From Vibrio vulnificus CMCP6 (GTDB taxonomy: Bacteria > Pseudomonadota > Gammaproteobacteria > Enterobacterales > Vibrionaceae), in the NCBI RefSeq assembly GCF_000039765.1, contig NC_004459.3, positions 2,451,127 to 2,483,126 on the forward strand: a stretch of DNA of 32,000 bases, in the 5' to 3' direction. The notes under the pieces were generated by a model, which made no database searches, was not told the origin of the DNA, and worked only from the letters and a program-made list of their open reading frames with translations. Both the position numbers and the translations under genes were made by a program. Within the stretch, counting starts at the first letter, position 1. Each line of letters begins with the position of its first letter. Below are positions 1-32,000 of this stretch, piece by piece.

Positions 1-33
1 GACTTGCGTAAGTTCCTATTGAGCAAGCAATAA
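1..33 (+). CDS. 3' end (last 10 codons + stop) of a RelE/ParE-family toxin gene, cut by the window edge
   Basis: nt 1-170 are identical to 24387-24556, i.e. the tail of toxin CDS 24117-24419 (..DLRKFLLSKQ*) plus its attC. Confidence 0.85.
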   Translation, partial: DLRKFLLSKQ

Positions 34-48
34 CCTTTGGGAATGAAC

Positions 49-176
49 GGCTAACAAACTGTTTAAGAGTGATTCGCAACGCGTGGCATTTTTACTATGC
101 GTTAGGTTTAGTGTTTAAGGTGTGACATGCGGTGGCTTCGGTATTGCGTTGCTCACACCTTAACAGGGCGTTAGGC
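49..176 (+). repeat. attC site 1 (subtype I, 128 bp)
   Basis: R'' GGCTAAC / R' GTTAGGC; imperfect internal palindrome; R' is revcomp of next attC R''. Confidence 0.9.
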
Positions 177-598
177 AAAAGGCAGAAAAGTTCTTTGTTC
201 TAATTTTTTGTTCCCTCTGGCAGTTCGCTTTTCTTAGTCGGCAATCCCGTATTGTCGGCTCTAATTCTTAAATCTCTTCAACCGTAAAACATGCCAAAGT
301 TCGTGGGTTGCCTCATTGGGTTTCAGTGTTGGTTGGTGTTGAGCTTCACTGGCTCAAAGTGTGGAAAGGGCAAGTTAGTCGAAGCTTTCATTATTGCTGT
401 CATTTCGCAGCTTTGAATTTCTCAGGTTCAAAAGCTGCTTTGTCGCGGATAAGTCGCATTTCGTGGTTGTTATAAGTGAGGCTGTAACATAGTGACTTCA
501 GTAGTTCTTGAATCACAAAAAGTCAGTGGGAGATTGGTTGCTTATCGTGTTTAAGGTATTCTGCTTTCAAAGCAAGTTAGTGAGTAAATTAGAAATTT
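177..598 (+). mobile_element. gene-less cassette body (D1; distantly related to families A/B)
   Basis: bounded by attC 1 and 2; no ORF >=60 codons on either strand; shares short blocks (ttctttgttc, tgttccctc, gtcggcaa, gttgcctcatt) with families A/B. Confidence 0.7.
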
Positions 599-695
599 GC
601 CTAACAAAGCATTTAAGAGTGATTCGCAACGCTTGGCAGTTTCGCTTCGCTCAAGTATAGCCAAGCGCCGCTCACACCTTAATGCGGCGTTATAT
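599..695 (+). repeat. attC site 2 (short subtype S, 97 bp)
   Basis: R'' GCCTAAC / R' GTTATAT; central palindrome cgcttggc..gccaagcg. Confidence 0.9.
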
Positions 696-728
696 TAATC
701 AAAAAATTCGAGCACAAAAGGAGTTTCT

Positions 729-1100
729 ATGAACTATGATGTTATCGCTTTGGCATGTGAACAATTAGATTATCGCGATAAGTTACGCCTTGCACAGTTG
801 TTAATTCAGACCGCTCGAAAGGAAGAAGAAACAGTTAACCCTCAAGAGCGAATAATAGAATCAAAACCTTCTATTCCTGAAGCTATTGTAGAGGAGAAAG
901 AAATTGACACTATTTCCTACGTATATGAACGTTTGCTTAAATTAAGACCAGCGAAAGCAAAATCGCTAACGAACTCCATTAAAGCAATGTTTCAGTTTCA
1001 AGGTGGTATTTCTGAAGCAGAAGTTTCCGATATTGTCAGTGAACTCCAACATAGAAAGTTAGTTAAGCTGACTAACAATAAAGTCGATTACAAAGATTAA
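729..1100 (+). CDS. hypothetical protein, 123 aa
   Basis: ATG preceded by SD aaaggag; fills cassette; stop abuts attC 3; no family recognised. Confidence 0.75.
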   Translation: MNYDVIALACEQLDYRDKLRLAQLLIQTARKEEETVNPQERIIESKPSIPEAIVEEKEIDTISYVYERLLKLRPAKAKSLTNSIKAMFQFQGGISEAEVSDIVSELQHRKLVKLTNNKVDYKD

Positions 1101-1228
1101 TATAACAAGCAATTTAAGAGGGATTCACAACGCTTGGCATTTTTGCTTCTACTTCAATTTTAGTGTTTATGGCACAATGATTTAGGTTTGGGTGGAGGCG
1201 TTGTTCACCCCTTAATTGGGCGTTATGT
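1100..1228 (+). repeat. attC site 3 (subtype IV, 129 bp)
   Basis: R'' ATATAAC / R' GTTATGT. Confidence 0.9.
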
Positions 1229-1241
1229 TTTAAGGATAAAA

Positions 1242-1577
1242 ATGAAACATTCAGTTTTTATGAGTTTAGTATTTTTGACTGGGTGTGCTGCTAGTCAGGC
1301 AGCACCAATAGAAGTTCTCAGTTATGAAGCTGATGATAACAATTACACCTTGATAGCTATTAGTGAAAAAAAGCTAACAAGTTCAAATGGTGAAATCGAT
1401 AGTGTTTTCGAGGAAAAAATTAAAGAGCTTTGCCCGTATGGTTATTTAGTTTCGGAACCAACAGAAGATAATGGCCCCGATGGTACATGGCTAAAAAGGC
1501 ACATGGAGTACTATATAATGGCGAACAATGTCAAAAGTGCTCATTCTTACTCTAAAAATGTAAGTTGCACGCTTTGA
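1242..1577 (+). CDS. putative lipoprotein, 111 aa
   Basis: internal ATG of track ORF 1188..1577 lying just past attC; N-terminus MKHSVFMSLVFLTGCAAS has a lipobox (LTGC). Confidence 0.75.
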   Translation: MKHSVFMSLVFLTGCAASQAAPIEVLSYEADDNNYTLIAISEKKLTSSNGEIDSVFEEKIKELCPYGYLVSEPTEDNGPDGTWLKRHMEYYIMANNVKSAHSYSKNVSCTL

Positions 1578-1583
1578 TTACAA

Positions 1584-1710
1584 ACATAACAAAGCGTTTA
1601 AGAGGGATTTGGCACGCGTGGCATTTTCGGTTTGCGTTGGGTTCAGTGATTAAGTCGCTGTGCGGTAGCTATTGTAGTGCGTGCCTGCACCCCTTAACGC
1701 GGCGTTAGTA
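1584..1710 (+). repeat. attC site 4 (subtype II, 127 bp)
   Basis: R'' ACATAAC / R' GTTAGTA. Confidence 0.9.
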
Positions 1711-2131
1711 CGGGTTTGACATCAAAGGTCATAAGTTCTGGTGTTTATCTGTTTTGGCGCTCGTATTTACACCTTTCAGTTAGTGCCTTTCACGATCTTT
1801 CCGGTGGCACTATATGCGGAGTGCTCGCTTTGATTTCACCGTCTACGGCTTCTAACTCTTAGCCTATTTCTTTGGCGCTTCTTCATTTTCGTGGTGTTTT
1901 TTGAGAGAGCCTTGATTACTTTTGGTGTGGCTGTTGAAGTACGAGGAAAGAATCCTTTTTTAATTTAAAGCCAGTGAAAGTAGGGCAGTTCAGTGCATTT
2001 TTCTTCTAGCCAACTTTCGTCTTTCAATCGGGGTAAAGTTTTGTAGCTGCCCGTCTCACTTCAGTGTTCAAAGCCTTTCATATCATGCCACTTTTCAATA
2101 TCTTGGAGCGCATAAATAGAAGTAGCGCATG
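1711..2131 (+). mobile_element. gene-less cassette body (D2, unique sequence)
   Basis: bounded by attC 4 and 5 with matching R'/R'' (GTTAGTA/TACTAAC); no ORF >=60 codons; shares ttctttggcgct block with A/B. Confidence 0.7.
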
Positions 2132-2257
2132 TACTAACAAATTGCTTAAGAGTGATTCGTAACGCGTGGCATTTTTACTTTGCGGTGGCTTATGTGTTTA
2201 AGGCGCCGTGCGGTAGCTTTTGTATTGCGTTACTCACACCTTAGCAAGGCGTTATGT
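2132..2257 (+). repeat. attC site 5 (subtype I variant, 126 bp)
   Basis: R'' TACTAAC / R' GTTATGT. Confidence 0.9.
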
Positions 2258-2271
2258 GTTTGGAGATAGTC

Positions 2272-2616
2272 ATGGCTAGGTATGGAGCTTTGTTTATGCT
2301 GTTTATTGCTAGTTTCTCAAGTTTAGCGACAACGTTAGTGACAAAGAACTATGTTGTTTCCATAGCATCAAACTGCATGGAAGGCGAGGTTACTTGTGAT
2401 GATGTAACTTATTATGGCAAGTCTAAGAAATCTGGTGATGAGATCATTCTTAAAGGTCACACGTTACATACTCATTTGTCAGATGGTACTCCTTCAAAAT
2501 TTTTGGGTTATAAGTTCACTAATAGTAACGTTGTTTACATGATTTCAGATTCTGGTGTACTAACAGTAACTCAAGATGAAAAAGTTTTGGTGAGTGAGCA
2601 GGGGCAGTGGGACTAG
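2272..2616 (+). CDS. small secreted protein, 114 aa
   Basis: ATG after SD ggaga (2262-2266); N-terminal signal-like MARYGALFMLFIASFSSLATT; track start 2254 lies inside attC. Confidence 0.7.
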   Translation: MARYGALFMLFIASFSSLATTLVTKNYVVSIASNCMEGEVTCDDVTYYGKSKKSGDEIILKGHTLHTHLSDGTPSKFLGYKFTNSNVVYMISDSGVLTVTQDEKVLVSEQGQWD

Positions 2617-2627
2617 TTGAACCACAC

Positions 2628-2753
2628 ACATAACAAGGCGTTAAAGCGGGATTCATGCCGCGTGGCATTTTTTGTATGCAGTAAGTTTTGGTGGTGAAGT
2701 GGTCTACGGAAAGTTGGTTTATGCGGCATTCACCCCTTAACGCGGCGTTATGT
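2628..2753 (+). repeat. attC site 6 (subtype III, 126 bp)
   Basis: R'' ACATAAC / R' GTTATGT. Confidence 0.9.
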
Positions 2754-2791
2754 TTTCTTTCAATTTTCGATTTCAAGGATGATTCCGATTT

Positions 2792-3601
2792 ATGAATAAA
2801 AAGGTTTTGACCATAGGCACTATTATCGTGGTTTTCGGAATTGCAATTTTAACAAAACCAAACTCAGGAGGACTTAAGCTCCCTAGCTGTAATTTTGAGA
2901 AAGTGGCAAATACGAAGATTAATTTTTTTGTTGACCAAGAAGTCTTAGAGTCATCTTCAATAGAAGACATTAAAAAATCGCTGAACGCTTCAATAAAGTA
3001 CGCGAATCAGGTTTTAAAGAATTCATGTGTTCCATTGACCCGAAGCTTGGGTGATGTTGTACCACTTTACATAGATAAAAGTGAAGTTCGTAGTCTAGTC
3101 GCAGCAGGCAACTTGGTCGGTAAGGCTCTCGAAAAACAAAAAATATCAGTTAAACAGCTTAGTCCTAATGAAAAATATGGTCTGATTTTTCATGGAAAGC
3201 ATGAAAGTCAATTTGGATTGTCTGGCCAAGCATCATCGTATTTTGGAGCGTGGTTCTTTGCTATCTCTTCTACTGCGCCAATACATGTGTTAGAGCATGA
3301 ATTGGGTCATTTATCGTGGGCGCAGCATAGTGAGAAACATCCAATTCCCAATCTAACAATGTTTTTGAAATCCGCTGTTCCGCAAGGATATCAGGAAAAA
3401 CTCGTTCCGTATGCTCGCGCATTTAAGTGTGGCGATTCAGGCACAATAATGAGTTATGAGCGGAATATACTGCCCATATATTCAAGCCCTCAAATCAAGT
3501 ATCAAGAGGAATTTTGTGGCAATAGTGCGTCGGCTGACAATGCAAGGGTGTTGCGTGACTATGCGTTGACTTTATTGGAAACTGGCAAAGTTGGGCAATG
3601 A
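2792..3601 (+). CDS. zinc metalloprotease, metzincin-like, with N-terminal signal/anchor, 269 aa
   Basis: HELGHLSWAQH (nt 3296-3328) = HExxHxxxxxH; downstream GTIMSY resembles a Met-turn; hydrophobic N-terminus. Confidence 0.75.
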   Translation: MNKKVLTIGTIIVVFGIAILTKPNSGGLKLPSCNFEKVANTKINFFVDQEVLESSSIEDIKKSLNASIKYANQVLKNSCVPLTRSLGDVVPLYIDKSEVRSLVAAGNLVGKALEKQKISVKQLSPNEKYGLIFHGKHESQFGLSGQASSYFGAWFFAISSTAPIHVLEHELGHLSWAQHSEKHPIPNLTMFLKSAVPQGYQEKLVPYARAFKCGDSGTIMSYERNILPIYSSPQIKYQEEFCGNSASADNARVLRDYALTLLETGKVGQ

Positions 3602-3603
3602 AA

Positions 3604-3730
3604 ACATAACAAAGCGTTTAAGAGGGATTTGGCACGCGTGGCATTTTCAGTTTGCGTTGAGTTTGGTGGTTACGGCACTGTGCGGTAACTTTTGTATCGC
3701 GTGCCTGCACCCCTTAACGCAGCGTTATGT
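3604..3730 (+). repeat. attC site 7 (subtype II, 127 bp)
   Basis: R'' ACATAAC / R' GTTATGT. Confidence 0.9.
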
Positions 3731-3793
3731 ACTTGGACTCGAGATTCAGTCTATAATCCACATTTTGAGTGATGTTATTTAAGTGATTGATTT

Positions 3794-4252
3794 ATGAAAT
3801 ATTTTATTGGCTATCTATTGGTTTTAATTAACAGTGTTGCTTACGCAGATTTGCCTCAATGGATGAAACGAGAAGAACCTGATAGTTTAGGGTTATATTC
3901 TTCAGTCTTCGGTGACTGCCCATTTACTAACGATGCGTTATTAAAACGTATTGAAGGTGAGTTCCTTAGAGCTCGTGTGAAAGCTAATGAGGACCTTTCT
4001 TTTAACATTACAGTTAATACAATGTGTATGGATATAGAAAGTAAGGGTGGAGACAATAGAGGTACAGCTGTTTCTTATGAAATAAGGTTTGGGACAATCA
4101 TGCCGACCGGCGGTTTTGTTCTATATGAAACTCCGAATTATGGTTCAATGCTTATTGGTGGAAATGGCACTGACTCATCTCAGTTTTTTATATCATCTAT
4201 AACAAATAGTGTAGAAGACGCCCTTACAGATTACCTTAAAGCTAATTTTTAG
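3794..4252 (+). CDS. secreted hypothetical protein, 152 aa
   Basis: signal-like MKYFIGYLLVLINSVAYA; only long ORF in the cassette. Confidence 0.7.
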   Translation: MKYFIGYLLVLINSVAYADLPQWMKREEPDSLGLYSSVFGDCPFTNDALLKRIEGEFLRARVKANEDLSFNITVNTMCMDIESKGGDNRGTAVSYEIRFGTIMPTGGFVLYETPNYGSMLIGGNGTDSSQFFISSITNSVEDALTDYLKANF

Positions 4253-4261
4253 CAAAAACGT

Positions 4262-4389
4262 ACATAACAAAGCGTTTAAGACAGATTCCCAACGCTCGGC
4301 ATTTTTTATTCCTTCGTTGGGTTTTGTGTTTACGATGGTATGGTTAGGTTTTGTGGTAGCGTTGCTCACTACTTAACGCGGCGTTAGGC
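4262..4389 (+). repeat. attC site 8 (subtype IV, 128 bp)
   Basis: R'' ACATAAC / R' GTTAGGC. Confidence 0.9.
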
Positions 4390-4408
4390 AGGATGGGTAA
4401 GATTGAGC

Positions 4409-5119
4409 ATGAATTTTGACAAAGAAATTGGCGAGTTTAAGAGTTCTTTTCAGAAAGGCAATGCATTGACTAAAGTGACAATGGTTATGGGCTTTATACT
4501 GACCTTGACGTCTTTAGCTGAATTATCTAGCAAAATCGTAGTTTGGAAAGGTTTCATTCTGTCTGGTATAGAGTTCTACAAGTCATTCTTTGTAGAACCT
4601 GTGATATCTATAGCGTCCATTGCAGGTTTGCACTATTCAGAGTTAGAGCTTCATGTAGCCACTATTTCCTCTGTTTGTATTGTAACTGGCATGCGTATTC
4701 AAGCTATAGGGCAGCAAGTTGCTTTTCGCGAGATTAGTGAAAGGTATGGTAATGAAGTAAAGCCCAATCTATTGTTTTATTGGGTCGTTGCTGTTGTAGC
4801 TCCTATTGGTTTATGGCTATGGTACGGTTTTGGTAATCCGACAATCTATCCTTGGTGGTCAGTGTTTGCAGCGCTTTTTTTCCCAGTTTTCATAGTTATC
4901 CCCAAAATTCTTATGGCCAAGTTTGCTGGGTATGAGTTTTTCGAGCAAAATAATTTTAGTTACTTTAAAAGTTATTACATCTACGTAGGCGCACTGATTC
5001 TATTCATCTGCATGTTAGCGGCTATAAATAGCGGTATTCGAGGGGACGTGGAGCCTTCAAAAGAAGCTGCCGAAGTATCAATATCTTTGGTTATAGGGAC
5101 TGAGCCTAAACCTGCCTAA
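4409..5119 (+). CDS. multi-pass membrane protein, ~236 aa (alternative TTG start at 4403)
   Basis: at least five long hydrophobic stretches by eye; stop TAA lies inside R'' of attC 9. Confidence 0.7.
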   Translation: MNFDKEIGEFKSSFQKGNALTKVTMVMGFILTLTSLAELSSKIVVWKGFILSGIEFYKSFFVEPVISIASIAGLHYSELELHVATISSVCIVTGMRIQAIGQQVAFREISERYGNEVKPNLLFYWVVAVVAPIGLWLWYGFGNPTIYPWWSVFAALFFPVFIVIPKILMAKFAGYEFFEQNNFSYFKSYYIYVGALILFICMLAAINSGIRGDVEPSKEAAEVSISLVIGTEPKPA

Positions 5120-5239
5120 CAAACTGTTTAAGAGTGATTCGCAACGCGTGGCATTTTTACTATGCGTTGCGTTTAGTGTTTAAGGTGGTATGCGGCGGCT
5201 CAGGTATTGCGTTGCTCACACCTTAACAGGGCGTTAGTT
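5114..5239 (+). repeat. attC site 9 (subtype I, 126 bp)
   Basis: R'' GCCTAAC / R' GTTAGTT. Confidence 0.9.
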
Positions 5240-5720
5240 TGCAAGAGGTAAAACGCAGCTATATCGCAAGATCTAGTGGTAAAAGCTCAAAGTTGACATT
5301 GTCGTATCGGCGTTCAATTTCAGTGTTAATTAGCGTGGTGAAAATCCAAAACTGGCATCGTTGAAAGGGTAAATTTGTTCTTGGTGTTGTGAGTTTTGGG
5401 GTCATTGAGCCGAACTTTTTTCTGAAACTCTGCTCTGTGAGTTTGTTGGTGCAAAAGCCGATTTACTTGCTGAAAGGATGCTTTCTCTGGTGTGGTAAGT
5501 TCAAGTGGTTTCAGTGGCTTTGTTGAAAGTCCGCATTGTGAGATTGGTTATTCAAAAGCTCTTTTTGGTGTTGTGAGTTCGTTTTCTGCGGCGTTGCTTG
5601 TTCCAAGTGGTTTCATTGACAGCTGCTTTGAGACTACGCCTGACTTAAGTGCATCAAAGCACATAATGTTTGTTGTTTGCAAAGTTTAAAATAACGTAAA
5701 ATCAACTCTTTGGGTTTGCA
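5240..5720 (+). mobile_element. gene-less cassette body, family C divergent member (C')
   Basis: 3' half aligns with 15147-15505, 19719-20072 and 30577-30935 (..ggtgttgt.ag..cgttttct.cggcgttg...gttccaagtggtttca..); the 65-codon ORF 5492..5689 is judged non-coding (see rejected). Confidence 0.65.
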
Positions 5721-5846
5721 AACTAACAAACTGCTCAAGAGGGATTCACAACGCGTGGCATTTTCACTATGCGTTGAATTTAGTGATTAAGGTGGTTTTC
5801 GGCGGCTTCGGTATTGCGTTGCTCACCCCTTAGCAGGGCGTTATGC
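5721..5846 (+). repeat. attC site 10 (subtype I, 126 bp)
   Basis: R'' AACTAAC / R' GTTATGC. Confidence 0.9.
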
Positions 5847-6191
5847 TTAATCTCGTAAAATCAGTGATTTAGTGTTTTTCTTTGTTCCCTCGGCTTGTTA
5901 GTTTCGAGTTCGTCGGCAAGTCAGCTTCATAGGGCGCTATTTTCTGGACATCAATTCTTTGGCGCTGGAAATTCAGAGGATTGCCTCAATCAGTTTTCGC
6001 GTAAGCGTGAGGTTAGGGCAGTTGGCTCATTCAGAACTTTGAACTTAGGTTTTTGAGTTTTAGTAGCCAAATTTCAAAGTCAGATTTTCAAAAATCATGA
6101 GTCATTTCAGTTTTTTAGGTTTTGCCTTTTGTTAACTAATCCTAGCCGAGTTAATCTTGGTTTTGGTAAAAATGTGGGCGTTGAAGCTTAA
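5847..6191 (+). mobile_element. gene-less cassette body, family A copy 1
   Basis: homologous to 11891-12235, 23326-23676, 24563-24906 and 29604-29948; no conserved ORF on either strand. Confidence 0.8.
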
Positions 6192-6318
6192 GCATAACAA
6201 AGCGTTAAAGTGGGATTTGGCACGCGTGGCATTTTTAGTTTGCGTTGAGTTCGGTGGTTACGGCACTATGCGGTAGCTTTTGTATTGCGTGCCTGCACCC
6301 CTTAACGCGGCGTTATGT
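6192..6318 (+). repeat. attC site 11 (subtype II, 127 bp)
   Basis: R'' GCATAAC / R' GTTATGT. Confidence 0.9.
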
Positions 6319-6654
6319 TTAATCATGTAAAATCAGTTGGTTGCATCTTTTCTTGGCTTTCTAATTCTGGCTTTGTCGGCAAGTTAACTTCAGTGGTCGC
6401 TGTTTTCTGGACTCCAATTCTTTGGCGCTAAAAATTCAGAGAGTTGCCTCATTAAAATGTGGTGTTTGGGTGAGGTGAGTGCAGCTTGTTCAGTTTCAAC
6501 GTTAGAGCTTCAGCTTTCGTTTTTCACGTAAAGACTCAATGTGAATTCAATCAATTTTATGAGTTAATTCAGTTTTTTAGCCTATGGTTTTGGTGTGCAA
6601 AGGTAAGTCGAGTTAAGCTCTTGGTATCGTAAAACTTAACCCTTTGAGTCTTAA
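6319..6654 (+). mobile_element. gene-less cassette body, family B copy 1
   Basis: homologous to 12363-12708; 5' half related to family A, 3' half distinct. Confidence 0.8.
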
Positions 6655-6781
6655 ACATAACAAGGCGTTCAAGAGGGATTCGTGCCGCGTGGCATTTTTG
6701 GTATGCGGTGAGTTTTGGTGGTGAAAGTGGTCTGCGGAAACTTGGTTTAGGCGGCACTCACCCCTTAACGCAGCGTTATAA
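6655..6781 (+). repeat. attC site 12 (subtype III, 127 bp)
   Basis: R'' ACATAAC / R' GTTATAA. Confidence 0.9.
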
Positions 6782-6801
6782 ATTTTTTAAAGGAGTCATG
6801 A

Positions 6802-7695
6802 GTGGCAAGCTCTGGTACATATTATTTAGGTCGAGTATTGAAACTTGGTACTCTCGATCAAGAAAAGTTAATGAATGCAATCAAAGAGCCTGTTTCCTTA
6901 TCTTATAGAGGTTCATCTTGGACGTTCATTGACGTCCAAGAAGTTAAGGGTAACGGGGAGCATTATATTTTCGGTCGCCTAAGCAAATACAAGCCGTTAG
7001 GTGAGGTTACTGTCGTAGATACACATCGGAGAACAGAAGAAACACAAATTGAACCTAACTTGAAAGTTGCCTCTAGCCCTTTTGTATATATCCCGTCCCA
7101 CTCGGGTATTGCGTTTCTTAATGTGTATAATCACATTGAACAAAAAGCTTTTGTTAATCGCTTTTGTTCTATTATCGAGGAAACTTATCAACGCTTTTTC
7201 GTTGATTGTGACATTGAGTTAGTCTCAGACTTACGCTCTTTTGCTGCGAAAGTATCATCATTGGATGGTATCTATCATGTTAACGCGAAAATATCTCCTC
7301 CAAACCCAATGTTCGGCTGTCTTTGGGCAGAGTTAAAGGACTACTTAATCAAACGAAACACTGATCGCATGACCGTCGTCGAAGATGCCCCAGAAAGTGA
7401 GCCGCTAAATACAGATCTGCCATATCACATAGAAAAAGCGGCAAACCAGACAGCAGATGAGCAATATGTGTCAGAAGAACCTCTTCCGATCGGGGACGCT
7501 GCAATACTTATGGCAGCAGACGGCTATGGTCATGGAACAGTTAAAGGGAAAAGAGATAATGAAGTTATAACTATTAAAACATCCGAGACAGTAAAGAACT
7601 TTTCCTTCGACAAAAATCCAGAGCCTGATGCTCTTTATCGTAAAGCTCTTGGAATATTTGACGAAATCAAAGAAAAAAGGCACCTGGGTCACTGA
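6802..7695 (+). CDS. hypothetical soluble protein, 297 aa (gene 1 of a two-gene cassette)
   Basis: GTG start 6 nt after SD aggag (6791-6795); no TM segments; motif Y-x-P-x10-Y-N-H at nt 7087-7134; family not recognised. Confidence 0.75.
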   Translation: MASSGTYYLGRVLKLGTLDQEKLMNAIKEPVSLSYRGSSWTFIDVQEVKGNGEHYIFGRLSKYKPLGEVTVVDTHRRTEETQIEPNLKVASSPFVYIPSHSGIAFLNVYNHIEQKAFVNRFCSIIEETYQRFFVDCDIELVSDLRSFAAKVSSLDGIYHVNAKISPPNPMFGCLWAELKDYLIKRNTDRMTVVEDAPESEPLNTDLPYHIEKAANQTADEQYVSEEPLPIGDAAILMAADGYGHGTVKGKRDNEVITIKTSETVKNFSFDKNPEPDALYRKALGIFDEIKEKRHLGH

Positions 7696-8165
7696 TGAAT
7701 CGAATTCTAGATATTTTTCGCTTTACTATTATTTCTCCGGAGTTTGTTGTTATTCTTCTGACGGTTGCAATGACATATAGTTATCCGGAAGTATTTGTAC
7801 TTATAGGTGGAAAACTTAAAGGCAATACAGAACTATGGAAGTTTATCCCCTCATTGCCTGTTATCTTCACTGGCGTGACCTTTAAAGTGGCTCAAAAAGT
7901 TCATGCACCTTTGGAGAATACGTCCAACAAGCAACTTTACGAATGGAGCTCATTCAATAAGGTTTCTGATCGTATAATGGCGTCTTATTTGATTTGTATA
8001 CTTTGTTGTGCCGCTAGTTTTACAATTTGGTTCTTCATGTCAGAGTTGAGTGAACTAATGTTAGGTTCAATATTATTGAGTTCAATCCTAATCTCTGGGT
8101 TAACTACGTTCCAAATTATCTTGGCAGCTCAAAAAATCAGGCAAGTCATAGAGCAATACACATAA
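7695..8165 (+). CDS. small 4-TM membrane protein, 156 aa (gene 2 of a two-gene cassette)
   Basis: ATG overlaps the upstream TGA (TGATG at 7693-7697); four hydrophobic helices by eye. Confidence 0.75.
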   Translation: MNRILDIFRFTIISPEFVVILLTVAMTYSYPEVFVLIGGKLKGNTELWKFIPSLPVIFTGVTFKVAQKVHAPLENTSNKQLYEWSSFNKVSDRIMASYLICILCCAASFTIWFFMSELSELMLGSILLSSILISGLTTFQIILAAQKIRQVIEQYT

Positions 8166-8168
8166 AAT

Positions 8169-8265
8169 TTATAACAAAGCATTTAAGAGTGATTCGCAAC
8201 GCTCGGCATTTTCGCTTCGCTCAAGTATAGCCGAGCGCAGCTCACACCTTAATGCGGCGTTATAT
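8169..8265 (+). repeat. attC site 13 (short subtype S, 97 bp)
   Basis: R'' TTATAAC / R' GTTATAT; near-copy of attC 2 and 31. Confidence 0.9.
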
Positions 8266-8289
8266 GCCTGAAATGAGAACTCCAAAATA

Positions 8290-8715
8290 ATGTCAGAAGA
8301 ACATATGCTTAGAGCTTTGGAAGTTTCTAAGTTTGCTTTGCCAAATTGCCTACCTAATCCACCAGTTGGTTGTGTGTTAGTTAAAGAAGGCAGTATTGTA
8401 GCCGAGGGCTTTACCCAAAAAATTGGCGGTAACCATGCAGAAGTGCAAGCGCTTGAAGCGTACTCAGGCGATATGGACAGTGTCACAGCCTACGTAACAT
8501 TAGAGCCCTGTTCATTTATTGGTAGAACACCTGCCTGTGCTGCGACTCTCGTAAAGTCGGGCATTAAACATGTCGTTGTTTCAATACTTGACCCAGATCC
8601 ACGCAATGGTGGGCGCGGGATTCAAATTCTTGAGCAAGCCGGCGTACAAGTAGATATTGGGCTATGTAGCAGTCAGGTTAGCGCTTTTTTAGAGCCATAT
8701 CTGGGAAAGTCGTAG
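8290..8715 (+). CDS. stand-alone RibD-like (CDA-fold) pyrimidine deaminase domain, 141 aa
   Basis: NPPVGCVLV, zinc motifs HAE and EPCSFIGRTPAC, DPDPRNGGRG; collinear with the N-terminal deaminase domain of RibD; no reductase domain. Confidence 0.85.
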   Translation: MSEEHMLRALEVSKFALPNCLPNPPVGCVLVKEGSIVAEGFTQKIGGNHAEVQALEAYSGDMDSVTAYVTLEPCSFIGRTPACAATLVKSGIKHVVVSILDPDPRNGGRGIQILEQAGVQVDIGLCSSQVSAFLEPYLGKS

Positions 8716-8719
8716 CGGC

Positions 8720-8848
8720 ATATAACAAACGCCTCAAGAGGGACTGTCAACGCGTGGCGTTTCCAGTCCCAATGAGCCGCGGTGGTTACGGTTGTTGTGT
8801 TTGAGTTTAGTTGTTATGCGTTGCCAGCCCCTTAGGCGGGCGTTATGT
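8720..8848 (+). repeat. attC site 14 (subtype V, V. cholerae VCR-like, 129 bp)
   Basis: R'' ATATAAC / R' GTTATGT; ..ACAAACGCCTCAAGAGGGACTGTCAACGCGTGGCGTTTCCAGTCCC..GCGTTGCCAGCCCCTTAGGCGGGCGTTA. Confidence 0.9.
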
Positions 8849-8861
8849 TTTCGGAGGTAAA

Positions 8862-9326
8862 ATGACAAGTCCGAGAGTTTTAAAAGCTCAAATTAAAGAT
8901 GTTATTTGTGGCGAAAATGTCACCGTTATCGAGCCTTCTAATATTTATGGCTGTGAGCTAAAGGATGACGTGTTTATTGGTCCGTTTGTAGAAATACAAA
9001 AAAACTCCGTAATTGGCGCTCGAACAAAGATCCAGTCACACACTTTTATTTGTGAGTATGTAACCATTGGCAACGATTGCTTCGTTGGTCATGGGGTTAT
9101 GTTTGCTAACGATCTTTTTAAGAACGGTCAGCCAGACCCAAATCCAGATAACTGGGGACGCACAGTTATCGCTAACAACGTTACAATTGGATCTAATGCA
9201 ACAGTGTTACCAGTTAGCATATGCGATGGCGTAGTTATTGGTGCTGGTAGTGTTGTGACTAAGAACATTACAGAGAAAGGGATCTACGCAGGAAATCCGG
9301 CTAAAAAGTTAAGAGACTTGCCGTAA
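8862..9326 (+). CDS. hexapeptide-repeat (left-handed beta-helix) acyl/acetyltransferase, 154 aa
   Basis: ATG after SD ggaggt; repeated [LIV]-G-x4 hexapeptides (VIGARTKI, TIGNDCFV, TIGSNATV, VIGAGSVV). Confidence 0.8.
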   Translation: MTSPRVLKAQIKDVICGENVTVIEPSNIYGCELKDDVFIGPFVEIQKNSVIGARTKIQSHTFICEYVTIGNDCFVGHGVMFANDLFKNGQPDPNPDNWGRTVIANNVTIGSNATVLPVSICDGVVIGAGSVVTKNITEKGIYAGNPAKKLRDLP

Positions 9327-9332
9327 GTACAA

Positions 9333-9461
9333 ACATAACAAACGCCTCAAGAGGGACTGTCAACGCGTGGCGTTTCCAGTCCCATTGAGCCGCGGTGGTT
9401 GCAGTTGTTGCGTTTGAGTTTAGTGGTAATGCGTTGCCAGCCCCTTAGGCGGGCGTTAGGC
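9333..9461 (+). repeat. attC site 15 (subtype V, VCR-like, 129 bp)
   Basis: R'' ACATAAC / R' GTTAGGC; near-copy of attC 14. Confidence 0.9.
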
Positions 9462-9491
9462 ATCAGTGGCAATTATTCAGAAACTAATATT

Positions 9492-10070
9492 ATGAAAGAT
9501 ATATTTAAACCAGTCTTAGATGACAATGAAGAAGTACTGTGGGTGGAAAAGCCTTATTTTATAGCATACATGCTAAATGCTTCTTTTGTGTTCTTATGCG
9601 GAATCCCACTATTTTTATTTTTAGGTAGGTCGTCCTCGGAACTTTTTCCTACAGATCCGGTGCAGCTTTTATCTGAGGGGTGTGTCATGTGGTTTGGTTT
9701 AGCGCTAATAATATACAAGTTACTAGTGTATCCAAACACGTTCTATGCGTATTCTAATAAGCGGCTTCTCTTTCGAAGTGGTTTTATGGGTATTGATTAC
9801 AAAGTGATTGATTACGATAAGATCACAAATGCTGAAGTTAATATTAATCCAATTGAGAGTTTGTTTAACGTTGGAACAATCAAGATTTTTTGTGGTGAAG
9901 TCGGCGGTAAAGGTCAACAAATCACTAATGATATAATAGCGATCCCTTACCCAAATGATACATTCAAAAATATCAAACAAGTTTCTATCGATGTTAAGTC
10001 TGACTTGCACTATCCCAACTCACTCCGACCTGAAGAGAACCCCGGTTACAAGACCAAATACAAAAAATGA
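9492..10070 (+). CDS. membrane protein with bacterial PH domain (bPH_2/DUF304-like), 192 aa
   Basis: two TM helices then YAYSNKRLLFRSGFMGIDYKVIDYDKITNAEV..GTIKIF, the usual bPH_2 pattern; track start 9399 lies in attC. Confidence 0.7.
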   Translation: MKDIFKPVLDDNEEVLWVEKPYFIAYMLNASFVFLCGIPLFLFLGRSSSELFPTDPVQLLSEGCVMWFGLALIIYKLLVYPNTFYAYSNKRLLFRSGFMGIDYKVIDYDKITNAEVNINPIESLFNVGTIKIFCGEVGGKGQQITNDIIAIPYPNDTFKNIKQVSIDVKSDLHYPNSLRPEENPGYKTKYKK

Positions 10071-10090
10071 TTGATTTTGTTGGGTAAGAT

Positions 10091-10216
10091 GCCTAACAAA
10101 CTGTTCAAGAGGGATTCGCAACGCGTGGCATTGTCACTATGCGTTGGTTTAAGTGTTTAAGGAGGCATGCAGCGGCATCGGTATTGCGTTGCTCACCCCT
10201 TAACAGGGCGTTATAT
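10091..10216 (+). repeat. attC site 16 (subtype I, 126 bp)
   Basis: R'' GCCTAAC / R' GTTATAT. Confidence 0.9.
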
Positions 10217-10239
10217 GCTTTATCAGTTCAGGAGAAGAA

Positions 10240-10611
10240 ATGGATATTTTAGTGGAACAAGAAATCGAACTTCATCAGTATGAGATACGTAAAAATAGAG
10301 CTGATATTGAACGCCTAATTCACCCGAGTTTTACTGAAGTTGGTAAATCAGGTAACAGTTTTAACTTTAACTCGATAATCGAAATGATGAGTTCAGAAAA
10401 GCCTTCGAATTTTCATGTTCATTCGCAAAAATATGAATGTATTCAACTTGAGCCGTCAGTTCAGCTTCTTAAATATGAATCAGCTTTAGTCAAAGAGTCT
10501 GGTGAAGTAAGCGATTATGCTAAACGTTGTTCTATTTGGGCTTTTACCGGGAGCTGCTGGCAGTTGAAGTATCATCAAGGAACGCCATGCGCGGCTTTTG
10601 AACTGATATAA
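10240..10611 (+). CDS. NTF2-like / DUF4440 family protein, 123 aa
   Basis: SD aggag; ..LIHPSFTEVGKSGNSF.. and C-terminal ..CWQLKYHQGTP are typical of DUF4440 proteins. Confidence 0.8.
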   Translation: MDILVEQEIELHQYEIRKNRADIERLIHPSFTEVGKSGNSFNFNSIIEMMSSEKPSNFHVHSQKYECIQLEPSVQLLKYESALVKESGEVSDYAKRCSIWAFTGSCWQLKYHQGTPCAAFELI

Positions 10612-10632
10612 AGCTAGGCTTGGTGGTCAGGC

Positions 10633-10760
10633 ATATAACAAACAATTTAAGAGGGATTCCCAACGCTTGGCATTTTTGCTTCTACTTCAATTTTAGTGGT
10701 TACGGTACAATGTTTTAGGTTGGGTGGTAGCGTTGCTCACCCCTTAATTGGGCGTTATAC
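10633..10760 (+). repeat. attC site 17 (subtype IV, 128 bp)
   Basis: R'' ATATAAC / R' GTTATAC. Confidence 0.9.
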
Positions 10761-10776
10761 CGCAAAGGAGAAATCA

Positions 10777-11238
10777 ATGATAAAGCAAATAAGCGGTACA
10801 GATCAGTCGCTCTTATCTCTATCAAAAACAACCTTCTCCGAGCTAAGAAGAATCTATCGCCCGACTTCCGAAGCCCACAGAAATCCAGTTAGTTCAACAG
10901 ATGAGTGGACTTGTTTGGGGTACTATTTGGATGACAAGTTAGTGGGTATTATAAAAGCTAAATTGTCTGGCAATATGCTTAATTTAAGTACACTTGCTGT
11001 CATGTCTGAGTACCGTAAAAGAGGTGTCGCTCGAAACTTAATTTTAGAGGCAGAGCGTATGTTCTCATCGGCAGATTTACTCTCAGTTTGGTGTGTTGAG
11101 CAAACTGGAAACGTGGAGATCTTTGAGGCATTAGGTTTCAAGGTTGCGGAGCGGGTTGCATCAGGTATTTTTGGGTTGGCTGACAACTCAAACGCTAAAG
11201 CAGTAGAAGTTCGTTTGGAGCGGCAGGCAGCGGTATAA
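10777..11238 (+). CDS. GNAT family N-acetyltransferase, 153 aa
   Basis: ATG after SD aaaggag; motif A YRKRGVARNLI; stop inside R'' of attC 18. Confidence 0.8.
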   Translation: MIKQISGTDQSLLSLSKTTFSELRRIYRPTSEAHRNPVSSTDEWTCLGYYLDDKLVGIIKAKLSGNMLNLSTLAVMSEYRKRGVARNLILEAERMFSSADLLSVWCVEQTGNVEIFEALGFKVAERVASGIFGLADNSNAKAVEVRLERQAAV

Positions 11239-11358
11239 CAAATTGTTCAAGAGTGATTCGGCACGCGTGGCATTTTTACCATGCGTCAGGTTTTGTGGTT
11301 AAGGTGATATGCGGAGGCTTCGGTATTGCGTGCCTCACACCTTAACAAGGCGTTATGT
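11233..11358 (+). repeat. attC site 18 (subtype I variant, 126 bp)
   Basis: R'' GTATAAC / R' GTTATGT. Confidence 0.9.
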
Positions 11359-11365
11359 GCTTGAT

Positions 11366-11400
11366 GGAAAAACCCTACAATCTAGATCAACTGTAGGGTT
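11366..11400 (-). terminator. Rho-independent terminator for the reverse-oriented gene
   Basis: 9-bp stem aaccctaca (11371-11379) / tgtagggtt (11392-11400), 12-nt loop; on the - strand followed by a T-run (tgtagggtttttcc); 22 nt past the stop. Confidence 0.7.
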
Positions 11401-11422
11401 TATGTAGTGTAGATATGATTGA

Positions 11423-11623
11423 CTAAGACGCATGTTTTCTGAGCTCGTGTGGGTAAACTCTCATTCCATTTAAGGTGTTTTCGTACACAGAGAGCTCTTG
11501 AATGTAAGACCAAACGTGAGCGTCTGTGCTGGTTTGTGCCGCTAGACGAGAGATCACAGCGTCGATATTGCGGCCTGCATAATCTTTGTGAGGAACGAAC
11601 AAATCCCTTATAGCTGACAACAT
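11423..11623 (-). CDS. hypothetical protein, 66 aa; the only reverse-oriented cassette gene
   Basis: ATG with strong SD on the - strand (cacaaggagttaactATG); own terminator; track ORF start 11695 lacks an SD. Confidence 0.7.
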   Translation of the reverse strand: MLSAIRDLFVPHKDYAGRNIDAVISRLAAQTSTDAHVWSYIQELSVYENTLNGMRVYPHELRKHAS

Positions 11624-11762
11624 AGTTAACTCCTTGTGTAATAAAATTACAGTGTTGTATAAATAAAACGTAGTAGGGTTTGTTTGTATGATCAAGTTAG
11701 GCGCATAAATTTAATTTAGATTTCATAATTGTAATTTTATGGTCAGACTACGCAGGGTACGC

Positions 11763-11890
11763 ACATAACAAAGCATTTAAGAGTGATTCCCAACGCTTGG
11801 CATTCTCATCTCAAGGTTGGTTTTGTGTTTACGGTGCAATGGTTTAAGTTAGGTGGTTAGCGTTGCTCACACCTTAATGCGGCGTTATGC
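11763..11890 (+). repeat. attC site 19 (subtype IV, 128 bp)
   Basis: R'' ACATAAC / R' GTTATGC. Confidence 0.9.
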
Positions 11891-12235
11891 TTAATCACGT
11901 AAAATCAGTGGTTTATGGTTTTTCTTTGTTCCCTCGGCTGGTTGATTTCGAGTTTGTCGGCAAGTTAGCTTCATTGGGCGCTGTTTTCTGGACATTTATT
12001 CTTTGGCGCTGAAAATTCAGAGCGTTGCCTCAGTCAATTTTCGGGTAAGCGCGAGGTTAGGGAAGTTGGCTCAATCAGCAATTTTATCTTAGGTTTTTGA
12101 GTTTTAGCGGCCGAATTTCAAAGCCCAGATTTCCAAAACTATGAGTCATTTCGGTTTTCTATGTTTTGGCTTTTGTTTGTAAATCAAAGTCGAGTTAATC
12201 TTGTTTCTAGTAAAACGTAACCCATTGAAGCTTAA
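11891..12235 (+). mobile_element. gene-less cassette body, family A copy 2
   Basis: aligns with the other A copies; no conserved ORF. Confidence 0.8.
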
Positions 12236-12362
12236 GCATAACAAGGCGTTTAAGTGGGATTTGGCACGCGTGGCATTTTCAGTTTGCGTTGGGTTCAGTG
12301 GTTACGGTACTGTGCGGTAGCTTTTGTATTGCGTGCCTGCACCCCTTAACGCAGCGTTATGT
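12236..12362 (+). repeat. attC site 20 (subtype II, 127 bp)
   Basis: R'' GCATAAC / R' GTTATGT. Confidence 0.9.
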
Positions 12363-12708
12363 TTAATCACGTAAAATCAGTTGGTTGCACTCTTTTTTGC
12401 TCACGCAGCTTTCAAGTTTTTCCCTTGTCGGCAAGTTAACATCGTTGATCGCTGTTTTCTGGACTCCAATTCGTGGGCGCTAAAAATTCAGAGAGTTGCC
12501 TCATTGAAATGTAGTGTTTGGGTGAGGCGAGTGCAGCTTGCTCAGTTTTAAAGTTAGAGCTTCAGGTTTTCGTTTTCTAACATTGCAACTCAAAGTAAAT
12601 CCAATTAATTTTATTAGTTAATTCAGTTTTTTAGGCTGTGGCTTTGGTGTGTAAAGGTAAGTCGAGTTAAGCTCTTGGTATCGTAAAACTTAACCCTTTG
12701 AGTCTTAA
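12363..12708 (+). mobile_element. gene-less cassette body, family B copy 2
   Basis: aligns with 6319-6654. Confidence 0.8.
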
Positions 12709-12835
12709 ACATAACAAGGCGTTCAAGTGGGATTCATGCCGCGTGGCATTTTTGGTATGCGGTTGGTTTTGGTGGTGAAAGTGGTGTGCGGAAAGCTGGT
12801 TTAGGCGGCATTCACCCCTTAACGCGGCGTTAGGC
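12709..12835 (+). repeat. attC site 21 (subtype III, 127 bp)
   Basis: R'' ACATAAC / R' GTTAGGC. Confidence 0.9.
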
Positions 12836-12848
12836 AATAGAGGTAAAA

Positions 12849-13772
12849 ATGAGCATTAGCGATATAAAAGATCTGATTCAAATATTTGGAAGTTTTGGCA
12901 TTGGAGCAATAATAGGGGCTGGCTTTCTCTTTTTTGTATTAAAGTCATTCTTACCCGCTTATTTTACCGAAAAAGCTAAGAATCTCGCGACGAAAGAAGA
13001 TATTGGAGAAATTACTAGTGAAGTTGAACAAGTCAAATCTGGTTATGCAGAGATGCTTGAAGAGGTTAAAAGTAACCATCAATTGAGACTAGCATCAATT
13101 GAAAGAGAAAAGCTCCTTAAGAAAGAAGTATACCTAGATAGTGTAGAAGCATTGACTAAGTATCAAGGCGCTTTAGGTTTGATGGCAAACCTTGATATTT
13201 CGAACCAGATAATAGCGGACTCATTTTCAGAGAACGCAGCTCAGATTGCTAAAATCACTCTGGTTGGGACGGAAATAACGGTAAAGAATTTAACTAACTT
13301 CACCGGTGAAGTAGGTGTAGCATATATGAGTCTTTTCCTCGAACGTGGTCTATTAATAAACCGTAAGGTTCATATCGAGTTCTTAGAAACTTATAGAAAA
13401 AAGCACAATGATGAAATCGAGCGCTGCTTAACCATTATGAAAAACATGAACTTAGATGGCGTCAGAGATGAAGGTGCATGGGGGCGTGTAAATCTTGCTT
13501 TTGAAAATGAGTGTAAGTCGCGAGATCAGATAGCATCTGAAATTGATGCGAATTGGGCTGTTCAAAATGAAGAACATTTTAAGTTTACTGAGCGTTGTAT
13601 GTCTGAGTTTTTTCGAGTCAATGACTTAACTCCTCACCTCCTTCTTTCTGTGCGAGAGGAGTTAGATCTTGAGCTAGATGAAAGTGAGTATATTAAAATT
13701 CACGCAGCTAATTCACAGAAAGGTCGTGCAGTTTTCGAAACTTTTATGAGCAACCTGCAAAATATTGCCTAA
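12849..13772 (+). CDS. N-terminally membrane-anchored, mostly helical hypothetical protein, 307 aa
   Basis: SD agaggt; TM FGSFGIGAIIGAGFLFFVL followed by a charged, heptad-like region; stop inside R'' of attC 22. Confidence 0.75.
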   Translation: MSISDIKDLIQIFGSFGIGAIIGAGFLFFVLKSFLPAYFTEKAKNLATKEDIGEITSEVEQVKSGYAEMLEEVKSNHQLRLASIEREKLLKKEVYLDSVEALTKYQGALGLMANLDISNQIIADSFSENAAQIAKITLVGTEITVKNLTNFTGEVGVAYMSLFLERGLLINRKVHIEFLETYRKKHNDEIERCLTIMKNMNLDGVRDEGAWGRVNLAFENECKSRDQIASEIDANWAVQNEEHFKFTERCMSEFFRVNDLTPHLLLSVREELDLELDESEYIKIHAANSQKGRAVFETFMSNLQNIA

Positions 13773-13895
13773 CAAAGCATTTAAGAGTGATTCGCAACGC
13801 TTGGCATTTTTCACTCCATCGTTGGGTTTTGTGTTTACGGTGGCATTGTTTAGGTTAGGTGGTAGCGTTGCTCACACCTTAATGCGGCGTTATAC
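13767..13895 (+). repeat. attC site 22 (subtype IV, 129 bp)
   Basis: R'' GCCTAAC / R' GTTATAC. Confidence 0.9.
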
Positions 13896-13922
13896 CTTTA
13901 TCTGTAGTTATTTGGAGTCAGA

Positions 13923-14555
13923 GTGTTTTCAGATTTATTAAGAATATTAAAAGTGCTTTTTTCTGGCTTGGAGAAAGTAAAATCTATCTCTGATGATGCC
14001 CAAAGGCAAAAAGCACATGTACAAATATTTTCGACATACTTTGTCTTAAAAGACATGACCGAAGATGCCTTACGTCTTATGAACAGCTGTGGGTGGGATC
14101 CTGTTCATTATATCGGGTCACTCAAAGATGAAGACTTGAAGCCGTATCTCTCAGTTTGTGACTGTATTCTCCGTGAGCAAGGGGCTAGGCTATATGTGCT
14201 CCAGCAAGCCATCTTTTCAGATTCATGCCTTGCTTTCAAAGACTATGAGTTGCAGAAGCGGTTAAGGGAAATAATTGGTCATAAAAGTGATCGAGTACGG
14301 ACTCTACATGGTGCAGCTTCTGGCTTGGTTATTAATGCAATGCTGCCGACTTGTGAAACACCAGAAGACCGCATTGAATTAATATTAAGCATGTCTGGTG
14401 TAGATCCTGATGCAGTTAATGCTAAAGAAATCGAAATAGAGATCAGAGAGTTTGAATCGTTACTTACTCGTTATAAAGAGTACGCGGAACAGCTTGTAGA
14501 ACCATCAAACTTGATAAAAGTAATAGAAAAAGCCCGTTCAAATGCAAATGGTTAG
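13923..14555 (+). CDS. hypothetical protein, 210 aa
   Basis: GTG start 5 nt after SD ggag (13914-13917); fills the cassette; no family recognised. Confidence 0.7.
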   Translation: MFSDLLRILKVLFSGLEKVKSISDDAQRQKAHVQIFSTYFVLKDMTEDALRLMNSCGWDPVHYIGSLKDEDLKPYLSVCDCILREQGARLYVLQQAIFSDSCLAFKDYELQKRLREIIGHKSDRVRTLHGAASGLVINAMLPTCETPEDRIELILSMSGVDPDAVNAKEIEIEIREFESLLTRYKEYAEQLVEPSNLIKVIEKARSNANG

Positions 14556-14560
14556 AACAG

Positions 14561-14686
14561 GTATAACAAACTGTTTAAGAGGGATTCGCAACGCGTGGCA
14601 TTTTTACTGTGCGTTGGTTTTAGTGTTTAAGGTGGTATGCAGCGACTTTGGTATTGCGTTGCTCACCCCTTAACAGAGCGTTATGT
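14561..14686 (+). repeat. attC site 23 (subtype I, 126 bp)
   Basis: R'' GTATAAC / R' GTTATGT. Confidence 0.9.
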
Positions 14687-15019
14687 TTAATTACGTAAAA
14701 TCAGCAGCTTGCATCTTTTCTTGGATTTCTAATTTTGGCTTTGTCGGCAAGTTAACTTCAGTGGTCGCTGTTTTCTGGACTCCAAATTGTGGGCGCTAAA
14801 AATTCTGCGAGTTGCCTCAGTCAATTTTCGGATAAGCACGAGGTTAGGGTGGCTGGCTCAATCGGAAATTTGATCTTAGTTTTTTGAATTTTGACTGTTA
14901 AGTTCAAAGTTTGATTTTCAAAATTTTGAGTCGTTTCAGTTTTTAGGTTTTGGCTTTTGTTTGTAAATCAAAGCAGAGTTAATCTTGGTTTTGGTAAAAC
15001 GTAAGCCCTTGAAGCTTAA
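14687..15019 (+). mobile_element. gene-less cassette body, mosaic of B-type 5' half and A-type 3' half
   Basis: up to ~14811-14820 (gttgcctcag) it follows family B; after that it follows family A (..gtcaattttcgg.taagc.cgaggttaggg..). Confidence 0.75.
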
Positions 15020-15146
15020 ACATAACAAGGCGTTCAAGTGGGATTCATGCCGCGTGGCATTTTTGGTATGCAGTGAGTTTTGGCGGTGAAAGTGGTCTGC
15101 GGAAAGTTGGTTTAGGCGGCATTCACCCCTTAACGCAGCGTTAGTT
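15020..15146 (+). repeat. attC site 24 (subtype III, 127 bp)
   Basis: R'' ACATAAC / R' GTTAGTT. Confidence 0.9.
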
Positions 15147-15505
15147 GCCAACGAGGAAAAATGTACCTGAAGCAGAATGTTTAGGGCTAATGTCGATGTG
15201 TTTTTGGCTAGGTTTTCGTATTTCCATTTCTAGTTATTTGGATTTGTGAAAATCGTGTTTTGGTTCCTTGTGCGGTTTGGGTTTTCTGCTGCAGACGCTG
15301 ATTAGCTTGTTGAAAGTCTGCTCTGCTGTATTGTCGTTCCAAAAGGTTTGTTTGGTGTTCAAAGTCCGTTTTCTACGGCGTTGTAAATTCCAAGTGGTTT
15401 CAGTGACAGACGCTTTGAAACTGCGCCTGATTTGAGTTTTCAGAACACATAACCTTAGTGTTGGCAAAGCGGTAATTGACTTCAAATGAAAGCGTTAGGC
15501 TTGGC
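15147..15505 (+). mobile_element. gene-less cassette body, family C copy 1
   Basis: aligns with 19719-20072 and 30577-30935; starts ttagttgccaacgaggaaaa, ends ttggcaactaac. Confidence 0.8.
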
Positions 15506-15634
15506 AACTAACAAAGCATTCAAGAGGGACAGTCAACGCGTGGCGAGTTTGGTTTAAATCTTGGCATCTGTGTTTACGGTGTTAAATTGAAGTTCTGTGG
15601 TAGCGCGTTGCTGCCCCTTAATGCGGCGTTAAGC
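15506..15634 (+). repeat. attC site 25 (divergent; 5' arm partly VCR-like, 129 bp)
   Basis: R'' AACTAAC / R' GTTAAGC; ..GGGACAGTCAACGCGTGGCG.. Confidence 0.85.
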
Positions 15635-15648
15635 TACTAGGAGAAAAT

Positions 15649-16176
15649 ATGGCACGAGTTAGAGTATATCCACACAATGATTTGATGAATCTTGCGCATT
15701 ATCAGAGAGAAACTATTCGTAATAAGTTAGCAAGCGATGAAGAATATGCATTAGCTTTAGATTGTTTATCATGTCTGATTTCATTGGCATTTTCAGTAGA
15801 AGCTCTCGTTAATTTCGTCGGTTCAAAGAGAGTTAAAGGGTGGGAAGAGCGCAAGCCTTACCATGACAAAATTTCTCAGGTGTGTTCTTCAGCAGGAGAA
15901 GAGTTTGATAAAAGTGTAGGTGTCTATAAATCGCTTTGGGAGCTGAAAGAATTGCGAGATTCAATCGCTCATGGGAAACCAATCGAATTTACTACAGATG
16001 TTAAAACTCGTGATGAATTACGCACGCAAATGCAATGCCCATGGGATAGCAGTTTGACTCCTGAACATGTAGAAACCAATTATGAAATCGTCAAAAATTT
16101 TGAACGAATGCTGTTTGAAAAATGTAAGATTAATATTGGTGAAACCGTTACCTCAGCGGTAATGGCGGGCAAGTAG
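15649..16176 (+). CDS. HEPN-like protein (Rx4H motif), 175 aa
   Basis: SD aggag; helical-looking sequence with ELRDSIAHG (R103-H108, nt 15955-15972), matching the HEPN R[ND]xxxH signature. Confidence 0.55.
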   Translation: MARVRVYPHNDLMNLAHYQRETIRNKLASDEEYALALDCLSCLISLAFSVEALVNFVGSKRVKGWEERKPYHDKISQVCSSAGEEFDKSVGVYKSLWELKELRDSIAHGKPIEFTTDVKTRDELRTQMQCPWDSSLTPEHVETNYEIVKNFERMLFEKCKINIGETVTSAVMAGK

Positions 16177-16301
16177 CTTAACAATCTGTTTAAGAGTGAT
16201 TCGCAACGCTTGGCATTTTTGCTATGCGTTGCGTGTAGTGTTTAAGGTGGTATGCGATAGCTTCGGTATTGCGTTGCTCACACCTTAACAGGGCGTTAAG
16301 T
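16176..16301 (+). repeat. attC site 26 (subtype I, 126 bp)
   Basis: R'' GCTTAAC / R' GTTAAGT. Confidence 0.9.
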
Positions 16302-16317
16302 GTCAAAAGGAGAAATA

Positions 16318-16746
16318 ATGGCAGCAAATGGAGCAATATACATACAAAGAGATAATGTTGATCTAAAAGATGTATTTGATGATGTGACAAGCGACAAAGG
16401 TATATTTAGAAAGCCAACGTACTACGATGTCAAGTTAGGTGAGGATGTTGTTCGATTCAATATTATGGAATCTTCAGAAATTCCTAATCATATTGATGGT
16501 TTTCTTGGGTACATCGCTTCTTTGAACAATAGCGACGATAGAAAAGAGAATACTAGTTACGCAATTAGTCATACAAAAGTTGTGCTTGGACTAGTTTCTG
16601 ATACTGACTTTGAAGATAACCACAAGATCTGGCAAAGCCTATTTCAGATAGCAGACAAATATGACGGCTTTGTCTTCGTTTATGACAGCGTTCTTTTACC
16701 TAATGGGGCAGCCTTGGTTGGACCATTGGTACAAACAGACACTTAA
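16318..16746 (+). CDS. hypothetical protein, 142 aa
   Basis: ATG after SD aaaggag (16306-16312); track start 16300 lies in attC. Confidence 0.7.
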   Translation: MAANGAIYIQRDNVDLKDVFDDVTSDKGIFRKPTYYDVKLGEDVVRFNIMESSEIPNHIDGFLGYIASLNNSDDRKENTSYAISHTKVVLGLVSDTDFEDNHKIWQSLFQIADKYDGFVFVYDSVLLPNGAALVGPLVQTDT

Positions 16747-16868
16747 CAAAGCATTTAAGACGGATTCCCAACGCTCGGCATTTTTGGTTTGCTTCAACTT
16801 CGGTGTTTACGGCATCATACTTTAAGTTTGGTGGTCTGCGTTGCTCACCACTTAATGCGGCGTTATAA
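16741..16868 (+). repeat. attC site 27 (subtype IV, 128 bp)
   Basis: R'' ACTTAAC / R' GTTATAA. Confidence 0.9.
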
Positions 16869-16882
16869 GCCAAAGAGGAAAT

Positions 16883-17251
16883 ATGGAAAATTCTTTAATA
16901 CTTGTTACTCTCAGTGCGGAGCAAATATCCCAAGCTAAAGCGGTCAATGGGCAGCGCAAACAGATTACCCATGCATTGCTTTGCGGTTCTTATGGGCAAA
17001 TGTTTGGTACTGAAAAACAGTGCTCGAAATACTACAACGTATGGAAAGATATTTTCCAAGACCTATTTTCCGAGTCAAAATCTGTGCAGGCTTGTGATGT
17101 GATTAATTATGAATCAACCTTTGATTTAGTGAACATTCTAATAGCTGCTGCTGACGAAAAGAAACAGGTTAATAAATGCATTAAACCAACTAAAGGTCAG
17201 AAACCTCAGCCAACAGAAAAGAAAGGGTTTTGGGCACGTATCTTTGGGTAG
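16883..17251 (+). CDS. hypothetical protein, 122 aa
   Basis: SD aagagga; lysine/proline-rich C-terminal tail; no family recognised. Confidence 0.7.
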   Translation: MENSLILVTLSAEQISQAKAVNGQRKQITHALLCGSYGQMFGTEKQCSKYYNVWKDIFQDLFSESKSVQACDVINYESTFDLVNILIAAADEKKQVNKCIKPTKGQKPQPTEKKGFWARIFG

Positions 17252-17253
17252 GC

Positions 17254-17381
17254 TTATAACAAGCAATTTAAGAGGGATTCACAACGCTTGGCATTTTGGG
17301 TTCTACTTCAAATTTAGTGTTTATGGCACAATGCTTTAGGTTGGGTGGTAGCGTTGTTCACCCCTTAATTGGGCGTTATGT
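17254..17381 (+). repeat. attC site 28 (subtype IV, 128 bp)
   Basis: R'' TTATAAC / R' GTTATGT. Confidence 0.9.
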
Positions 17382-17392
17382 TTACAAGGAGT

Positions 17393-18052
17393 ATGATGAA
17401 AAAGGACAAATTTGCTCGAAAGCTTACAAAACTAGATGATCGTGCATATATACGGAGATGTATGTGGCCTGATTTAGATGTAAGGATAGAAAAAGAGTTT
17501 AAGACCTTTCAGAAAGAGTCTCTAGCTGCTTTTGGTGACGTGTACCTGACTCAATTGAAACAACGAAAAAAATACAGAAATTCAAACTTATTAAGTAGTC
17601 AGTTCCATAATGCAACATACGTAAAATTCGGTAGTAGAAGTCTAGGTATAGCTAAAATTCCAAATGAAAATAAGGAACCTTTGGCGATATGTAGTGAACG
17701 AAATGCGCAACTTTATTACACTCAAGGCTCAATTGGAGATGTTTTAGTAGTGCTTTCTCCGTACACCTCAGAGATCTACAATGTTCACGAAAAGAATATT
17801 GTCATTGCTAGATATAAACAACCTGTAGACATATCGCCTAGGTTGATTAATAAGCATCTAAAGGTTTTCAAAAAATATGCTTTGGCCTCGAGTCATGCCT
17901 CTGCTGGGTTATTATCGCCATACCTGTTTAGGCGTTGGCTACAGTTAAAAGATTTCAGGTACAAAGACAACAATAGAGCAGAACTGATACGTGTTATTGA
18001 AAGGGTTATTTTGGTCTCGCTTGCTGCAATTAGTGCTTGGTTGGCAAAATAA
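17393..18052 (+). CDS. hypothetical protein with C-terminal hydrophobic anchor, ~219 aa (ATG 17393 or 17396)
   Basis: SD aaggag (17386-17391); C-terminus VILVSLAAISAWLAK; track start 17369 lies in attC. Confidence 0.7.
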   Translation: MMKKDKFARKLTKLDDRAYIRRCMWPDLDVRIEKEFKTFQKESLAAFGDVYLTQLKQRKKYRNSNLLSSQFHNATYVKFGSRSLGIAKIPNENKEPLAICSERNAQLYYTQGSIGDVLVVLSPYTSEIYNVHEKNIVIARYKQPVDISPRLINKHLKVFKKYALASSHASAGLLSPYLFRRWLQLKDFRYKDNNRAELIRVIERVILVSLAAISAWLAK

Positions 18053-18180
18053 ACATAACAAGCAATTTAAGAGGGATTCACAACGCTTGGCATTTTTGCT
18101 TCTACATCAAATTTAGTGTTTATGGCACAATCTTTTAGGTTGGGTGGTAGCGTTGTTCACCCCTTAATTGGGCGTTAGAA
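18053..18180 (+). repeat. attC site 29 (subtype IV, 128 bp)
   Basis: R'' ACATAAC / R' GTTAGAA. Confidence 0.9.
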
Positions 18181-18197
18181 ATTACAAGGAATGTATC

Positions 18198-18677
18198 TTG
18201 CGTAAAAATAAGATTTTTTGGGGCTTATCAGCCCTATGTCTGAGTATGCCCATTGCAGCGAGTAGCGCAGACAAATTGCTGTTAGAAGCGAACTCAAAGT
18301 TAGCATTATCGTATTCACCTTATCGCCTTGCTGAAGTTGAAACTACCGATTCAAAGTCGGTATTTGGTCAAATAATGGCAGGAACTCCTGGGCAAACAAT
18401 TGCTGTAGTAGACAAACTTGTACTGAAAGATGTACTTGATAGTTTCCATCAAATGTGTGGCTATCAGCCAAGTCAAGTGACTGCCATAAATGTAGTCTCA
18501 CATAGCTACCCAGAGTTTTATGAAGTGTGGGAGTTTGATGACAACGACTCACATATGGACAACGGAAAGTCAGCTCTATCATTGGTTTTAAAAGCTTTAC
18601 CCAATAATGGTGGAACAGATATAGACATTTATGGGGATTGCCATCCCAAACCACTGAGTTTCACGAACCTAAAGTAA
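18198..18677 (+). CDS. secreted hypothetical protein, ~159 aa (TTG start)
   Basis: TTG 7 nt after SD aagga (18186-18190); then a signal-like RKNKIFWGLSALCLSMPIAASSA; start choice is uncertain. Confidence 0.6.
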   Translation: MRKNKIFWGLSALCLSMPIAASSADKLLLEANSKLALSYSPYRLAEVETTDSKSVFGQIMAGTPGQTIAVVDKLVLKDVLDSFHQMCGYQPSQVTAINVVSHSYPEFYEVWEFDDNDSHMDNGKSALSLVLKALPNNGGTDIDIYGDCHPKPLSFTNLK

Positions 18678-18678
18678 T

Positions 18679-18805
18679 TTCTAACAAAGCATTTAAGAGG
18701 GATTCACAACGCTTGGCATTTTTGGTTTGAATCGGCTTTAGTGTTTACAGCACAATGGTTTAGGTTAGGTGGTGGCGTTGTTCACCCCTTAATGCGGCGT
18801 TATTC
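18679..18805 (+). repeat. attC site 30 (subtype IV, 127 bp)
   Basis: R'' TTCTAAC / R' GTTATTC. Confidence 0.9.
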
Positions 18806-18829
18806 AGCTTAAGAAACTTCGAGGAAATA

Positions 18830-19627
18830 ATGGAAGAAAAGTACAAAATCCACTCATTTTATATTCTAACAATTCTTTTAACGATAATTGTACTGTTAGT
18901 TACCGTAGAGTGGTCGACAATAGAAGGATTGAAAGATTACATATCTTTTGCACTTACTGTGTTTTCACTAGGTTTAGCTATTATAGCTATCATTTATTCT
19001 ATGTATTCAAACTCATCTCTTACGTCGAGTTTAACGTTGCTGGAGACTTCAAGTAGTAAACTATCTTTGACATCAGAAAGTCTTTCTTCGTCTACTAATC
19101 AATTATCGGAAACTGTTCGAGGTATCCCAAAGGCCATTGAAAAAGTAGAATCCAGAGTTTCTGAAACTCATGATTTAGTTAAAAATTTGGAGTTAAGTGC
19201 TCCACCTTCAAATATTGTCGGGAATGTATCTGACGAGCTATCCGAGGGGTTTATAAATGACTTTATTAGTAGGTTATCTTACAACGGATTACTAACATTG
19301 TTTACTATCAACTTTTTCTATCGTCACAAAATGATATTTGAATTTGACGGAGAATTAGTAGAAGCGATGGAAATGGACAAAGATTATGCATTTGCTTCGT
19401 TTATAGCGATGAAAGCTATGGGGCTATTTAAAGTTAAAGATAAAGGAAGTGCTTATTTGGTAGTCGATTTTCATCCATATACCGACTCAATGATTGTCAA
19501 AGGGTTGAATGAAAAAATAGGCGAGTTGTTTTCTGATGAAGAAGACTTACTAAACGAAGTGAAAGAGGATTTCAATCGCTTTCAAGCTTATTTAAACTCA
19601 AAAATGGAAGCAGAAATCGCAGAATAA
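18830..19627 (+). CDS. 2-TM membrane-anchored hypothetical protein, 265 aa
   Basis: SD gagga; two N-terminal TM helices, a Ser/Leu-rich helical linker, and a C-terminal globular part of unknown family. Confidence 0.75.
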   Translation: MEEKYKIHSFYILTILLTIIVLLVTVEWSTIEGLKDYISFALTVFSLGLAIIAIIYSMYSNSSLTSSLTLLETSSSKLSLTSESLSSSTNQLSETVRGIPKAIEKVESRVSETHDLVKNLELSAPPSNIVGNVSDELSEGFINDFISRLSYNGLLTLFTINFFYRHKMIFEFDGELVEAMEMDKDYAFASFIAMKAMGLFKVKDKGSAYLVVDFHPYTDSMIVKGLNEKIGELFSDEEDLLNEVKEDFNRFQAYLNSKMEAEIAE

Positions 19628-19718
19628 CAAAGCATTTAAGAGTGATTCGCAACGCTTGGCGGTTTCGCTTCGCTCAAGTATAGCCAAGCGTCGCTCACAC
19701 CTTAATGCGGCGTTAGTT
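19622..19718 (+). repeat. attC site 31 (short subtype S, 97 bp)
   Basis: R'' GAATAAC / R' GTTAGTT. Confidence 0.9.
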
Positions 19719-20072
19719 GCCAACGAGGAAAACGCAGCTTAAACAGAATGTTTAGAGTTAAAGTCAGTGTGTTTTTGGTGGGGTTTCGTACTTCAATTTT
19801 AAATCGTTCGGGTTTGTGAAAATCGTTCTCAGGTTTCTTTTGTGGTTGGATTCGTTTCAGAAACCGAATCACTAGTTGAGAGTCAGCTCTGTGACATTGT
19901 CTTTTCAAATGAGCGTTTTGGTGTTGTCAGTTCGTTTTCTACGGCGTTGCGTGTTCCAAGTGGTTTCAGTGACAGGCGCTTTGAAACTGCGCCTGAACTG
20001 AGTTTTTCAAAGCACGTAAAGCAAGTGTTGGCAAAGTGGTAATTAACTTCAAGTCAAAGCTTTAGGTTTGGC
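19719..20072 (+). mobile_element. gene-less cassette body, family C copy 2
   Basis: aligns with C1 and C3; ORF 19842..20042 judged non-coding. Confidence 0.8.
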
Positions 20073-20199
20073 AACTAACAAAGCATTCAAGAGGGATTCA
20101 CAACGCTTGGCAGTTTTGGTTTGAATCAGCTTTAGTGTTTACGGCACAATAGCTTAGGTTGGGTGGTGGCGTTGTTCACCCCTTAATGCGGCGTTATAT
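20073..20199 (+). repeat. attC site 32 (subtype IV, 127 bp)
   Basis: R'' AACTAAC / R' GTTATAT. Confidence 0.9.
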
Positions 20200-20352
20200 G
20201 CAGTGCAGCTCTGAAACATAGACATTAAGCTAAATTTATGATTTATGTGACCTCAGTTGCTTATTGTCATTCTTATTATCACTAAACTTGTCGAGTCTGT
20301 TCAAAGCAGAACATTGGCTTGCGAAATACAACGGAGATAATAAGGAAATATA

Positions 20353-20493
20353 ATGAGAGTCTTAATTTTATTGTTGGCTACATTGTTTGTGAGTAATTCT
20401 GTCCTAGCTCATGGCGGAGGGTGTCGTAAGAGTTCACCACCTGGTCAATGTTGCCACAAAGACAATAGTACAGGCACAGTACATTGCCACTAG
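20353..20493 (+). CDS. small secreted Cys/His-rich peptide, 46 aa (absent from the ORF track)
   Basis: SD aagga (20342-20346); MRVLILLLATLFVSNSVLA then HGGGCRKSSPPGQCCHKDNSTGTVHCH (4 Cys, 4 His in 27 aa); only plausible ORF in this cassette. Confidence 0.6.
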   Translation: MRVLILLLATLFVSNSVLAHGGGCRKSSPPGQCCHKDNSTGTVHCH

Positions 20494-20505
20494 TCTGAAC
20501 CTTGC

Positions 20506-20632
20506 ATATAACAAGGCATTTAAGAGGGATTCAAAACGCGTGGCATTTGCGGTTTGAATCCATTTTTGTGTGTACTTTGTTCAATTTTAAATTGGGGGTA
20601 AGCGTTTTTCACCCCTTAATGCGGCGTTAGCT
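20506..20632 (+). repeat. attC site 33 (divergent subtype IV, 127 bp)
   Basis: R'' ATATAAC / R' GTTAGCT. Confidence 0.85.
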
Positions 20633-20672
20633 AACCAACGTAAGAATAATAATATGTAGTAAGGAAATATAG

Positions 20673-21548
20673 ATGGCAGGTAATTTTCGAGTTCATGCAT
20701 TTGGTATTGTTGGACTAAACGACAAAACTGATGACTTAGAGGACGTTTTAAACGATATACTCGCTGATGATATCGAGGACCGTGTTAGAACAATTGGTCA
20801 ACACGAGATTCGAGTAGAACATATTGAGAAGGTTGACGGTGTATGGCATCTAGACTTTGTGAAATTTCGTGATGTTCATGGACCTGGTAAAGGTTCGAGA
20901 AAGACAAAGGTTTTAGGCTTTGACTTTAAGGCGGGTGAAGTTTTTTGTGAGGAAACTGCATTAATGTACTGCCCTAAGCGCAGTTACATTTTACTTCAGT
21001 ATAACCATCATGGGGTTCGGTATTCTGCTATAGAGGATTACTTCAGTGTTTATAGTGGGAACCCTGATAATCAATATGAGCTTCAAGCCAAGTACGATGA
21101 TGATGTGGATCGCAAGTTTACATCTAGGAAAGCGACTAAGTCGCTAACCTTGGCAATCGATCCTAGGCTGTTAAGCGATAAGGATCGAGACTCAAAGACA
21201 GCATTAGGCAGTGCAATTGAGTTGGGTGACAAGTCAAATGCGTCGAAGATTGAAATTACTATCACAGCAGGCAGAGAGAAGAAGCGTTTTCTTTCAAAGT
21301 TTATCGACGATACTGCGACAAAAATGAAAAAACTTGCAGAGAAAAATCCTGATGCAGTAGGTAAATTGCGTGCAGGAGTTGTTAGCTCGGGCGTCGATGA
21401 AAAACTGCAAGTTTTAGACTTAATTGAAGAGCGTTTGTGCCGAAACTTTACTGATATCCCTGTAGGCAACGATAAACGTTGGCCCAGAGATGCGAGATAT
21501 AAAGCTCTCGAAAGGGCACGACGCGGTTGGAAAAAAATAATGGGTTAA
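20673..21548 (+). CDS. hypothetical soluble protein, 291 aa (gene 1 of a two-gene cassette)
   Basis: SD aagga (20661-20665); no TM segments; motif Y-x-P-x8-Y-N-H (residues 99-112); family not recognised. Confidence 0.8.
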   Translation: MAGNFRVHAFGIVGLNDKTDDLEDVLNDILADDIEDRVRTIGQHEIRVEHIEKVDGVWHLDFVKFRDVHGPGKGSRKTKVLGFDFKAGEVFCEETALMYCPKRSYILLQYNHHGVRYSAIEDYFSVYSGNPDNQYELQAKYDDDVDRKFTSRKATKSLTLAIDPRLLSDKDRDSKTALGSAIELGDKSNASKIEITITAGREKKRFLSKFIDDTATKMKKLAEKNPDAVGKLRAGVVSSGVDEKLQVLDLIEERLCRNFTDIPVGNDKRWPRDARYKALERARRGWKKIMG

Positions 21549-21553
21549 TTTTT

Positions 21554-21976
21554 ATGCACTTATATGTTGAAAAATCATATCCATATGTTTTGGCTTCAGG
21601 TGCCAGCTTTGCGTGGTTCTATTTCAAAATGTCGTTTCCAGTAGGGAACGACATTTTGTCAGCATCTCTAACAATTGGAGCCATACTTACTGGCTTTTTA
21701 GCTACAGCAAAAACATTGCTTATGACTTTAGATACGCCTGTAATGAATAGGATCCGAAGTACAGCTTATGCTCAAGATTTAGCCTCTTACCTTGGTGAAG
21801 CTATTTGGCTATGCTTTGGCTTTTGTGTCTTAGCAATGGTTGGCTACTTTTGTAGTACTAGTAAACTTTGGTACGGGGTTGTTTGGATTTTTATTTCAAT
21901 TGCAGCGTCATTTGCTTTCATTAGGGTGACGACGATCATGCTCAAAATCATTAAGCACCAACCAAGCAAAAGTTAG
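21554..21976 (+). CDS. small 4-TM membrane protein, ~140 aa (gene 2; alternative TTG start at 21527 overlapping gene 1)
   Basis: ATG 6 nt after the upstream stop; four hydrophobic helices by eye; basic C-terminal tail. Confidence 0.75.
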   Translation: MHLYVEKSYPYVLASGASFAWFYFKMSFPVGNDILSASLTIGAILTGFLATAKTLLMTLDTPVMNRIRSTAYAQDLASYLGEAIWLCFGFCVLAMVGYFCSTSKLWYGVVWIFISIAASFAFIRVTTIMLKIIKHQPSKS

Positions 21977-22100
21977 CTAACAAACAATTCAAGAGTGATT
22001 CAGCACGCTTGGCATTTTTGGTTTGGGTTCGGTTCAGTGTTTACGGTGTTCAAATGAAATGTCGTGGCAGCGTGCTTCACACCTTAATTGGGCGTTAGCT
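21975..22100 (+). repeat. attC site 34 (divergent subtype IV, 126 bp)
   Basis: R'' AGCTAAC / R' GTTAGCT. Confidence 0.85.
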
Positions 22101-22190
22101 TACTCGCAAGCAGTAATACTATAAGCAGACTCAGAGTATTAGCATTTTGTTATTATTTCATCATTTCTATGAGTGATATCGGTATTAATA

Positions 22191-22538
22191 ATGTCTAACT
22201 TCAATGTTGTGTTGGTGACCAGTTTTCTGTTCAATTTTGCGTTAGACATGATGGAAACTGAGAGTTTTAGGCTTGTAGCAGTAATGGTTTCCTTCTTTGT
22301 GTCGCTGTCGTTTATCCTAGATCAACAAACTTGGTTTCTATCGACGGCAGAGAAGTTTGCTGATTGGTCAAAGGCGTTTTTCATTGCCTATGTAACTTGT
22401 GAAATTACGCTGGTCATAAACTTGGTTTATGTCGTAGTTAACAAGTACAGTGTGAGTTCAATGGCTTGGTATACGCCAAGTTTATTGCTAGGCGCATTTT
22501 CTCTCTACAGGATGAGAAAAAACGCAACGTCTCAGTAA
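22191..22538 (+). CDS. small multi-TM membrane protein, ~115 aa (alternative GTG start at 22173)
   Basis: hydrophobic throughout; weak SD, so the start is uncertain. Confidence 0.6.
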   Translation: MSNFNVVLVTSFLFNFALDMMETESFRLVAVMVSFFVSLSFILDQQTWFLSTAEKFADWSKAFFIAYVTCEITLVINLVYVVVNKYSVSSMAWYTPSLLLGAFSLYRMRKNATSQ

Positions 22539-22664
22539 GCTAACAAAGCGTTAAAGAGGGATTCATGCCGCGTGGCATTTTTGGTATGCGGTGAGTTTTG
22601 GTGGTGATGGTGGTCTGCGGAAAGCTGGTTTGGGCGGCACTCACCCCTTAACGCAGCGTTATGT
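22538..22664 (+). repeat. attC site 35 (subtype III, 127 bp)
   Basis: R'' AGCTAAC / R' GTTATGT. Confidence 0.9.
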
Positions 22665-22684
22665 AACAAGGAGAGTTTGGCTAA

Positions 22685-23191
22685 ATGGAAGTAATATCTG
22701 AAAGGCTACGGATGAAGCCATTATCGGGAAATGACTTGTCTTTATTTCTACAACTCCATACAAACCCAAGTGTCATTTCGCTCTGTTTCGATGAACTGCC
22801 AAAGTTAGAAATTGAGAGTAAATTTAAATCTCGATTAGCACCTTGGTTTGTAGATTCGGAGCATTGGTTATGTTTAGTTGTTGTCGAGTCCACAACGAAT
22901 AAAGCAGTAGGTATAACAGGTTTTTGTGTTAACGATTCTGTTGCTGAAGTTGGGTTTATGTTTTTACCCGAATATCATGGGCTCGGGTATGGTACAGAGT
23001 CACTGCAAGCCCTCATAAATTATTCAATGTCAGAGTTCGGCATCGATAAATACAGTGCAGTTGTCACCGAGGGCAACATTGGTTCCGAAAAGGTACTTAC
23101 AAAAGTGGGTTTTGTGCTCGATAGGATAGTGCCTCAAGCTTATGAAATTGGTGGTCATTTGTACGCAGACCATGTCTACAAATATGCGTAA
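22685..23191 (+). CDS. GNAT family N-acetyltransferase (RimJ/RimL-like), 168 aa
   Basis: SD aaggaga; ERLRMKPLSGNDL.. N-terminus and HGLGYGTES motif. Confidence 0.8.
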   Translation: MEVISERLRMKPLSGNDLSLFLQLHTNPSVISLCFDELPKLEIESKFKSRLAPWFVDSEHWLCLVVVESTTNKAVGITGFCVNDSVAEVGFMFLPEYHGLGYGTESLQALINYSMSEFGIDKYSAVVTEGNIGSEKVLTKVGFVLDRIVPQAYEIGGHLYADHVYKYA

Positions 23192-23198
23192 AATTGTT

Positions 23199-23325
23199 AC
23201 ATAACAAGGCGTTCAAGAGGGATTCATGCCGCGTGGCATTTTTGGTTTGCAGTGAGTTTTAGTGGTGAAAGTGGTCTGCGGAAGGTTGGCTTAGGCGGCA
23301 TTCACCCCTTAACGCAGCGTTATGC
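23199..23325 (+). repeat. attC site 36 (subtype III, 127 bp)
   Basis: R'' ACATAAC / R' GTTATGC. Confidence 0.9.
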
Positions 23326-23676
23326 TTAATTACGTAAAATCAGTGGTTTATGGTTTTTCTTTGTTCCCTCAGCTTTTTAGTTTTGTGCTCGTCGGCAAGT
23401 TGGCTTTTTTGAGCGCTGTTTTTCGGACACTTATTCTTTGGCGCTAAAAACTCTGAGAATTGCCTCAATCAATTCTCGGGCAAGCGCGAGGTTAGGGCGG
23501 TTGGCTCAATCAGAAATCCATTTCTAGGTTTTCAAACTTCAAACCAGATTTGCCAAAATTCCGAGCCTGATTATCAAAACTATGATTCATTTCGGTTTTC
23601 TGTGTTTTGGCTTTTGTGTGTAAATCAAAGTCGAGTTAATCTTGGTTCTATTAAAACGTAACCCATTGAAGTTTAA
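23326..23676 (+). mobile_element. gene-less cassette body, family A copy 3 (paired with a subtype III attC rather than II)
   Basis: aligns with the other A copies. Confidence 0.8.
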
Positions 23677-23803
23677 GCATAACAAGGCGTTCAAGAGGGA
23701 TTCATGCCGCGTGGCATTTTTGGTATGCGGTGAGTTTTGGTGGTGAAGGTGGTCTGCGGAAAGTTGGTTTAGGCGGCACTCACCCCTTAACGCAGCGTTA
23801 GCC
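23677..23803 (+). repeat. attC site 37 (subtype III, 127 bp)
   Basis: R'' GCATAAC / R' GTTAGCC. Confidence 0.9.
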
Positions 23804-23813
23804 GTCATGGAGC

Positions 23814-23842
23814 TTGCTATACTCAAAGTGATAGAATAGTAT
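23814..23842 (+). promoter_or_regulatory. candidate sigma70 promoter of the toxin-antitoxin cassette
   Basis: TTGCTA (23814-23819), 17-nt spacer, TAGTAT (23837-23842); about 30 nt upstream of the antitoxin ATG. Confidence 0.5.
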
Positions 23843-23847
23843 CACTT
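23826..23847 (+). promoter_or_regulatory. candidate antitoxin operator (perfect 8-bp inverted repeat)
   Basis: aagtgata-gaatag-tatcactt, overlapping the -10 region. Confidence 0.5.
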
Positions 23848-23871
23848 TAGTATTTCTTTGGAGCAGCTCTC

Positions 23872-24129
23872 ATGAAAGTAGAACTAGTTACATCACTCAA
23901 ACGCCAAGCAACAAAGATCCTTGCCGATCTCCACGACACTAAAGAACCAGTGTTAATTACCGAACATGGTAAGCCATCGGCATATCTGGTTGATGTTGAT
24001 GATTACGAGTTTATGCAAAATCGTTTAGCGATTCTTGAGGGGATTGCACGAGGTGAACGTGCATTAGCTGACGGTAAAGTGGTGAGTCACGATGAAGCCA
24101 AGGACAAAATGTCAAAATGGCTGAAATAA
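23872..24129 (+). CDS. Phd/YefM-family type II antitoxin, 85 aa
   Basis: ..KEPVLITEHGKPSAYLVDVDDYEFM.. is typical of Phd/YefM; overlaps the downstream toxin gene. Confidence 0.85.
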   Translation: MKVELVTSLKRQATKILADLHDTKEPVLITEHGKPSAYLVDVDDYEFMQNRLAILEGIARGERALADGKVVSHDEAKDKMSKWLK

Positions 24130-24419
24130 TCTGGACTGAGCCAGCGCTATCCGACCTCAATGATATCGCTGAATACATCGCACTTGAAAATATCGTAGCT
24201 GCAAAACAATTGGTTCAAGCGATCTTTTCTAAAGTCGAGCGCTTAGAGGCTTTCCCTGAATCGGGTCGCATTCCGCCTGAACTAGAACATCTAAGTTATC
24301 GTGAAGTTGTAGTTAATCCGTGCCGTATTTTCTATAAACAAGACGGCGACAAAGTATTTATTTTGTTTGTTATGCGTGCTGAGAGAGACTTGCGTAAGTT
24401 CCTATTGAGCAAGCAATAA
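24117..24419 (+). CDS. RelE/ParE-family type II toxin, 100 aa
   Basis: ..IIWTEPALSDLNDIAEYIA..FPESGR.. is the ParE/RelE pattern; 13-nt overlap with the antitoxin gene. Confidence 0.85.
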   Translation: MAEIIWTEPALSDLNDIAEYIALENIVAAKQLVQAIFSKVERLEAFPESGRIPPELEHLSYREVVVNPCRIFYKQDGDKVFILFVMRAERDLRKFLLSKQ

Positions 24420-24434
24420 CCTTTGGGAATGAAC

Positions 24435-24562
24435 GGCTAACAAACTGTTTAAGAGTGATTCGCAACGCGTGGCATTTTTACTATGCGTTAGGTTTAGTGT
24501 TTAAGGTGTGACATGCGGTGGCTTCGGTATTGCGTTGCTCACACCTTAACAGGGCGTTATGC
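24435..24562 (+). repeat. attC site 38 (subtype I, 128 bp; identical to attC 1 up to the G of R')
   Basis: R'' GGCTAAC / R' GTTATGC. Confidence 0.9.
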
Positions 24563-24906
24563 TTAATCACGTAAAATCAGAGGTTTATGGTTTTTCTTTA
24601 TTCCCTCGGCTGATTGGTTTTGTGCTTGTCGGCAAGTTGGCTTCTGTGAGCGCTGTTTTTCGGACACTTATTCTTTGGCGCTGGAAATTCAGAGAGTTGC
24701 CTCAATCAGTTTTCGCGTAAGCTCGAGGTTAGGGCAGTTGGCTCAATCAGCAATTTGATAGTAGGTTTTTGAGTTTTATCTGCCAAATTTCAAAGTCTCA
24801 TTTTCAAAGATTATGAGTCATTTCAGTTTTTAGGTTTTGCCTTTTGTTAGCTAATCCTAGTCGAGTTAATCTTAGTTTTGGTAAAAATGTGGGCGTTGAA
24901 GCTTAA
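24563..24906 (+). mobile_element. gene-less cassette body, family A copy 4
   Basis: aligns with the other A copies. Confidence 0.8.
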
Positions 24907-25033
24907 GCATAACAAAGCGTTCAAGTGGGATTTGGCACGCGTGGCATTTTTAGTTTGCGTTGAGTTCGGTGATTACGGCACTGTGCGGTAGCTTTTGTAT
25001 TGCGTGCCTGCACCCCTTAACGCGGCGTTATGT
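24907..25033 (+). repeat. attC site 39 (subtype II, 127 bp)
   Basis: R'' GCATAAC / R' GTTATGT. Confidence 0.9.
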
Positions 25034-25052
25034 GCTTTTGAGGAAAATTGAC

Positions 25053-25547
25053 ATGGAAGTAGTAGAAGCGAGTCCAGATTTAGCTCCGATATTAGTGAGG
25101 TACGCGAAAGAATGTTTGGAGTCGGGTATCCTTAAATATTCCAGCGTTGAGCAAGATCCTGAAGCTTATTTATTAGGTTTGGTTGAACGCTCTAAGGCAA
25201 CTTCTGAGTTACCAAGCGGGTATTTACCCAGCACAACTTATTATTGCGTATCTGACTCTGAAATCTTAGGCGCTATTCGAGTTCGTAAAGGTACTAACGC
25301 CAACGTAGAAAATGTCATTGGGCATGTTGGCTACGAAACTAAACCGTCAGCTCGTGGTAAAGGTGTAGCTTCATTTCTCCTCGTTTGGGTGCGAGACCAT
25401 GTTGTCACTGACTCAGTTATTGTTACTTGTTCAATTGACAATCCAGCGTCCCAAAAGGTTATCGAAAACTGTGGCGGTGAGTATCTTGGCAACTACACAA
25501 GCGAAAACGAGGGCACTGTAAGGCGCTACCGTTTAGCACGCACATAA
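25053..25547 (+). CDS. GNAT family N-acetyltransferase, 164 aa
   Basis: ATG after SD gagga; motif IGHVGYETKPSARGKGVASFLL; track start 24960 lies in attC. Confidence 0.8.
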   Translation: MEVVEASPDLAPILVRYAKECLESGILKYSSVEQDPEAYLLGLVERSKATSELPSGYLPSTTYYCVSDSEILGAIRVRKGTNANVENVIGHVGYETKPSARGKGVASFLLVWVRDHVVTDSVIVTCSIDNPASQKVIENCGGEYLGNYTSENEGTVRRYRLART

Positions 25548-25670
25548 CAAAGCGTTCAAGAGGGATTCTCAACGCTTGGCAGTGTTGGTTCAAAGTTTGG
25601 CTTTTGTGATTATGGCACAATGGTTTAGGTCAGGCGGTGGCGTTGTTCACCCCTTAACGCGGCGTTATGT
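25542..25670 (+). repeat. attC site 40 (subtype IV, 129 bp)
   Basis: R'' ACATAAC / R' GTTATGT. Confidence 0.9.
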
Positions 25671-25683
25671 TCTAGGAGGTAAA

Positions 25684-26427
25684 TTGAACATTAATTGGGA
25701 AAAAATTGAGAAAGTATTCAGGTTATTCTTCCCTGAGTTCTCAAACAAAGTAACTTGGGCTGTAGTCATTGCCGGTATCGGCCTGACATCGACTTCATTA
25801 GTGCAAAGTATTATCAATGCGTTCTTGGAAACTCAATTTAATATTAGAATTTTAGGTCCATACGATTCCCTTATCGGCGTTGTCCTAATTGCCTTTGGGT
25901 TGATTCACAACATATTGCTACAAAGAGAAAAAACTAAAATTGAGGTGAATGGCAAGATTGAAGTTAATAAACAAGCCATTGAGCATGACAAGGCTTTATT
26001 CGAGCACCTCGATAATATACTGGACGACGAATACTTAATGCGCTTCTTTGAGGGTGTAGAAGTAAATCATGCCTATTTTTATAGTAAAGTTAAGCCGCTC
26101 ACGGACTTTATGTATGAAATTGGAAAGGTTAAAACTGAATTCGTACTGGAACCCATAGCATCATCTCTCAATCAATTAAAGCCAGTAACACGTCAACTGG
26201 ACGAGTTTTTTGTCTGTAACTTTGATGCTTATGGTCCAGGGAGAGGTGATGATTTTTGGTTATGTTTACATCCTCAATGGAACTGTGACAGAGCTGGAAG
26301 TTGGGATGACTTCGAGGGATCTAAAAAATATGATGTCGCTATGAGGGAGCTATTTCAGATCATTGATAACTATAAAGAATTGTATAAAGTTTATCGGCTT
26401 AATGTGAAAAAAGAGTTATGCATTTAG
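25684..26427 (+). CDS. 2-TM membrane-anchored hypothetical protein, ~247 aa (TTG start)
   Basis: TTG 4 nt after SD aggagg (25674-25679); N-terminal module FPEFSNKVTWAVVIAGIGL.. resembles the N-terminus of the 27068 protein. Confidence 0.65.
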   Translation: MNINWEKIEKVFRLFFPEFSNKVTWAVVIAGIGLTSTSLVQSIINAFLETQFNIRILGPYDSLIGVVLIAFGLIHNILLQREKTKIEVNGKIEVNKQAIEHDKALFEHLDNILDDEYLMRFFEGVEVNHAYFYSKVKPLTDFMYEIGKVKTEFVLEPIASSLNQLKPVTRQLDEFFVCNFDAYGPGRGDDFWLCLHPQWNCDRAGSWDDFEGSKKYDVAMRELFQIIDNYKELYKVYRLNVKKELCI

Positions 26428-26432
26428 TCCGA

Positions 26433-26560
26433 ACATAACAAAGCATTTAAGAGTGATTCCCAACGCATGGCATTTTTCATTCCATCGTTGGGTTTTGTGT
26501 TTACGGTGGCTTGGTTGAGCTTTGTGGTAGCGTTGCTCACACCTTAACGCGGCGTTAAAC
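26433..26560 (+). repeat. attC site 41 (subtype IV, 128 bp)
   Basis: R'' ACATAAC / R' GTTAAAC. Confidence 0.9.
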
Positions 26561-26580
26561 GACATATGGAGGCTAATCAG

Positions 26581-26912
26581 GTGAAATTGAGTTTGATAGC
26601 TTTGCTGTTATGTTTTAGTTCATTTTGTTTTGGAGGCAATTTGGGGAAAGGGAAAGAAGACACCCAACACTTATTTGACTCGGTGCTGCCTTTCTTAAAG
26701 CAGCTGCAAATCGACAATATAGCACCACCGCGGTAGTTTACGATGTTCGTATTATGCTTCCTTCAGGTAAGGCTTCAGATGCAATAGCCGTTAATCTTGA
26801 TCATAATTCTGGCTATTCTATTGTCGTGTATTTGCCTTACAAAAAAGTAAACCAAGCTATAGAGTACGGTGAACTATCAGTTCAAGAAGGTCGTGGAGCA
26901 ATATTTAATTAA
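26581..26912 (+). pseudogene. frameshifted gene for a small secreted/lipo-protein (~110 aa if restored)
   Basis: GTG after SD ggagg gives MKLSLIALLLCFSSFCFGG.. (51 codons, TAG at 26734). The reading continues in another frame from 26733 (VVYDVRIMLPSGK..GAIFN*) to 26912. Confidence 0.55.
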
Positions 26913-26927
26913 GCGCGTGATATGTGC

Positions 26928-27053
26928 GTTTAACAAACTGTTCAAGAGGGATTCGCAACGCGTGGCATTTTTACTATGCGTTGAATTTAGTGGTTAAGGT
27001 GGTATGCGGCGGCTTCGGTATTGCGTTGCTCACCCCTTAACAGGGCGTTAGTT
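26928..27053 (+). repeat. attC site 42 (subtype I, 126 bp)
   Basis: R'' GTTTAAC / R' GTTAGTT. Confidence 0.9.
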
Positions 27054-27067
27054 TTATCAGGAGACAT

Positions 27068-28036
27068 ATGAGTACGACATTGACTTTAAAAAGTATTGCA
27101 TTAGAAAAATTAAACAGAATACTAAACCCAAATTTTGAAACTAAGTTCATATGGGCGCTACTTGTCGCAGGGTTATCTTTACTGGGGTATCAAAGAGTAG
27201 TTCAATTGGGCTCCAGTATTGAGGTTCTTTCACCTGAGTGGTACGTAAAGTTATCCTTGAGTTCGGGAGCGGACACGTTTTTTGTATTTCTAGGCTTTAT
27301 TTTTGTATTGATTTCTTGTGGACTATTTTATTTAAAATACTATCACCGTGACCTCGATAAGGTAGTAACTTACAAAAGTTTGAGAAAAGCTGCTTCTGCT
27401 ATCAGGCCGTTGTTAGATGAAAATAGACGCATTTTTATGACATTTGGCCCAAACTCAGGCTCAGGCAGTACTGGCGACTTACGTCATGATATGTCGCTGT
27501 GGGAAGAGTTAAAGAAAACCCAAATAGTTCCGAATAACGATAAAATCCGTAATATCTTAGATTCTGTATCTGAGTTTAGTCAAAGCGAACAAGTTACAGT
27601 GTCTGACATTAAGTCTCATATTGAAGCATTTAAGAAACACTGTGAAGATCCGGAATTTGACTATTCAAATAACCAGTTTCCCCAATCATTTGCCGATTTA
27701 ATTTTTTCTTATTGTGCAAAAAAACATAACAACGTAGACAAATACTCTTACTGGTTACGCAATGAAACTCTCGCTGAGAAAGCTAGAATTGAAAATATCC
27801 TGATTTTTGGAAGTGCGTTGTACGGAGAGGAAAAAATAGATGTCGATATTGTTATAAAAACTAATGATTCTTCAATAGAGCAAGTAAGGTCATTTTCAGC
27901 TTATATAACTGAGCTTAAAAATCGTTTTAAGGGCAAGTTTGGTTTAACTCTTCACGCTACAGTTTTTTCTGAACTGGAAGTGAAGTCTTATGAAGAGTTT
28001 ATGCTAAAAATTCATTCAACCAAGAAGGTACTTTAG
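27068..28036 (+). CDS. 2-TM membrane protein with C-terminal minimal nucleotidyltransferase (Pol-beta-like) domain, 322 aa
   Basis: SD aggaga; two TM helices (residues ~27-40 and ~70-88); NTase signature FGSALYGEEKIDVDIVI (G248-S249..D258-x-D260, nt 27809-27847). Confidence 0.7.
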   Translation: MSTTLTLKSIALEKLNRILNPNFETKFIWALLVAGLSLLGYQRVVQLGSSIEVLSPEWYVKLSLSSGADTFFVFLGFIFVLISCGLFYLKYYHRDLDKVVTYKSLRKAASAIRPLLDENRRIFMTFGPNSGSGSTGDLRHDMSLWEELKKTQIVPNNDKIRNILDSVSEFSQSEQVTVSDIKSHIEAFKKHCEDPEFDYSNNQFPQSFADLIFSYCAKKHNNVDKYSYWLRNETLAEKARIENILIFGSALYGEEKIDVDIVIKTNDSSIEQVRSFSAYITELKNRFKGKFGLTLHATVFSELEVKSYEEFMLKIHSTKKVL

Positions 28037-28037
28037 T

Positions 28038-28424
28038 ATGGGGCGAAATCTTCACTATACAATTCCCCGCTTTCTACAAAAGGCACTTGACGAACATACG
28101 AAAGTGCGAGATTGGCAGAGAATCGATCATCCTCAGAACGACAACGATTTTATCTATCGTATCCGACGTACTGATGGACTCTCAGATATAGTTCTACATG
28201 CGGCAGACGACTATAGGTATTTGCTTACGAACTATTTTCAGAAGCCAGATAAAGTTGGGCAAGGTGCTTTTATTCTTATCGCAAGACCTGAAGGTGGCTA
28301 TGCAGATGAGGTGGTCGACATAGCGAAGCAAGATGAAATTAGTATAGGTAAGTTTAGTGCCCTGATGGGAGCCTTATATCGAGAAGACCACTGGAATTAT
28401 GTTCCCAAAGAACGTAGAGAATAA
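28038..28424 (+). CDS. hypothetical protein, 128 aa (gene 2, coupled to the NTase gene)
   Basis: ATG 1 nt after the upstream TAG; mixed alpha/beta-looking sequence; no family recognised. Confidence 0.7.
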   Translation: MGRNLHYTIPRFLQKALDEHTKVRDWQRIDHPQNDNDFIYRIRRTDGLSDIVLHAADDYRYLLTNYFQKPDKVGQGAFILIARPEGGYADEVVDIAKQDEISIGKFSALMGALYREDHWNYVPKERRE

Positions 28425-28550
28425 AACTAACAAACTGTTTAAGAGTGATTCGCAACGCGTGGCAGTTTTGCTATGCGTTGCGTTTAGTGTTTAAGGTGCT
28501 ATGCGGAAGCATCGGTATTGCGTTGCTCACACCTTAACAGGGCGTTAGCT
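28425..28550 (+). repeat. attC site 43 (subtype I, 126 bp)
   Basis: R'' AACTAAC / R' GTTAGCT. Confidence 0.9.
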
Positions 28551-28573
28551 TAAATCATTAACAAGGATGTGTA

Positions 28574-28915
28574 ATGAGAAACAAAAAATGGGTCTTTGCG
28601 GCGATTTTGCTCATTGGTGGCCCTTCACTATTGCCCTTTAGTTTGGAAGTGATTTCTGCAATCGAGTTATTTGGCCTTTTGGGTTTATGGACAATTTACT
28701 CATCCTATGCGGAATATTTGGTGAATCATCCTAGATTCAAAAGAGGTGTTTGCTTAGCGACTAGTTGGGACTTTCAGCCTCAGATGCTGTTCTCTCCAAG
28801 TGAGCTTAAGGCATGTCCCCAGCTAATTTTTCATATGCTTCCAGTTCAAAGCGCTATGGTTTGGACTCTGAATATTCTGTTTTGGGGCGGTGTGGCTTGG
28901 TGCTACATAATTTAA
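28574..28915 (+). CDS. small membrane protein, 113 aa
   Basis: SD aagga; about three hydrophobic helices. Confidence 0.7.
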   Translation: MRNKKWVFAAILLIGGPSLLPFSLEVISAIELFGLLGLWTIYSSYAEYLVNHPRFKRGVCLATSWDFQPQMLFSPSELKACPQLIFHMLPVQSAMVWTLNILFWGGVAWCYII

Positions 28916-29041
28916 GCTAACAAGGCGTTCAAGAGGGATTCATGCCGCGTGGCATTTTTGGCATGCGGTGAGTTTTGGTAGTAAAAGTGGTCTGCGGAAA
29001 GCTGGTTTAGGCGGCATTCACCCCTTAACGCAGCGTTATAT
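28915..29041 (+). repeat. attC site 44 (subtype III, 127 bp)
   Basis: R'' AGCTAAC / R' GTTATAT. Confidence 0.9.
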
Positions 29042-29476
29042 TTATCCACGTATTTCCATAATCCATTTGATGCTTATGTATGTGTGTAGTTATAATCAGA
29101 ACACGCAACTTGGGCAAGGCTCTTTTTGCTAGAAGTGCATTCGCATCTTAGATGGTCAGGCGACTGTTGATGATAGTTATGTTGAATGGTTGCACACTTT
29201 GCTGCTTTCACTGCAACTGAGAGCAAATAATCGTTGGTAAGGATTGCAAAACCTTATTCAGCGCGTGACGGCCACTCACGTAAAATATCAGGATTAACTC
29301 TTGAGTCGGCTCGAGAATTATCAGGCGAACTTTATGTTTACTGTTAAAACTCGAAATATAGTGGTTTCAATTGATGTTGCTGCAATAATTAGGGCTTCGG
29401 CTTTATTGTTGGTGCTTTTTTTGTAACCTTTGGTTGGGGCATCTTTGCCCCAAACCATAAATCTCCACCAATATAA
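29042..29476 (+). mobile_element. gene-less cassette body (E, unique)
   Basis: no ORF >=60 codons that stays outside attC; contains hairpins and a 30-codon hydrophobic ORF (29334-29426). Confidence 0.65.
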
Positions 29477-29603
29477 ATATAACAAAGCGTTTAAGACGGA
29501 TTCCCAACGCTTGGCATTCTCAGTTTGTTTCAACTTTAGTGTTTACGGCTCAATGCCTTAAGTTTGGTGGCCGCGTTGCTCACCACTTAACGCGGCGTTA
29601 TGC
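29477..29603 (+). repeat. attC site 45 (subtype IV, 127 bp)
   Basis: R'' ATATAAC / R' GTTATGC. Confidence 0.9.
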
Positions 29604-29948
29604 TTAATCGCGCAAAATCAGTGGTTTATGGTTTTTCTTTGTTCCCTCGGCTGATTAGCTTCGAGCTAGTCGGCAAGTTGACTTAATTGGGCGCTGCTTT
29701 TCGGACTCTTATTCTTTGGCGCTGAAAATTCAGAGAATTGCCTCAATCAATTTTCAGGTAAGCGCGAGGTTAGGGTGGCTGGCTCAATCAGCAATTTGAT
29801 CTTAGGTTTTTGATTTTTAGCAACCAAATTTCAAAGTCTGATTTTCAAAAATTATGAGTTATTTCAGTTTTTTAGGTTTTACCTTTTGTTAGCTAATCCT
29901 AGCCGAGTTAATCTTGGTTTTGGTAAAAATGTGGGCGTTGAAGCTTAA
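29604..29948 (+). mobile_element. gene-less cassette body, family A copy 5
   Basis: aligns with the other A copies. Confidence 0.8.
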
Positions 29949-30075
29949 GCATAACAAAGCGTTTAAGTGGGATTTGGCACGCGTGGCATTTTCAGTTTGC
30001 GTTGAGTTCGGTGGTTACGGCACTGTGCGGTAGCTTTTGTATTGCGTGCCTGCACCCCTTAACGCGGCGTTATAT
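29949..30075 (+). repeat. attC site 46 (subtype II, 127 bp)
   Basis: R'' GCATAAC / R' GTTATAT. Confidence 0.9.
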
Positions 30076-30107
30076 GCTAATTATGTCCACTAAACTAAAG
30101 GTGCTTT

Positions 30108-30443
30108 ATGGAACTAGATAAATTTGTAACAAAGACATTATTGATGATATCGAAGGGTGTTTATGATGCTCAAAATAGTAGTCCCGAATATGGCGTTAAA
30201 GTAAACGAGCTTCCAATTACCAGCTTTTCTCGCAATGATCCATTGTCTCAAAATGGAACTTTCATGCAGAATGTTACTTTCGACGTCGCAATTACTACTG
30301 AAGAGGTATCTGAAGGAGATGCGAAAATATCAGTTTTGGGTCTTTCTTTGGGTAAAAATGGCAGTTTCACAGATGTGTACTCATCGCGGATAAAATTTAC
30401 AATCCCTCTATCTTTTCCCAGATCAAGTCTAGATAAACAATAG
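30108..30443 (+). CDS. hypothetical protein, 111 aa, possibly trypco2-like
   Basis: N-terminal helix, then NVTFDVAITTEEVSEGDAKISVLGLSLGKNGS..SSRIKFTIPL; this resembles my recollection of trypco2 (trypsin-co-occurring domain 2) proteins. Confidence 0.6.
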   Translation: MELDKFVTKTLLMISKGVYDAQNSSPEYGVKVNELPITSFSRNDPLSQNGTFMQNVTFDVAITTEEVSEGDAKISVLGLSLGKNGSFTDVYSSRIKFTIPLSFPRSSLDKQ

Positions 30444-30449
30444 GCACGC

Positions 30450-30576
30450 ATATAACAAGGCGTTCAAGTGGGATTCATGCCGCGTGGCATTTTTGGTATG
30501 CGGTGAGTTTTGGCGGTGAAAGTGGTCTGCTGGAAGTTGGTTTGAGCGGCACTCACCCCTTAACGCGGCGTTAGTT
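30450..30576 (+). repeat. attC site 47 (subtype III, 127 bp)
   Basis: R'' ATATAAC / R' GTTAGTT. Confidence 0.9.
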
Positions 30577-30935
30577 GCCAACGAGGAAAAACGTACCTAA
30601 AGCGGAATGTTAAGGGCTAATGTTCGTGTGTTTGGCTAGGTTTTCGTATTTCAATTTCTAACTATTTGGGTTTGTGAAAATCGAGTTTTGGTTTCTTGTG
30701 TGATTGGATTTTCTGTTTCGTAAGCTTATTTGGGTGTTGAAAGTCAGCTCGGTTAAATTATATCTGTCCAAAAGAGCTTTTTGGTGTTGTTAGCCCGTTT
30801 TCTACGGCGTTGTATGTTCCAAGTGGTTTCAGTGACAGGCGCTTTGAAACTACGCCTGATTCGAGTGTTCCAAAACACGTAAAGCTAGTGTTGGCAAAGC
30901 GGTAATAAACTCCAGATCCTAGCCTTGAGCTTGGC
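30577..30935 (+). mobile_element. gene-less cassette body, family C copy 3
   Basis: aligns with C1 and C2. Confidence 0.8.
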
Positions 30936-31062
30936 AACTAACAAAGCATTCAAGAGGGATTCACAACGCTTGGCAATTTTGGTTTGAATTGGCTTTAGTG
31001 TTTACGGCACAATGGTTTAGGTTAGGTGGTAGCGTTGTTCACCCCTTAATGCGGCGTTATGT
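30936..31062 (+). repeat. attC site 48 (subtype IV, 127 bp)
   Basis: R'' AACTAAC / R' GTTATGT. Confidence 0.9.
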
Positions 31063-31078
31063 AGCAAGGAGATACGGT

Positions 31079-31486
31079 GTGCTTAACTTTTTGAATAAAA
31101 AGTCTTATGTTCAGTCAGTTGCTAAAGATGTAGCTCCTAAACTGTGTGCTAAGTTTGGGAAAAAGCTCGTCTATTCGTTTCAGGAAATTAGTTGGGCATT
31201 GAGTGAGATTAAGCGTAGTGATGACCAGTTCTATAGGTCAGTTTCTTATGGCATGTTGTTGCCTTACAGTAAAGAGTTGACTATCGAGTTACAAGAAGAC
31301 TTGGGTGACTTGTTAGAGTTTCAAAAGTCTGTCGGAGAGATCTTATTTAACGTGTCGGAAGTTCCATCGTTTGAAAGCTACCTGTTATATGCAGAGGTAA
31401 ATTCAGCACCTAAATGTAGTGTTACGAACACGACTCTAGATAGTTCCGGTGGAGTAAACTTTCTTGATTTTGGTGGCGCTGACTAG
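31079..31486 (+). CDS. hypothetical protein, ~135 aa (GTG start)
   Basis: GTG 7 nt after SD aaggag (31066-31071); track start 30989 lies in attC. Confidence 0.65.
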   Translation: MLNFLNKKSYVQSVAKDVAPKLCAKFGKKLVYSFQEISWALSEIKRSDDQFYRSVSYGMLLPYSKELTIELQEDLGDLLEFQKSVGEILFNVSEVPSFESYLLYAEVNSAPKCSVTNTTLDSSGGVNFLDFGGAD

Positions 31487-31488
31487 CT

Positions 31489-31615
31489 ACATAACAAGGC
31501 GTTTAAGAGGGATTCATGCCGCGTGGCATTTTTGGCATGCGGTGAGTTTTGGCGGTGAAAGTGGTCTGCGGAAAGCTGGTTTAGGCGGCATTCACCCCTT
31601 AACGCAGCGTTAGGC
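31489..31615 (+). repeat. attC site 49 (subtype III, 127 bp)
   Basis: R'' ACATAAC / R' GTTAGGC. Confidence 0.9.
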
Positions 31616-31637
31616 GCTATTCACTTTAGGATTAGGG

Positions 31638-32000
31638 ATGAACGTAGAATTTAGAGTGATCAATTTGGCGCAAGATTATGATTTTTGCGTAGCTGCTCGA
31701 AAGGATGCTTACTATTGCAGTTTCGAGACCTTTTCGGGTTTTGATGATTTCATAGCAGGTTATCGAGAACGAATCCAAGAAAGGCAATCTGAAGCAGGTT
31801 GGTTTTACATCCATATCTGGTTGGATGGAAAATTGGTAGGGCAGTTAGAGTTTCGTTCCTTTTCACCCGAGCCAGAGACCGGTTATGTTCATTTGGTTTA
31901 CTTGTTGCCTGAAGTTCGCGGTTCTGGTTTGAGCCAGCAAGTTCAGGTCTACATCGAAACAGAATTAGCACGAGCTGGTTGTGATCGTGCTGTGCTTTCC
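31638..32000 (+). CDS. GNAT family N-acetyltransferase, 5' part (runs off the window; absent from the ORF track)
   Basis: ATG 6 nt after agga; open for 121 codons to the window end; ..GYVHLVYLLPEVRGSGLSQQV.. is GNAT motif A. Confidence 0.7.
   Translation, partial: MNVEFRVINLAQDYDFCVAARKDAYYCSFETFSGFDDFIAGYRERIQERQSEAGWFYIHIWLDGKLVGQLEFRSFSPEPETGYVHLVYLLPEVRGSGLSQQVQVYIETELARAGCDRAVLS

Follow-up and report, generated by a model that had tools for sequence, protein, structure and literature searches.

Gene-less cassettes of recurrent families in the Vibrio vulnificus CMCP6 superintegron: block-wise constraint and a probable promoter role

Fifteen of the 48 complete cassettes in a 32,000-nt stretch (the window) of the Vibrio vulnificus CMCP6 chromosome 1 superintegron (CP037931) were found to carry no credible gene, and most belong to recurrent families. 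The bodies are conserved in blocks across species, and 13 of the 15 have homologues among cassettes assayed previously for promoter activity (Blanco et al., 2024; NAR 52:2961, PMC11014356). The reading that we favour, at a probability of roughly 0.55, is that they are non-coding 'promoter cassettes' belonging to a small number of old paralogous families that are shared horizontally and occur in Vibrio superintegrons.

The attC sites were located using a profile HMM built from nine attC sites. 49 sites were found in the window, all on the + strand, delimiting the 48 cassettes; locus L001 was an exact match to window positions 2849-23772. The longest ORFs on either strand of the gene-less bodies were 38-83 aa and several continued into an attC. 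The gene-less and coding cassettes were separated by their codon-like period-3 composition (mean z = -0.53 and 2.95, respectively). The gene-less bodies were T-rich (T 0.369, A 0.235; AT skew -0.221 compared with +0.001 for coding cassettes). Cassettes 32, 41 and 18 also lacked long + strand ORFs, yet appeared to be coding or recently broken, and the count of 15 therefore stands. A sequence-only reading of the window had proposed that about one third of the cassettes are gene-less and T-rich on the + strand; the count was reproduced with body boundaries differing by 1-4 nt, and the skew was borne out for all 15 bodies.

Families were assigned by all-versus-all BLASTN of the window cassettes. 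Family A consists of cassettes 10, 19, 36, 38 and 45 (75-89% identity), family B of cassettes 11 and 20 (87%) and family C of cassettes 24, 31 and 47 (77-81%). A and B are 68-70% identical and therefore form one superfamily, A/B. Cassette 23 is a mosaic, B-like to about column 140 and then A-like, and the likeness of cassette 9 (C') to family C is limited to its 3' 130-200 nt. The earlier grouping of 12 bodies (five A, two B, an A/B mosaic, three C and C') was thus recovered. Cassettes 1, 4 and 44 were singletons within the window. Cassette 4 is single only in the window, copies 72-88% identical being present in metagenome contigs, and the 5' half of cassette 1 is a distant relative of A/B (Table 1). 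No DNA homologue of cassette 44 was found in 590 kb of related arrays, nor did a search of 1.84 billion protein representatives give more than one marginal match (E = 7e-4); it is an orphan and possibly a decayed gene. Paralogues of the coding cassettes were not found within the window.

Table 1. Gene-less cassettes of the window. V, P and C1 designations are those of Blanco et al. (2024); percentages are nucleotide identities.
Cassette	Type	Body	Strand	attC	Features
1	P1/P4-type	176-601	+	602-694	Longest ORF 55 aa; 78.5% over 405 nt to P4, 76.9% to P1 (BLASTN); positions 19-186 match A/B profile, E = 1.2e-6 (nhmmer)
4		1709-2134	+	2135-2256	Longest ORF 48 aa; 86-88% to metagenome loci L070, L087, L102
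9	C', P3-type	5238-5723	+	5724-5845	Internal duplication of ~95-nt module common to family C (two overlapping family C matches, BLASTN); 86.7% over 270 nt to P3 (BLASTN); full length 89% to V. mimicus L008 and metagenome copies
10	Family A	5846-6194	+	6195-6317	84-87% to cassettes 19, 38, 45, 82.6% to V7 (BLASTN); ATG ORF ends after 9 codons
11	Family B	6318-6657	+	6658-6780	86.6% to cassette 20, 82% to V3 and V13 (BLASTN)
19	Family A	11890-12238	+	12239-12361	88% to V7 (BLASTN); ATG at 11887 opens 41-codon ORF
20	Family B	12362-12711	+	12712-12833	~80% to V2 and V3 (BLASTN); ATG ORF frameshifted past codon 26
23	B/A mosaic	14686-15022	+	15023-15144	5' 140 nt 82-84% to B-type V3, V13; nt 59-337 82% to A-type V12
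24	Family C	15145-15508	+	15509-15632	88% over 367 nt to V. cholerae C1, 80.5% to P2 (BLASTN); - strand 83-aa ORF absent from other copies; conserved hairpin 15407-15429
31	Family C	19717-20075	+	20076-20198	81% to P2; metagenome copies up to 91%; hairpin 19973-19995
36	Family A	23325-23679	+	23680-23801	89-90% to V10, V4, V1 (BLASTN)
38	Family A	24562-24909	+	24910-25032	89% to cassette 45; 53-codon ORF at 24559-24720
44		29041-29479	+	29480-29602	
45	Family A	29603-29951	+	29952-30074	87-89% to cassettes 10 and 38 (BLASTN)
47	Family C	30575-30938	+	30939-31061	82.5% to P2; 93% to metagenome locus L076; hairpin 30836-30858

Gene-less paralogous cassettes are not new here: the same phenomenon was reported in 2006 for this very genome, with 107 of the 219 cassettes of the CMCP6 array being non-coding and one non-coding family present in 45 copies in CMCP6 and 34 in YJ016 (Boucher et al., 2006; BMC Evol Biol 6:3, PMC1382264). 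The 45-copy family is presumably A/B. The non-coding cassettes had homologues more than 80% identical in other vibrios, without a synonymous-site pattern, and were proposed to be either selfish elements or promoters/RNAs. Homologues outside the vibrios were absent from that study, whereas full-length A/B copies were found here in two Pseudoalteromonas genomes; the common excess of T over A on one strand, the statistics on conservation in blocks and the ATG-initiated ORF are likewise described here and not there.

Blanco et al. (2024; PMC11014356) cloned 29 gene-less Vibrio cassettes, among which BLASTN identified the 13 homologues, cassettes 4 and 44 having no counterpart. Family A resembles V1, V4, V7, V8, V10 and V12 (74-90% identity), family B resembles V2, V3, V5, V6, V9, V11 and V13 (77-82%), family C resembles C1 (88%) and P2 (81-83%), cassette 9 resembles P3 (87%) and cassette 1 resembles P1 and P4 (77-79%). 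The two sets are alike in size, attC types and T-rich sense strand. The cloned inserts came from strain FDAARGOS_663 and other species rather than from CMCP6, and were handled singly rather than described as families. The sequence-only reading had left it undecided whether these families were already described; they were, through the 2006 description from this genome and the homologues tested in 2024.

Sense-strand promoter activity was measured for 11 of the 13 V. vulnificus V cassettes (5-20-fold GFP) and for P1, P2 and P4 (8-28-fold), with no activity from lacZ control fragments; C2, a relative of A/B, increased transcription in its native context (Blanco et al., 2024; PMC11014356). ORF-less Treponema integron cassettes are also reported to have promoter activity in reporter assays (Tansirichaiya et al., 2019; Sci Rep 9:8388, PMC6557892). 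They resemble the window cassettes in lacking an ORF, but are unrelated to them in sequence, phylum and integron architecture, and homology is not expected.

Several observations stand against promoter function. A sigma-70 consensus scan of the window gave no enrichment (46 matches, compared with about 65 in shuffles) and only three matches on the + strand of the gene-less bodies. V7 and V12 (A-type homologues) and P3 were inactive, and start sites lay inside the homologues but were scattered, the authors suspecting possible spurious initiation in AT-rich DNA; the reporter assays were run in V. cholerae rather than V. vulnificus, on a multicopy plasmid (Blanco et al., 2024). A half-non-coding array in which gene-less cassettes adjoin exceeds the need for 'boosters', and in Pseudoalteromonas there are copies at the extreme array end that have neither an attC nor a downstream cassette. 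The promoter function raised by the sequence-only reading is supported by the published assays of homologues and not by the sequence.

Copies of the families were found in at least nine Vibrio species, two Pseudoalteromonas genomes and 59 metagenome loci, with 80-93% identity between species; conservation beyond this genome, on which the earlier reading had been made to depend, is therefore present. Fitch changes per column were over-dispersed (variance/mean 3.6-3.8 for A/B and C), with 66 unchanged columns in A/B compared with 3.4 expected and 36 in C compared with 3.5 expected. The conserved columns were grouped in blocks (lag-1 autocorrelation ~0.3, p < 0.001), and invariant 8-12-nt blocks lie deep in the bodies, for example GTCGGCAAG, TTGCCTCA, GAGTTAATCT and CCAAGTGGTTTCAGT. 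This clustering of substitutions around invariant blocks indicates that the copies are under sequence-level constraint.

The main alternative is that the cassettes are selfish or neutral passengers that persist through a good attC and low cost, are similar through recent spread and gene conversion, and have accidental promoter activity in AT-rich DNA. One of the two possibilities of Boucher et al. (2006; PMC1382264), it is in keeping with the high copy number (eight A/B copies among 48 cassettes, the 45 and 34 copies of the two strains, and up to five per 7-kb V. floridensis contig), the frequent mosaics between subfamilies (cassette 23 and loci L016, L033 and L009), the frequent adjoining of gene-less cassettes (9-10-11, 19-20, 23-24 and 44-45) in a random-looking placement (10 runs observed compared with 10.6 expected, computed from the cassette table), the absence of coding and structural signals, and the scattered start sites and inactive members among the tested homologues. 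An attC alone would suffice for a passenger, yet the invariant blocks lie deep in the bodies, and neither recent spread nor uniform gene conversion explains such blocks beside windows with 5-10 times more changes. The gene-less cassettes have the same attC types as neighbouring coding cassettes and R'/R'' pairing no longer than theirs, so that nothing points to an advantage in recombination. We regard this explanation as possible, though less likely than a promoter role.

Descent from genes appears unlikely. On this explanation A/B derives from a gene of about 110 codons that started at the R' ATG and filled the body, most copies now being pseudogenes and a few maybe making a small hydrophobic peptide. 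In five of the eight window copies the frame that begins with the ATG of the R' box (TTATGY) stays open for 38-53 codons; among 73 copies of other genomes about 70% have it open for at least 41 codons (41-110), and the ATG is invariant in 73/73. Public data contain 452 protein clusters that match this ORF, some of them 110-aa versions from V. cholerae, V. parahaemolyticus, V. navarrensis and V. cidicii, and the computed chance of a 110-codon open frame at this base composition is ~0.001. However, the ATG is invariant because the R' box pairs with R'' (GCATAAC), and stop codons are scarce anyway on a T-rich, A-poor strand. No codon periodicity in substitutions was found among 71 A/B and 60 C copies, nor across 10 copies of cassette 4, and variation is even across the three A/B codon positions (0.556, 0.505 and 0.511 bits). 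pN/pS was 0.79 in frame compared with 0.69 and 0.79 in the two off-frames, and 0.67 compared with 1.04 and 0.55 in six copies with the intact 110-codon ORF; amino-acid identity (66-88%) was in every case lower than nucleotide identity (82-93%). None of the protein matches has a recorded Pfam domain, and the AlphaFold2 model of the 110-aa product had pLDDT 53 and pTM 0.27. The missing synonymous-site pattern of Boucher et al. (2006; PMC1382264) points the same way. Some period-3 signal is left in cassettes 44 (z = 2.68) and 9 (z = 1.7), which could be decayed genes; the cassette 9 homologue P3 was reported to align, three stop codons included, with a V. alginolyticus protein of 128 aa at 90% identity (Blanco et al., 2024; PMC11014356), and ORFs in 12 copies of cassette 9 are interrupted in differing ways. 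Ancestral coding is hard to refute. The earlier claim of intact attC sites without an ORF conserved between copies needs amendment, the ATG ORF being open in most A/B copies, but holds in that this ORF is not selected as protein; the small ORF that the claim was staked against was seen, and purifying selection on it was not found.

A small regulatory RNA, sense or antisense, acting by conserved structure or base-pairing, is very improbable. Transcription of non-coding cassettes is detectable in V. rotiferianus DAT722, the tested homologues contain start sites (Blanco et al., 2024; PMC11014356) and in family C a T-rich tail follows a conserved GC-rich hairpin of 7 bp, terminator-like in form (Table 1), but changes in this hairpin are uncompensated, an Rfam search gave no match at E <= 1, and consensus folding found no conserved structure on either strand (72 A/B copies, -4.1/-3.3 kcal/mol; 60 C copies, -9.5/-7.6 kcal/mol). 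Against column shuffles the A/B z values were only -0.2 and -0.3, and the z of -3.8 obtained for the - strand of six family C sequences was not upheld with 60. The sequence- or RNA-level function suggested earlier is accordingly supported as constraint on the sequence, by the column statistics and cross-species sharing, and not as a structured sRNA, the Rfam check that it called for being negative. The Xanthomonas sRNA-Xcc1 is reportedly encoded by a non-coding integron cassette with an RNA-level function; the Vibrio families differ from it in having neither conserved structure nor an Rfam match.

In the reading that we favour, each is an ordinary cassette, a body with its own attC, that is moved, duplicated and swapped across species by integrase-mediated attC recombination and whose body encodes no selected protein and no structured RNA. 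The analysis shows this anatomy, the absence of coding, the constraint in blocks and the homology with assayed cassettes. We infer that transcription starts from the CMCP6 copies too and that they are kept for this activity. Their contribution would most likely be weak sense-strand (+) initiation at start sites within the body, and the transcripts may pass through the attC into the next cassettes, so that expression would be re-started far from the Pc promoter.

The window lies inside the CMCP6 superintegron: a 307-aa protein of one of its cassettes recurs without a residue changed on CP037931.1, which is chromosome 1 of CMCP6 (PMC6639608), and a fetched locus (L001) is identical to positions 2849-23772. 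A profile HMM trained on nine attC sites located 49 attC sites, all on the + strand, giving 48 complete cassettes. Each of the 15 gene-less bodies (the part of a cassette before its own attC) is followed by an attC of its own, 93-125 nt long, with R''/R' boxes and the orientation of its neighbours, and the gene-less bodies are therefore integron cassettes of a sedentary chromosomal integron array. Credible genes lie nearly all on the + strand, with a 90-aa ORF in cassette 18 as the possible exception. R' and R'' are complementary over 8-11 bp in the correctly anchored rows for the gene-less bodies, some other rows having been mis-anchored on a second GTT, and pairing of 9-12 bp is general in the array. 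Extended R'/R'' pairing was rejected as a hallmark of gene-less cassettes, as coding cassettes are alike (Mann-Whitney p = 0.82), and a special attC type for gene-less cassettes was rejected because the attC clusters are common to coding cassettes. Nor are the bodies degenerate attC copies; with the threshold relaxed to E <= 50 the attC profile still matched none of them internally. The 49 sites comprise at least five attC sequence types, two of them used by family A, and a third, VCR-like attC follows an A/B body in V. fujianensis, V. cincinnatiensis, V. metoecus and V. anguillarum. The published V. cholerae cassette C1 has a V. parahaemolyticus-like attC. The mixing of attC types across the same bodies fits whole-cassette transfer between species.

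The 15 bodies listed as gene-less in the sequence-only reading agree with our cassette boundaries to within a few bases, and the longest ORF of each, on whichever strand, has 38-83 aa; some of these ORFs run into the attC sites. In a codon-periodicity composition test the mean z was 2.95 for coding cassettes versus -0.53 for the 15 gene-less ones, with cassettes 44 (z = 2.7) and 9 (z = 1.7) as partial exceptions. Boucher et al. 2006 took as non-coding a cassette with no ORF >150 bp and no BLASTX match (PMC1382264); an ORF >50 aa is absent from six of the 15 bodies, and the other nine hold chance-sized ORFs of 53-83 aa. The definition of Blanco et al. 2024 is no annotated gene and no ATG/GTG/TTG ORF of at least 70 aa (PMC11014356). 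It holds for 13 of the 15, the exceptions being cassette 24, whose 83-aa TTG ORF on the - strand is missing from its homologues, and cassette 44, with a 70-aa ORF that runs into the attC. Cassette 44 stays an orphan; it has no Pfam match, and its origin as a pseudogene of a known protein was rejected for want of a credible homologue among 1.84 billion representatives. Cassette 4 belongs to a recurrent family with metagenome copies.

All-vs-all BLASTN reproduced the recurrent families proposed earlier and found no paralogues of coding cassettes within the window. Families A and B are 68-70% identical and so form one superfamily, A/B. Non-coding cassettes grow through internal duplication; cassette 9 and its published relative P3 hold two tandem copies of a module of about 95 nt common to family C, and V. 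cholerae cassette C7 and two fetched loci (L006, L007) hold two partial A/B units within one cassette.

Families of gene-less cassettes (grouped by BLASTN) and coordinates of individual features, in the window unless a locus is named
Feature	Cassettes	Position	Strand	Content
Family A	10, 19, 36, 38, 45
Family B	11, 20
B/A mosaic	23
Family C	24, 31, 47
Family C hairpin		15407-15429, 19973-19995, 30836-30858		CAGGCGC-TTTGAAACT-GCGCCTG
Cassette 9	9			only the 3' module in common with family C
Tandem module	9	5423-5620
Cassette 12	12	6802-8165		DUF4747 protein and 156-aa ORF
Cassette 18	18	11423-11695	-	sole ORF, 90 aa
Cassette 32	32	20353-20493		310-bp cassette; only plausible product 46 aa
Cassette 33	33	20673-21976		DUF6731 protein and 149-aa ORF
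Cassette 37	37	23872-24419	+	Phd/YefM antitoxin gene (Pfam E = 1e-15) and ParE toxin gene (E = 1e-19)
Cassette 41	41	26566-26912	+	adjacent ORFs of 56 and 52 aa in different frames
Cassette 42	42	27068-28424		ORFs of 322 and 128 aa
Cassette 43	43	28574-28915		113-aa ORF, membrane-protein-like
Terminal A/B body, Pseudoalteromonas		L020:5571-5919	-	no attC after
Terminal A/B body, Pseudoalteromonas		L033:5264-5611	+	no attC after
Terminal A/B body		L024:117-453	-	no attC after

Cassettes 32, 41 and 18 are without a long ORF yet were not counted as gene-less. The peptide of cassette 32 has a signal-peptide-like N-terminus and four cysteines (MRVLILLLATLFVSNSVLAHGGGCRKSSPPGQCCHKDNSTGTVHCH). Cassette 41, whose first ORF also starts like a signal peptide and whose period-3 signal is strong (z = 3.75), resembles a gene for a secreted protein that a frameshift has split; pseudogenes are considered rare in cassettes, which makes it unusual. 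The period-3 signal is absent from two cassettes counted as coding, 18 (z = -0.8) and 43 (z = -0.3), of which cassette 43 is as T-rich as the gene-less bodies; the coding status of both is uncertain. The antitoxin and toxin genes of cassette 37 overlap by 13 nt in the orientation of the array, and cassettes 12, 33 and 42 are unusually long (about 1.35-1.39 kb), with two overlapping or abutting genes each.

The families are conserved outside CMCP6, in other Vibrio, in Pseudoalteromonas and in metagenomes. In an exact-pattern scan covering a single genome for each species, the A/B block turned up in V. proteolyticus, V. mimicus, V. floridensis, V. metoecus, V. cholerae, V. cincinnatiensis, V. 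fujianensis, V. anguillarum, Vibrio sp. S9_S30 and two Pseudoalteromonas genomes. On the fetched loci, nhmmer gave 86 A/B matches, 73 of them full length and 65 of these from genomes other than CMCP6. A metagenome scan with the family C block returned 59 loci, which hold 60 different C copies of full length, together with 12 of cassette-9 type, ten of cassette-4 type and several of cassette-1 type. The 65 A/B and 60 C homologues are thus conserved over their whole length, as was asked by Boucher et al. 2006, who found no homologues beyond vibrios (PMC1382264), whereas here A/B copies occur in Pseudoalteromonas. In the two Pseudoalteromonas genomes the array ends in a full-length A/B body, as it does in one V. 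floridensis contig; these terminal bodies keep R'' (GCATAAC or ACAAAAC).

The sequence-only reading had left it undecided whether these families were already described, a justified caution: they are, in CMCP6 itself, and their homologues have been tested experimentally (PMC1382264, PMC11014356). Boucher et al. 2006 studied the CMCP6 array and reported homologues of >80% identity in other vibrios, without a synonymous-site pattern (PMC1382264). Blanco et al. 2024 had 29 gene-less cassettes of four Vibrio species synthesised and assayed each of them for promoter activity in either orientation (PMC11014356). Their Supplementary Table S1 sequences were compared with the window by BLASTN. Family A was matched by V1, V4, V7, V8, V10 and V12 (at most 90% identity), family B by V2, V3, V5, V6, V9, V11 and V13, family C by C1 (V. 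cholerae, 88%) and P2, cassette 9 by P3 (87%) and cassette 1 by P1 and P4. Homology to a promoter-tested cassette was found for 13 of the 15 gene-less cassettes, and none for cassettes 4 and 44. Its 13 V. vulnificus cassettes all fall within the A/B superfamily, which the paper does not mention.

Sense-strand activity was 5-20-fold in 11 of the 13 V cassettes, V7 and V12 being inactive, and 8-28-fold for P1, P2 and P4, with none for P3; C2 raised transcription in its native context (PMC11014356). C2 comes from V. cholerae and is related to A/B (nhmmer E = 1e-34). The best-supported reading is that the gene-less families would be non-coding promoter cassettes, to which we give a probability of roughly 0.55. 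The promoter function suggested by the sequence-only reading thus draws on the published tests of homologues and found no backing in sigma-70 enrichment: a sigma-70 consensus scan of the window returned 46 sites against about 65 in shuffled sequence, only three of them on the + strand of gene-less bodies. What carries the promoter reading is therefore the kinship with tested cassettes, and the sequence itself does not. According to Blanco et al. 2024, in silico prediction of these promoters fails; their reporter controls were lacZ fragments, which lack the T-richness (PMC11014356). A family A block, (T/C)GGACA-16 nt-GAAAAT, flagged in cassette 19, was rejected as a conserved sigma-70 promoter because the published start sites of V7 are not downstream of it and the scans were unenriched. 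Only one column, not significantly, sets the inactive V7 and V12 apart from the active V1, V4, V8 and V10.

The main rival, rather unlikely in our estimate, is selfish spread with incidental promoter activity. Selfish elements were one hypothesis of Boucher et al. 2006, next to promoters or transcribed RNAs (PMC1382264); against them stand invariant blocks and over-dispersed changes, which point to sequence-level selection on the bodies. Constraint was measured as Fitch changes per column on neighbour-joining trees. The variance/mean ratio was 3.75 for A/B and 3.63 for C, a strong over-dispersion, with 66 and 36 unchanged columns, respectively, where a Poisson model predicts about 3.5, and the conserved columns were clustered (lag-1 autocorrelation about 0.3, p < 0.001). 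Ten-column windows had as few as 10 (AGTTAATCTT), 14 (GTCGGCAAGT) and 15 (TTGCCTCAAT) changes, in contrast to 115 in CGGCTTTTTA. The invariant blocks of A/B are GTCGGCAAG, GGCGCT-RRAAAYTC, TTGCCTCA, TATGAGTCATTTC and GAGTTAATCT; those of C are CCAAGTGGTTTCAGT and the CAGGCGC hairpin. As recombination and alignment error can inflate these over-dispersion statistics, the evidence for selection is good but not conclusive.

The T-richness of the + strand noted earlier is borne out: T is 0.369 and A 0.235 in the gene-less bodies, an AT skew of -0.22 versus 0.00 in the coding ones. All 30 published cassettes have the T>A skew, including families unrelated to the window. It equals that of the attC sites (-0.20) and exceeds the -0.13 that 33 neighbouring genes have at four-fold degenerate sites; in coding cassettes the untranslated parts have +0.10. 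The last two values show that the skew is only partly mutational background, and a plain mutational origin was rejected. A reading to which we give a low probability takes the gene-less cassettes for more than accidental promoters: they would form a dedicated non-coding module, recognised by a specific factor of the host or the integron. That reading fits three features: a T>A asymmetry common to the unrelated A/B, C, P1/P4-type, cassette 4, V. cholerae C3-C10 and V. fischeri F2/F3 cassettes, invariant blocks of 8-12 nt kept in each family, and short motifs that recur between families (GGCAA/TTGCC, TTCTTTGGCGCT and CTGAAAATTCAG). Such a module, if real, might prevent termination of long untranslated transcripts, or shape single-strand folding or array recombination. 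The number of 8-mers shared between families is 2-3 times the coding-cassette background, a figure confounded by composition and rejected as a signal.

Of the statement that no ORF is conserved between copies, the letter fell and the substance held: an ORF is common in A/B, and it fails the selection test. TTATGY opens every A/B copy and so places an ATG within the R' box, where it stands because R' (GTTATGC) pairs with R'' (GCATAAC). Read from this ATG, the frame stays open over 41 codons or more in about 70% of A/B copies and is truncated or frameshifted in about 30%. Its peptide profile matched 452 'hypothetical protein' clusters of 53-110 aa in public protein data (from V. cholerae, V. vulnificus, V. 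parahaemolyticus, V. anguillarum, V. cidicii, V. navarrensis and others), which are annotations of the same A/B cassettes and probably artefacts, not proteins. The three codon positions are equally variable (0.556, 0.505 and 0.511 bits), with period-3 variability in no window, and pN/pS was 0.79 versus 0.69 and 0.79 in the off-frames (54 copies). Descent of A/B from a decayed 110-codon gene is possible at long odds and irrelevant to present function; in the six copies with an intact 110-codon ORF pN/pS was 0.67 versus 1.04 and 0.55 off-frame, and amino-acid identity was always below nucleotide identity. The marks of a small-protein gene, a pN/pS well below off-frame values and variability at third positions, were thus absent from the ATG ORF. 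An AlphaFold2 model of the product (17-sequence alignment) reached pLDDT 53 and pTM 0.27, and a small hydrophobic or type-I-toxin-like peptide from the R' ATG was rejected, the ORF being common, unselected and poorly modelled. Neither periodicity nor a common frame was found in family C or the cassette-9, cassette-4 and cassette-1 families, except that the cassette-9 family has one marginal window (p = 0.017) within its first 90 columns.

That the bodies encode structured sRNAs, a function also suggested from the sequence, is highly improbable and was rejected on both strands, with no Rfam match at E <= 1 anywhere in the window and near-zero RNAalifold consensus energies (-4.1 and -3.3 kcal/mol on the + and - strands for 72 A/B copies, column-shuffle z-scores -0.2 and -0.3; -9.5 and -7.6 kcal/mol on the two strands for 60 C copies). 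A fold signal on the - strand of family C (z = -3.8, six sequences) was gone with 60 sequences, and variants of the family C hairpin are uncompensated. This conserved, GC-rich hairpin, followed by a T-rich tail about 80 nt before attC, is terminator-like on the + strand; the terminator scan missed it because its loop has 9 nt.

Nothing categorically new is added to the published picture, and the additions are modest. Since the tested cassettes fall into a small number of widespread families, their invariant blocks become open to comparative mutagenesis; hundreds of annotated "hypothetical proteins" on these cassettes are probably not proteins; and the families extend beyond Vibrio. Homologues of the gene-less cassettes can switch on a silent downstream resistance cassette, promoter cassettes giving >512-fold trimethoprim resistance (PMC11014356). 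Gene-less cassettes make up half of the CMCP6 superintegron, so that their function determines what share of a 150-kb "silent" gene reservoir is expressed.

Follow-up and report, generated by a model that had tools for sequence, protein, structure and literature searches.

A mobile two-gene integron cassette of Vibrio vulnificus with the architecture of RexAB-type phage-exclusion modules

The chromosomal integron of Vibrio vulnificus CMCP6 carries a mobile two-gene cassette that probably, with a likelihood that we put at roughly 0.7, encodes a two-component module for abortive infection or phage exclusion of the RexAB type. The analysis covers a window of 32,000 nucleotides (assembly GCF_000039765.1, contig NC_004459.3, positions 2,451,127 to 2,483,126 of the forward strand), in which all coordinates below are counted from the first letter. 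As the initial annotation had read them, two open reading frames lie between the twelfth and the thirteenth attC sites of this window, and together they fill a single integron cassette of about 6776-8263. The first (gene 1, 6802..7695, plus strand, GTG start) encodes a protein of 297 amino acids that is predicted to be cytoplasmic, is assigned to DUF4747 by Pfam and is predicted by AlphaFold and Foldseek to adopt the RexA fold; the second (gene 2, 7695..8165, plus strand, ATG start) encodes a protein of 156 amino acids in which hydropathy and charge reveal four hydrophobic segments. The cassette extends an already known class, the RexAB type. The novelty at which the pair had been rated was overstated, as the RexAB architecture is known and experiments have already validated Sucellos, a RexAB-like two-gene cassette of the V. 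cholerae chromosomal integron (bioRxiv 10.1101/2024.07.02.601686).

The cassette is bounded by attC sites on the same strand. A pattern search for attC gives 30 matches where chance would yield 1.15, and a relaxed scan of the window for R' ends finds 47, on the plus strand without exception; the two that bound the cassette are no. 12, at 6779, and no. 13, at 8263. The upstream attC (6658..6779, plus strand), located by pattern searches, is part of the preceding cassette, and its R' core GTTAT occupies 6775-6779 (plus strand); because the crossover point lies between G and TTAT of this core, the cassette starts at about 6776. When the bottom strand of this site is considered as single-stranded DNA, R'' pairs with R', and the fold is no better than that of shuffled sequences (z -1.2). 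The cassette's own attC (8172..8263, plus strand), also recovered by pattern search, is a short variant of 92 nt with a single-strand fold of -19.8 kcal/mol (z -3.1), and its R' core GTTAT (8259-8263, plus strand) forms the end of the cassette.

Between the crossover point and gene 1 lies a leader of 26 nt, TTATAAATTTTTTAAAGGAGTCATGA (6776..6801, plus strand), which contains the Shine-Dalgarno sequence AAAGGAG 6 nt 5' of the GTG codon; this spacing, together with the alignment of homologues from residue 1 (consensus MAxxGTYYxGRV), supports GTG as the start of gene 1. A scan of positions 6400-8400 found no sigma-70-like site on the plus strand. The leader is too short for a promoter of its own, which leaves no promoter space in the cassette, and expression must therefore come from read-through of the upstream array, or from Pc once the cassette has been shuffled to the first position.

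The same unit recurs in other Vibrio integrons with differing neighbours, and its occurrence in different arrays, in addition to the co-oriented attC sites on either side, identifies it as an integron gene cassette. An identical gene 1 protein is found in six other Vibrio contexts, each with different neighbours, and one copy of the cassette (locus L071) occupies the first position of its array, directly adjoining the integrase gene intI. Nucleotide homology between the window and this copy covers 6772-8263, the interval delimited by the core sites, and homology to the copies in other integrons stops at 8262-8265. Here, a RexAB-like gene pair shares a single cassette of a sedentary chromosomal integron.

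Rather than falling into a known non-defence family, a possibility that the initial annotation had left open, gene 1 belongs to the defence-associated family DUF4747 (PF15931). The exact protein of the window carries a precomputed match to model PF15931.11 at E<=1e-5, as do most of its homologues. The older model PF15931.10, used in hmmscan searches of the local Pfam library, recognises neither gene 1 nor its close relatives, and 29 homologues scanned singly against that library returned noise only, because the local scans used PF15931.10 and the precomputed matches derive from PF15931.11. Distant relatives, reached by the family profile at E about 1e-26, match PF15931.10 above or near its cut-off (44.9 bits for P0288 and 31.5 bits for P0275; cut-off 27), so that membership of DUF4747 rests on the newer model and on a transitive link via these distant relatives. 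Neither protein gave a meaningful match when scanned directly with hmmscan against Pfam, NCBIfam, PADLOC and PHROGs, and no PDB sequence was reached at E<=10 by a profile search. The family of gene 1 is large, with 563 word-index matches and 484 representative clusters at 50% identity from at least ten phyla, and the motifs PPNP (residues 166-169) and AADGYG (238-243) are invariant in its alignment (A3). DUF4747 has been linked in the literature to lambda RexA, Sbash gp30, CarolAnn gp44 and Butters gp30, soluble proteins that are each paired with a protein of four transmembrane segments (4-TM), and 'DUF4747/CarolAnn' has been named as a type of immune operon.

The structural model points to the same group of proteins. 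The AF2 model of gene 1 (pLDDT 88, pTM 0.85) finds its best Foldseek match among PDB entries in 8TWQ, the crystal structure of lambda RexA, with E 7.9e-5 and probability 1.00. This is the only PDB match with E<1e-3, and it is followed by Chl4/CENP-N and RdgC, which are the structural relatives published for RexA itself (PMC11077077). The order of secondary-structure elements in the model fits RexA, with a split, beta-rich globular domain and a dimerisation domain of four strands and four helices, and on this predicted structure gene 1 is placed in the class of two-domain RexA-fold proteins that comprises RexA, RdgC and Chl4/CENP-N. Uncharacterised phage proteins in BFVD also include structural relatives (E 1e-12).

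The four transmembrane segments that had been proposed for gene 2 are supported by hydropathy averaged over 53 family members, which places hydrophobic segments at about residues 10-31, 52-64, 95-116 and 120-142, the second being weaker than the other three. In the same 53 members, the N-terminus, the central loop and the C-terminus are rich in lysine and arginine, and the remaining two loops are acidic, from which gene 2 is predicted to be an inner-membrane protein with both termini inside and a cytoplasmic loop of about 30 amino acids (residues 64-93). Conservation peaks in this central loop, where 11 of the 24 invariant columns of the family alignment (A2) fall within residues 68-93; a conserved central loop is likewise present in Sbash gp31, in which conserved residues of the loop are required for defence. 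Homologues of gene 2 number 19 in the word index. The NCBI label 'DUF2975 domain-containing protein' was not adopted for gene 2, as hmmscan at E<=1 did not reproduce it.

The two genes share one base at the sequence TGATG (7693..7697, plus strand), in which the TGA of gene 1 (7693-7695) and the ATG of gene 2 (7695-7697) have the A at 7695 in common, and the junction reads GGTCAC TGATG AAT. No strong Shine-Dalgarno sequence was found before the ATG of gene 2. An overlap is kept in 40 of the 55 loci with a called gene 2 (1 nt in 21 of them and 4 nt in 19), and this conservation supports, at the level of gene arrangement, the translational coupling that had been deduced from the single junction. 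Published Rex systems are sensitive to the ratio of the A to the B component (PMC12894663), which provides a functional rationale for coupling of gene 1 and gene 2.

Synteny elsewhere, on which the claim of a functional pair had been made to depend, was surveyed in 59 loci from as many genomes of Gamma-, Beta-, Alpha- and Deltaproteobacteria, Verrucomicrobia, Lentisphaerae, Planctomycetota, Bacteroidota, Nitrospira and others. In all 58 assessable loci (those that run beyond the end of gene 1), gene 1 is immediately followed by a gene 2 homologue, which shows that the pairing is not due to chance; judged from this gene order, the pair is obligate. A homologue was detected 3' of gene 1 in 55 of the 59 loci, and the rest are contig ends or decayed copies that keep remnants of gene 2. 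Two loci are decayed, one with damage to both genes and the other (L053) with a frameshifted gene 2 and an intact gene 1. The two genes have also diverged together, as the identity of gene 2 drops in step with that of gene 1 across the homologues. Outside integrons, the neighbours of the pair include nSTAND3/Mrr_cat as well as HEPN with AAA_15/DUF4435, and the commonest families among 128 flanking ORFs of 48 genomes, as raw counts taken without a background control, are type I restriction-modification specificity subunits, DUF4917, AAA_21, PemK, N6 methylases, AAA_15 and Mrr_cat. The pair of Achromobacter xylosoxidans stands among metabolic genes, outside a defence island. At the sequence level, the family has no tblastn match among 50,697 phage records and 72,556 plasmids, and a single weak one, on a viral contig, in IMG/VR.

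In its layout, a soluble gene directly 5' of a 4-TM gene (about 140-180 amino acids) in one operon, the cassette is of the RexAB type. Lambda RexA and RexB (PF15969 and PF15968) likewise combine a soluble protein (about 280-300 amino acids) with a 4-TM protein (about 145-155 amino acids) encoded after it, and the topology of RexB, with N-terminus and C-terminus inside and a central cytoplasmic loop, is the one predicted for gene 2. However, the lambda rex genes are 15 nt apart and are expressed with cI from a prophage, whereas the cassette genes overlap by 1 nt and reside in an integron, and the motifs PPNP and AADGYG are signatures of the gene 1 family as opposed to lambda RexA. The RexA models of Pfam (PF15969), PADLOC and PHROGs (PHROG 12654) do not match gene 1 at E<=1, while lambda RexA as the positive control scores 1e-97, 9e-110 and 6e-163, respectively; similarly, the RexB models of Pfam (PF15968) and PADLOC do not match gene 2, with a strong lambda control, and gene 2 is accordingly placed outside the RexB family. 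With hhalign, the gene 1 family profile reaches a probability of 0.1-0.4% against lambda RexA and the 53-member gene 2 family one of 1.2% against lambda RexB, both against single-sequence templates; as such templates are insensitive, these values are compatible with remote homology to RexA, RexB or CarolAnn gp44. Published Rex-like systems are likewise without detectable homology to RexB.

Similar in gene arrangement are the actinobacteriophage pairs Sbash gp30/gp31, CarolAnn gp44/gp43 and Butters gp30/gp31, for which heterotypic phage defence has been demonstrated. As in the cassette, each combines a DUF4747-linked soluble protein with a 4-TM partner, and their genes overlap or abut; unlike the cassette, they are encoded by prophages of Actinobacteria. 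Their published link to DUF4747 is a weak HHpred match. CarolAnn gp44, at 370 amino acids, is longer than the 297 amino acids of gene 1, has no Pfam match in the local library, and reaches an hhalign probability of 0.3% against the gene 1 family (single-sequence template).

The closest precedent in genomic setting is Sucellos (SclA/SclB), a two-gene RexAB-like cassette in the sedentary chromosomal integron of V. cholerae N16961, which protects against phages, requires both genes, and leads to the death of infected cells (bioRxiv 10.1101/2024.07.02.601686). By its description, its soluble protein, like that of the present cassette, resembles RexA in predicted structure although the RexA Pfam model does not recognise it, and its second component is a membrane protein. 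Sucellos differs in possessing a promoter of its own and an insertion of an IS element, whereas the present cassette has its short leader and no promoter-like site; moreover, Salmonella prophages are reported to carry Sucellos homologues frequently, whereas the present family gave no match in the phage and plasmid collections searched. A very high contig count, as would be expected for a protein of the heavily sequenced pandemic V. cholerae lineage, is absent among the listed matches of this cassette (for gene 1, the best 120 of 563) and of the other cassette of the window that has this architecture. RexABpp of Pseudomonas putida (PP_5643/PP_5644) comprises a RexA-fold DNA-binding protein and a 4-TM effector that damages membranes, and overexpression of its A component causes B-dependent membrane damage in a stoichiometry-sensitive manner (PMC12894663). 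By description, it shares with the cassette a RexA-fold protein, a 4-TM protein and a gammaproteobacterial host; unlike the cassette, it resides in a prophage, and BLAST finds relatives of it in pseudomonads only. The systems of lambda, Sbash, CarolAnn, Butters and P. putida P1 are all encoded by prophages and expressed from the lysogen, in contrast to the present integron cassette. Rex-like systems number five by the count of a 2026 paper, and Sucellos is additional.

The initial annotation had seen the same blueprint in a second cassette of the window, at 20673-21976, and this holds for fold and architecture but not for sequence. The sister cassette, at about 1.47 kb against 1.48 kb for the one described here, encodes a protein with DUF6731 and a weak match to PADLOC PDC-M67A, together with a membrane protein of 140-149 amino acids. 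The AF2 model of its soluble protein (about 291 amino acids) also has RexA 8TWQ as its best PDB match (E 7.5e-5, TM 0.39/0.41), followed by CENP-N and RdgC, and the order of secondary-structure elements is common to both soluble proteins. In sequence, the two soluble families reach an hhalign probability of 0.4% and the membrane proteins 0.2%, BLASTP between the two cassettes gives nothing, and no sequence relationship is detectable. The gene junctions differ as well, with a 22-nt overlap (TTG start) or a 5-nt gap (ATG start) in the sister cassette against the overlap of a single nucleotide here, and a hydropathy scan of the sister membrane protein shows three clear hydrophobic peaks only.

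On the favoured reading, the gene 1 protein would act as a dimeric cytoplasmic sensor, possibly a DNA-binding one, of a phage cue, which may be a phage protein or a DNA-protein intermediate of replication or recombination. The activated sensor would then dock on the conserved cytoplasmic loop of the gene 2 protein, which may oligomerise into a channel or pore in the inner membrane; membrane potential or integrity would be lost, and the infected cell would stop growing before phage progeny are made. The 1-nt overlap would couple translation and thereby set the A:B ratio, and the cassette would be expressed by array read-through or from Pc in the first position.

A membrane-linked module for DNA transactions or maintenance without an immune role, either a modulator of recombination or of SOS and lysogeny akin to RdgC and RexA, or an addiction pair that stabilises the array, is an unlikely alternative. 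RexA binds DNA without specificity and affects the lambda lysis-lysogeny switch independently of RexB (PMC11077077), its structural relative RdgC modulates recombination, chromosomal integrons are rich in toxin-antitoxin cassettes, with ParE and PemK found as neighbours, and the metabolic surroundings of the pair in Achromobacter xylosoxidans would suit such a role. However, a small 4-TM protein as the constant partner is the hallmark of Rex-type exclusion systems, and all tested examples of that architecture are anti-phage. The flanking genes in other phyla are often restriction-modification, Abi or NTPase defence genes, and the gene pair is accompanied by neither a regulator nor a recombinase.

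Improbable, too, is a reversed logic of the Butters gp30/gp31 kind, in which gene 1 would be a toxic antiviral effector that gene 2 restrains until infection. In Butters, the main antagonist is gp30, which matches DUF4747 weakly, and the 4-TM protein gp31 acts as its modulator; the strictly invariant PPNP, AADGYG and G249 of gene 1 could mark an active or ligand site rather than a plain DNA clamp, and tight translational coupling also suits a pair of toxin and restrainer. Nevertheless, both genes are required, with the membrane protein as the effector, in four of five Rex-like systems (PMC12894663) and in Sucellos. The conservation of the gene 2 loop across phyla and the retention of gene 2 in all assessable loci fit an effector at least as well as a restrainer, and a toxin would hardly be expected to persist intact once its restrainer has been lost, as gene 1 does at L053. 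That the two ORFs are unrelated cassette-mates, or that one of them is spurious and the overlap meaningless, is extremely improbable even though multi-gene cassettes are uncommon in general, as both proteins have conserved homologues and the synteny survey, with adjacency and overlap kept across many phyla, already refutes chance neighbourhood.

The RexAB-type reading leaves room for a broader proposal, which we regard as tentative and possible rather than probable, that the cassette is part of a large chromosomal, non-prophage Rex-like clade with a co-diverged 4-TM partner, that PPNP and AADGYG form an activation hinge or a ligand-binding or catalytic site instead of a non-specific DNA clamp as proposed for RexA, and that one integron stockpiles several RexA-fold sensors. 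If so, RexA-fold sensors with different triggers would be wired to different small membrane effectors in one integron, and DUF6731 would receive its first functional assignment; the predicted RexA fold of DUF6731 proteins offers a testable function for another family of unknown function. The gene 1/gene 2 family is well suited to studies of the step by which RexA activates RexB, being compact and confidently modelled, with conserved motifs in both partners and hundreds of co-varying natural pairs. The cassette leaves the current picture of bacterial immunity unchanged while extending a known class. If the phage-exclusion role is confirmed, a widespread chromosomal branch would join the small set of Rex-like systems, and vibrio integrons would be seen to circulate Rex-type abortive-infection modules as promoterless cassettes that are activated by shuffling.

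The cassette consists of two open reading frames on the forward strand, gene 1 (6802..7695, GTG start, 297 aa) and gene 2 (7695..8165, ATG start, 156 aa), and is bracketed by the 12th attC of the window (6658-6779) and by its own attC, the 13th (8172-8263). The initial annotation had described a pair of these lengths between attC 12 and attC 13 with a stop and a start that share one base; both frames were found exactly so, and the shared base is read in the TGATG at 7693-7697 (+ strand). The GTG start of gene 1 is supported by an AAAGGAG sequence 6 nt 5' of it and by homologues whose alignments begin at residue 1 (consensus MAxxGTYYxGRV), and some database entries of 274 aa, which begin at an internal Met, have probably been annotated short of the true start. 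From the bracketing attC sites, the cassette runs from the G/TTAT crossover at ~6776 to ~8263, a length of ~1.48 kb. Because its 26-nt leader is too small to contain a promoter, and the + strand near the cassette showed no sigma-70-like site, expression must come from read-through, or from Pc once the cassette has been shuffled.

The window belongs to the V. vulnificus chromosomal integron: it holds 47 attC R' ends, all co-oriented, and all four proteins of this cassette and the one at 20673-21976 have exact database matches (e.g., QBN14270.1, QBN14256.1, and QBN14255.1), with V. vulnificus among the source names. The identical 297-aa protein is found in six other Vibrio assemblies, next to different cassettes. 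In one of these (locus L071, GCA_001608945.1; 3797-4759 and 5001-6364), the cassette lies immediately beside the integron integrase gene, in first position, where Pc expression is strongest and capture most recent, and nucleotide homology to this locus spans 6772 to 8263, exactly the core-site limits. The unit thus moves as a cassette. Its own attC is a short variant of 92 nt, in an array where repeats of 121-124 nt are the rule; a second, nearly identical short site lies at 602-693, and copies with 95% identity accompany other cassettes of other Vibrio genomes (L075 6904-6996 and L076 2931-3023), hinting at a common foreign origin of the cassettes that bear it. The next cassette (8290-8715) encodes a 141-aa protein with an HAE...PCxxC motif that, by eye, looks like a deaminase of the CMP/dCMP or riboflavin type.

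Gene 1 gave no match in direct scans of Pfam, NCBIfam, PADLOC, and PHROGs, whereas the precomputed table matches the window protein itself, and most of its homologues among the matches listed, to PF15931 (DUF4747) at E<=1e-5. The discrepancy is one of profile version: the whole subfamily escapes PF15931.10, the local release, but is matched at E<=1e-5 by PF15931.11, on which the precomputed table is based, so the negative local hmmscan is no evidence of a protein without a family. PF15931.10 still matches distant members retrieved by profile search, such as P0288 (44.9 bits against a cut-off of 27), tying gene 1 to DUF4747 transitively. By sequence, gene 1 can therefore be placed in DUF4747. 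A word-index search returned 563 homologues, and an exhaustive profile search yielded 484 representatives of clusters at 50% identity. In 40 sequences reaching down to 22% identity, N168, P169, D240, G241, Y242, G243, and G249 are invariant, forming the motifs PPNP and AADGYG. The actinobacteriophage literature links DUF4747 to lambda RexA, Sbash gp30, CarolAnn gp44, and Butters gp30, each of which has a 4-TM partner and forms a demonstrated defence system, and a 2026 paper counts 'DUF4747/CarolAnn' among the types of immune operon.

The AlphaFold2 model of gene 1, built with 29 homologues (pLDDT 88, pTM 0.85), has the lambda RexA crystal structure 8TWQ as its top Foldseek match in the PDB (E 7.9e-5, probability 1.00), the only one below 1e-3. 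The matches that follow, Chl4/CENP-N and RdgC, are the structural relatives of RexA named in the RexA structure paper (PMC11077077), and the predicted fold places gene 1 in the RexA structural class. Five uncharacterised BFVD proteins (277-322 aa), encoded on metagenomic contigs of siphoviruses and myoviruses, match the model better than lambda RexA does (E 1e-12 to 2e-7, TM up to 0.58); phage-borne structural cousins of gene 1 thus exist, despite a tblastn search of the phage collection that found no sequence match to the cassette family.

Gene 2 is a constant companion of gene 1. One genome per species was scanned, and the 59 loci returned come from Gamma-, Beta-, Alpha-, and Deltaproteobacteria as well as Verrucomicrobia, Lentisphaerae, Planctomycetota, Bacteroidota, Nitrospira, Bdellovibrionota, Calditrichaeota, Elusimicrobia, and Latescibacterota. 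The gene 2 profile matches the ORF directly downstream in 55 of them (E 4e-82 to 2e-4). The others are L040, which stops at a contig edge; L036, cut by a contig end with the gene 2 N-terminus visible; and two decayed copies, one with gene 2 frameshifted and gene 1 intact (L053, Pseudomonas guineae), the other with both genes truncated and the N-terminal part of gene 2 followed by an inserted ORF for a Vsr-like endonuclease (L065, Desulfobulbus sp.). Gene 2 or its remnant is hence present in 58/58 assessable loci. At the junction of gene 1 stop and gene 2 start, the genes share 1 nt in 21 loci and 4 nt in 19, and gaps of 1-18 nt separate them in ten more. Even for the distant P0288 (279 aa, DUF4747), the next gene downstream overlaps by 1 nt and encodes a hydrophobic protein of 161 aa, which the gene 2 profile does not recognise.

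Only 19 gene 2 homologues were found by word-index search, and many more came from the synteny survey. Hydropathy averaged over 53 members gives hydrophobic segments at ~10-31, 52-64 (weaker), 95-116, and 120-142; K/R residues are abundant at both termini and in the central loop (64-93), and the remaining two loops are acidic, a pattern that indicates a predicted N-in/C-in four-helix protein. Conservation is concentrated in the central loop, predicted to be cytoplasmic, where K68, P72, L73, E74, S77, N78, L81, Y82, W84, D92, and R93 are invariant (alignment A2). Sbash gp31 likewise has invariant positions in its central loop, and substitutions there abolish defence. Pfam and PADLOC scans and HMM-HMM comparison found no sequence similarity between gene 2 and RexB.

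Outside integrons, neighbours of the pair include nSTAND3/Mrr_cat and HEPN + AAA_15/DUF4435. The most recurrent flanking families among 128 ORFs from 48 genomes (type I R-M specificity subunits, DUF4917, AAA_21, PemK, DNA methylases, AAA_15, and Mrr_cat) suggest a defence-island setting, as raw counts without background control. In Achromobacter xylosoxidans (L001-L004), the site of the pair is fixed, with a beta-lactamase-family gene on one side and 3-hydroxyacyl-CoA dehydrogenase genes on the other; it occurs there on 134 contigs, among metabolic genes, with no integron or obvious defence island, and gene 2 is uncalled in 2/4 records although space for it is present.

What the analysis establishes is a promoterless, mobile integron cassette in which a DUF4747 protein of RexA fold is translationally coupled to a four-helix membrane protein that diverges along with it. 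An abortive-infection mechanism is inferred by analogy with lambda RexAB, Sbash, CarolAnn, P. putida RexABpp, and Sucellos. In such a mechanism, gene 1 would sense infection as a dimer, its cue being either a phage protein or a DNA-protein intermediate, and would engage the cytoplasmic loop of its partner. Oligomerisation of gene 2 into a channel or pore would follow, and the resulting loss of membrane potential or integrity would abort the infection. The function of Rex systems depends on an undisturbed A:B ratio (PMC12894663), which offers a rationale for the conserved overlap between the genes. The main rival is an inversion of the Butters type, with the soluble protein as effector, held in check by the membrane protein. 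A non-immune role, in a DNA transaction or in addiction, is less likely, and chance juxtaposition of the two genes is excluded.

Most likely the cassette works like RexAB. It lies outside the RexA and RexB sequence families, since its proteins fail to match either family's Pfam and PADLOC profiles. By description, its closest functional counterpart would be Sucellos, a RexAB-like two-gene cassette of the V. cholerae integron; it confers phage protection that depends on both genes, and it causes infected cells to die (bioRxiv 10.1101/2024.07.02.601686). Sucellos has its own promoter, whereas the V. vulnificus cassette has none.

The sister two-gene cassette in the window (20627-22098; genes 20673-21548 and 21527/21554-21976) had been proposed to follow the same blueprint. 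This does not extend to sequence: HMM-HMM comparison gave a probability of 0.4% for the soluble families (40 vs 21 sequences) and 0.2% for the membrane proteins. The soluble protein (20673-21548) belongs to DUF6731 (E 3e-22) and weakly matches the PADLOC candidate PDC-M67A. The proposal does hold for fold and architecture, because the AF2 model of the DUF6731 protein (pLDDT 78) also has 8TWQ RexA as its best PDB match (E 7.5e-5, TM 0.39/0.41), followed by CENP-N and RdgC, and its secondary-structure elements come in the same order as those of gene 1. The same protein in V. vulnificus CMCP6, AAO10801.1, is annotated as 'Coenzyme F420-dependent N5,N10-methylene tetrahydromethanopterin reductase', which looks like a misannotation. 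Just upstream of the sister cassette, a 46-aa ORF (20353-20493) stands alone in a small cassette and shows, by eye, a signal-peptide-like N-terminus and a Cys/His-rich tail (HGGGCRKSSPPGQCCHKDNSTGTVHCH).

The modelled RexA-like match may give DUF6731 and PDC-M67A their first functional clue. The DUF4747 cassette itself is real and coherent, and by analogy it would extend an already known type of system, which should not surprise a specialist.

Follow-up and report, generated by a model that had tools for sequence, protein, structure and literature searches.

The window, a stretch of 32,000 nucleotides from Vibrio vulnificus CMCP6, contains an integron cassette array in which two loci, here cassettes A and B, each encode a large soluble protein followed by a small membrane protein. 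A first-pass annotation had noticed a motif common to both large proteins and had read the two loci as one divergent family represented twice. The locus raises the question of whether the two pairs are related at all, at which level, and what such pairs may do.

Two gene pairs in attC-bounded cassettes

In cassette A, protein A (297 aa, 6802..7695, forward strand) starts at a GTG codon with an AGGAG 6 nt upstream. It is followed by partner A (156 aa, 7695..8165, forward strand), whose ATG overlaps the stop codon of protein A by one base. In cassette B, protein B (291 aa, 20673..21548, forward strand) precedes partner B (140 aa from its ATG, 21554..21976, forward strand). The reading frame of partner B could extend upstream to a TTG at 21527; comparison with the N-termini of related proteins makes the ATG at 21554 the likelier start. 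In each cassette, translation of the second gene is coupled or almost coupled to that of the first.

The pairing extends far beyond the window. Of 80 family A genome loci from many phyla, 76 have an open reading frame of 119-174 aa 3' of the large gene; in 73 of these 76 it measures 152-174 aa, and the overlap with the large gene is usually 1-4 nt. Three of the four loci without it are at contig ends. An equivalent frame follows the large gene in all 13 family B loci.

As an integron cassette we regarded a single attC-bounded unit whose upstream site ends in GTTRRRY, in an array of one orientation; attC sites were called from membership in repeat families and from direct reading of the sequence. 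Both gene pairs are flanked by attC repeats on either side (all forward strand). Cassette A lies between a Vibrio repeat (6655..6780, ending in GTTATA at 6775-6780; repeat families D1, D3 and D10) and a site of the short 94-nt type (8171..8264, likewise ending in GTTATA; D13), and cassette B between 20507..20631 (ending in GTTAGC at 20626-20631; D1 and D3) and 21977..22099 (ending in GTTAGC at 22094-22099; D2). Each pair hence forms a single cassette of about 1.47-1.48 kb. A protein identical to protein A is encoded at other array positions in other genomes, including directly beside the integrase gene. A promoter search revealed no recognisable promoter-like site in either cassette, and expression at this array position is therefore uncertain.

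Family membership and the shared motif

Protein A appears to be an outlying member of DUF4747, at the periphery of the domain family reported in lambda RexA and in the actinophage proteins Sbash gp30 and CarolAnn gp44, all of which have partners with four transmembrane segments (PMC6426596, PMC6426606). In a precomputed Pfam table (PF15931.11) the exact protein and most of its relatives have an unmarked DUF4747 entry (E ≤ 1e-5); the model PF15931.10 leaves the window protein unmatched and recognises one of 55 close and seven of 44 distant relatives. Conservation within family A includes the N-terminal 23 residues, among which G10 and R11 never vary, and PPNP and DGYG are the signature motifs. 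The family is mostly chromosomal, occurs in more than ten phyla and is rarely found on viral contigs (one viral locus); a tblastn search of sequenced phages gave no match at E ≤ 1e-3.

Protein B clearly belongs to DUF6731 (PF20505; E 3.4e-22, 79.7 bits, cut-off 27), a domain matched by all 25 scanned relatives. It also matches phrog_10865 (E 3e-15) and, weakly, the PADLOC candidate model PDC-M67A (E 7e-5). The latter is the sole PADLOC match of proteins A and B, neither of which was recognised by a named defence-system model. Family B pairs are found on viral contigs, and at three loci they lie directly 3' of a gene resembling an S24 or HTH repressor. The exact protein B is deposited in V. vulnificus CMCP6 as a coenzyme F420-dependent reductase, which is a wrong annotation.

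The motif quoted by the first-pass annotation (EET, Y-x-P and YNH) is indeed present in both large proteins at the positions given there. In protein A, EET occupies residues 79-81 and YIPSHSGIAFLNVYNH residues 96-111 (nt 7087-7134); in protein B, FCEET occupies residues 91-95 and YCPKRSYILLQYNH residues 99-112. Across family B, FCEET and QYNHHG are near-invariant, with Y110 and H112 at 100%, and the Y-x-P part has Y99 in 89% and P101 in 85% of the members. In family A only the Y-x-P part is conserved (Y96 77%, P98 87%): E80 and T81 are variable, position Y109 is a tryptophan in 62% of the members, H111 is a histidine in only 12%, and the pattern Y.P.{6,11}YNH occurs in one of 108 relatives, namely the window protein itself. 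Since it lacks conservation in family A, the YNH half of the motif in protein A is regarded as a coincidence. The composite motif is rare in shuffled versions of protein A (2.5e-5 near that position), a frequency that applies to a pattern chosen post hoc.

Both families share a Y-x-P that ends a beta strand and, on the strand running back, an aromatic-x-H. In a permissive HHalign alignment, which is collinear from end to end, these elements of A and B are in register, and this places the true counterpart of the family B QYNH at residues 105-107 of protein A (Y/F105 84%, H107 53%) and not at the YNH of residues 109-111. The EL...I.P segment pointed out further downstream, DIELVSDLRSFAAKVSSLDGIYHVNAKISPP in protein A and YELQAKYDDDVDRKFTSRKATKSLTLAIDPR in protein B, is conserved in both families at the same structural position, represents the best local profile match (A residues 137-167, B residues 136-165) and lies on an equivalent strand-helix-strand unit in both AlphaFold2 models.

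The overall identity of the two proteins is low, as had been remarked, and BLASTP between them yields nothing significant. Profile comparison was equally unproductive. HHalign of A against B remained insignificant with shallow and deep profiles, with or without secondary structure (probability 0.5-0.7%, P = 0.11), and an HMM built from either family found nothing among the sequences of the other. Neither protein matches the Pfam RexA model (PF15969), and the profiles of both families reach HHalign probabilities of only 0.1-0.4% against lambda RexA, which itself scores 1e-97 as a control. BLASTP, HMM and HHalign searches thus link neither A to B nor either of them to RexA. That the shared motif is pure chance, and that the loci are connected only as neighbours in one array, would agree with the HHalign P of 0.11 and with the unconserved EET and YNH of protein A. 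We nevertheless regard this as very improbable: the Y-x-P hairpin and the strand-helix-strand segment are conserved family-wide and in register, and the structural results given below, in particular a shared RexA top match, already largely refute it.

Predicted folds and membrane partners

AlphaFold2 models of protein A (pLDDT 90.3) and protein B (pLDDT 82.6) were calculated template-free from independent alignments. For both, the best PDB match is lambda RexA (8TWQ) with a Foldseek probability of 1.00 (E 1.4e-5 for A, 3.5e-8 for B), followed by RdgC and then CENP-N. RexA's own structural matches are the same set, RdgC included, and its fold comprises a globular domain with a split beta sheet, into which a beta/alpha dimerisation domain is inserted, and a C-terminal helix (PMC11077077). 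The element order of both models fits this published topology. About 19 secondary-structure elements follow in the same order in A and B (z = 3.8; none of 200 permutations of the element order reaches the score). Superposed as a whole on 8TWQ, the models score low (TM-score 0.31 and 0.39, rmsd 13-17 Å), which may be attributed to a hinge movement between the two domains. The model of protein A further resembles five phage proteins of 277-322 aa (E 2.8e-13 to 3.4e-7, TM-score ≤ 0.59). Insignificant HHalign probability and different predicted folds had been set in advance as the test for refuting kinship; the former was found, and the folds are alike.

The small membrane proteins encoded after the large genes each have four hydrophobic segments. 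For both partners and for their family averages, hydropathy displays these segments in the layout of RexB, as two hydrophobic hairpins with a conserved polar loop between them. Gene order, sizes and partner topology agree between the two cassettes. Partner B, although not matched by the Pfam RexB model (PF15968), aligns with lambda RexB in HHalign over 112 collinear columns (E 3e-4 to 6e-4, probability 30-40%), a score reached by none of 100 layout-preserving shuffles; its similarity to RexB appears weak but non-random. For partner A, similarity was detectable neither to RexB nor to partner B; the two partners may share a common ancestor.

It could be argued that the cassettes are analogous and not homologous, and that the RexA likeness is over-read from a low-TM Foldseek match. 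The A-B sequence and profile comparisons at background level, the low TM-scores to 8TWQ, the wholly different signature motifs and the membrane partners without detectable relationship all agree with such an interpretation. We consider it unlikely, as two independent template-free models give the same unusual top set at probability 1.00, the secondary-structure elements keep their order, the permissive alignment is collinear with the conserved Y-x-P hairpin aligned, and gene order, sizes and partner topology match. The economical reading of the same predicted fold together with the matching operon features is that A and B share ancestry at the superfamily level.

Of the proposal of one divergent family represented twice, the common ancestry can therefore be retained at that level. 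The family itself cannot: A and B belong to two Pfam families, DUF4747-like and DUF6731, with PPNP and DGYG as signatures in one and FCEET and QYNHHG in the other, and their treatment as one family present twice was rejected. The RexAB likeness of the pairs was absent from the first-pass annotation. Motif spotting by eye arrived, partly on mistaken grounds, at a structural relationship that is real; profile methods alone would have rejected it.

Proposed function and comparison with known systems

The two cassettes are probably anciently diverged RexAB-like abortive-infection modules, that is, branches of one RexA-fold superfamily and not copies of each other, with each locus representing one promoterless integron cassette that carries a two-gene RexAB-type operon. 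By analogy with lambda RexAB, Sbash 30/31, CarolAnn 44/43 and Sucellos, both are most likely suicide phage defences. The first gene would encode a cytoplasmic protein with a two-domain RexA/RdgC fold (DUF4747-like in A, DUF6731 in B) and the second a membrane protein (about 140-156 aa) made up of two hydrophobic hairpins. Probably as a dimer, the soluble protein would sense an infection cue, either a phage protein or a DNA/replication intermediate, and switch on its membrane partner. As an open channel or pore, the partner would then collapse the membrane potential and ATP, so that infection is aborted and the infected cell sacrificed. The conserved surfaces of A and B differ, which suggests that the two cassettes answer different triggers.

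Alternatively, the soluble proteins may be DNA binders of the RexA/RdgC fold whose main role is not exclusion but the modulation of recombination or of a lysis-lysogeny switch, or the pairs may be addiction modules that stabilise the array. Lambda RexA and its homologues from actinophages are non-specific DNA binders, and the bias that RexA gives to the lambda switch does not need RexB (PMC11077077); both models have RdgC as their next structural match; toxin-antitoxin cassettes are abundant in integron arrays, and cassettes A and B have no promoter of their own. A pure DNA role is at odds with the strictly conserved, translationally coupled membrane partner, which points to a membrane effector. 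An integron cassette moreover has no cI/cro switch to modulate, and all pairs with this architecture that have been put to experiment exclude phages. We therefore hold these roles to be rather unlikely, and abortive infection remains the preferred explanation.

A more far-reaching reading, which we put forward only tentatively and consider less likely than its opposite, is that the RexAB superfamily is far larger and older than the Pfam families RexA and RexB. Its sensors would fall into no fewer than three families that cannot be recognised from one another (RexA proper, DUF4747-like and DUF6731), each tied to a four-segment effector, and the DUF4747-like branch, which occurs mostly outside prophages, would have swapped in a non-homologous one. 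If so, two branches that differ in trigger specificity would be present in one Vibrio array. The relationship ties DUF6731 and its partner to RexA/RexB and provides a testable function for two families whose present annotation is hypothetical, DUF or wrong.

Among known systems, both pairs resemble lambda RexAB in combining a RexA-fold protein of about 280-300 aa with a following membrane protein that has four hydrophobic segments in about 140-156 aa. Partner B additionally aligns collinearly with RexB, and the position of some DUF6731 relatives 3' of a repressor-like gene recalls the order cI-rexA-rexB. In contrast to rexAB, which lies in the prophage immunity region, the pairs described here are integron cassettes; partner A is not detectably RexB-like, and A and B have no match to the RexA and RexB Pfam models. 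With the DUF4747 pairs CarolAnn gp44-gp43 and Sbash gp30-gp31, cassette A shares the apparent, peripheral family membership, the two-gene composition and the partner with four transmembrane segments. In this type of partner the central loop is functionally important (PMC6426596), and in partner A a polar loop between segments 2 and 3 is conserved. With 370-372 aa the actinophage proteins are longer, and family A is mostly chromosomal. RdgC (PDB: 2OWL) is the second-best structural match of both models, but the match is weaker (E about 1e-3) and RdgC has no membrane partner. The entries DUF6731 (PF20505), PHROG 10865 and PDC-M67A, of which protein B is a member or match, carry no function, and their descriptions mention neither a RexA fold nor a RexB-like partner.

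Another known system is Sucellos (SclA/SclB), a cassette of two genes in the chromosomal integron of V. cholerae N16961 that resembles RexAB in structure; its anti-phage activity was demonstrated by experiment, both genes are required, and infected cells die (bioRxiv 10.1101/2024.07.02.601686). As inferred from the primer names in that study, SclA/SclB correspond to VCA0367-0368. Like Sucellos, cassettes A and B are two-gene units of a Vibrio array that are RexAB-like by structure and not by Pfam. Sucellos differs in having its own promoter and, in N16961, carries an IS, whereas A and B have no promoter-like site. A pandemic-lineage protein should occur on very many contigs, and no entry in the homologue lists of A and B does so; judged from these contig counts, neither cassette is likely to be a close relative of Sucellos. 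RexAB-like integron cassettes (Sucellos) and DUF4747 defence pairs are already published, so that A and B represent no new kind of biology; they bring two candidate abortive-infection cassettes to the growing number of defence systems in Vibrio chromosomal integrons.

Gene pairs in a chromosomal integron array

The window is throughout (1-32000) a Vibrio-type chromosomal integron cassette array. It contains more than 40 attC-type repeats of approximately 95-130 nt in several subfamilies, of which the full-length ones measure about 125 nt and a short one 94 nt. Nearly all substantial ORFs are located on the plus strand and the GC skew is positive throughout. Whole small cassettes, or parts of cassettes, recur at 1-176 and 24387-24562 (99% identity), in a 245-nt pair at 6534-6778 and 12588-12832 (93%) and in five 300-nt copies, one of them at 5816-6115 (70-85%).

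Cassette A (plus strand) extends from GTTATA at 6775-6780 to the attC at 8171-8264 and encodes the soluble protein A (6802-7695, 297 aa) and the membrane protein partner A (7695-8165, 156 aa). Cassette B, on the same strand, is delimited by GTTAGC at 20626-20631 and the attC at 21977-22099 and encodes the soluble protein B (20673-21548, 291 aa) and a membrane protein, partner B, whose gene ends at 21976. Bounded by attC sites, each two-gene unit is therefore a single cassette of 1.47-1.48 kb. No promoter-like site on the plus strand was found in either cassette. Exact look-ups found proteins A and B in V. vulnificus, CMCP6 among the genomes, and also elsewhere in Vibrio and in Aeromonas and Shewanella. 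In other genomes, identical copies of protein A are encoded at varying array positions (loci L002, 4797-7364, L004 and L005), which fits a mobile cassette; in one of them it belongs to the first cassette, directly adjoining the integron integrase gene. At L004 the downstream partner gene was not called, and at L005 a HEPN_AbiU2 protein is encoded in the cassette that follows.

Further cassette genes in the window include a gene pair at 27068-28424, encoding a 322-aa protein followed by a 128-aa protein that starts 2 nt after the stop codon. The former has a C-terminal Pol-beta-type nucleotidyltransferase domain (E 1.7e-4) and weak PADLOC matches (PDC-S09 and PDC-M05A), and the pair may be MNT/HEPN-like. 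A 223-aa ORF at 9399-10070 contains the bacterial PH domain bPH_2 (E 5.6e-10).

Family assignment and sequence comparison of the large proteins

Protein B clearly belongs to DUF6731. It also matches phrog_10865 and, weakly, the PADLOC candidate PDC-M67A. The identical protein AAO10801.1 from V. vulnificus CMCP6 was deposited as 'Coenzyme F420-dependent N5,N10-methylene tetrahydromethanopterin reductase', a name that found no support for a DUF6731 protein with a predicted RexA fold. Protein A was not matched in a scan with PF15931.10, and its precomputed annotation assigns it to DUF4747 (PF15931.11). The older model matched 7 of 44 distant relatives of protein A, and precomputed matches to PF15931.11 cover protein A and most of its relatives; the boundary of DUF4747 has evidently moved between the two Pfam releases. 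A scan of NCBIfam gave nothing useful. DUF4747 is the domain reported in phage lambda RexA, Sbash gp30 and CarolAnn gp44, each of which excludes other phages together with a partner of four transmembrane segments (PMC6426596, PMC6426606). Recent work handles DUF4747/CarolAnn as an immune operon (PMC13373217).

The first-pass annotation had proposed that the two cassettes may represent one divergent family present twice in the array. This view is not supported: the sequence comparison reached no significance, and the large proteins are assigned to two families, DUF4747-like and DUF6731, respectively. BLASTP yielded only short matches of E 0.55 or worse between the large proteins and nothing significant between the small membrane proteins. 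An HMM of either family searched for the other protein in both directions, with shallow and deep profiles, returned background scores. Comparison of the two profiles with HHalign, at depths of 55 versus 24 and then 108 versus 54 sequences, was likewise insignificant, with probabilities of 0.5-0.7% and never higher (P = 0.11), with or without secondary structure from the models. Neither family profile recognized lambda RexA in HHalign, a profile search of PDB sequences with both families found nothing relevant, and tblastn of proteins A and B against 50,697 phage genomes gave no match.

Predicted folds and conserved motifs

The predicted folds of proteins A and B are alike. AlphaFold2 models calculated without templates reached a pLDDT of 90.3 and a pTM of 0.87 for protein A, and 82.6 and 0.74 for protein B. 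In Foldseek searches of the PDB, lambda RexA (8TWQ) was the top match for both model A (E 1.4e-5) and model B (E 3.5e-8), each with a probability of 1.00. In both cases E. coli RdgC and CENP-N came next, an unusual list to have in common; RdgC has also been reported as the structural relative of RexA (PMC11077077). Global TM-scores to 8TWQ were low (0.31 for model A and 0.39 for model B). The two domains of RexA are connected through hinge and swivel loops, and the protein was crystallized in the closed state (PMC11077077), so that a rigid-body mismatch, and hence a low global score, would be expected of the models. Model A additionally matched five uncharacterized phage proteins of similar length (E 2.8e-13 to 3.4e-7, TM-score up to 0.59). 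The order of about nineteen secondary structure elements is the same in both models, and the score of the global alignment of their DSSP strings exceeded that of permuted element orders by 3.8 standard deviations, which none of 200 permutations reached. The N-terminal part of the globular domain covers approximately residues 1-130 and the central domain approximately 134-240.

A motif common to both proteins, EET followed by Y-x-P...Y-N-H and an EL...I.P segment, had been proposed from the two sequences. The quoted strings are present in both proteins at the positions reported, and the motif was examined in the relatives of protein A (family A; 563 clusters from a word-indexed search and 490 representatives at 50% clustering from an exhaustive HMM search) and of protein B (family B; 45 clusters and 12 loci on viral contigs). 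Family B shows next to no variation in FCEET and QYNHHG. In family A, EET and YNH are variable, with W at position 109 in 62% and H at position 111 in 12%, and the proposed pattern was found in 1 of 108 members. Both families share a Y-x-P ending a long strand, followed by aromatic-x-H on the returning strand, and a D...F...P pattern in a strand-helix-strand unit some 35-45 residues after this hairpin. A permissive HHalign alignment of A and B was collinear over the full length and placed both Y-x-P in one column, and the best local profile match was the EL...I.P segment (residues 137-167 versus 136-165). In the permissive alignment, YNH of protein B pairs with residues 105-107 of protein A rather than 109-111; since family A does not conserve YNH, the YNH-to-YNH register was rejected. 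Y-x-P and EL...I.P thus stand in register, and the other half of the motif is coincidence.

Membrane partners and comparison with RexAB systems

Among the 80 genome loci of family A, found by a scan with a closer alignment and spread over many phyla, 76 have an ORF of 119-174 aa after the large gene. Most of these ORFs share 1 or 4 nt with the large gene, and 73 of the 76 encode 152-174 aa. Three of the four loci without a partner ORF lie at contig ends; the fourth, L104 from Pseudomonas guineae (3001-3867), is the only one at which the ORF scan found no partner although the sequence available downstream is ample (about 3 kb). In family B, a hydrophobic ORF of 126-164 aa follows the large gene in 13 of 13 loci. 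Two candidate starts of partner B on the plus strand, TTG at 21527 (149 aa) and ATG at 21554 (140 aa), appear in public annotations. Its relatives start 5-8 residues ahead of a conserved E-K-x-x-P-Y, which suggests ATG 21554 as the favoured start.

Pfam models recognized neither partner. Family-averaged hydropathy revealed four segments in both, in the layout of lambda RexB, with a polar loop of about 25-30 residues separating the first two from the last two. Partner B aligned with RexB in HHalign over 112 collinear columns (E 3e-4 to 6e-4, probability 30-40%); a P-Y close to segment 1 and a G-Y within the central loop are common to both. The score of 28.8 was reached by none of 100 RexB shuffles preserving the hydrophobic layout (mean 12.1, standard deviation 2.3). 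For partner A, HHalign gave no signal with RexB or with partner B; detectable homology of the two partners was rejected, the alignment being non-collinear with a probability of 4%. Distant homology of the cassettes, as first proposed, is supported by fold and operon architecture but not as membership in one family. The RexAB-like identity of the system had not been recognized in the first-pass annotation.

The architecture of cassettes A and B matches that of lambda RexAB and of the analogues that have been studied by experiment. Among these, Sucellos (SclAB) is a two-gene integron cassette of V. cholerae N16961 that is RexAB-like by structure and unmatched by the Pfam Rex models; it protects against phages in a manner that requires both genes, with early lysis of the infected cells (Darracq et al., preprint, 10.1101/2024.07.02.601686). 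This likeness argues for reading both cassettes as most likely RexAB-type abortive-infection modules. With the predicted fold, gene pairing, topology and cassette structure shown for both, we infer a defence function and a sensor-to-channel logic from the RexAB and Sucellos precedents: the soluble RexA-fold protein would sense infection and switch on its membrane partner, which in turn would dissipate the membrane potential. The conserved motifs differ completely, PPNP and DGYG in family A versus FCEET and QYNHHG in family B, which suggests that the two sensors respond to different triggers. Different triggers would explain the presence of both systems in one array.

Family A has a very wide distribution and is mostly chromosomal, with a viral contig in only one case. 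Family B is frequent on viral contigs (12 loci), and at three of its loci (L008, L016 and L021) a co-oriented repressor-like gene of the S24-peptidase or HTH type immediately precedes the family-B gene, matching the order cI-rexA-rexB of lambda. RexAB, DUF4747/CarolAnn and Sucellos are already published; what is added here is a connection between DUF6731 with its partner and RexA/RexB, and the co-occurrence of two branches of such systems in one array.

Follow-up and report, generated by a model that had tools for sequence, protein, structure and literature searches.

A two-gene integron cassette of Vibrio vulnificus that probably encodes a distant RexAB-type abortive-infection module

A single integron cassette of Vibrio vulnificus CMCP6 probably encodes a distant two-component abortive-infection (phage exclusion) module of the RexAB type. 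The cassette lies within a stretch of 32,000 nucleotides (contig NC_004459.3, positions 2,451,127 to 2,483,126 of the forward strand; hereafter the window) and carries two genes, the first for a cytosolic member of the Pfam family DUF6731 with a RexA-like fold, and the second for a small protein with four transmembrane (TM) helices. Relatives of the two genes keep the same strict pairing and order, and are found in the immunity regions of prophages, in integrase islets and in other integron cassettes. Lambda RexAB, Sbash gp30/gp31, Pseudomonas putida RexABpp and Sucellos suggest the roles by analogy: the first protein would bind DNA and act as the sensor, and the second would act as the effector that depolarises the membrane, giving the pair an anti-phage phenotype.

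Results

The cassette (20627..22094, plus strand, 1468 bp) consists of a 41-nt leader, gene 1, a 5-nt gap, gene 2 and its own attC site. We took as its limits the crossover points, between G and TT, of the R' cores of the two attC sites that flank the genes. The left boundary is set by the 3' core GTTAGC (20626-20631) of the attC of the preceding cassette (20505..20631, plus strand, 5' limit approximate; GCGTTAGC at 20624-20631), and the right one by the same core at 22094-22099 in the cassette's own attC (21972..22099, plus strand, 5' limit approximate; GCGTTAGC at 22092-22099), whose 5' edge is abutted by the stop codon of gene 2 (21974-21976). Both flanking sites align with further attC sites of the window, and that of the preceding cassette also aligns with the attC sites of an Aeromonas locus (L001). 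Altogether 47 attC 3' ends were found in the window, all on the plus strand, where 0.03 would be expected by chance. An initial interpretation made from the letters of the window without database searches (the sequence-only reading) had placed two tightly packed genes in one integron cassette, and this was borne out: the open reading frames are where it put them, and the flanking attC sites are real. A copy that is flanked by attC sites in Aeromonas dhakensis shares 97% nucleotide identity with positions 20612-22018. No sigma-70-like site was found by a simple consensus scan of the plus strand upstream of gene 1, where the leader is only 41 nt long; since no promoter-like site was seen there, the cassette may be silent at its present position in the array.

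Gene 1 (20673..21548, plus strand) runs from ATG 20673 to TAA 21546-21548 and encodes a protein of 291 aa, the proposed sensor/activator. No family had been recognised in the pair from the letters alone; however, gene 1 matches Pfam DUF6731 (PF20505) well above the cut-off (79.7 bits versus 27, E 3.4e-22, residues 18-257), as do all of 51 diverse relatives. The family is represented by 1,619 clusters at 50% identity (E<=1e-3), and DUF6731 is mentioned in no paper of the literature searched. Scans against NCBIfam returned nothing, and those against PHROGs returned matches solely to families without known function.

The AlphaFold2 (AF2) model of gene 1 (pLDDT 78, pTM 0.71), used at full length, found lambda RexA (8TWQ, chain 8twq_B) as its best match in the PDB, with E 1.1e-6 and probability 1.00. 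RdgC came next, followed by CENP-N/L, and these matches make up the fold group, RdgC and CHL4/IML3, that has been reported for RexA (PMC11077077). In the model, seven strands and helices occupy residues 1-139, after which come a middle domain of four strands and four helices, two short strands at 245-259 and a C-terminal helix. The modelled order of these elements mirrors the split globular and dimerization domains of RexA, and the model has the scaffold common to RexA, RdgC and CHL4-IML3, a split globular domain together with a dimerization domain. Global TM-scores against 8TWQ were low when whole chains were compared (0.39-0.41, rmsd 16 A), for which the closed conformation in the 8TWQ crystal could be the source.

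Comparisons at the level of sequence gave a uniform picture. Neither gene 1 nor any of the 51 relatives matched Pfam RexA at E<=1, and gene 1 compared with RexA alone by BLAST and hhalign showed no significant similarity (hhalign P 0.46). An alignment of 163 DUF6731 sequences set against four RexA sequences by hhalign reached P 0.09, and HMM profile searches of PDB sequences with the gene 1 family did not find 8TWQ. Since every one of these direct tests was negative, the link between gene 1 and RexA is one of fold. In the structure database BFVD, lambda RexA and RexB were absent among the best 50 matches of the gene 1 and gene 2 models.

The same structural matches bear on a different reading of the cassette, according to which gene 1 is an RdgC-like, DNA-binding regulator of host recombination and the membrane protein, unrelated or of housekeeping function, is merely co-transcribed with it. 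RdgC structures (2OWL and 2OWY, E 1e-3 to 7e-3) do rank second among the groups of PDB matches, and RdgC proteins of phages appear in the BFVD match list. RexA, however, scores about 1000-fold better, and Pfam RdgC matched neither gene 1 nor any of its 51 relatives. The patchy and mobile spread of the family, through integron cassettes, prophages and integrase islets, is unlike that of a core gene, and the invariable four-TM partner is a feature of Rex; to our knowledge RdgC is a stand-alone gene with no such partner. We therefore consider a role as a host recombination regulator highly improbable.

Gene 2 (21554..21976, plus strand) runs from ATG 21554, 5 nt past the stop codon of gene 1, to TAG 21974-21976. 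It encodes 140 aa with four TM helices and a basic C-terminal tail, a RexB-like protein and the proposed membrane effector. Two start codons had been considered for it. ATG 21554 stands because the conserved N-terminus, M..L..EK.yPY, which was seen in an alignment with 31 homologues and in HMM envelopes at other loci, begins there; the alternative TTG 21527, which would give a protein of 149 aa, was discarded, the extension being not conserved among the homologues. In the AF2 model (pLDDT 84) long helices span residues 3-23, 33-58, 72-97 and 105-134, four in all, which agrees with the earlier description of some 140 aa and four TM helices; the central loop contains a further, short helix. This loop (residues 58-72) is conserved, TLDTPVMNRIRSTAY, with R66 and R68 among its residues and an invariant Y72, and the distribution of charges suggests that it is cytoplasmic together with the N-terminus and the C-terminus.

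In size and topology gene 2 resembles RexB (140 aa versus 144 aa, within the range of about 140-145 aa with four TM helices). Its hhalign alignment with the RexB family was collinear, with a score of 25.7 (P 0.0015-0.0026, probability 12-16%) against 12.5±2.0 for column-shuffled controls (maximum 20.1, n=40) and 13.5 for the reversed control; it may be observed that four-helix membrane bundles align easily. The RexB models of Pfam and PADLOC did not match the window's own gene 2, and Pfam RexB matched none of 30 gene 2 homologues. PADLOC RexB, in turn, was matched almost end to end by three of the 30 (L014, L016 and L022, E 3e-4 to 4e-3), and the L014 homologue was also matched by a purpose-built RexB HMM. 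Among the BFVD matches of the gene 2 model, rank 3 was a 165-aa protein of Sbash (TM 0.61, probability 0.99), of the same length as gp31. Gene 2 is, in sum, weakly but repeatedly linked to RexB, and the absence of a recognisable family reported for the pair does not hold, gene 1 being a member of DUF6731. Kiwa had been offered as an analogy for the layout, which is not supported; a PADLOC scan of both proteins gave no Kiwa match, gene order in the cassette is reversed relative to Kiwa, and the arrangement and the lengths of the two genes correspond to rexA-rexB.

With every link to RexA and RexB being at the level of fold or of weak profile signals, and the mechanism of Rex itself being only partly understood, the pair could be imagined to resemble RexAB in fold only, and to act by superinfection exclusion or otherwise at the membrane, for example by blocking DNA injection, or else by an unrelated two-gene mechanism. 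A cytosolic protein with a RexA fold would not be expected for a block of injection, though, and protein sizes, gene order, topology, the motif of the central loop, the fold and the position in immunity regions are independent lines that agree with one another. We hold this explanation to be unlikely.

We then looked at how consistently the two genes occur together. Wherever a full-length DUF6731 protein was encoded (48 loci, of which about 35 are distinct), a gene 2 homologue lay directly downstream on the same strand, at 48 of 48 loci, and the pairing persisted down to about 25% identity. Left out of this count were L029 (Terribacillus), L055 and L056, which have weak or partial DUF6731-like matches without a recognisable gene 2 homologue. 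Co-occurrence in other genomes had been proposed as a check on the pair, and the linkage at every full-length locus fetched is far beyond chance. The intergenic spacing is also tight, with a gap of 5 nt in the window and overlaps of 4 nt in relatives, and the two genes would be translated as one unit. The loci span Alpha-, Beta- and Gammaproteobacteria, a Ghiorsea genome and viral contigs, and the best BFVD matches of both models come from one uncultured phage, ctylc9. A tblastn search with gene 1 matched no record of an isolated phage, and matched one Niallia plasmid with an annotated DUF6731 protein.

The surroundings of the pair vary. In a lambdoid prophage (L006/L007) and in a P2-like prophage of V. 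fluvialis (L033), it directly follows a CI-like repressor of the Peptidase_S24 family, so that in two unrelated prophages the order of repressor and pair is that of lambda cI-rexA-rexB. Other copies adjoin an integrase (L016 and L037), KfrA (L018 and L019) or an HTH_3 protein (L027), or are found in islets flanked by housekeeping genes. The window copy is a cassette without a repressor, and V. cholerae arrays likewise carry the pair in cassette form.

These contexts could also be taken to mean that the pair is mainly a module for the maintenance and regulation of prophages and mobile elements, and not for phage killing. In that case the RexA-like protein would modulate DNA transactions or the switch between lysis and lysogeny, with the RexB-like protein as an anti-death or addiction factor, and the pair in an integron array would act like the toxin-antitoxin cassettes that stabilise such arrays. 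Several points are in keeping with this. RexB inhibits ClpP, and so stabilises antitoxins; the prophage copies sit in the immunity region; toxin-antitoxin cassettes are numerous in chromosomal integron arrays, and a ParE/YafQ toxin is encoded in the V. cholerae array L031. Lambda RexA has moreover been reported to bias the bistable switch without RexB and to bind DNA non-specifically (PMC11077077). However, many copies have neither a repressor nor a prophage nearby (the cassettes, the islets with housekeeping flanks and the KfrA-linked loci), and therefore modulation of the switch cannot be what all copies have in common. A sensor-effector pair accounts better for the strict coupling to a membrane protein, and related pairs block phages in experiments. 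A role mainly in maintenance is accordingly one to which we give little weight.

Discussion

The compact two-gene layout, in which a cytosolic protein is paired with a minimal membrane effector in a sedentary integron cassette, had been read as that of a defence or abortive-infection system, and this general reading, by analogy with the known Rex-like systems, appears to hold. As a RexAB-type module, the cassette might work as follows. Gene 1 would be a cytosolic RexA-like sensor and activator, probably dimeric, and would probably bind DNA or a nucleoprotein or protein cue made by the phage. Gene 2 would be a RexB-like four-TM protein of the inner membrane, with both termini and a conserved basic central loop in the cytoplasm, and would probably oligomerise into a channel or pore. 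Upon infection gene 1 would activate gene 2, the membrane would depolarise or leak and ATP would fall, and the infected cell would arrest growth or die before the release of phage progeny.

DUF6731, a Pfam family of considerable size whose function is unknown, hereby gains a functional hypothesis, and its obligatory four-TM partner, itself in no family, is defined. Sedentary integrons have recently been found to store compact anti-phage systems, a finding to which the cassette adds one more case, and the same module is seen as a pair in prophage immunity regions, as an integrase-linked islet and as a mobile cassette that is near-identical in Aeromonas. It is tempting to go further. The pairs of DUF6731 and four-TM proteins might make up a third, large lineage among the Rex-like abortive-infection systems, comprising about 1,600 clusters at 50% identity, that differs in sequence from both lambda RexAB and Sucellos and may have a phage trigger of its own. 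This lineage would travel between integron cassettes and the immunity regions of prophages, and the 97% copy in A. dhakensis would be a recent transfer of a defence cassette between genera by integron recombination. We put this forward tentatively, as a combined proposal that falls somewhat short of an even chance. If the function is confirmed, setting this lineage beside lambda RexAB and Sucellos could help to show which cues RexA-like sensors respond to and how RexB-like proteins are gated.

Among systems defined by profiles, gene 1 weakly and partially matches the PADLOC phage-defence candidate PDC-M67A (E 7e-5, 20 bits, residues 63-162), which is matched by 42 of 51 diverse DUF6731 proteins with a best E of 1.5e-9. 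PDC-M67B was matched weakly by three of 30 gene 2 homologues (best E 0.0089), L016 among them, and was not matched by the window's own gene 2 in PADLOC. With scores this low and partial, PDC-M67 looks like a sister family and not the same family. It is mentioned in no paper of the literature searched.

Gp30/gp31 of the mycobacteriophage Sbash and gp44/gp43 of the Gordonia phage CarolAnn resemble our pair in combining a soluble RexA-like protein with a four-TM protein. In these Rex-like prophage defences the central cytoplasmic loop of the four-TM protein is functionally essential, and the substitution R70A in Sbash gp31 abolishes defence. Profile comparisons of Sbash gp30 and gp31 with gene 1 or gene 2 gave no significant match; in a short hhalign match, which is not statistically significant, N65-R66 of gene 2 lies opposite N69-R70 of gp31. 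Unlike gene 1, Sbash gp30 has 372 aa and a DUF4747 motif, and the hosts of both phages are actinobacteria.

RexABpp of the P. putida prophage P1 (PP_5643/PP_5644) was recognised as Rex-like mainly by the fold of RexA; its four-TM partner has no detectable homology to RexB, and membrane damage needs the RexB-like protein (PMC12894663). Compared by description, it shares with our pair the two-gene organization and a likeness to Rex that is mainly one of fold, and it lies near a CI-like repressor, whereas RexBpp is longer than gene 2 (a mutated residue is at position 181, versus a total of 140 aa).

A precedent in a like setting is Sucellos (sclA/sclB). This two-gene, RexAB-like cassette is number 68 in the chromosomal integron of V. 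cholerae N16961, upstream of VCA0373, and has validated anti-phage activity (Darracq et al., bioRxiv 10.1101/2024.07.02.601686); both it and RexABpp are experimentally anti-phage and abortive (bioRxiv 10.1101/2024.07.02.601686; PMC12894663). The sequence-only reading had presented the cassette as a candidate for an undescribed system, which overstates the case, RexAB-like pairs being a known kind of which one is already validated in the chromosomal integron of V. cholerae. As far as a comparison by description goes, both genes of Sucellos are likewise in one cassette of a sedentary integron, in a Vibrio-type array, and it too has a predicted structural similarity to RexAB with Pfam RexA and RexB unmatched; homologues of both pairs occur in prophages. 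Unlike the window cassette, in which neither was seen, that of Sucellos carries a promoter of its own as well as an IS insertion. Proteins of the N16961 type were not among the close homologues of our pair, where no match had as many members as would be expected for a protein of pandemic V. cholerae, and therefore the pair is at best a distant relative of Sucellos.

From lambda RexAB itself the pair differs in that gene 1 has no detectable sequence similarity to RexA and belongs to another Pfam family, in that the window's gene 2 falls outside the Pfam and PADLOC models of RexB, and in that the two genes form an integron cassette without a repressor. It resembles lambda RexAB in having a soluble gene product of about 280-290 aa followed, on the same strand, by a four-TM one of about 140 aa, in the RexA fold as the best PDB match of gene 1, in the collinear alignment of gene 2 with RexB above controls, and in the homologous pairs that, in two prophages, immediately follow a CI-like repressor.

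The cassette and its array

Both open reading frames were found exactly where the sequence-only reading had placed them. Gene 1 (20673-21548, + strand; ATG 20673, TAA 21546-21548) encodes 291 aa, and gene 2 (21554-21976, + strand; ATG 21554, TAG 21974-21976) encodes 140 aa, with 5 nt between the gene 1 stop and the gene 2 ATG. TTG 21527, offered as another start of gene 2, is ruled out, because the N-terminus beginning at ATG 21554 is conserved ('M..L..EK.yPY') in an alignment of 31 homologues and in HMM envelopes at other loci. The cassette (20627-22094, + strand) is bounded by attC 3' cores GCG|TTAGC on the + strand, at 20624-20631 on the left and, as part of its own attC, at 22092-22099 on the right; both flanks can be aligned to other attC sites, confirming that the sites are genuine. 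Its leader is 41 nt long, and the gene 2 stop abuts its own attC. In total, 47 attC 3' ends match CCTTAAYNNRGCGTTA with at most one mismatch, on the + strand only (chance expectation 0.03), and the entire window (1-32000) is a single integron cassette array, in which these ends are spaced ~450-2000 bp apart. A simple consensus scan of the + strand detected no sigma-70-like promoter ahead of gene 1, and at its current place in the array the cassette may be silent.

As read from translation, neighbouring cassettes encode a 265-aa protein with a hydrophobic N-terminal segment (18830-19627), a 121-aa hydrophobic protein (22173-22538) and a 168-aa protein with the look of a GNAT acetyltransferase (22685-23191). 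The cassette immediately upstream (20197-20627) carries an ORF (20353-20493) for a 46-aa peptide that combines a signal sequence with a tail rich in Cys and His (…AHGGGCRKSSPPGQCCHKDNSTGTVHCH). In five viral contigs (L045-L049) a secreted YHYH-type protein (…AHPGGLDANGGHYNRKTGEYHYH…; L045 3166-3459) is encoded directly upstream of the DUF6731 gene; the likeness is probably a coincidence, since in the window an attC separates the peptide from the pair. Just upstream of the pair, the same contigs (~2130-2830) have an ORF beginning MRIRALIKQLEDAGFVLVRTRGDHR, which looks HicA-toxin-like, preceded by a fragment resembling an S24-peptidase repressor.

The two genes travel together

HMMs of both proteins were run on six-frame ORFs of all fetched loci. 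Wherever the gene 1 homologue is full-length (the window and 28 loci, 8 further loci and 11 viral loci; ~35 distinct), a gene 2 homologue lies directly downstream on the same strand, in Alpha-, Beta- and Gammaproteobacteria, a Ghiorsea genome and IMG/VR contigs, at identities down to ~25%. The co-occurrence that the sequence-only reading had proposed to check holds at all full-length loci, and the two genes form an obligate unit; the only exceptions are weak or partial matches (L029, L055, L056).

Two of these, viral loci L056 (3171-4888) and L055 (3105-4686), encode weak DUF6731-like proteins (E 1e-16 to 1e-18; DUF6731 is the Pfam family of gene 1) followed by differing ORFs, each unrecognised by the gene 2 HMM; that of L056 (225 aa) begins with a hydrophobic segment. 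Such loci may represent additional Rex-like variants that use a different membrane protein as partner.

In a lambdoid prophage with NinB and YbcO (L006/L007), a Peptidase_S24 repressor gene is followed by the DUF6731 gene and that of a 136-aa protein; the order recurs, with a 141-aa protein at its end, in L033, a P2-like prophage of Vibrio fluvialis (Phage_GPA, CP76, integrase). This is the cI-rexA-rexB layout of lambda. It is possible that the pair has a regulatory or addiction role rather than one in phage killing, but neither a repressor nor a prophage accompanies many of the copies. Other copies adjoin a tyrosine integrase (L016, L037/L038), KfrA (L018, L019) or an HTH_3 protein (L027), some are small islets amid housekeeping genes, and the pair is also a cassette of V. 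cholerae arrays (L031/L032). Aeromonas dhakensis (L001 5820-7440, GCA_046640425.1) has a 97% identical cassette copy (1408 bp, window 20612-22018) with attC-like sites on either side, located between a SpoU methylase gene and RNase R; outside Vibrio, too, there thus appears to be an attC cluster. The corresponding chromosomal position in A. jandaei (L005) is occupied by a pair of 61% identity. Other small unannotated genes accompany the A. dhakensis copy.

Gene 1 is predicted to have the RexA fold

No family had been recognised for gene 1 from the sequence alone; it belongs to Pfam DUF6731 (79.7 bits, cut-off 27). When 1.84 billion cluster representatives were scanned in full with HMMER, DUF6731 was recognised in 1,619 clusters at E<=1e-3 and, at the stricter E<=1e-10, in 906; no mention of the family was found in the literature searched. 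Gene 1 also weakly matches the PADLOC defence candidate PDC-M67A and one PHROG of unknown function.

An AlphaFold2 model of gene 1 (22-sequence alignment, pLDDT 78, pTM 0.71) was compared with the PDB by Foldseek. The best match, over the full length, was lambda RexA (8twq_B; E 1.1e-6, prob 1.00), followed by E. coli RdgC and the kinetochore proteins CENP-N/L, the same set of relatives as that reported for RexA (RdgC, CHL4/IML3; PMC11077077). RexA has a split globular domain (1-139 and 248-279) and a dimerization domain (143-234) (PMC11077077). In the model, residues 1-139 form seven strands with helices, followed by a four-strand, four-helix middle, two short strands (245-259) and a C-terminal helix, an order that agrees with the RexA domains. 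The model thus assigns gene 1 the RexA fold, a link undetectable by sequence (BLAST/hhalign, Pfam over relatives, profile searches of PDB sequences). Given the RdgC match, gene 1 could be read as an RdgC-like housekeeping protein, but this is unlikely, because the RexA match is ~1000-fold better, the distribution is mobile and the 4-TM partner is invariably present.

Gene 2 and RexB

Gene 2 had no matches to Pfam, NCBIfam or PADLOC models. Its model (pLDDT 84) shows four long helices, with a further short one inside the central loop, in agreement with the proposed four-TM protein. By charge distribution, both termini and the central loop (TLDTPVMNRIRSTAY) are predicted to be cytoplasmic, the topology proposed for RexB and mycobacteriophage Sbash gp31 (PMC6426596). 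Profile-profile alignment of gene 2 with the RexB family was collinear over up to 115 columns (23-25% identity, P 0.0015-0.0026), scoring 25.7 versus 12.5±2.0 for shuffled columns (max 20.1, n=40) and 13.5 for the reversed profile; hhalign probability was 12-16%. Three gene 2 homologues (L014, L016, L022) match the PADLOC RexB model nearly end to end (E 3e-4-4e-3), that of L016 also matching PDC-M67B and that of L014 our custom-built RexB HMM; Pfam RexB matched none of the homologues scanned. The third-ranking match of the gene 2 model in BFVD was a 165-aa Sbash protein (TM 0.61, prob 0.99), the length of gp31, a RexB-like defence protein. These signals, individually weak and mutually consistent, hint at a resemblance to RexB, with the reservation that simple helical bundles align easily.

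The best BFVD matches of both models, a 314-aa protein for gene 1 (E 5e-19, TM 0.67) and a 172-aa protein for gene 2 (TM 0.75), come from the same uncultured phage, Siphoviridae sp. ctylc9 (A0A8S5S8L2, A0A8S5S8H0), pointing to a more distant, phage-borne version of the pair.

Proposed function and known systems

A RexAB-type abortive-infection system is the most likely identity of the pair. The modelled fold, architecture, linkage and context found here support the candidate defence module proposed earlier; sensor and effector roles, DNA binding and phenotype would follow by analogy with lambda RexAB, Sbash gp30/31 (PMC6426596), P. putida RexABpp (PMC12894663) and Sucellos. The cytosolic RexA-like protein would sense infection and activate the RexB-like membrane protein, whereupon the membrane would depolarise or become permeable and infection be aborted. 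It is also possible that the modelled resemblance to Rex is one of fold only and that the pair acts on the membrane by a different mechanism. As a by-product, the RexAB-type reading suggests what DUF6731 may do, together with the four-TM protein, as yet unnamed, that is its partner.

Sucellos is at best a distant relative of the cassette, since none of the homologues had a membership as large as a protein of pandemic V. cholerae should have. Judged by its published description alone, Sucellos (sclA/sclB) is nevertheless alike: it consists of two genes in one cassette of the chromosomal integron of V. cholerae N16961, acts abortively, requires both genes and has prophage homologues (Darracq et al., bioRxiv 10.1101/2024.07.02.601686). 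The system had been put forward as undescribed; RexAB-like pairs recognised by fold rather than sequence, Sucellos among them, are already a known kind.

Follow-up and report, generated by a model that had tools for sequence, protein, structure and literature searches.

A two-gene Vibrio integron cassette encoding a minimal nucleotidyltransferase fusion protein and its conserved partner

Several described bacterial conflict systems are built around nucleotidyltransferases (NTases) or around exchangeable effector domains. In MntA-HepT pairs, including HI0073/HI0074, the gene for a minimal NTase with a GS...DxD motif immediately precedes, and is coupled to, that for a partner of ~130 residues; this partner, HepT, is an all-helical HEPN protein with an Rx4-6H motif and is itself nucleotidylated. 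Short pAgo/APAZ, CBASS, Pycsar and Thoeris systems carry alternative front-end effectors on one conserved non-catalytic domain, and the effector repertoire common to them comprises TM hairpins, SEFIR/TIR, SMEK and HNH domains. The bSEFIR system was reportedly described by Millman and colleagues in 2022 as a single-gene defence. SLATT/SMODS systems are putative conflict systems that pair a two-TM module and a nucleotidyltransferase, and AbiE/MenAT (DUF1814, type IV toxin-antitoxin (TA)) is a two-gene conflict module with an NTase of the Pol-beta superfamily.

Here we describe a gene pair of Vibrio vulnificus that, itself or through its relatives, resembles each of these systems in part. Gene A encodes an N-terminal membrane hairpin module, a helical domain that we call M and a minimal NTase; gene B encodes a partner protein, P. 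The likeness to MntA-HepT extends from gene arrangement to structure: the NTase models best on MntA and HI0073, and P has an invariant tyrosine that is a candidate for nucleotidylation as in HepT. However, P is predicted to be an alpha/beta protein with restriction-endonuclease-like fold matches rather than an all-helical HEPN, it has no conserved Rx4-6H, the NTase protein adds M and a swappable putative effector, and the third catalytic residue of the NTase is usually histidine. Unlike short pAgo/APAZ, CBASS, Pycsar and Thoeris systems, the pair has no Argonaute/APAZ, CD-NTase, cyclase, SAVED or SLOG component; its conserved core is M, the MNT-type NTase and P. AbiE/MenAT differs in gene order and in partner: its NTase is a toxin, larger and with four motifs, whose gene follows that of the antitoxin. 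Neither Vibrio protein matches AbiEii/DUF1814 in Pfam or PADLOC. The original prediction had drawn a parallel with SLATT/SMODS logic. In the Vibrio pair a single protein carries both the TM module and the NTase, and profile searches did not bear the parallel out: membership of SLATT/SMODS or of the CD-NTases is rejected for want of any meaningful match in Pfam, NCBIfam or PADLOC, the SLATT_6 model of NCBIfam scoring 13.3 bits (E=0.048) where the cut-off is 100, and aligning to residues 150-209, outside the TM region.

The gene pair and its cassette

The window analysed is a 32,000-nucleotide stretch of V. vulnificus CMCP6, and every feature described here lies on its + strand. Gene A (27068..28036, 322 aa) is an open reading frame with an AGGAG ribosome-binding site before its ATG at 27068 and a TAG stop at 28034-28036. 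Gene B (28038..28424, 128 aa) begins with an ATG at 28038, one base past the gene A stop, just as had been read from the sequence originally. Gene A is not a chance reading frame because ~50 clusters of full-length homologues exist, their length conserved; P has homologues in 69 close clusters and in 127 clusters when grouped at 50% identity. The two genes are real, conserved and translationally coupled.

Together the genes form one cassette of the Vibrio superintegron, of 1,497 bp (27048..28544), a context that the original prediction had overlooked. Upstream lies a VCR-like attC (26931..27051, TAACAAAC...GGGCGTTAG) that is part of the preceding cassette; it has imperfect inverted repeats and belongs to repeat families D2/D3/D10, which occur 18-27 times across the window. 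The GTT core of this site, at 27047-27049, sets the 5' boundary, with the recombination point at 27047|27048 and the ATG of gene A only 20 nt away. The cassette's own VCR-like attC (28428..28548) was recognized from repeat families D1 and D2, its sequence and its inverted repeats, and the 3' recombination point falls directly after G28544. The reading frames are thus followed by an attC, GTT cores stand on both sides, and the orientation is that of the array.

The same unit is found in more than one array. In another strain (L051) an identical 1,497-bp cassette sits between other cassettes, with different flanking neighbours, and ends exactly at the predicted GTT boundaries. Moreover, the 5' junction GTTAGTTTT(C/A)T..AGG is conserved and is seen again in Marinomonas, Halomonas, Marinobacterium, Cellvibrionaceae and one further locus (L004). 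The assignment is based on the attC sites and on this recurrence, the integrase and attI lying outside the window. A promoter search of the cassette gave no site above chance. The gene pair is a single, mobile, promoterless integron cassette. Vibrio chromosomal integrons are reported to act as a reservoir for defence cassettes, activity having been seen in ~10-16% of the cassettes tested (PMC12409362).

Elsewhere in the window, a Phd-ParE cassette lies 2.6 kb upstream of the gene pair, the protein of a neighbouring cassette (TTG start) had no match in an exact-sequence look-up, and no known RNA families were found anywhere in the window.

Domains of the two proteins

The N-terminal module of the gene A protein (residues 1-100, 27068..27367) was delimited from hydropathy and from the helices of an AlphaFold model (pLDDT 79), and shows lower conservation than the rest of the protein. 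It consists of an amphipathic helix (residues 7-18) followed by two hydrophobic helices (~26-46 and ~67-90) with a short hairpin between them, modelled as H23-49 and H66-94. Two N-terminal TM helices had been proposed. A membrane hairpin is indeed modelled, and the second segment reaches a Kyte-Doolittle score of 2.3, but the first is only marginally TM-like, with a maximum of ~1.3 over 19 residues. Matches of the full-length model to the ZnT/YiiP transporters (rmsd 22-27 Å) were rejected as global helical noise.

The middle of the protein, previously set down as an unknown region, is a discrete conserved domain. M (residues 104-232, 27377..27763) was defined from alignments A2 and A6; it is all-helical, with six invariant residues (N119, W145, N157, H184, F204 and P205) and the motifs FGPNS, IxPNN, HIxAF and QFP. 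It has no match among Pfam, NCBIfam, PADLOC or PHROG models, and a PDB profile search detected no relation to known nucleotide sensors. Its only sequence relatives in the PDB were designer pentatricopeptide repeat (PPR) proteins. These matches (E down to 5e-14) contain no individually significant stretch and arise because one short helical-hairpin match is summed over many identical repeats, and the PPR assignment was rejected as an artefact. M is a new helical domain of ~130 residues, central to the system.

The C-terminus of gene A (residues 236-322, 27773..28033) is, on profile, model and conservation evidence, a minimal (MNT-type) Pol-beta NTase with the fold of MntA and HI0073. Foldseek places the model on MntA (6m6u/7bxo) with probability 0.99, a target TM-score of ~0.5 and an rmsd of 3.9 Å over ~100 columns, and on HI0073 (1no5) with probability 0.97; the MntA-HepT structures matched include one with the AMPylated toxin (7ae9). 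PDB profile matches are 9xbd_E and 2rff. Pfam matches are below threshold, Polbeta (PF18765) at E=1.7e-4 and 22.1 bits (gathering 26.9) and NTP_transf_2 (PF01909) at 13.9 bits (gathering 21), the latter gathering value being passed by the relatives L036 (22.7) and L052 (27.5). For the gene A protein, the only PADLOC matches are weak ones of the NTase core to two candidate families, PDC-S09 and PDC-M05A (E >= 2.9e-4).

The compact NTase core and its G-S-x8-D-x-D signature, both part of the original prediction, are therefore upheld. The motif FGSALYGEEKIDVDIVI, encoded at 27809-27847, reads F-G248-S249-x8-D258-V-D260-I and agrees with the MNT pattern hG[GS]-x(8-13)-D-h-[DE]-h. Across relatives the GS is present in 49 of 50 and the DxD in all 50, and judged by these residues the domain looks catalytically active. 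Activity is not guaranteed because the third catalytic carboxylate is replaced by histidine in 43 of the 50, the window protein included (His296 at the aligned position); two of the 50 have Asp and three have Asn. The distant-branch NTases L012 and P0242 have Asp there, as judged by eye.

The partner P is modelled (AlphaFold pLDDT 88.8) as an alpha/beta protein with five strands in the order a-b-b-b-a-b-a-b-a, which may be compared with the a-b-b-b-a-b core of PD-(D/E)xK enzymes. Its fold matches are weak, though consistent in theme (Mrr, Rpb5, MspJI and TSEN15; best Foldseek E 0.006-0.05, TM-scores 0.35-0.45), and hint at a restriction-endonuclease-like fold of the Mrr/Rpb5 kind. The canonical PD-(D/E)xK residues were not found: strand 2 has no conserved initial Asp and strand 3 no ExK (IVLHAA-DDY). 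Apart from the start Met, the 80 diverse relatives compared share one invariant residue, Y59, and near-invariance is limited to H20, V23 and R44; a C-terminal tail, W-x-Y-x-P-K-E-R, is also conserved. Y59 and the tyrosine of the C-terminal WxY are candidate AMPylation sites.

P matches no model in Pfam, NCBIfam, PADLOC or PHROGs. The partner had been noted as having no HEPN signature, and the model agrees: a HEPN assignment is rejected given the alpha/beta rather than all-helical fold, the absence of a conserved Rx4-6H and the absence of a HEPN profile match. R24-x6-H31 is a chance match, H31 not being conserved.

Family distribution and module exchange

The pair belongs to an unnamed gene family that spans many bacterial phyla, with members in Vibrio vulnificus, Aeromonas, Bacteroidota, Campylobacterota and other phyla. 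The original remark that the combination was not recognizable stands: searched against Pfam, NCBIfam, PADLOC and PHROGs, the pair falls into none of the named TA or defence families. In a genome scan with a degenerate pattern taken from alignment A1, the NTase-bearing gene was directly upstream of P at 34 of 34 assessable loci, from at least six phyla. The genes are separated by +1, +2, -1 or -8 nt, apart from one locus (L043) with a 62-nt overlap; in a distant branch of the family their order is reversed.

Co-occurrence of the modules is obligate, and their arrangement is not fixed. The NTase (N) is a separate gene in several relatives, and we found the permutations SEFIR-M + N + P, HTH-M-P + N, HNH-M + P + N and M + P + N, fusions of both N-P and P-N order, and a tandem-duplicated P followed by N. 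M is always joined to an effector domain, and in P0206 it is joined to the partner domain. P is at least as conserved as M, M more than the NTase, and the NTase more than the N-terminal module, a ranking consistent with a variable effector on a conserved regulatory core.

There is no third conserved gene; the neighbours vary from locus to locus, and no copies of P were found on plasmids or phages. Outside integrons some immediate neighbours are Mrr_cat, RhuM, a DpnII endonuclease and DNA methylases, and one is an HNH_5-like protein just under the Pfam cut-off. Because the non-integron neighbourhoods consist mostly of housekeeping genes, the loci give no strong signal of a defence island.

The place before M is taken by effectors already established in defence. 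In most copies it is the 2TM module that precedes M. In other relatives the membrane hairpin is replaced by an HNH nuclease (HNH_2, 27 bits against a cut-off of 21), a SEFIR/TIR domain, a SMEK nuclease or an HTH. The carriers of an N-terminal SEFIR are the alphaproteobacterial relatives L040, L033 and L047, in which the domain is above the Pfam gathering threshold and matches PADLOC bSEFIR at 5.8e-33. In contrast to single-gene bSEFIR, these loci have three genes (SEFIR-M, NTase and P), and the Vibrio protein has neither a SEFIR domain nor a bSEFIR match. SEFIR proteins protect against phage (bioRxiv 10.1101/2022.05.11.491447). The SMEK_N front end is recognized by Pfam at 4.6e-33 and by PADLOC Aga_REase at 1.2e-28, and SMEK is one of the nuclease domains listed as effectors in short pAgo systems (PMC10810196). 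In one relative an HTH stands in place of a killing domain, so the front module may not always be an effector.

Readings of the module

The original prediction likened the membrane-anchored NTase to components of conflict systems, and a reading along those lines is strengthened by the exchange of N-terminal domains among relatives. The linkage of M, NTase and P, the fusions and the effector swapping suggest that a core of three modules governs an exchangeable effector. The reading we favour, and to which we would give an even chance, is that the pair is a horizontally mobile and self-contained conflict module, acting in abortive-infection phage defence or in a TA-like manner, with M + NTase + P as its core. 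In such a module the N-terminal domain would be the effector, P would be the substrate or a regulator of the NTase, and the biological role would be defence or addiction. M and the NTase may act together like a KNTase/MntA-type enzyme that nucleotidylates P, likeliest at Tyr59 or at the tyrosine of the conserved C-terminal WxY. Whether P is modified, or bound to M, might then switch the effector between staying silent and assembling to kill or arrest the cell; in the Vibrio copy, the two-helix membrane hairpin would damage the membrane once released. Counting against this mobile module, the cassette lacks its own promoter, which is unusual for an autonomous TA. More tentatively, and with distinctly less confidence, we suggest that the pair could be the founding example of an undescribed, phylum-spanning immune family in which the MNT NTase and a catalytically derived restriction-endonuclease-fold P form a nucleotidylation switch on M as a new adaptor, licensing any of several killing effectors.

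Other explanations have to be weighed against the mobile conflict module. The pair could be a type VII-like TA on the MntA-HepT pattern, with P as a nuclease-fold toxin, the NTase as its AMPylating antitoxin and a hairpin that only localises the antitoxin, the whole stabilising the cassette array. The genes are indeed ordered and translationally coupled as in MNT-HEPN pairs, MntA is the closest fold to the NTase, P is conserved more than any other component, which is usual for a toxin, and two-gene cassettes of Vibrio superintegrons are often TA, with Phd-ParE as an instance 2.6 kb away. However, this leaves unexplained why relatives carry SEFIR/TIR, SMEK and HNH domains on the NTase-bearing protein; P has no canonical PD-(D/E)xK catalytic residues, the missing promoter weighs here too, and a search for plasmid copies found none. 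We regard a simple TA pair as rather unlikely. It is more doubtful still that the NTase makes a signal nucleotide, as in CBASS, Pycsar or SMODS-like systems, which M would sense to activate the N-terminal effector while P served as infection sensor or NTase regulator. An effector-M fusion with a separate or fused NTase does mimic an effector-SAVED or effector-STING protein plus cyclase, the effectors (TM, TIR-like and nucleases) are the same as in those systems, and the NTase is a gene of its own in several relatives. Yet the NTase is a bare MNT-type core of ~85 residues, and we know of no MNT-type enzyme that synthesizes oligonucleotides. CD-NTase, SMODS, SAVED, SLATT and cyclase models all gave no match, and no known nucleotide sensor is detectably related to M. 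Moreover, generator and receiver are usually fused here in one polypeptide, which makes a diffusible signal unnecessary.

A role outside conflict altogether strikes us as highly improbable. The protein would then be a membrane-bound modifying enzyme, for example an ANT/Lnu-type NTase acting on an antibiotic or an envelope component, with P as a substrate-binding subunit. Such enzymes are frequent in integron cassettes, M plus the NTase resembles a permuted NTase plus helical domain, and Foldseek matches include the aminoglycoside adenylyltransferases AadA and AAD(9). The AadA match, however, covers only the shared NTase core with a TM-score of ~0.2, the NCBIfam resistance-family models do not match, and the exchange of the membrane module for SEFIR/TIR, SMEK or HNH does not fit a resistance enzyme. 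An antibiotic-modifying enzyme is thus unlikely.

If the mobile conflict module is real, the cassette establishes a new family, defensive or TA-like, whose M and P domains are both uncharacterised, and it adds to recent evidence that compact immune systems are stored in chromosomal integrons. MNT NTases, so far known mainly as antitoxins of HEPN RNases, would then be able to control membrane, NADase-like and nuclease modules. Were the phylum-spanning immune family to hold, enzymatic 'type VII' control would extend from TA pairs to modular, integron-spread abortive-infection immunity. The putative enzymatic switch would be recognizable and open to direct point-mutant tests (D258A/D260A and Y59F), and with two genes in 1.5 kb the system is compact and thus usable as a portable module.

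A three-part nucleotidyltransferase protein and its orphan partner

Gene A (27068-28036, + strand) encodes a 322-residue protein; its ATG is preceded, 5 nt away, by an AGGAG ribosome-binding site. Gene B (28038-28424, +) encodes a 128-residue partner, hereafter called P, and starts one base past the gene A stop codon. An alignment of 27 homologues and an AlphaFold model (pLDDT 79) divide the gene A protein into three parts: a membrane hairpin module (residues 1-100) in which an amphipathic helix precedes the hairpin, an all-helical domain that we call M (residues 104-232), and a minimal Pol-beta nucleotidyltransferase (NTase, residues 236-322).

The two N-terminal transmembrane helices of the original prediction correspond to two hydrophobic segments, which AlphaFold places in a helical hairpin. 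Residues 67-90 are strongly hydrophobic and residues 26-46 only moderately so in the window copy; both segments pass the transmembrane threshold in many relatives. The middle of the protein had been described as about 150 unknown residues. It matches nothing in Pfam, NCBIfam, PADLOC or PHROG and has no sequence relative in the PDB, yet it is a discrete domain with sharply conserved motifs (FGPNS, W145, IxPNN, H184-IxAF, Y199 and QFP) and, in a wider alignment, invariant residues N119, W145, N157, H184, F204 and P205. M is not a pentatricopeptide protein: strong-looking PDB matches to designer PPRs are an artefact of a weak helical-hairpin match summed over many repeats.

The expected compact Pol-beta NTase is present at the C-terminus, with its G248-S249-x8-D258-x-D260 motif. 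This assignment is based on a Pfam Polbeta score (E=1.7e-4, under the gathering score), PDB profile matches to the minimal NTases 9xbd_E and 2rff, local Foldseek matches to MntA (6m6u/7bxo, probability 0.99), HI0073 and AadA, and GS and DxD motifs that are almost absolutely conserved among 50 relatives. The third-carboxylate position is occupied by His296 (27953-27955), as it is in 43 of the 50 relatives; few have Asp, NTases of a distant branch among them. Judged from the alignment, this histidine is an unusual, family-specific active-site variant. The domain belongs to the MNT group but is divergent, having the motif and the fold but neither the third carboxylate nor a score above the Pfam threshold.

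P is a conserved orphan. Its homologues form 69 close clusters; when 1.84 billion representatives were searched with a profile, 127 clusters emerged, almost all of 120-140 residues. The P domain itself matches a Pfam family in none of 80 members. The confident model (pLDDT 88.8) has the alpha/beta topology a-b-b-b-a-b-a-b-a, and P is therefore not a HEPN protein; the original prediction had likewise noted no HEPN signature at the expected position of the downstream gene. Foldseek returned nothing significant for this model. The best weak matches in the PDB are MspJI, the Rpb5 N-domain, TSEN15/34, MepB and Kpn2I, and in BFVD an Mrr-domain protein (probability 0.96) and viral Rpb5 (probability 0.91, TM-score 0.44). 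Their one common theme hints at a restriction-endonuclease-like fold; P lacks the canonical D...(D/E)xK residues. Tyr59 is the sole residue that is invariant in 80 diverse relatives, His20, Val23 and Arg44 are nearly invariant, and a C-terminal tail, W-x-Y-x-P-(K/P)-E-R, is widely conserved.

A constant core behind exchangeable front domains

A genome scan found 35 loci, one of them a fragment (L046), in Gammaproteobacteria, Betaproteobacteria (Aromatoleum), Campylobacterota, Bacteroidota, Chloroflexota, Gastranaerophilales and Alphaproteobacteria. With the fragment left out, P directly follows a gene that carries the NTase in 34 of 34 loci, at a spacing of +1, +2, -1 or -8 nt (a 62-nt overlap in L043). 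There is no conserved third gene, and neither plasmids nor phages yielded a copy. Loci outside integrons are flanked mostly by housekeeping genes; defence or mobile-element functions among the neighbours are an Mrr_cat protein, RhuM, an HNH_5-like protein slightly under the Pfam cut-off, a DpnII endonuclease and DNA methylases.

Compared domain by domain with the Vibrio pair, identity is highest in P, equalled or followed by M, then falls through the NTase to the N-terminal module. The position before M holds different domains by lineage: the membrane hairpin in most copies; a SMEK_N restriction-endonuclease domain in Chloroflexota (Pfam 4.6e-33; PADLOC Aga_REase 1.2e-28); SEFIR/TIR in three alphaproteobacterial genomes (Pfam SEFIR and TIR_2 above gathering; PADLOC bSEFIR 5.8e-33); an HNH_2 nuclease in a distant metagenomic branch (27 bits, cut-off 21); and HTH_31 in one protein, P0206 (E=0.0011, under the Pfam cut-off). 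[quoted passage not shown]

The modules are also shuffled. Writing E for the front effector-type module, N for the NTase, a hyphen for fusion and a plus for separate genes, the window copy is E-M-N + P and the alphaproteobacterial form E-M + N + P; others are E-M + P + N, HTH-M-P + N, N-P and P-N fusions, and a tandem-duplicated P followed by N. The alphaproteobacterial system comprises three overlapping genes, for SEFIR/TIR-M, a stand-alone NTase of 81-95 residues and the partner (L040 3800-5396, L033 3818-5414 and L047 3854-5366, Bradyrhizobium sp. 139 being among the three). The L047 partner diverges past about residue 83, and another ORF (334 aa) overlaps its 3' end. These Rosetta-stone fusions and permutations argue, at the level of sequence, that M, N and P would act as one complex with the variable front domain as its output module.

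The original prediction likened the pair to SMODS/SLATT systems. That likeness fails: the pair is none of SLATT/SMODS, CBASS, AbiE or bSEFIR, and M and P fall outside every Pfam, NCBIfam, PADLOC 2.0 and PHROG model. The core does resemble MNT-HEPN in NTase type, in gene order and coupling, and in a partner that is small and has an invariant tyrosine, but it is not MNT-HEPN because P does not qualify as HEPN. MntA-HepT structures matched by the gene A model include an AMPylated toxin (7ae9). On this resemblance and this structure we propose that M and N would nucleotidylate P, or be regulated by it, in a switch that would gate the front effector. Since the front-domain repertoire is that of abortive-infection systems, the Vibrio hairpin may by analogy be a membrane-damaging effector.

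A plain type VII-like toxin-antitoxin pair with P as the toxin remains a rival to this switch, as does a second-messenger scheme in which M is the sensor; a small-molecule-modifying enzyme is unlikely. We read the pair as a putative conflict module that is regulated by its NTase and can exchange its effectors. There is a realistic chance, though less than even, that it is the first of a new defence family to be recognised. The prior for a defence role is raised by reports that Vibrio chromosomal integrons are reservoirs of defence cassettes, about 10-16% of tested cassettes being active (PMC12409362). The species tested there, V. cholerae and V. parahaemolyticus, are absent from the named homologues found here.

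A two-gene cassette in a superintegron

The window is a Vibrio-type chromosomal superintegron. A VCR-like attC repeat of about 120-130 nt (TAACAAAC...GGCGTTA) occurs in at least 27 copies, all in a single orientation, with short cassettes between them that are all read on the + strand. Window 17068-32000 is identical to GenBank CP037931.1 (3.34-Mb chromosome, assembly GCA_004355205.1), and the nearest named homologue of gene A (99% identity) is annotated Vibrio vulnificus.

Genes A and B are exactly the content of a 1,497-bp cassette (27048-28544, +) with VCR-like attC sites at 26931-27051 and 28428-28548 (both +). The identical cassette occurs in another strain between different neighbours, cut precisely at these boundaries. 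The 5' junction GTTAGTTTTCTAGG also precedes orthologues in Marinomonas, Halomonas, Marinobacterium, Cellvibrionaceae and an uncultured gammaproteobacterium, where the attC sites behind the copies differ and are specific to the host. Only 20 nt separate the recombination point (27047|27048) from the ATG, and the cassette contains no promoter-like site above chance; it is thus promoterless, as most cassettes are. In JGI metagenome contigs (L004-L007), an orthologous pair (L004 6001-7374) carries the cassette-type junction GTTAGTTTTCAGG and lies directly behind recC, where no integron array is obvious in the surroundings. Insertion of the cassette at a secondary site may explain this position.

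Among other cassettes of the array, the one immediately before genes A and B (25684-26427, +) encodes a protein of about 247 residues, with a TTG start behind an AGGAGG site. Its N-terminus, an amphipathic helix and two hydrophobic helices, resembles that of the 322-residue protein by BLASTP (E=4e-5) and by the family's N-terminal HMM, run against 302 ORFs of the window (E=3e-5). The C-terminal region is unrelated and lacks annotation, and there is no partner gene; the membrane module may be reused here with a different sensor. The cassette that follows genes A and B (28574-28915, +) encodes an unannotated 113-residue protein with several hydrophobic segments. Five paralogous cassettes of about 340 nt (5816-6115, 11860-12159, 23295-23594, 24532-24831 and 29573-29872; 70-85% identity to the reference copy) have neither a conserved long ORF nor an Rfam match, and could be non-coding or small-peptide cassettes. 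A Phd/YefM-ParE toxin-antitoxin cassette (23872-24419, +) has overlapping genes for proteins of 85 and 100 residues; its 3' end and attC recur at window 1-176 (99% identity), which points to another copy lying shortly before the window begins. Past the window end, about 7.7-10.5 kb downstream of gene A, the same array (L048) carries cassettes for a HEPN_Cthe2314-domain protein (17746-18537) and an Mrr_cat/NA-iREase1 protein (19747-20505), which fit further conflict-type cassettes in this superintegron.
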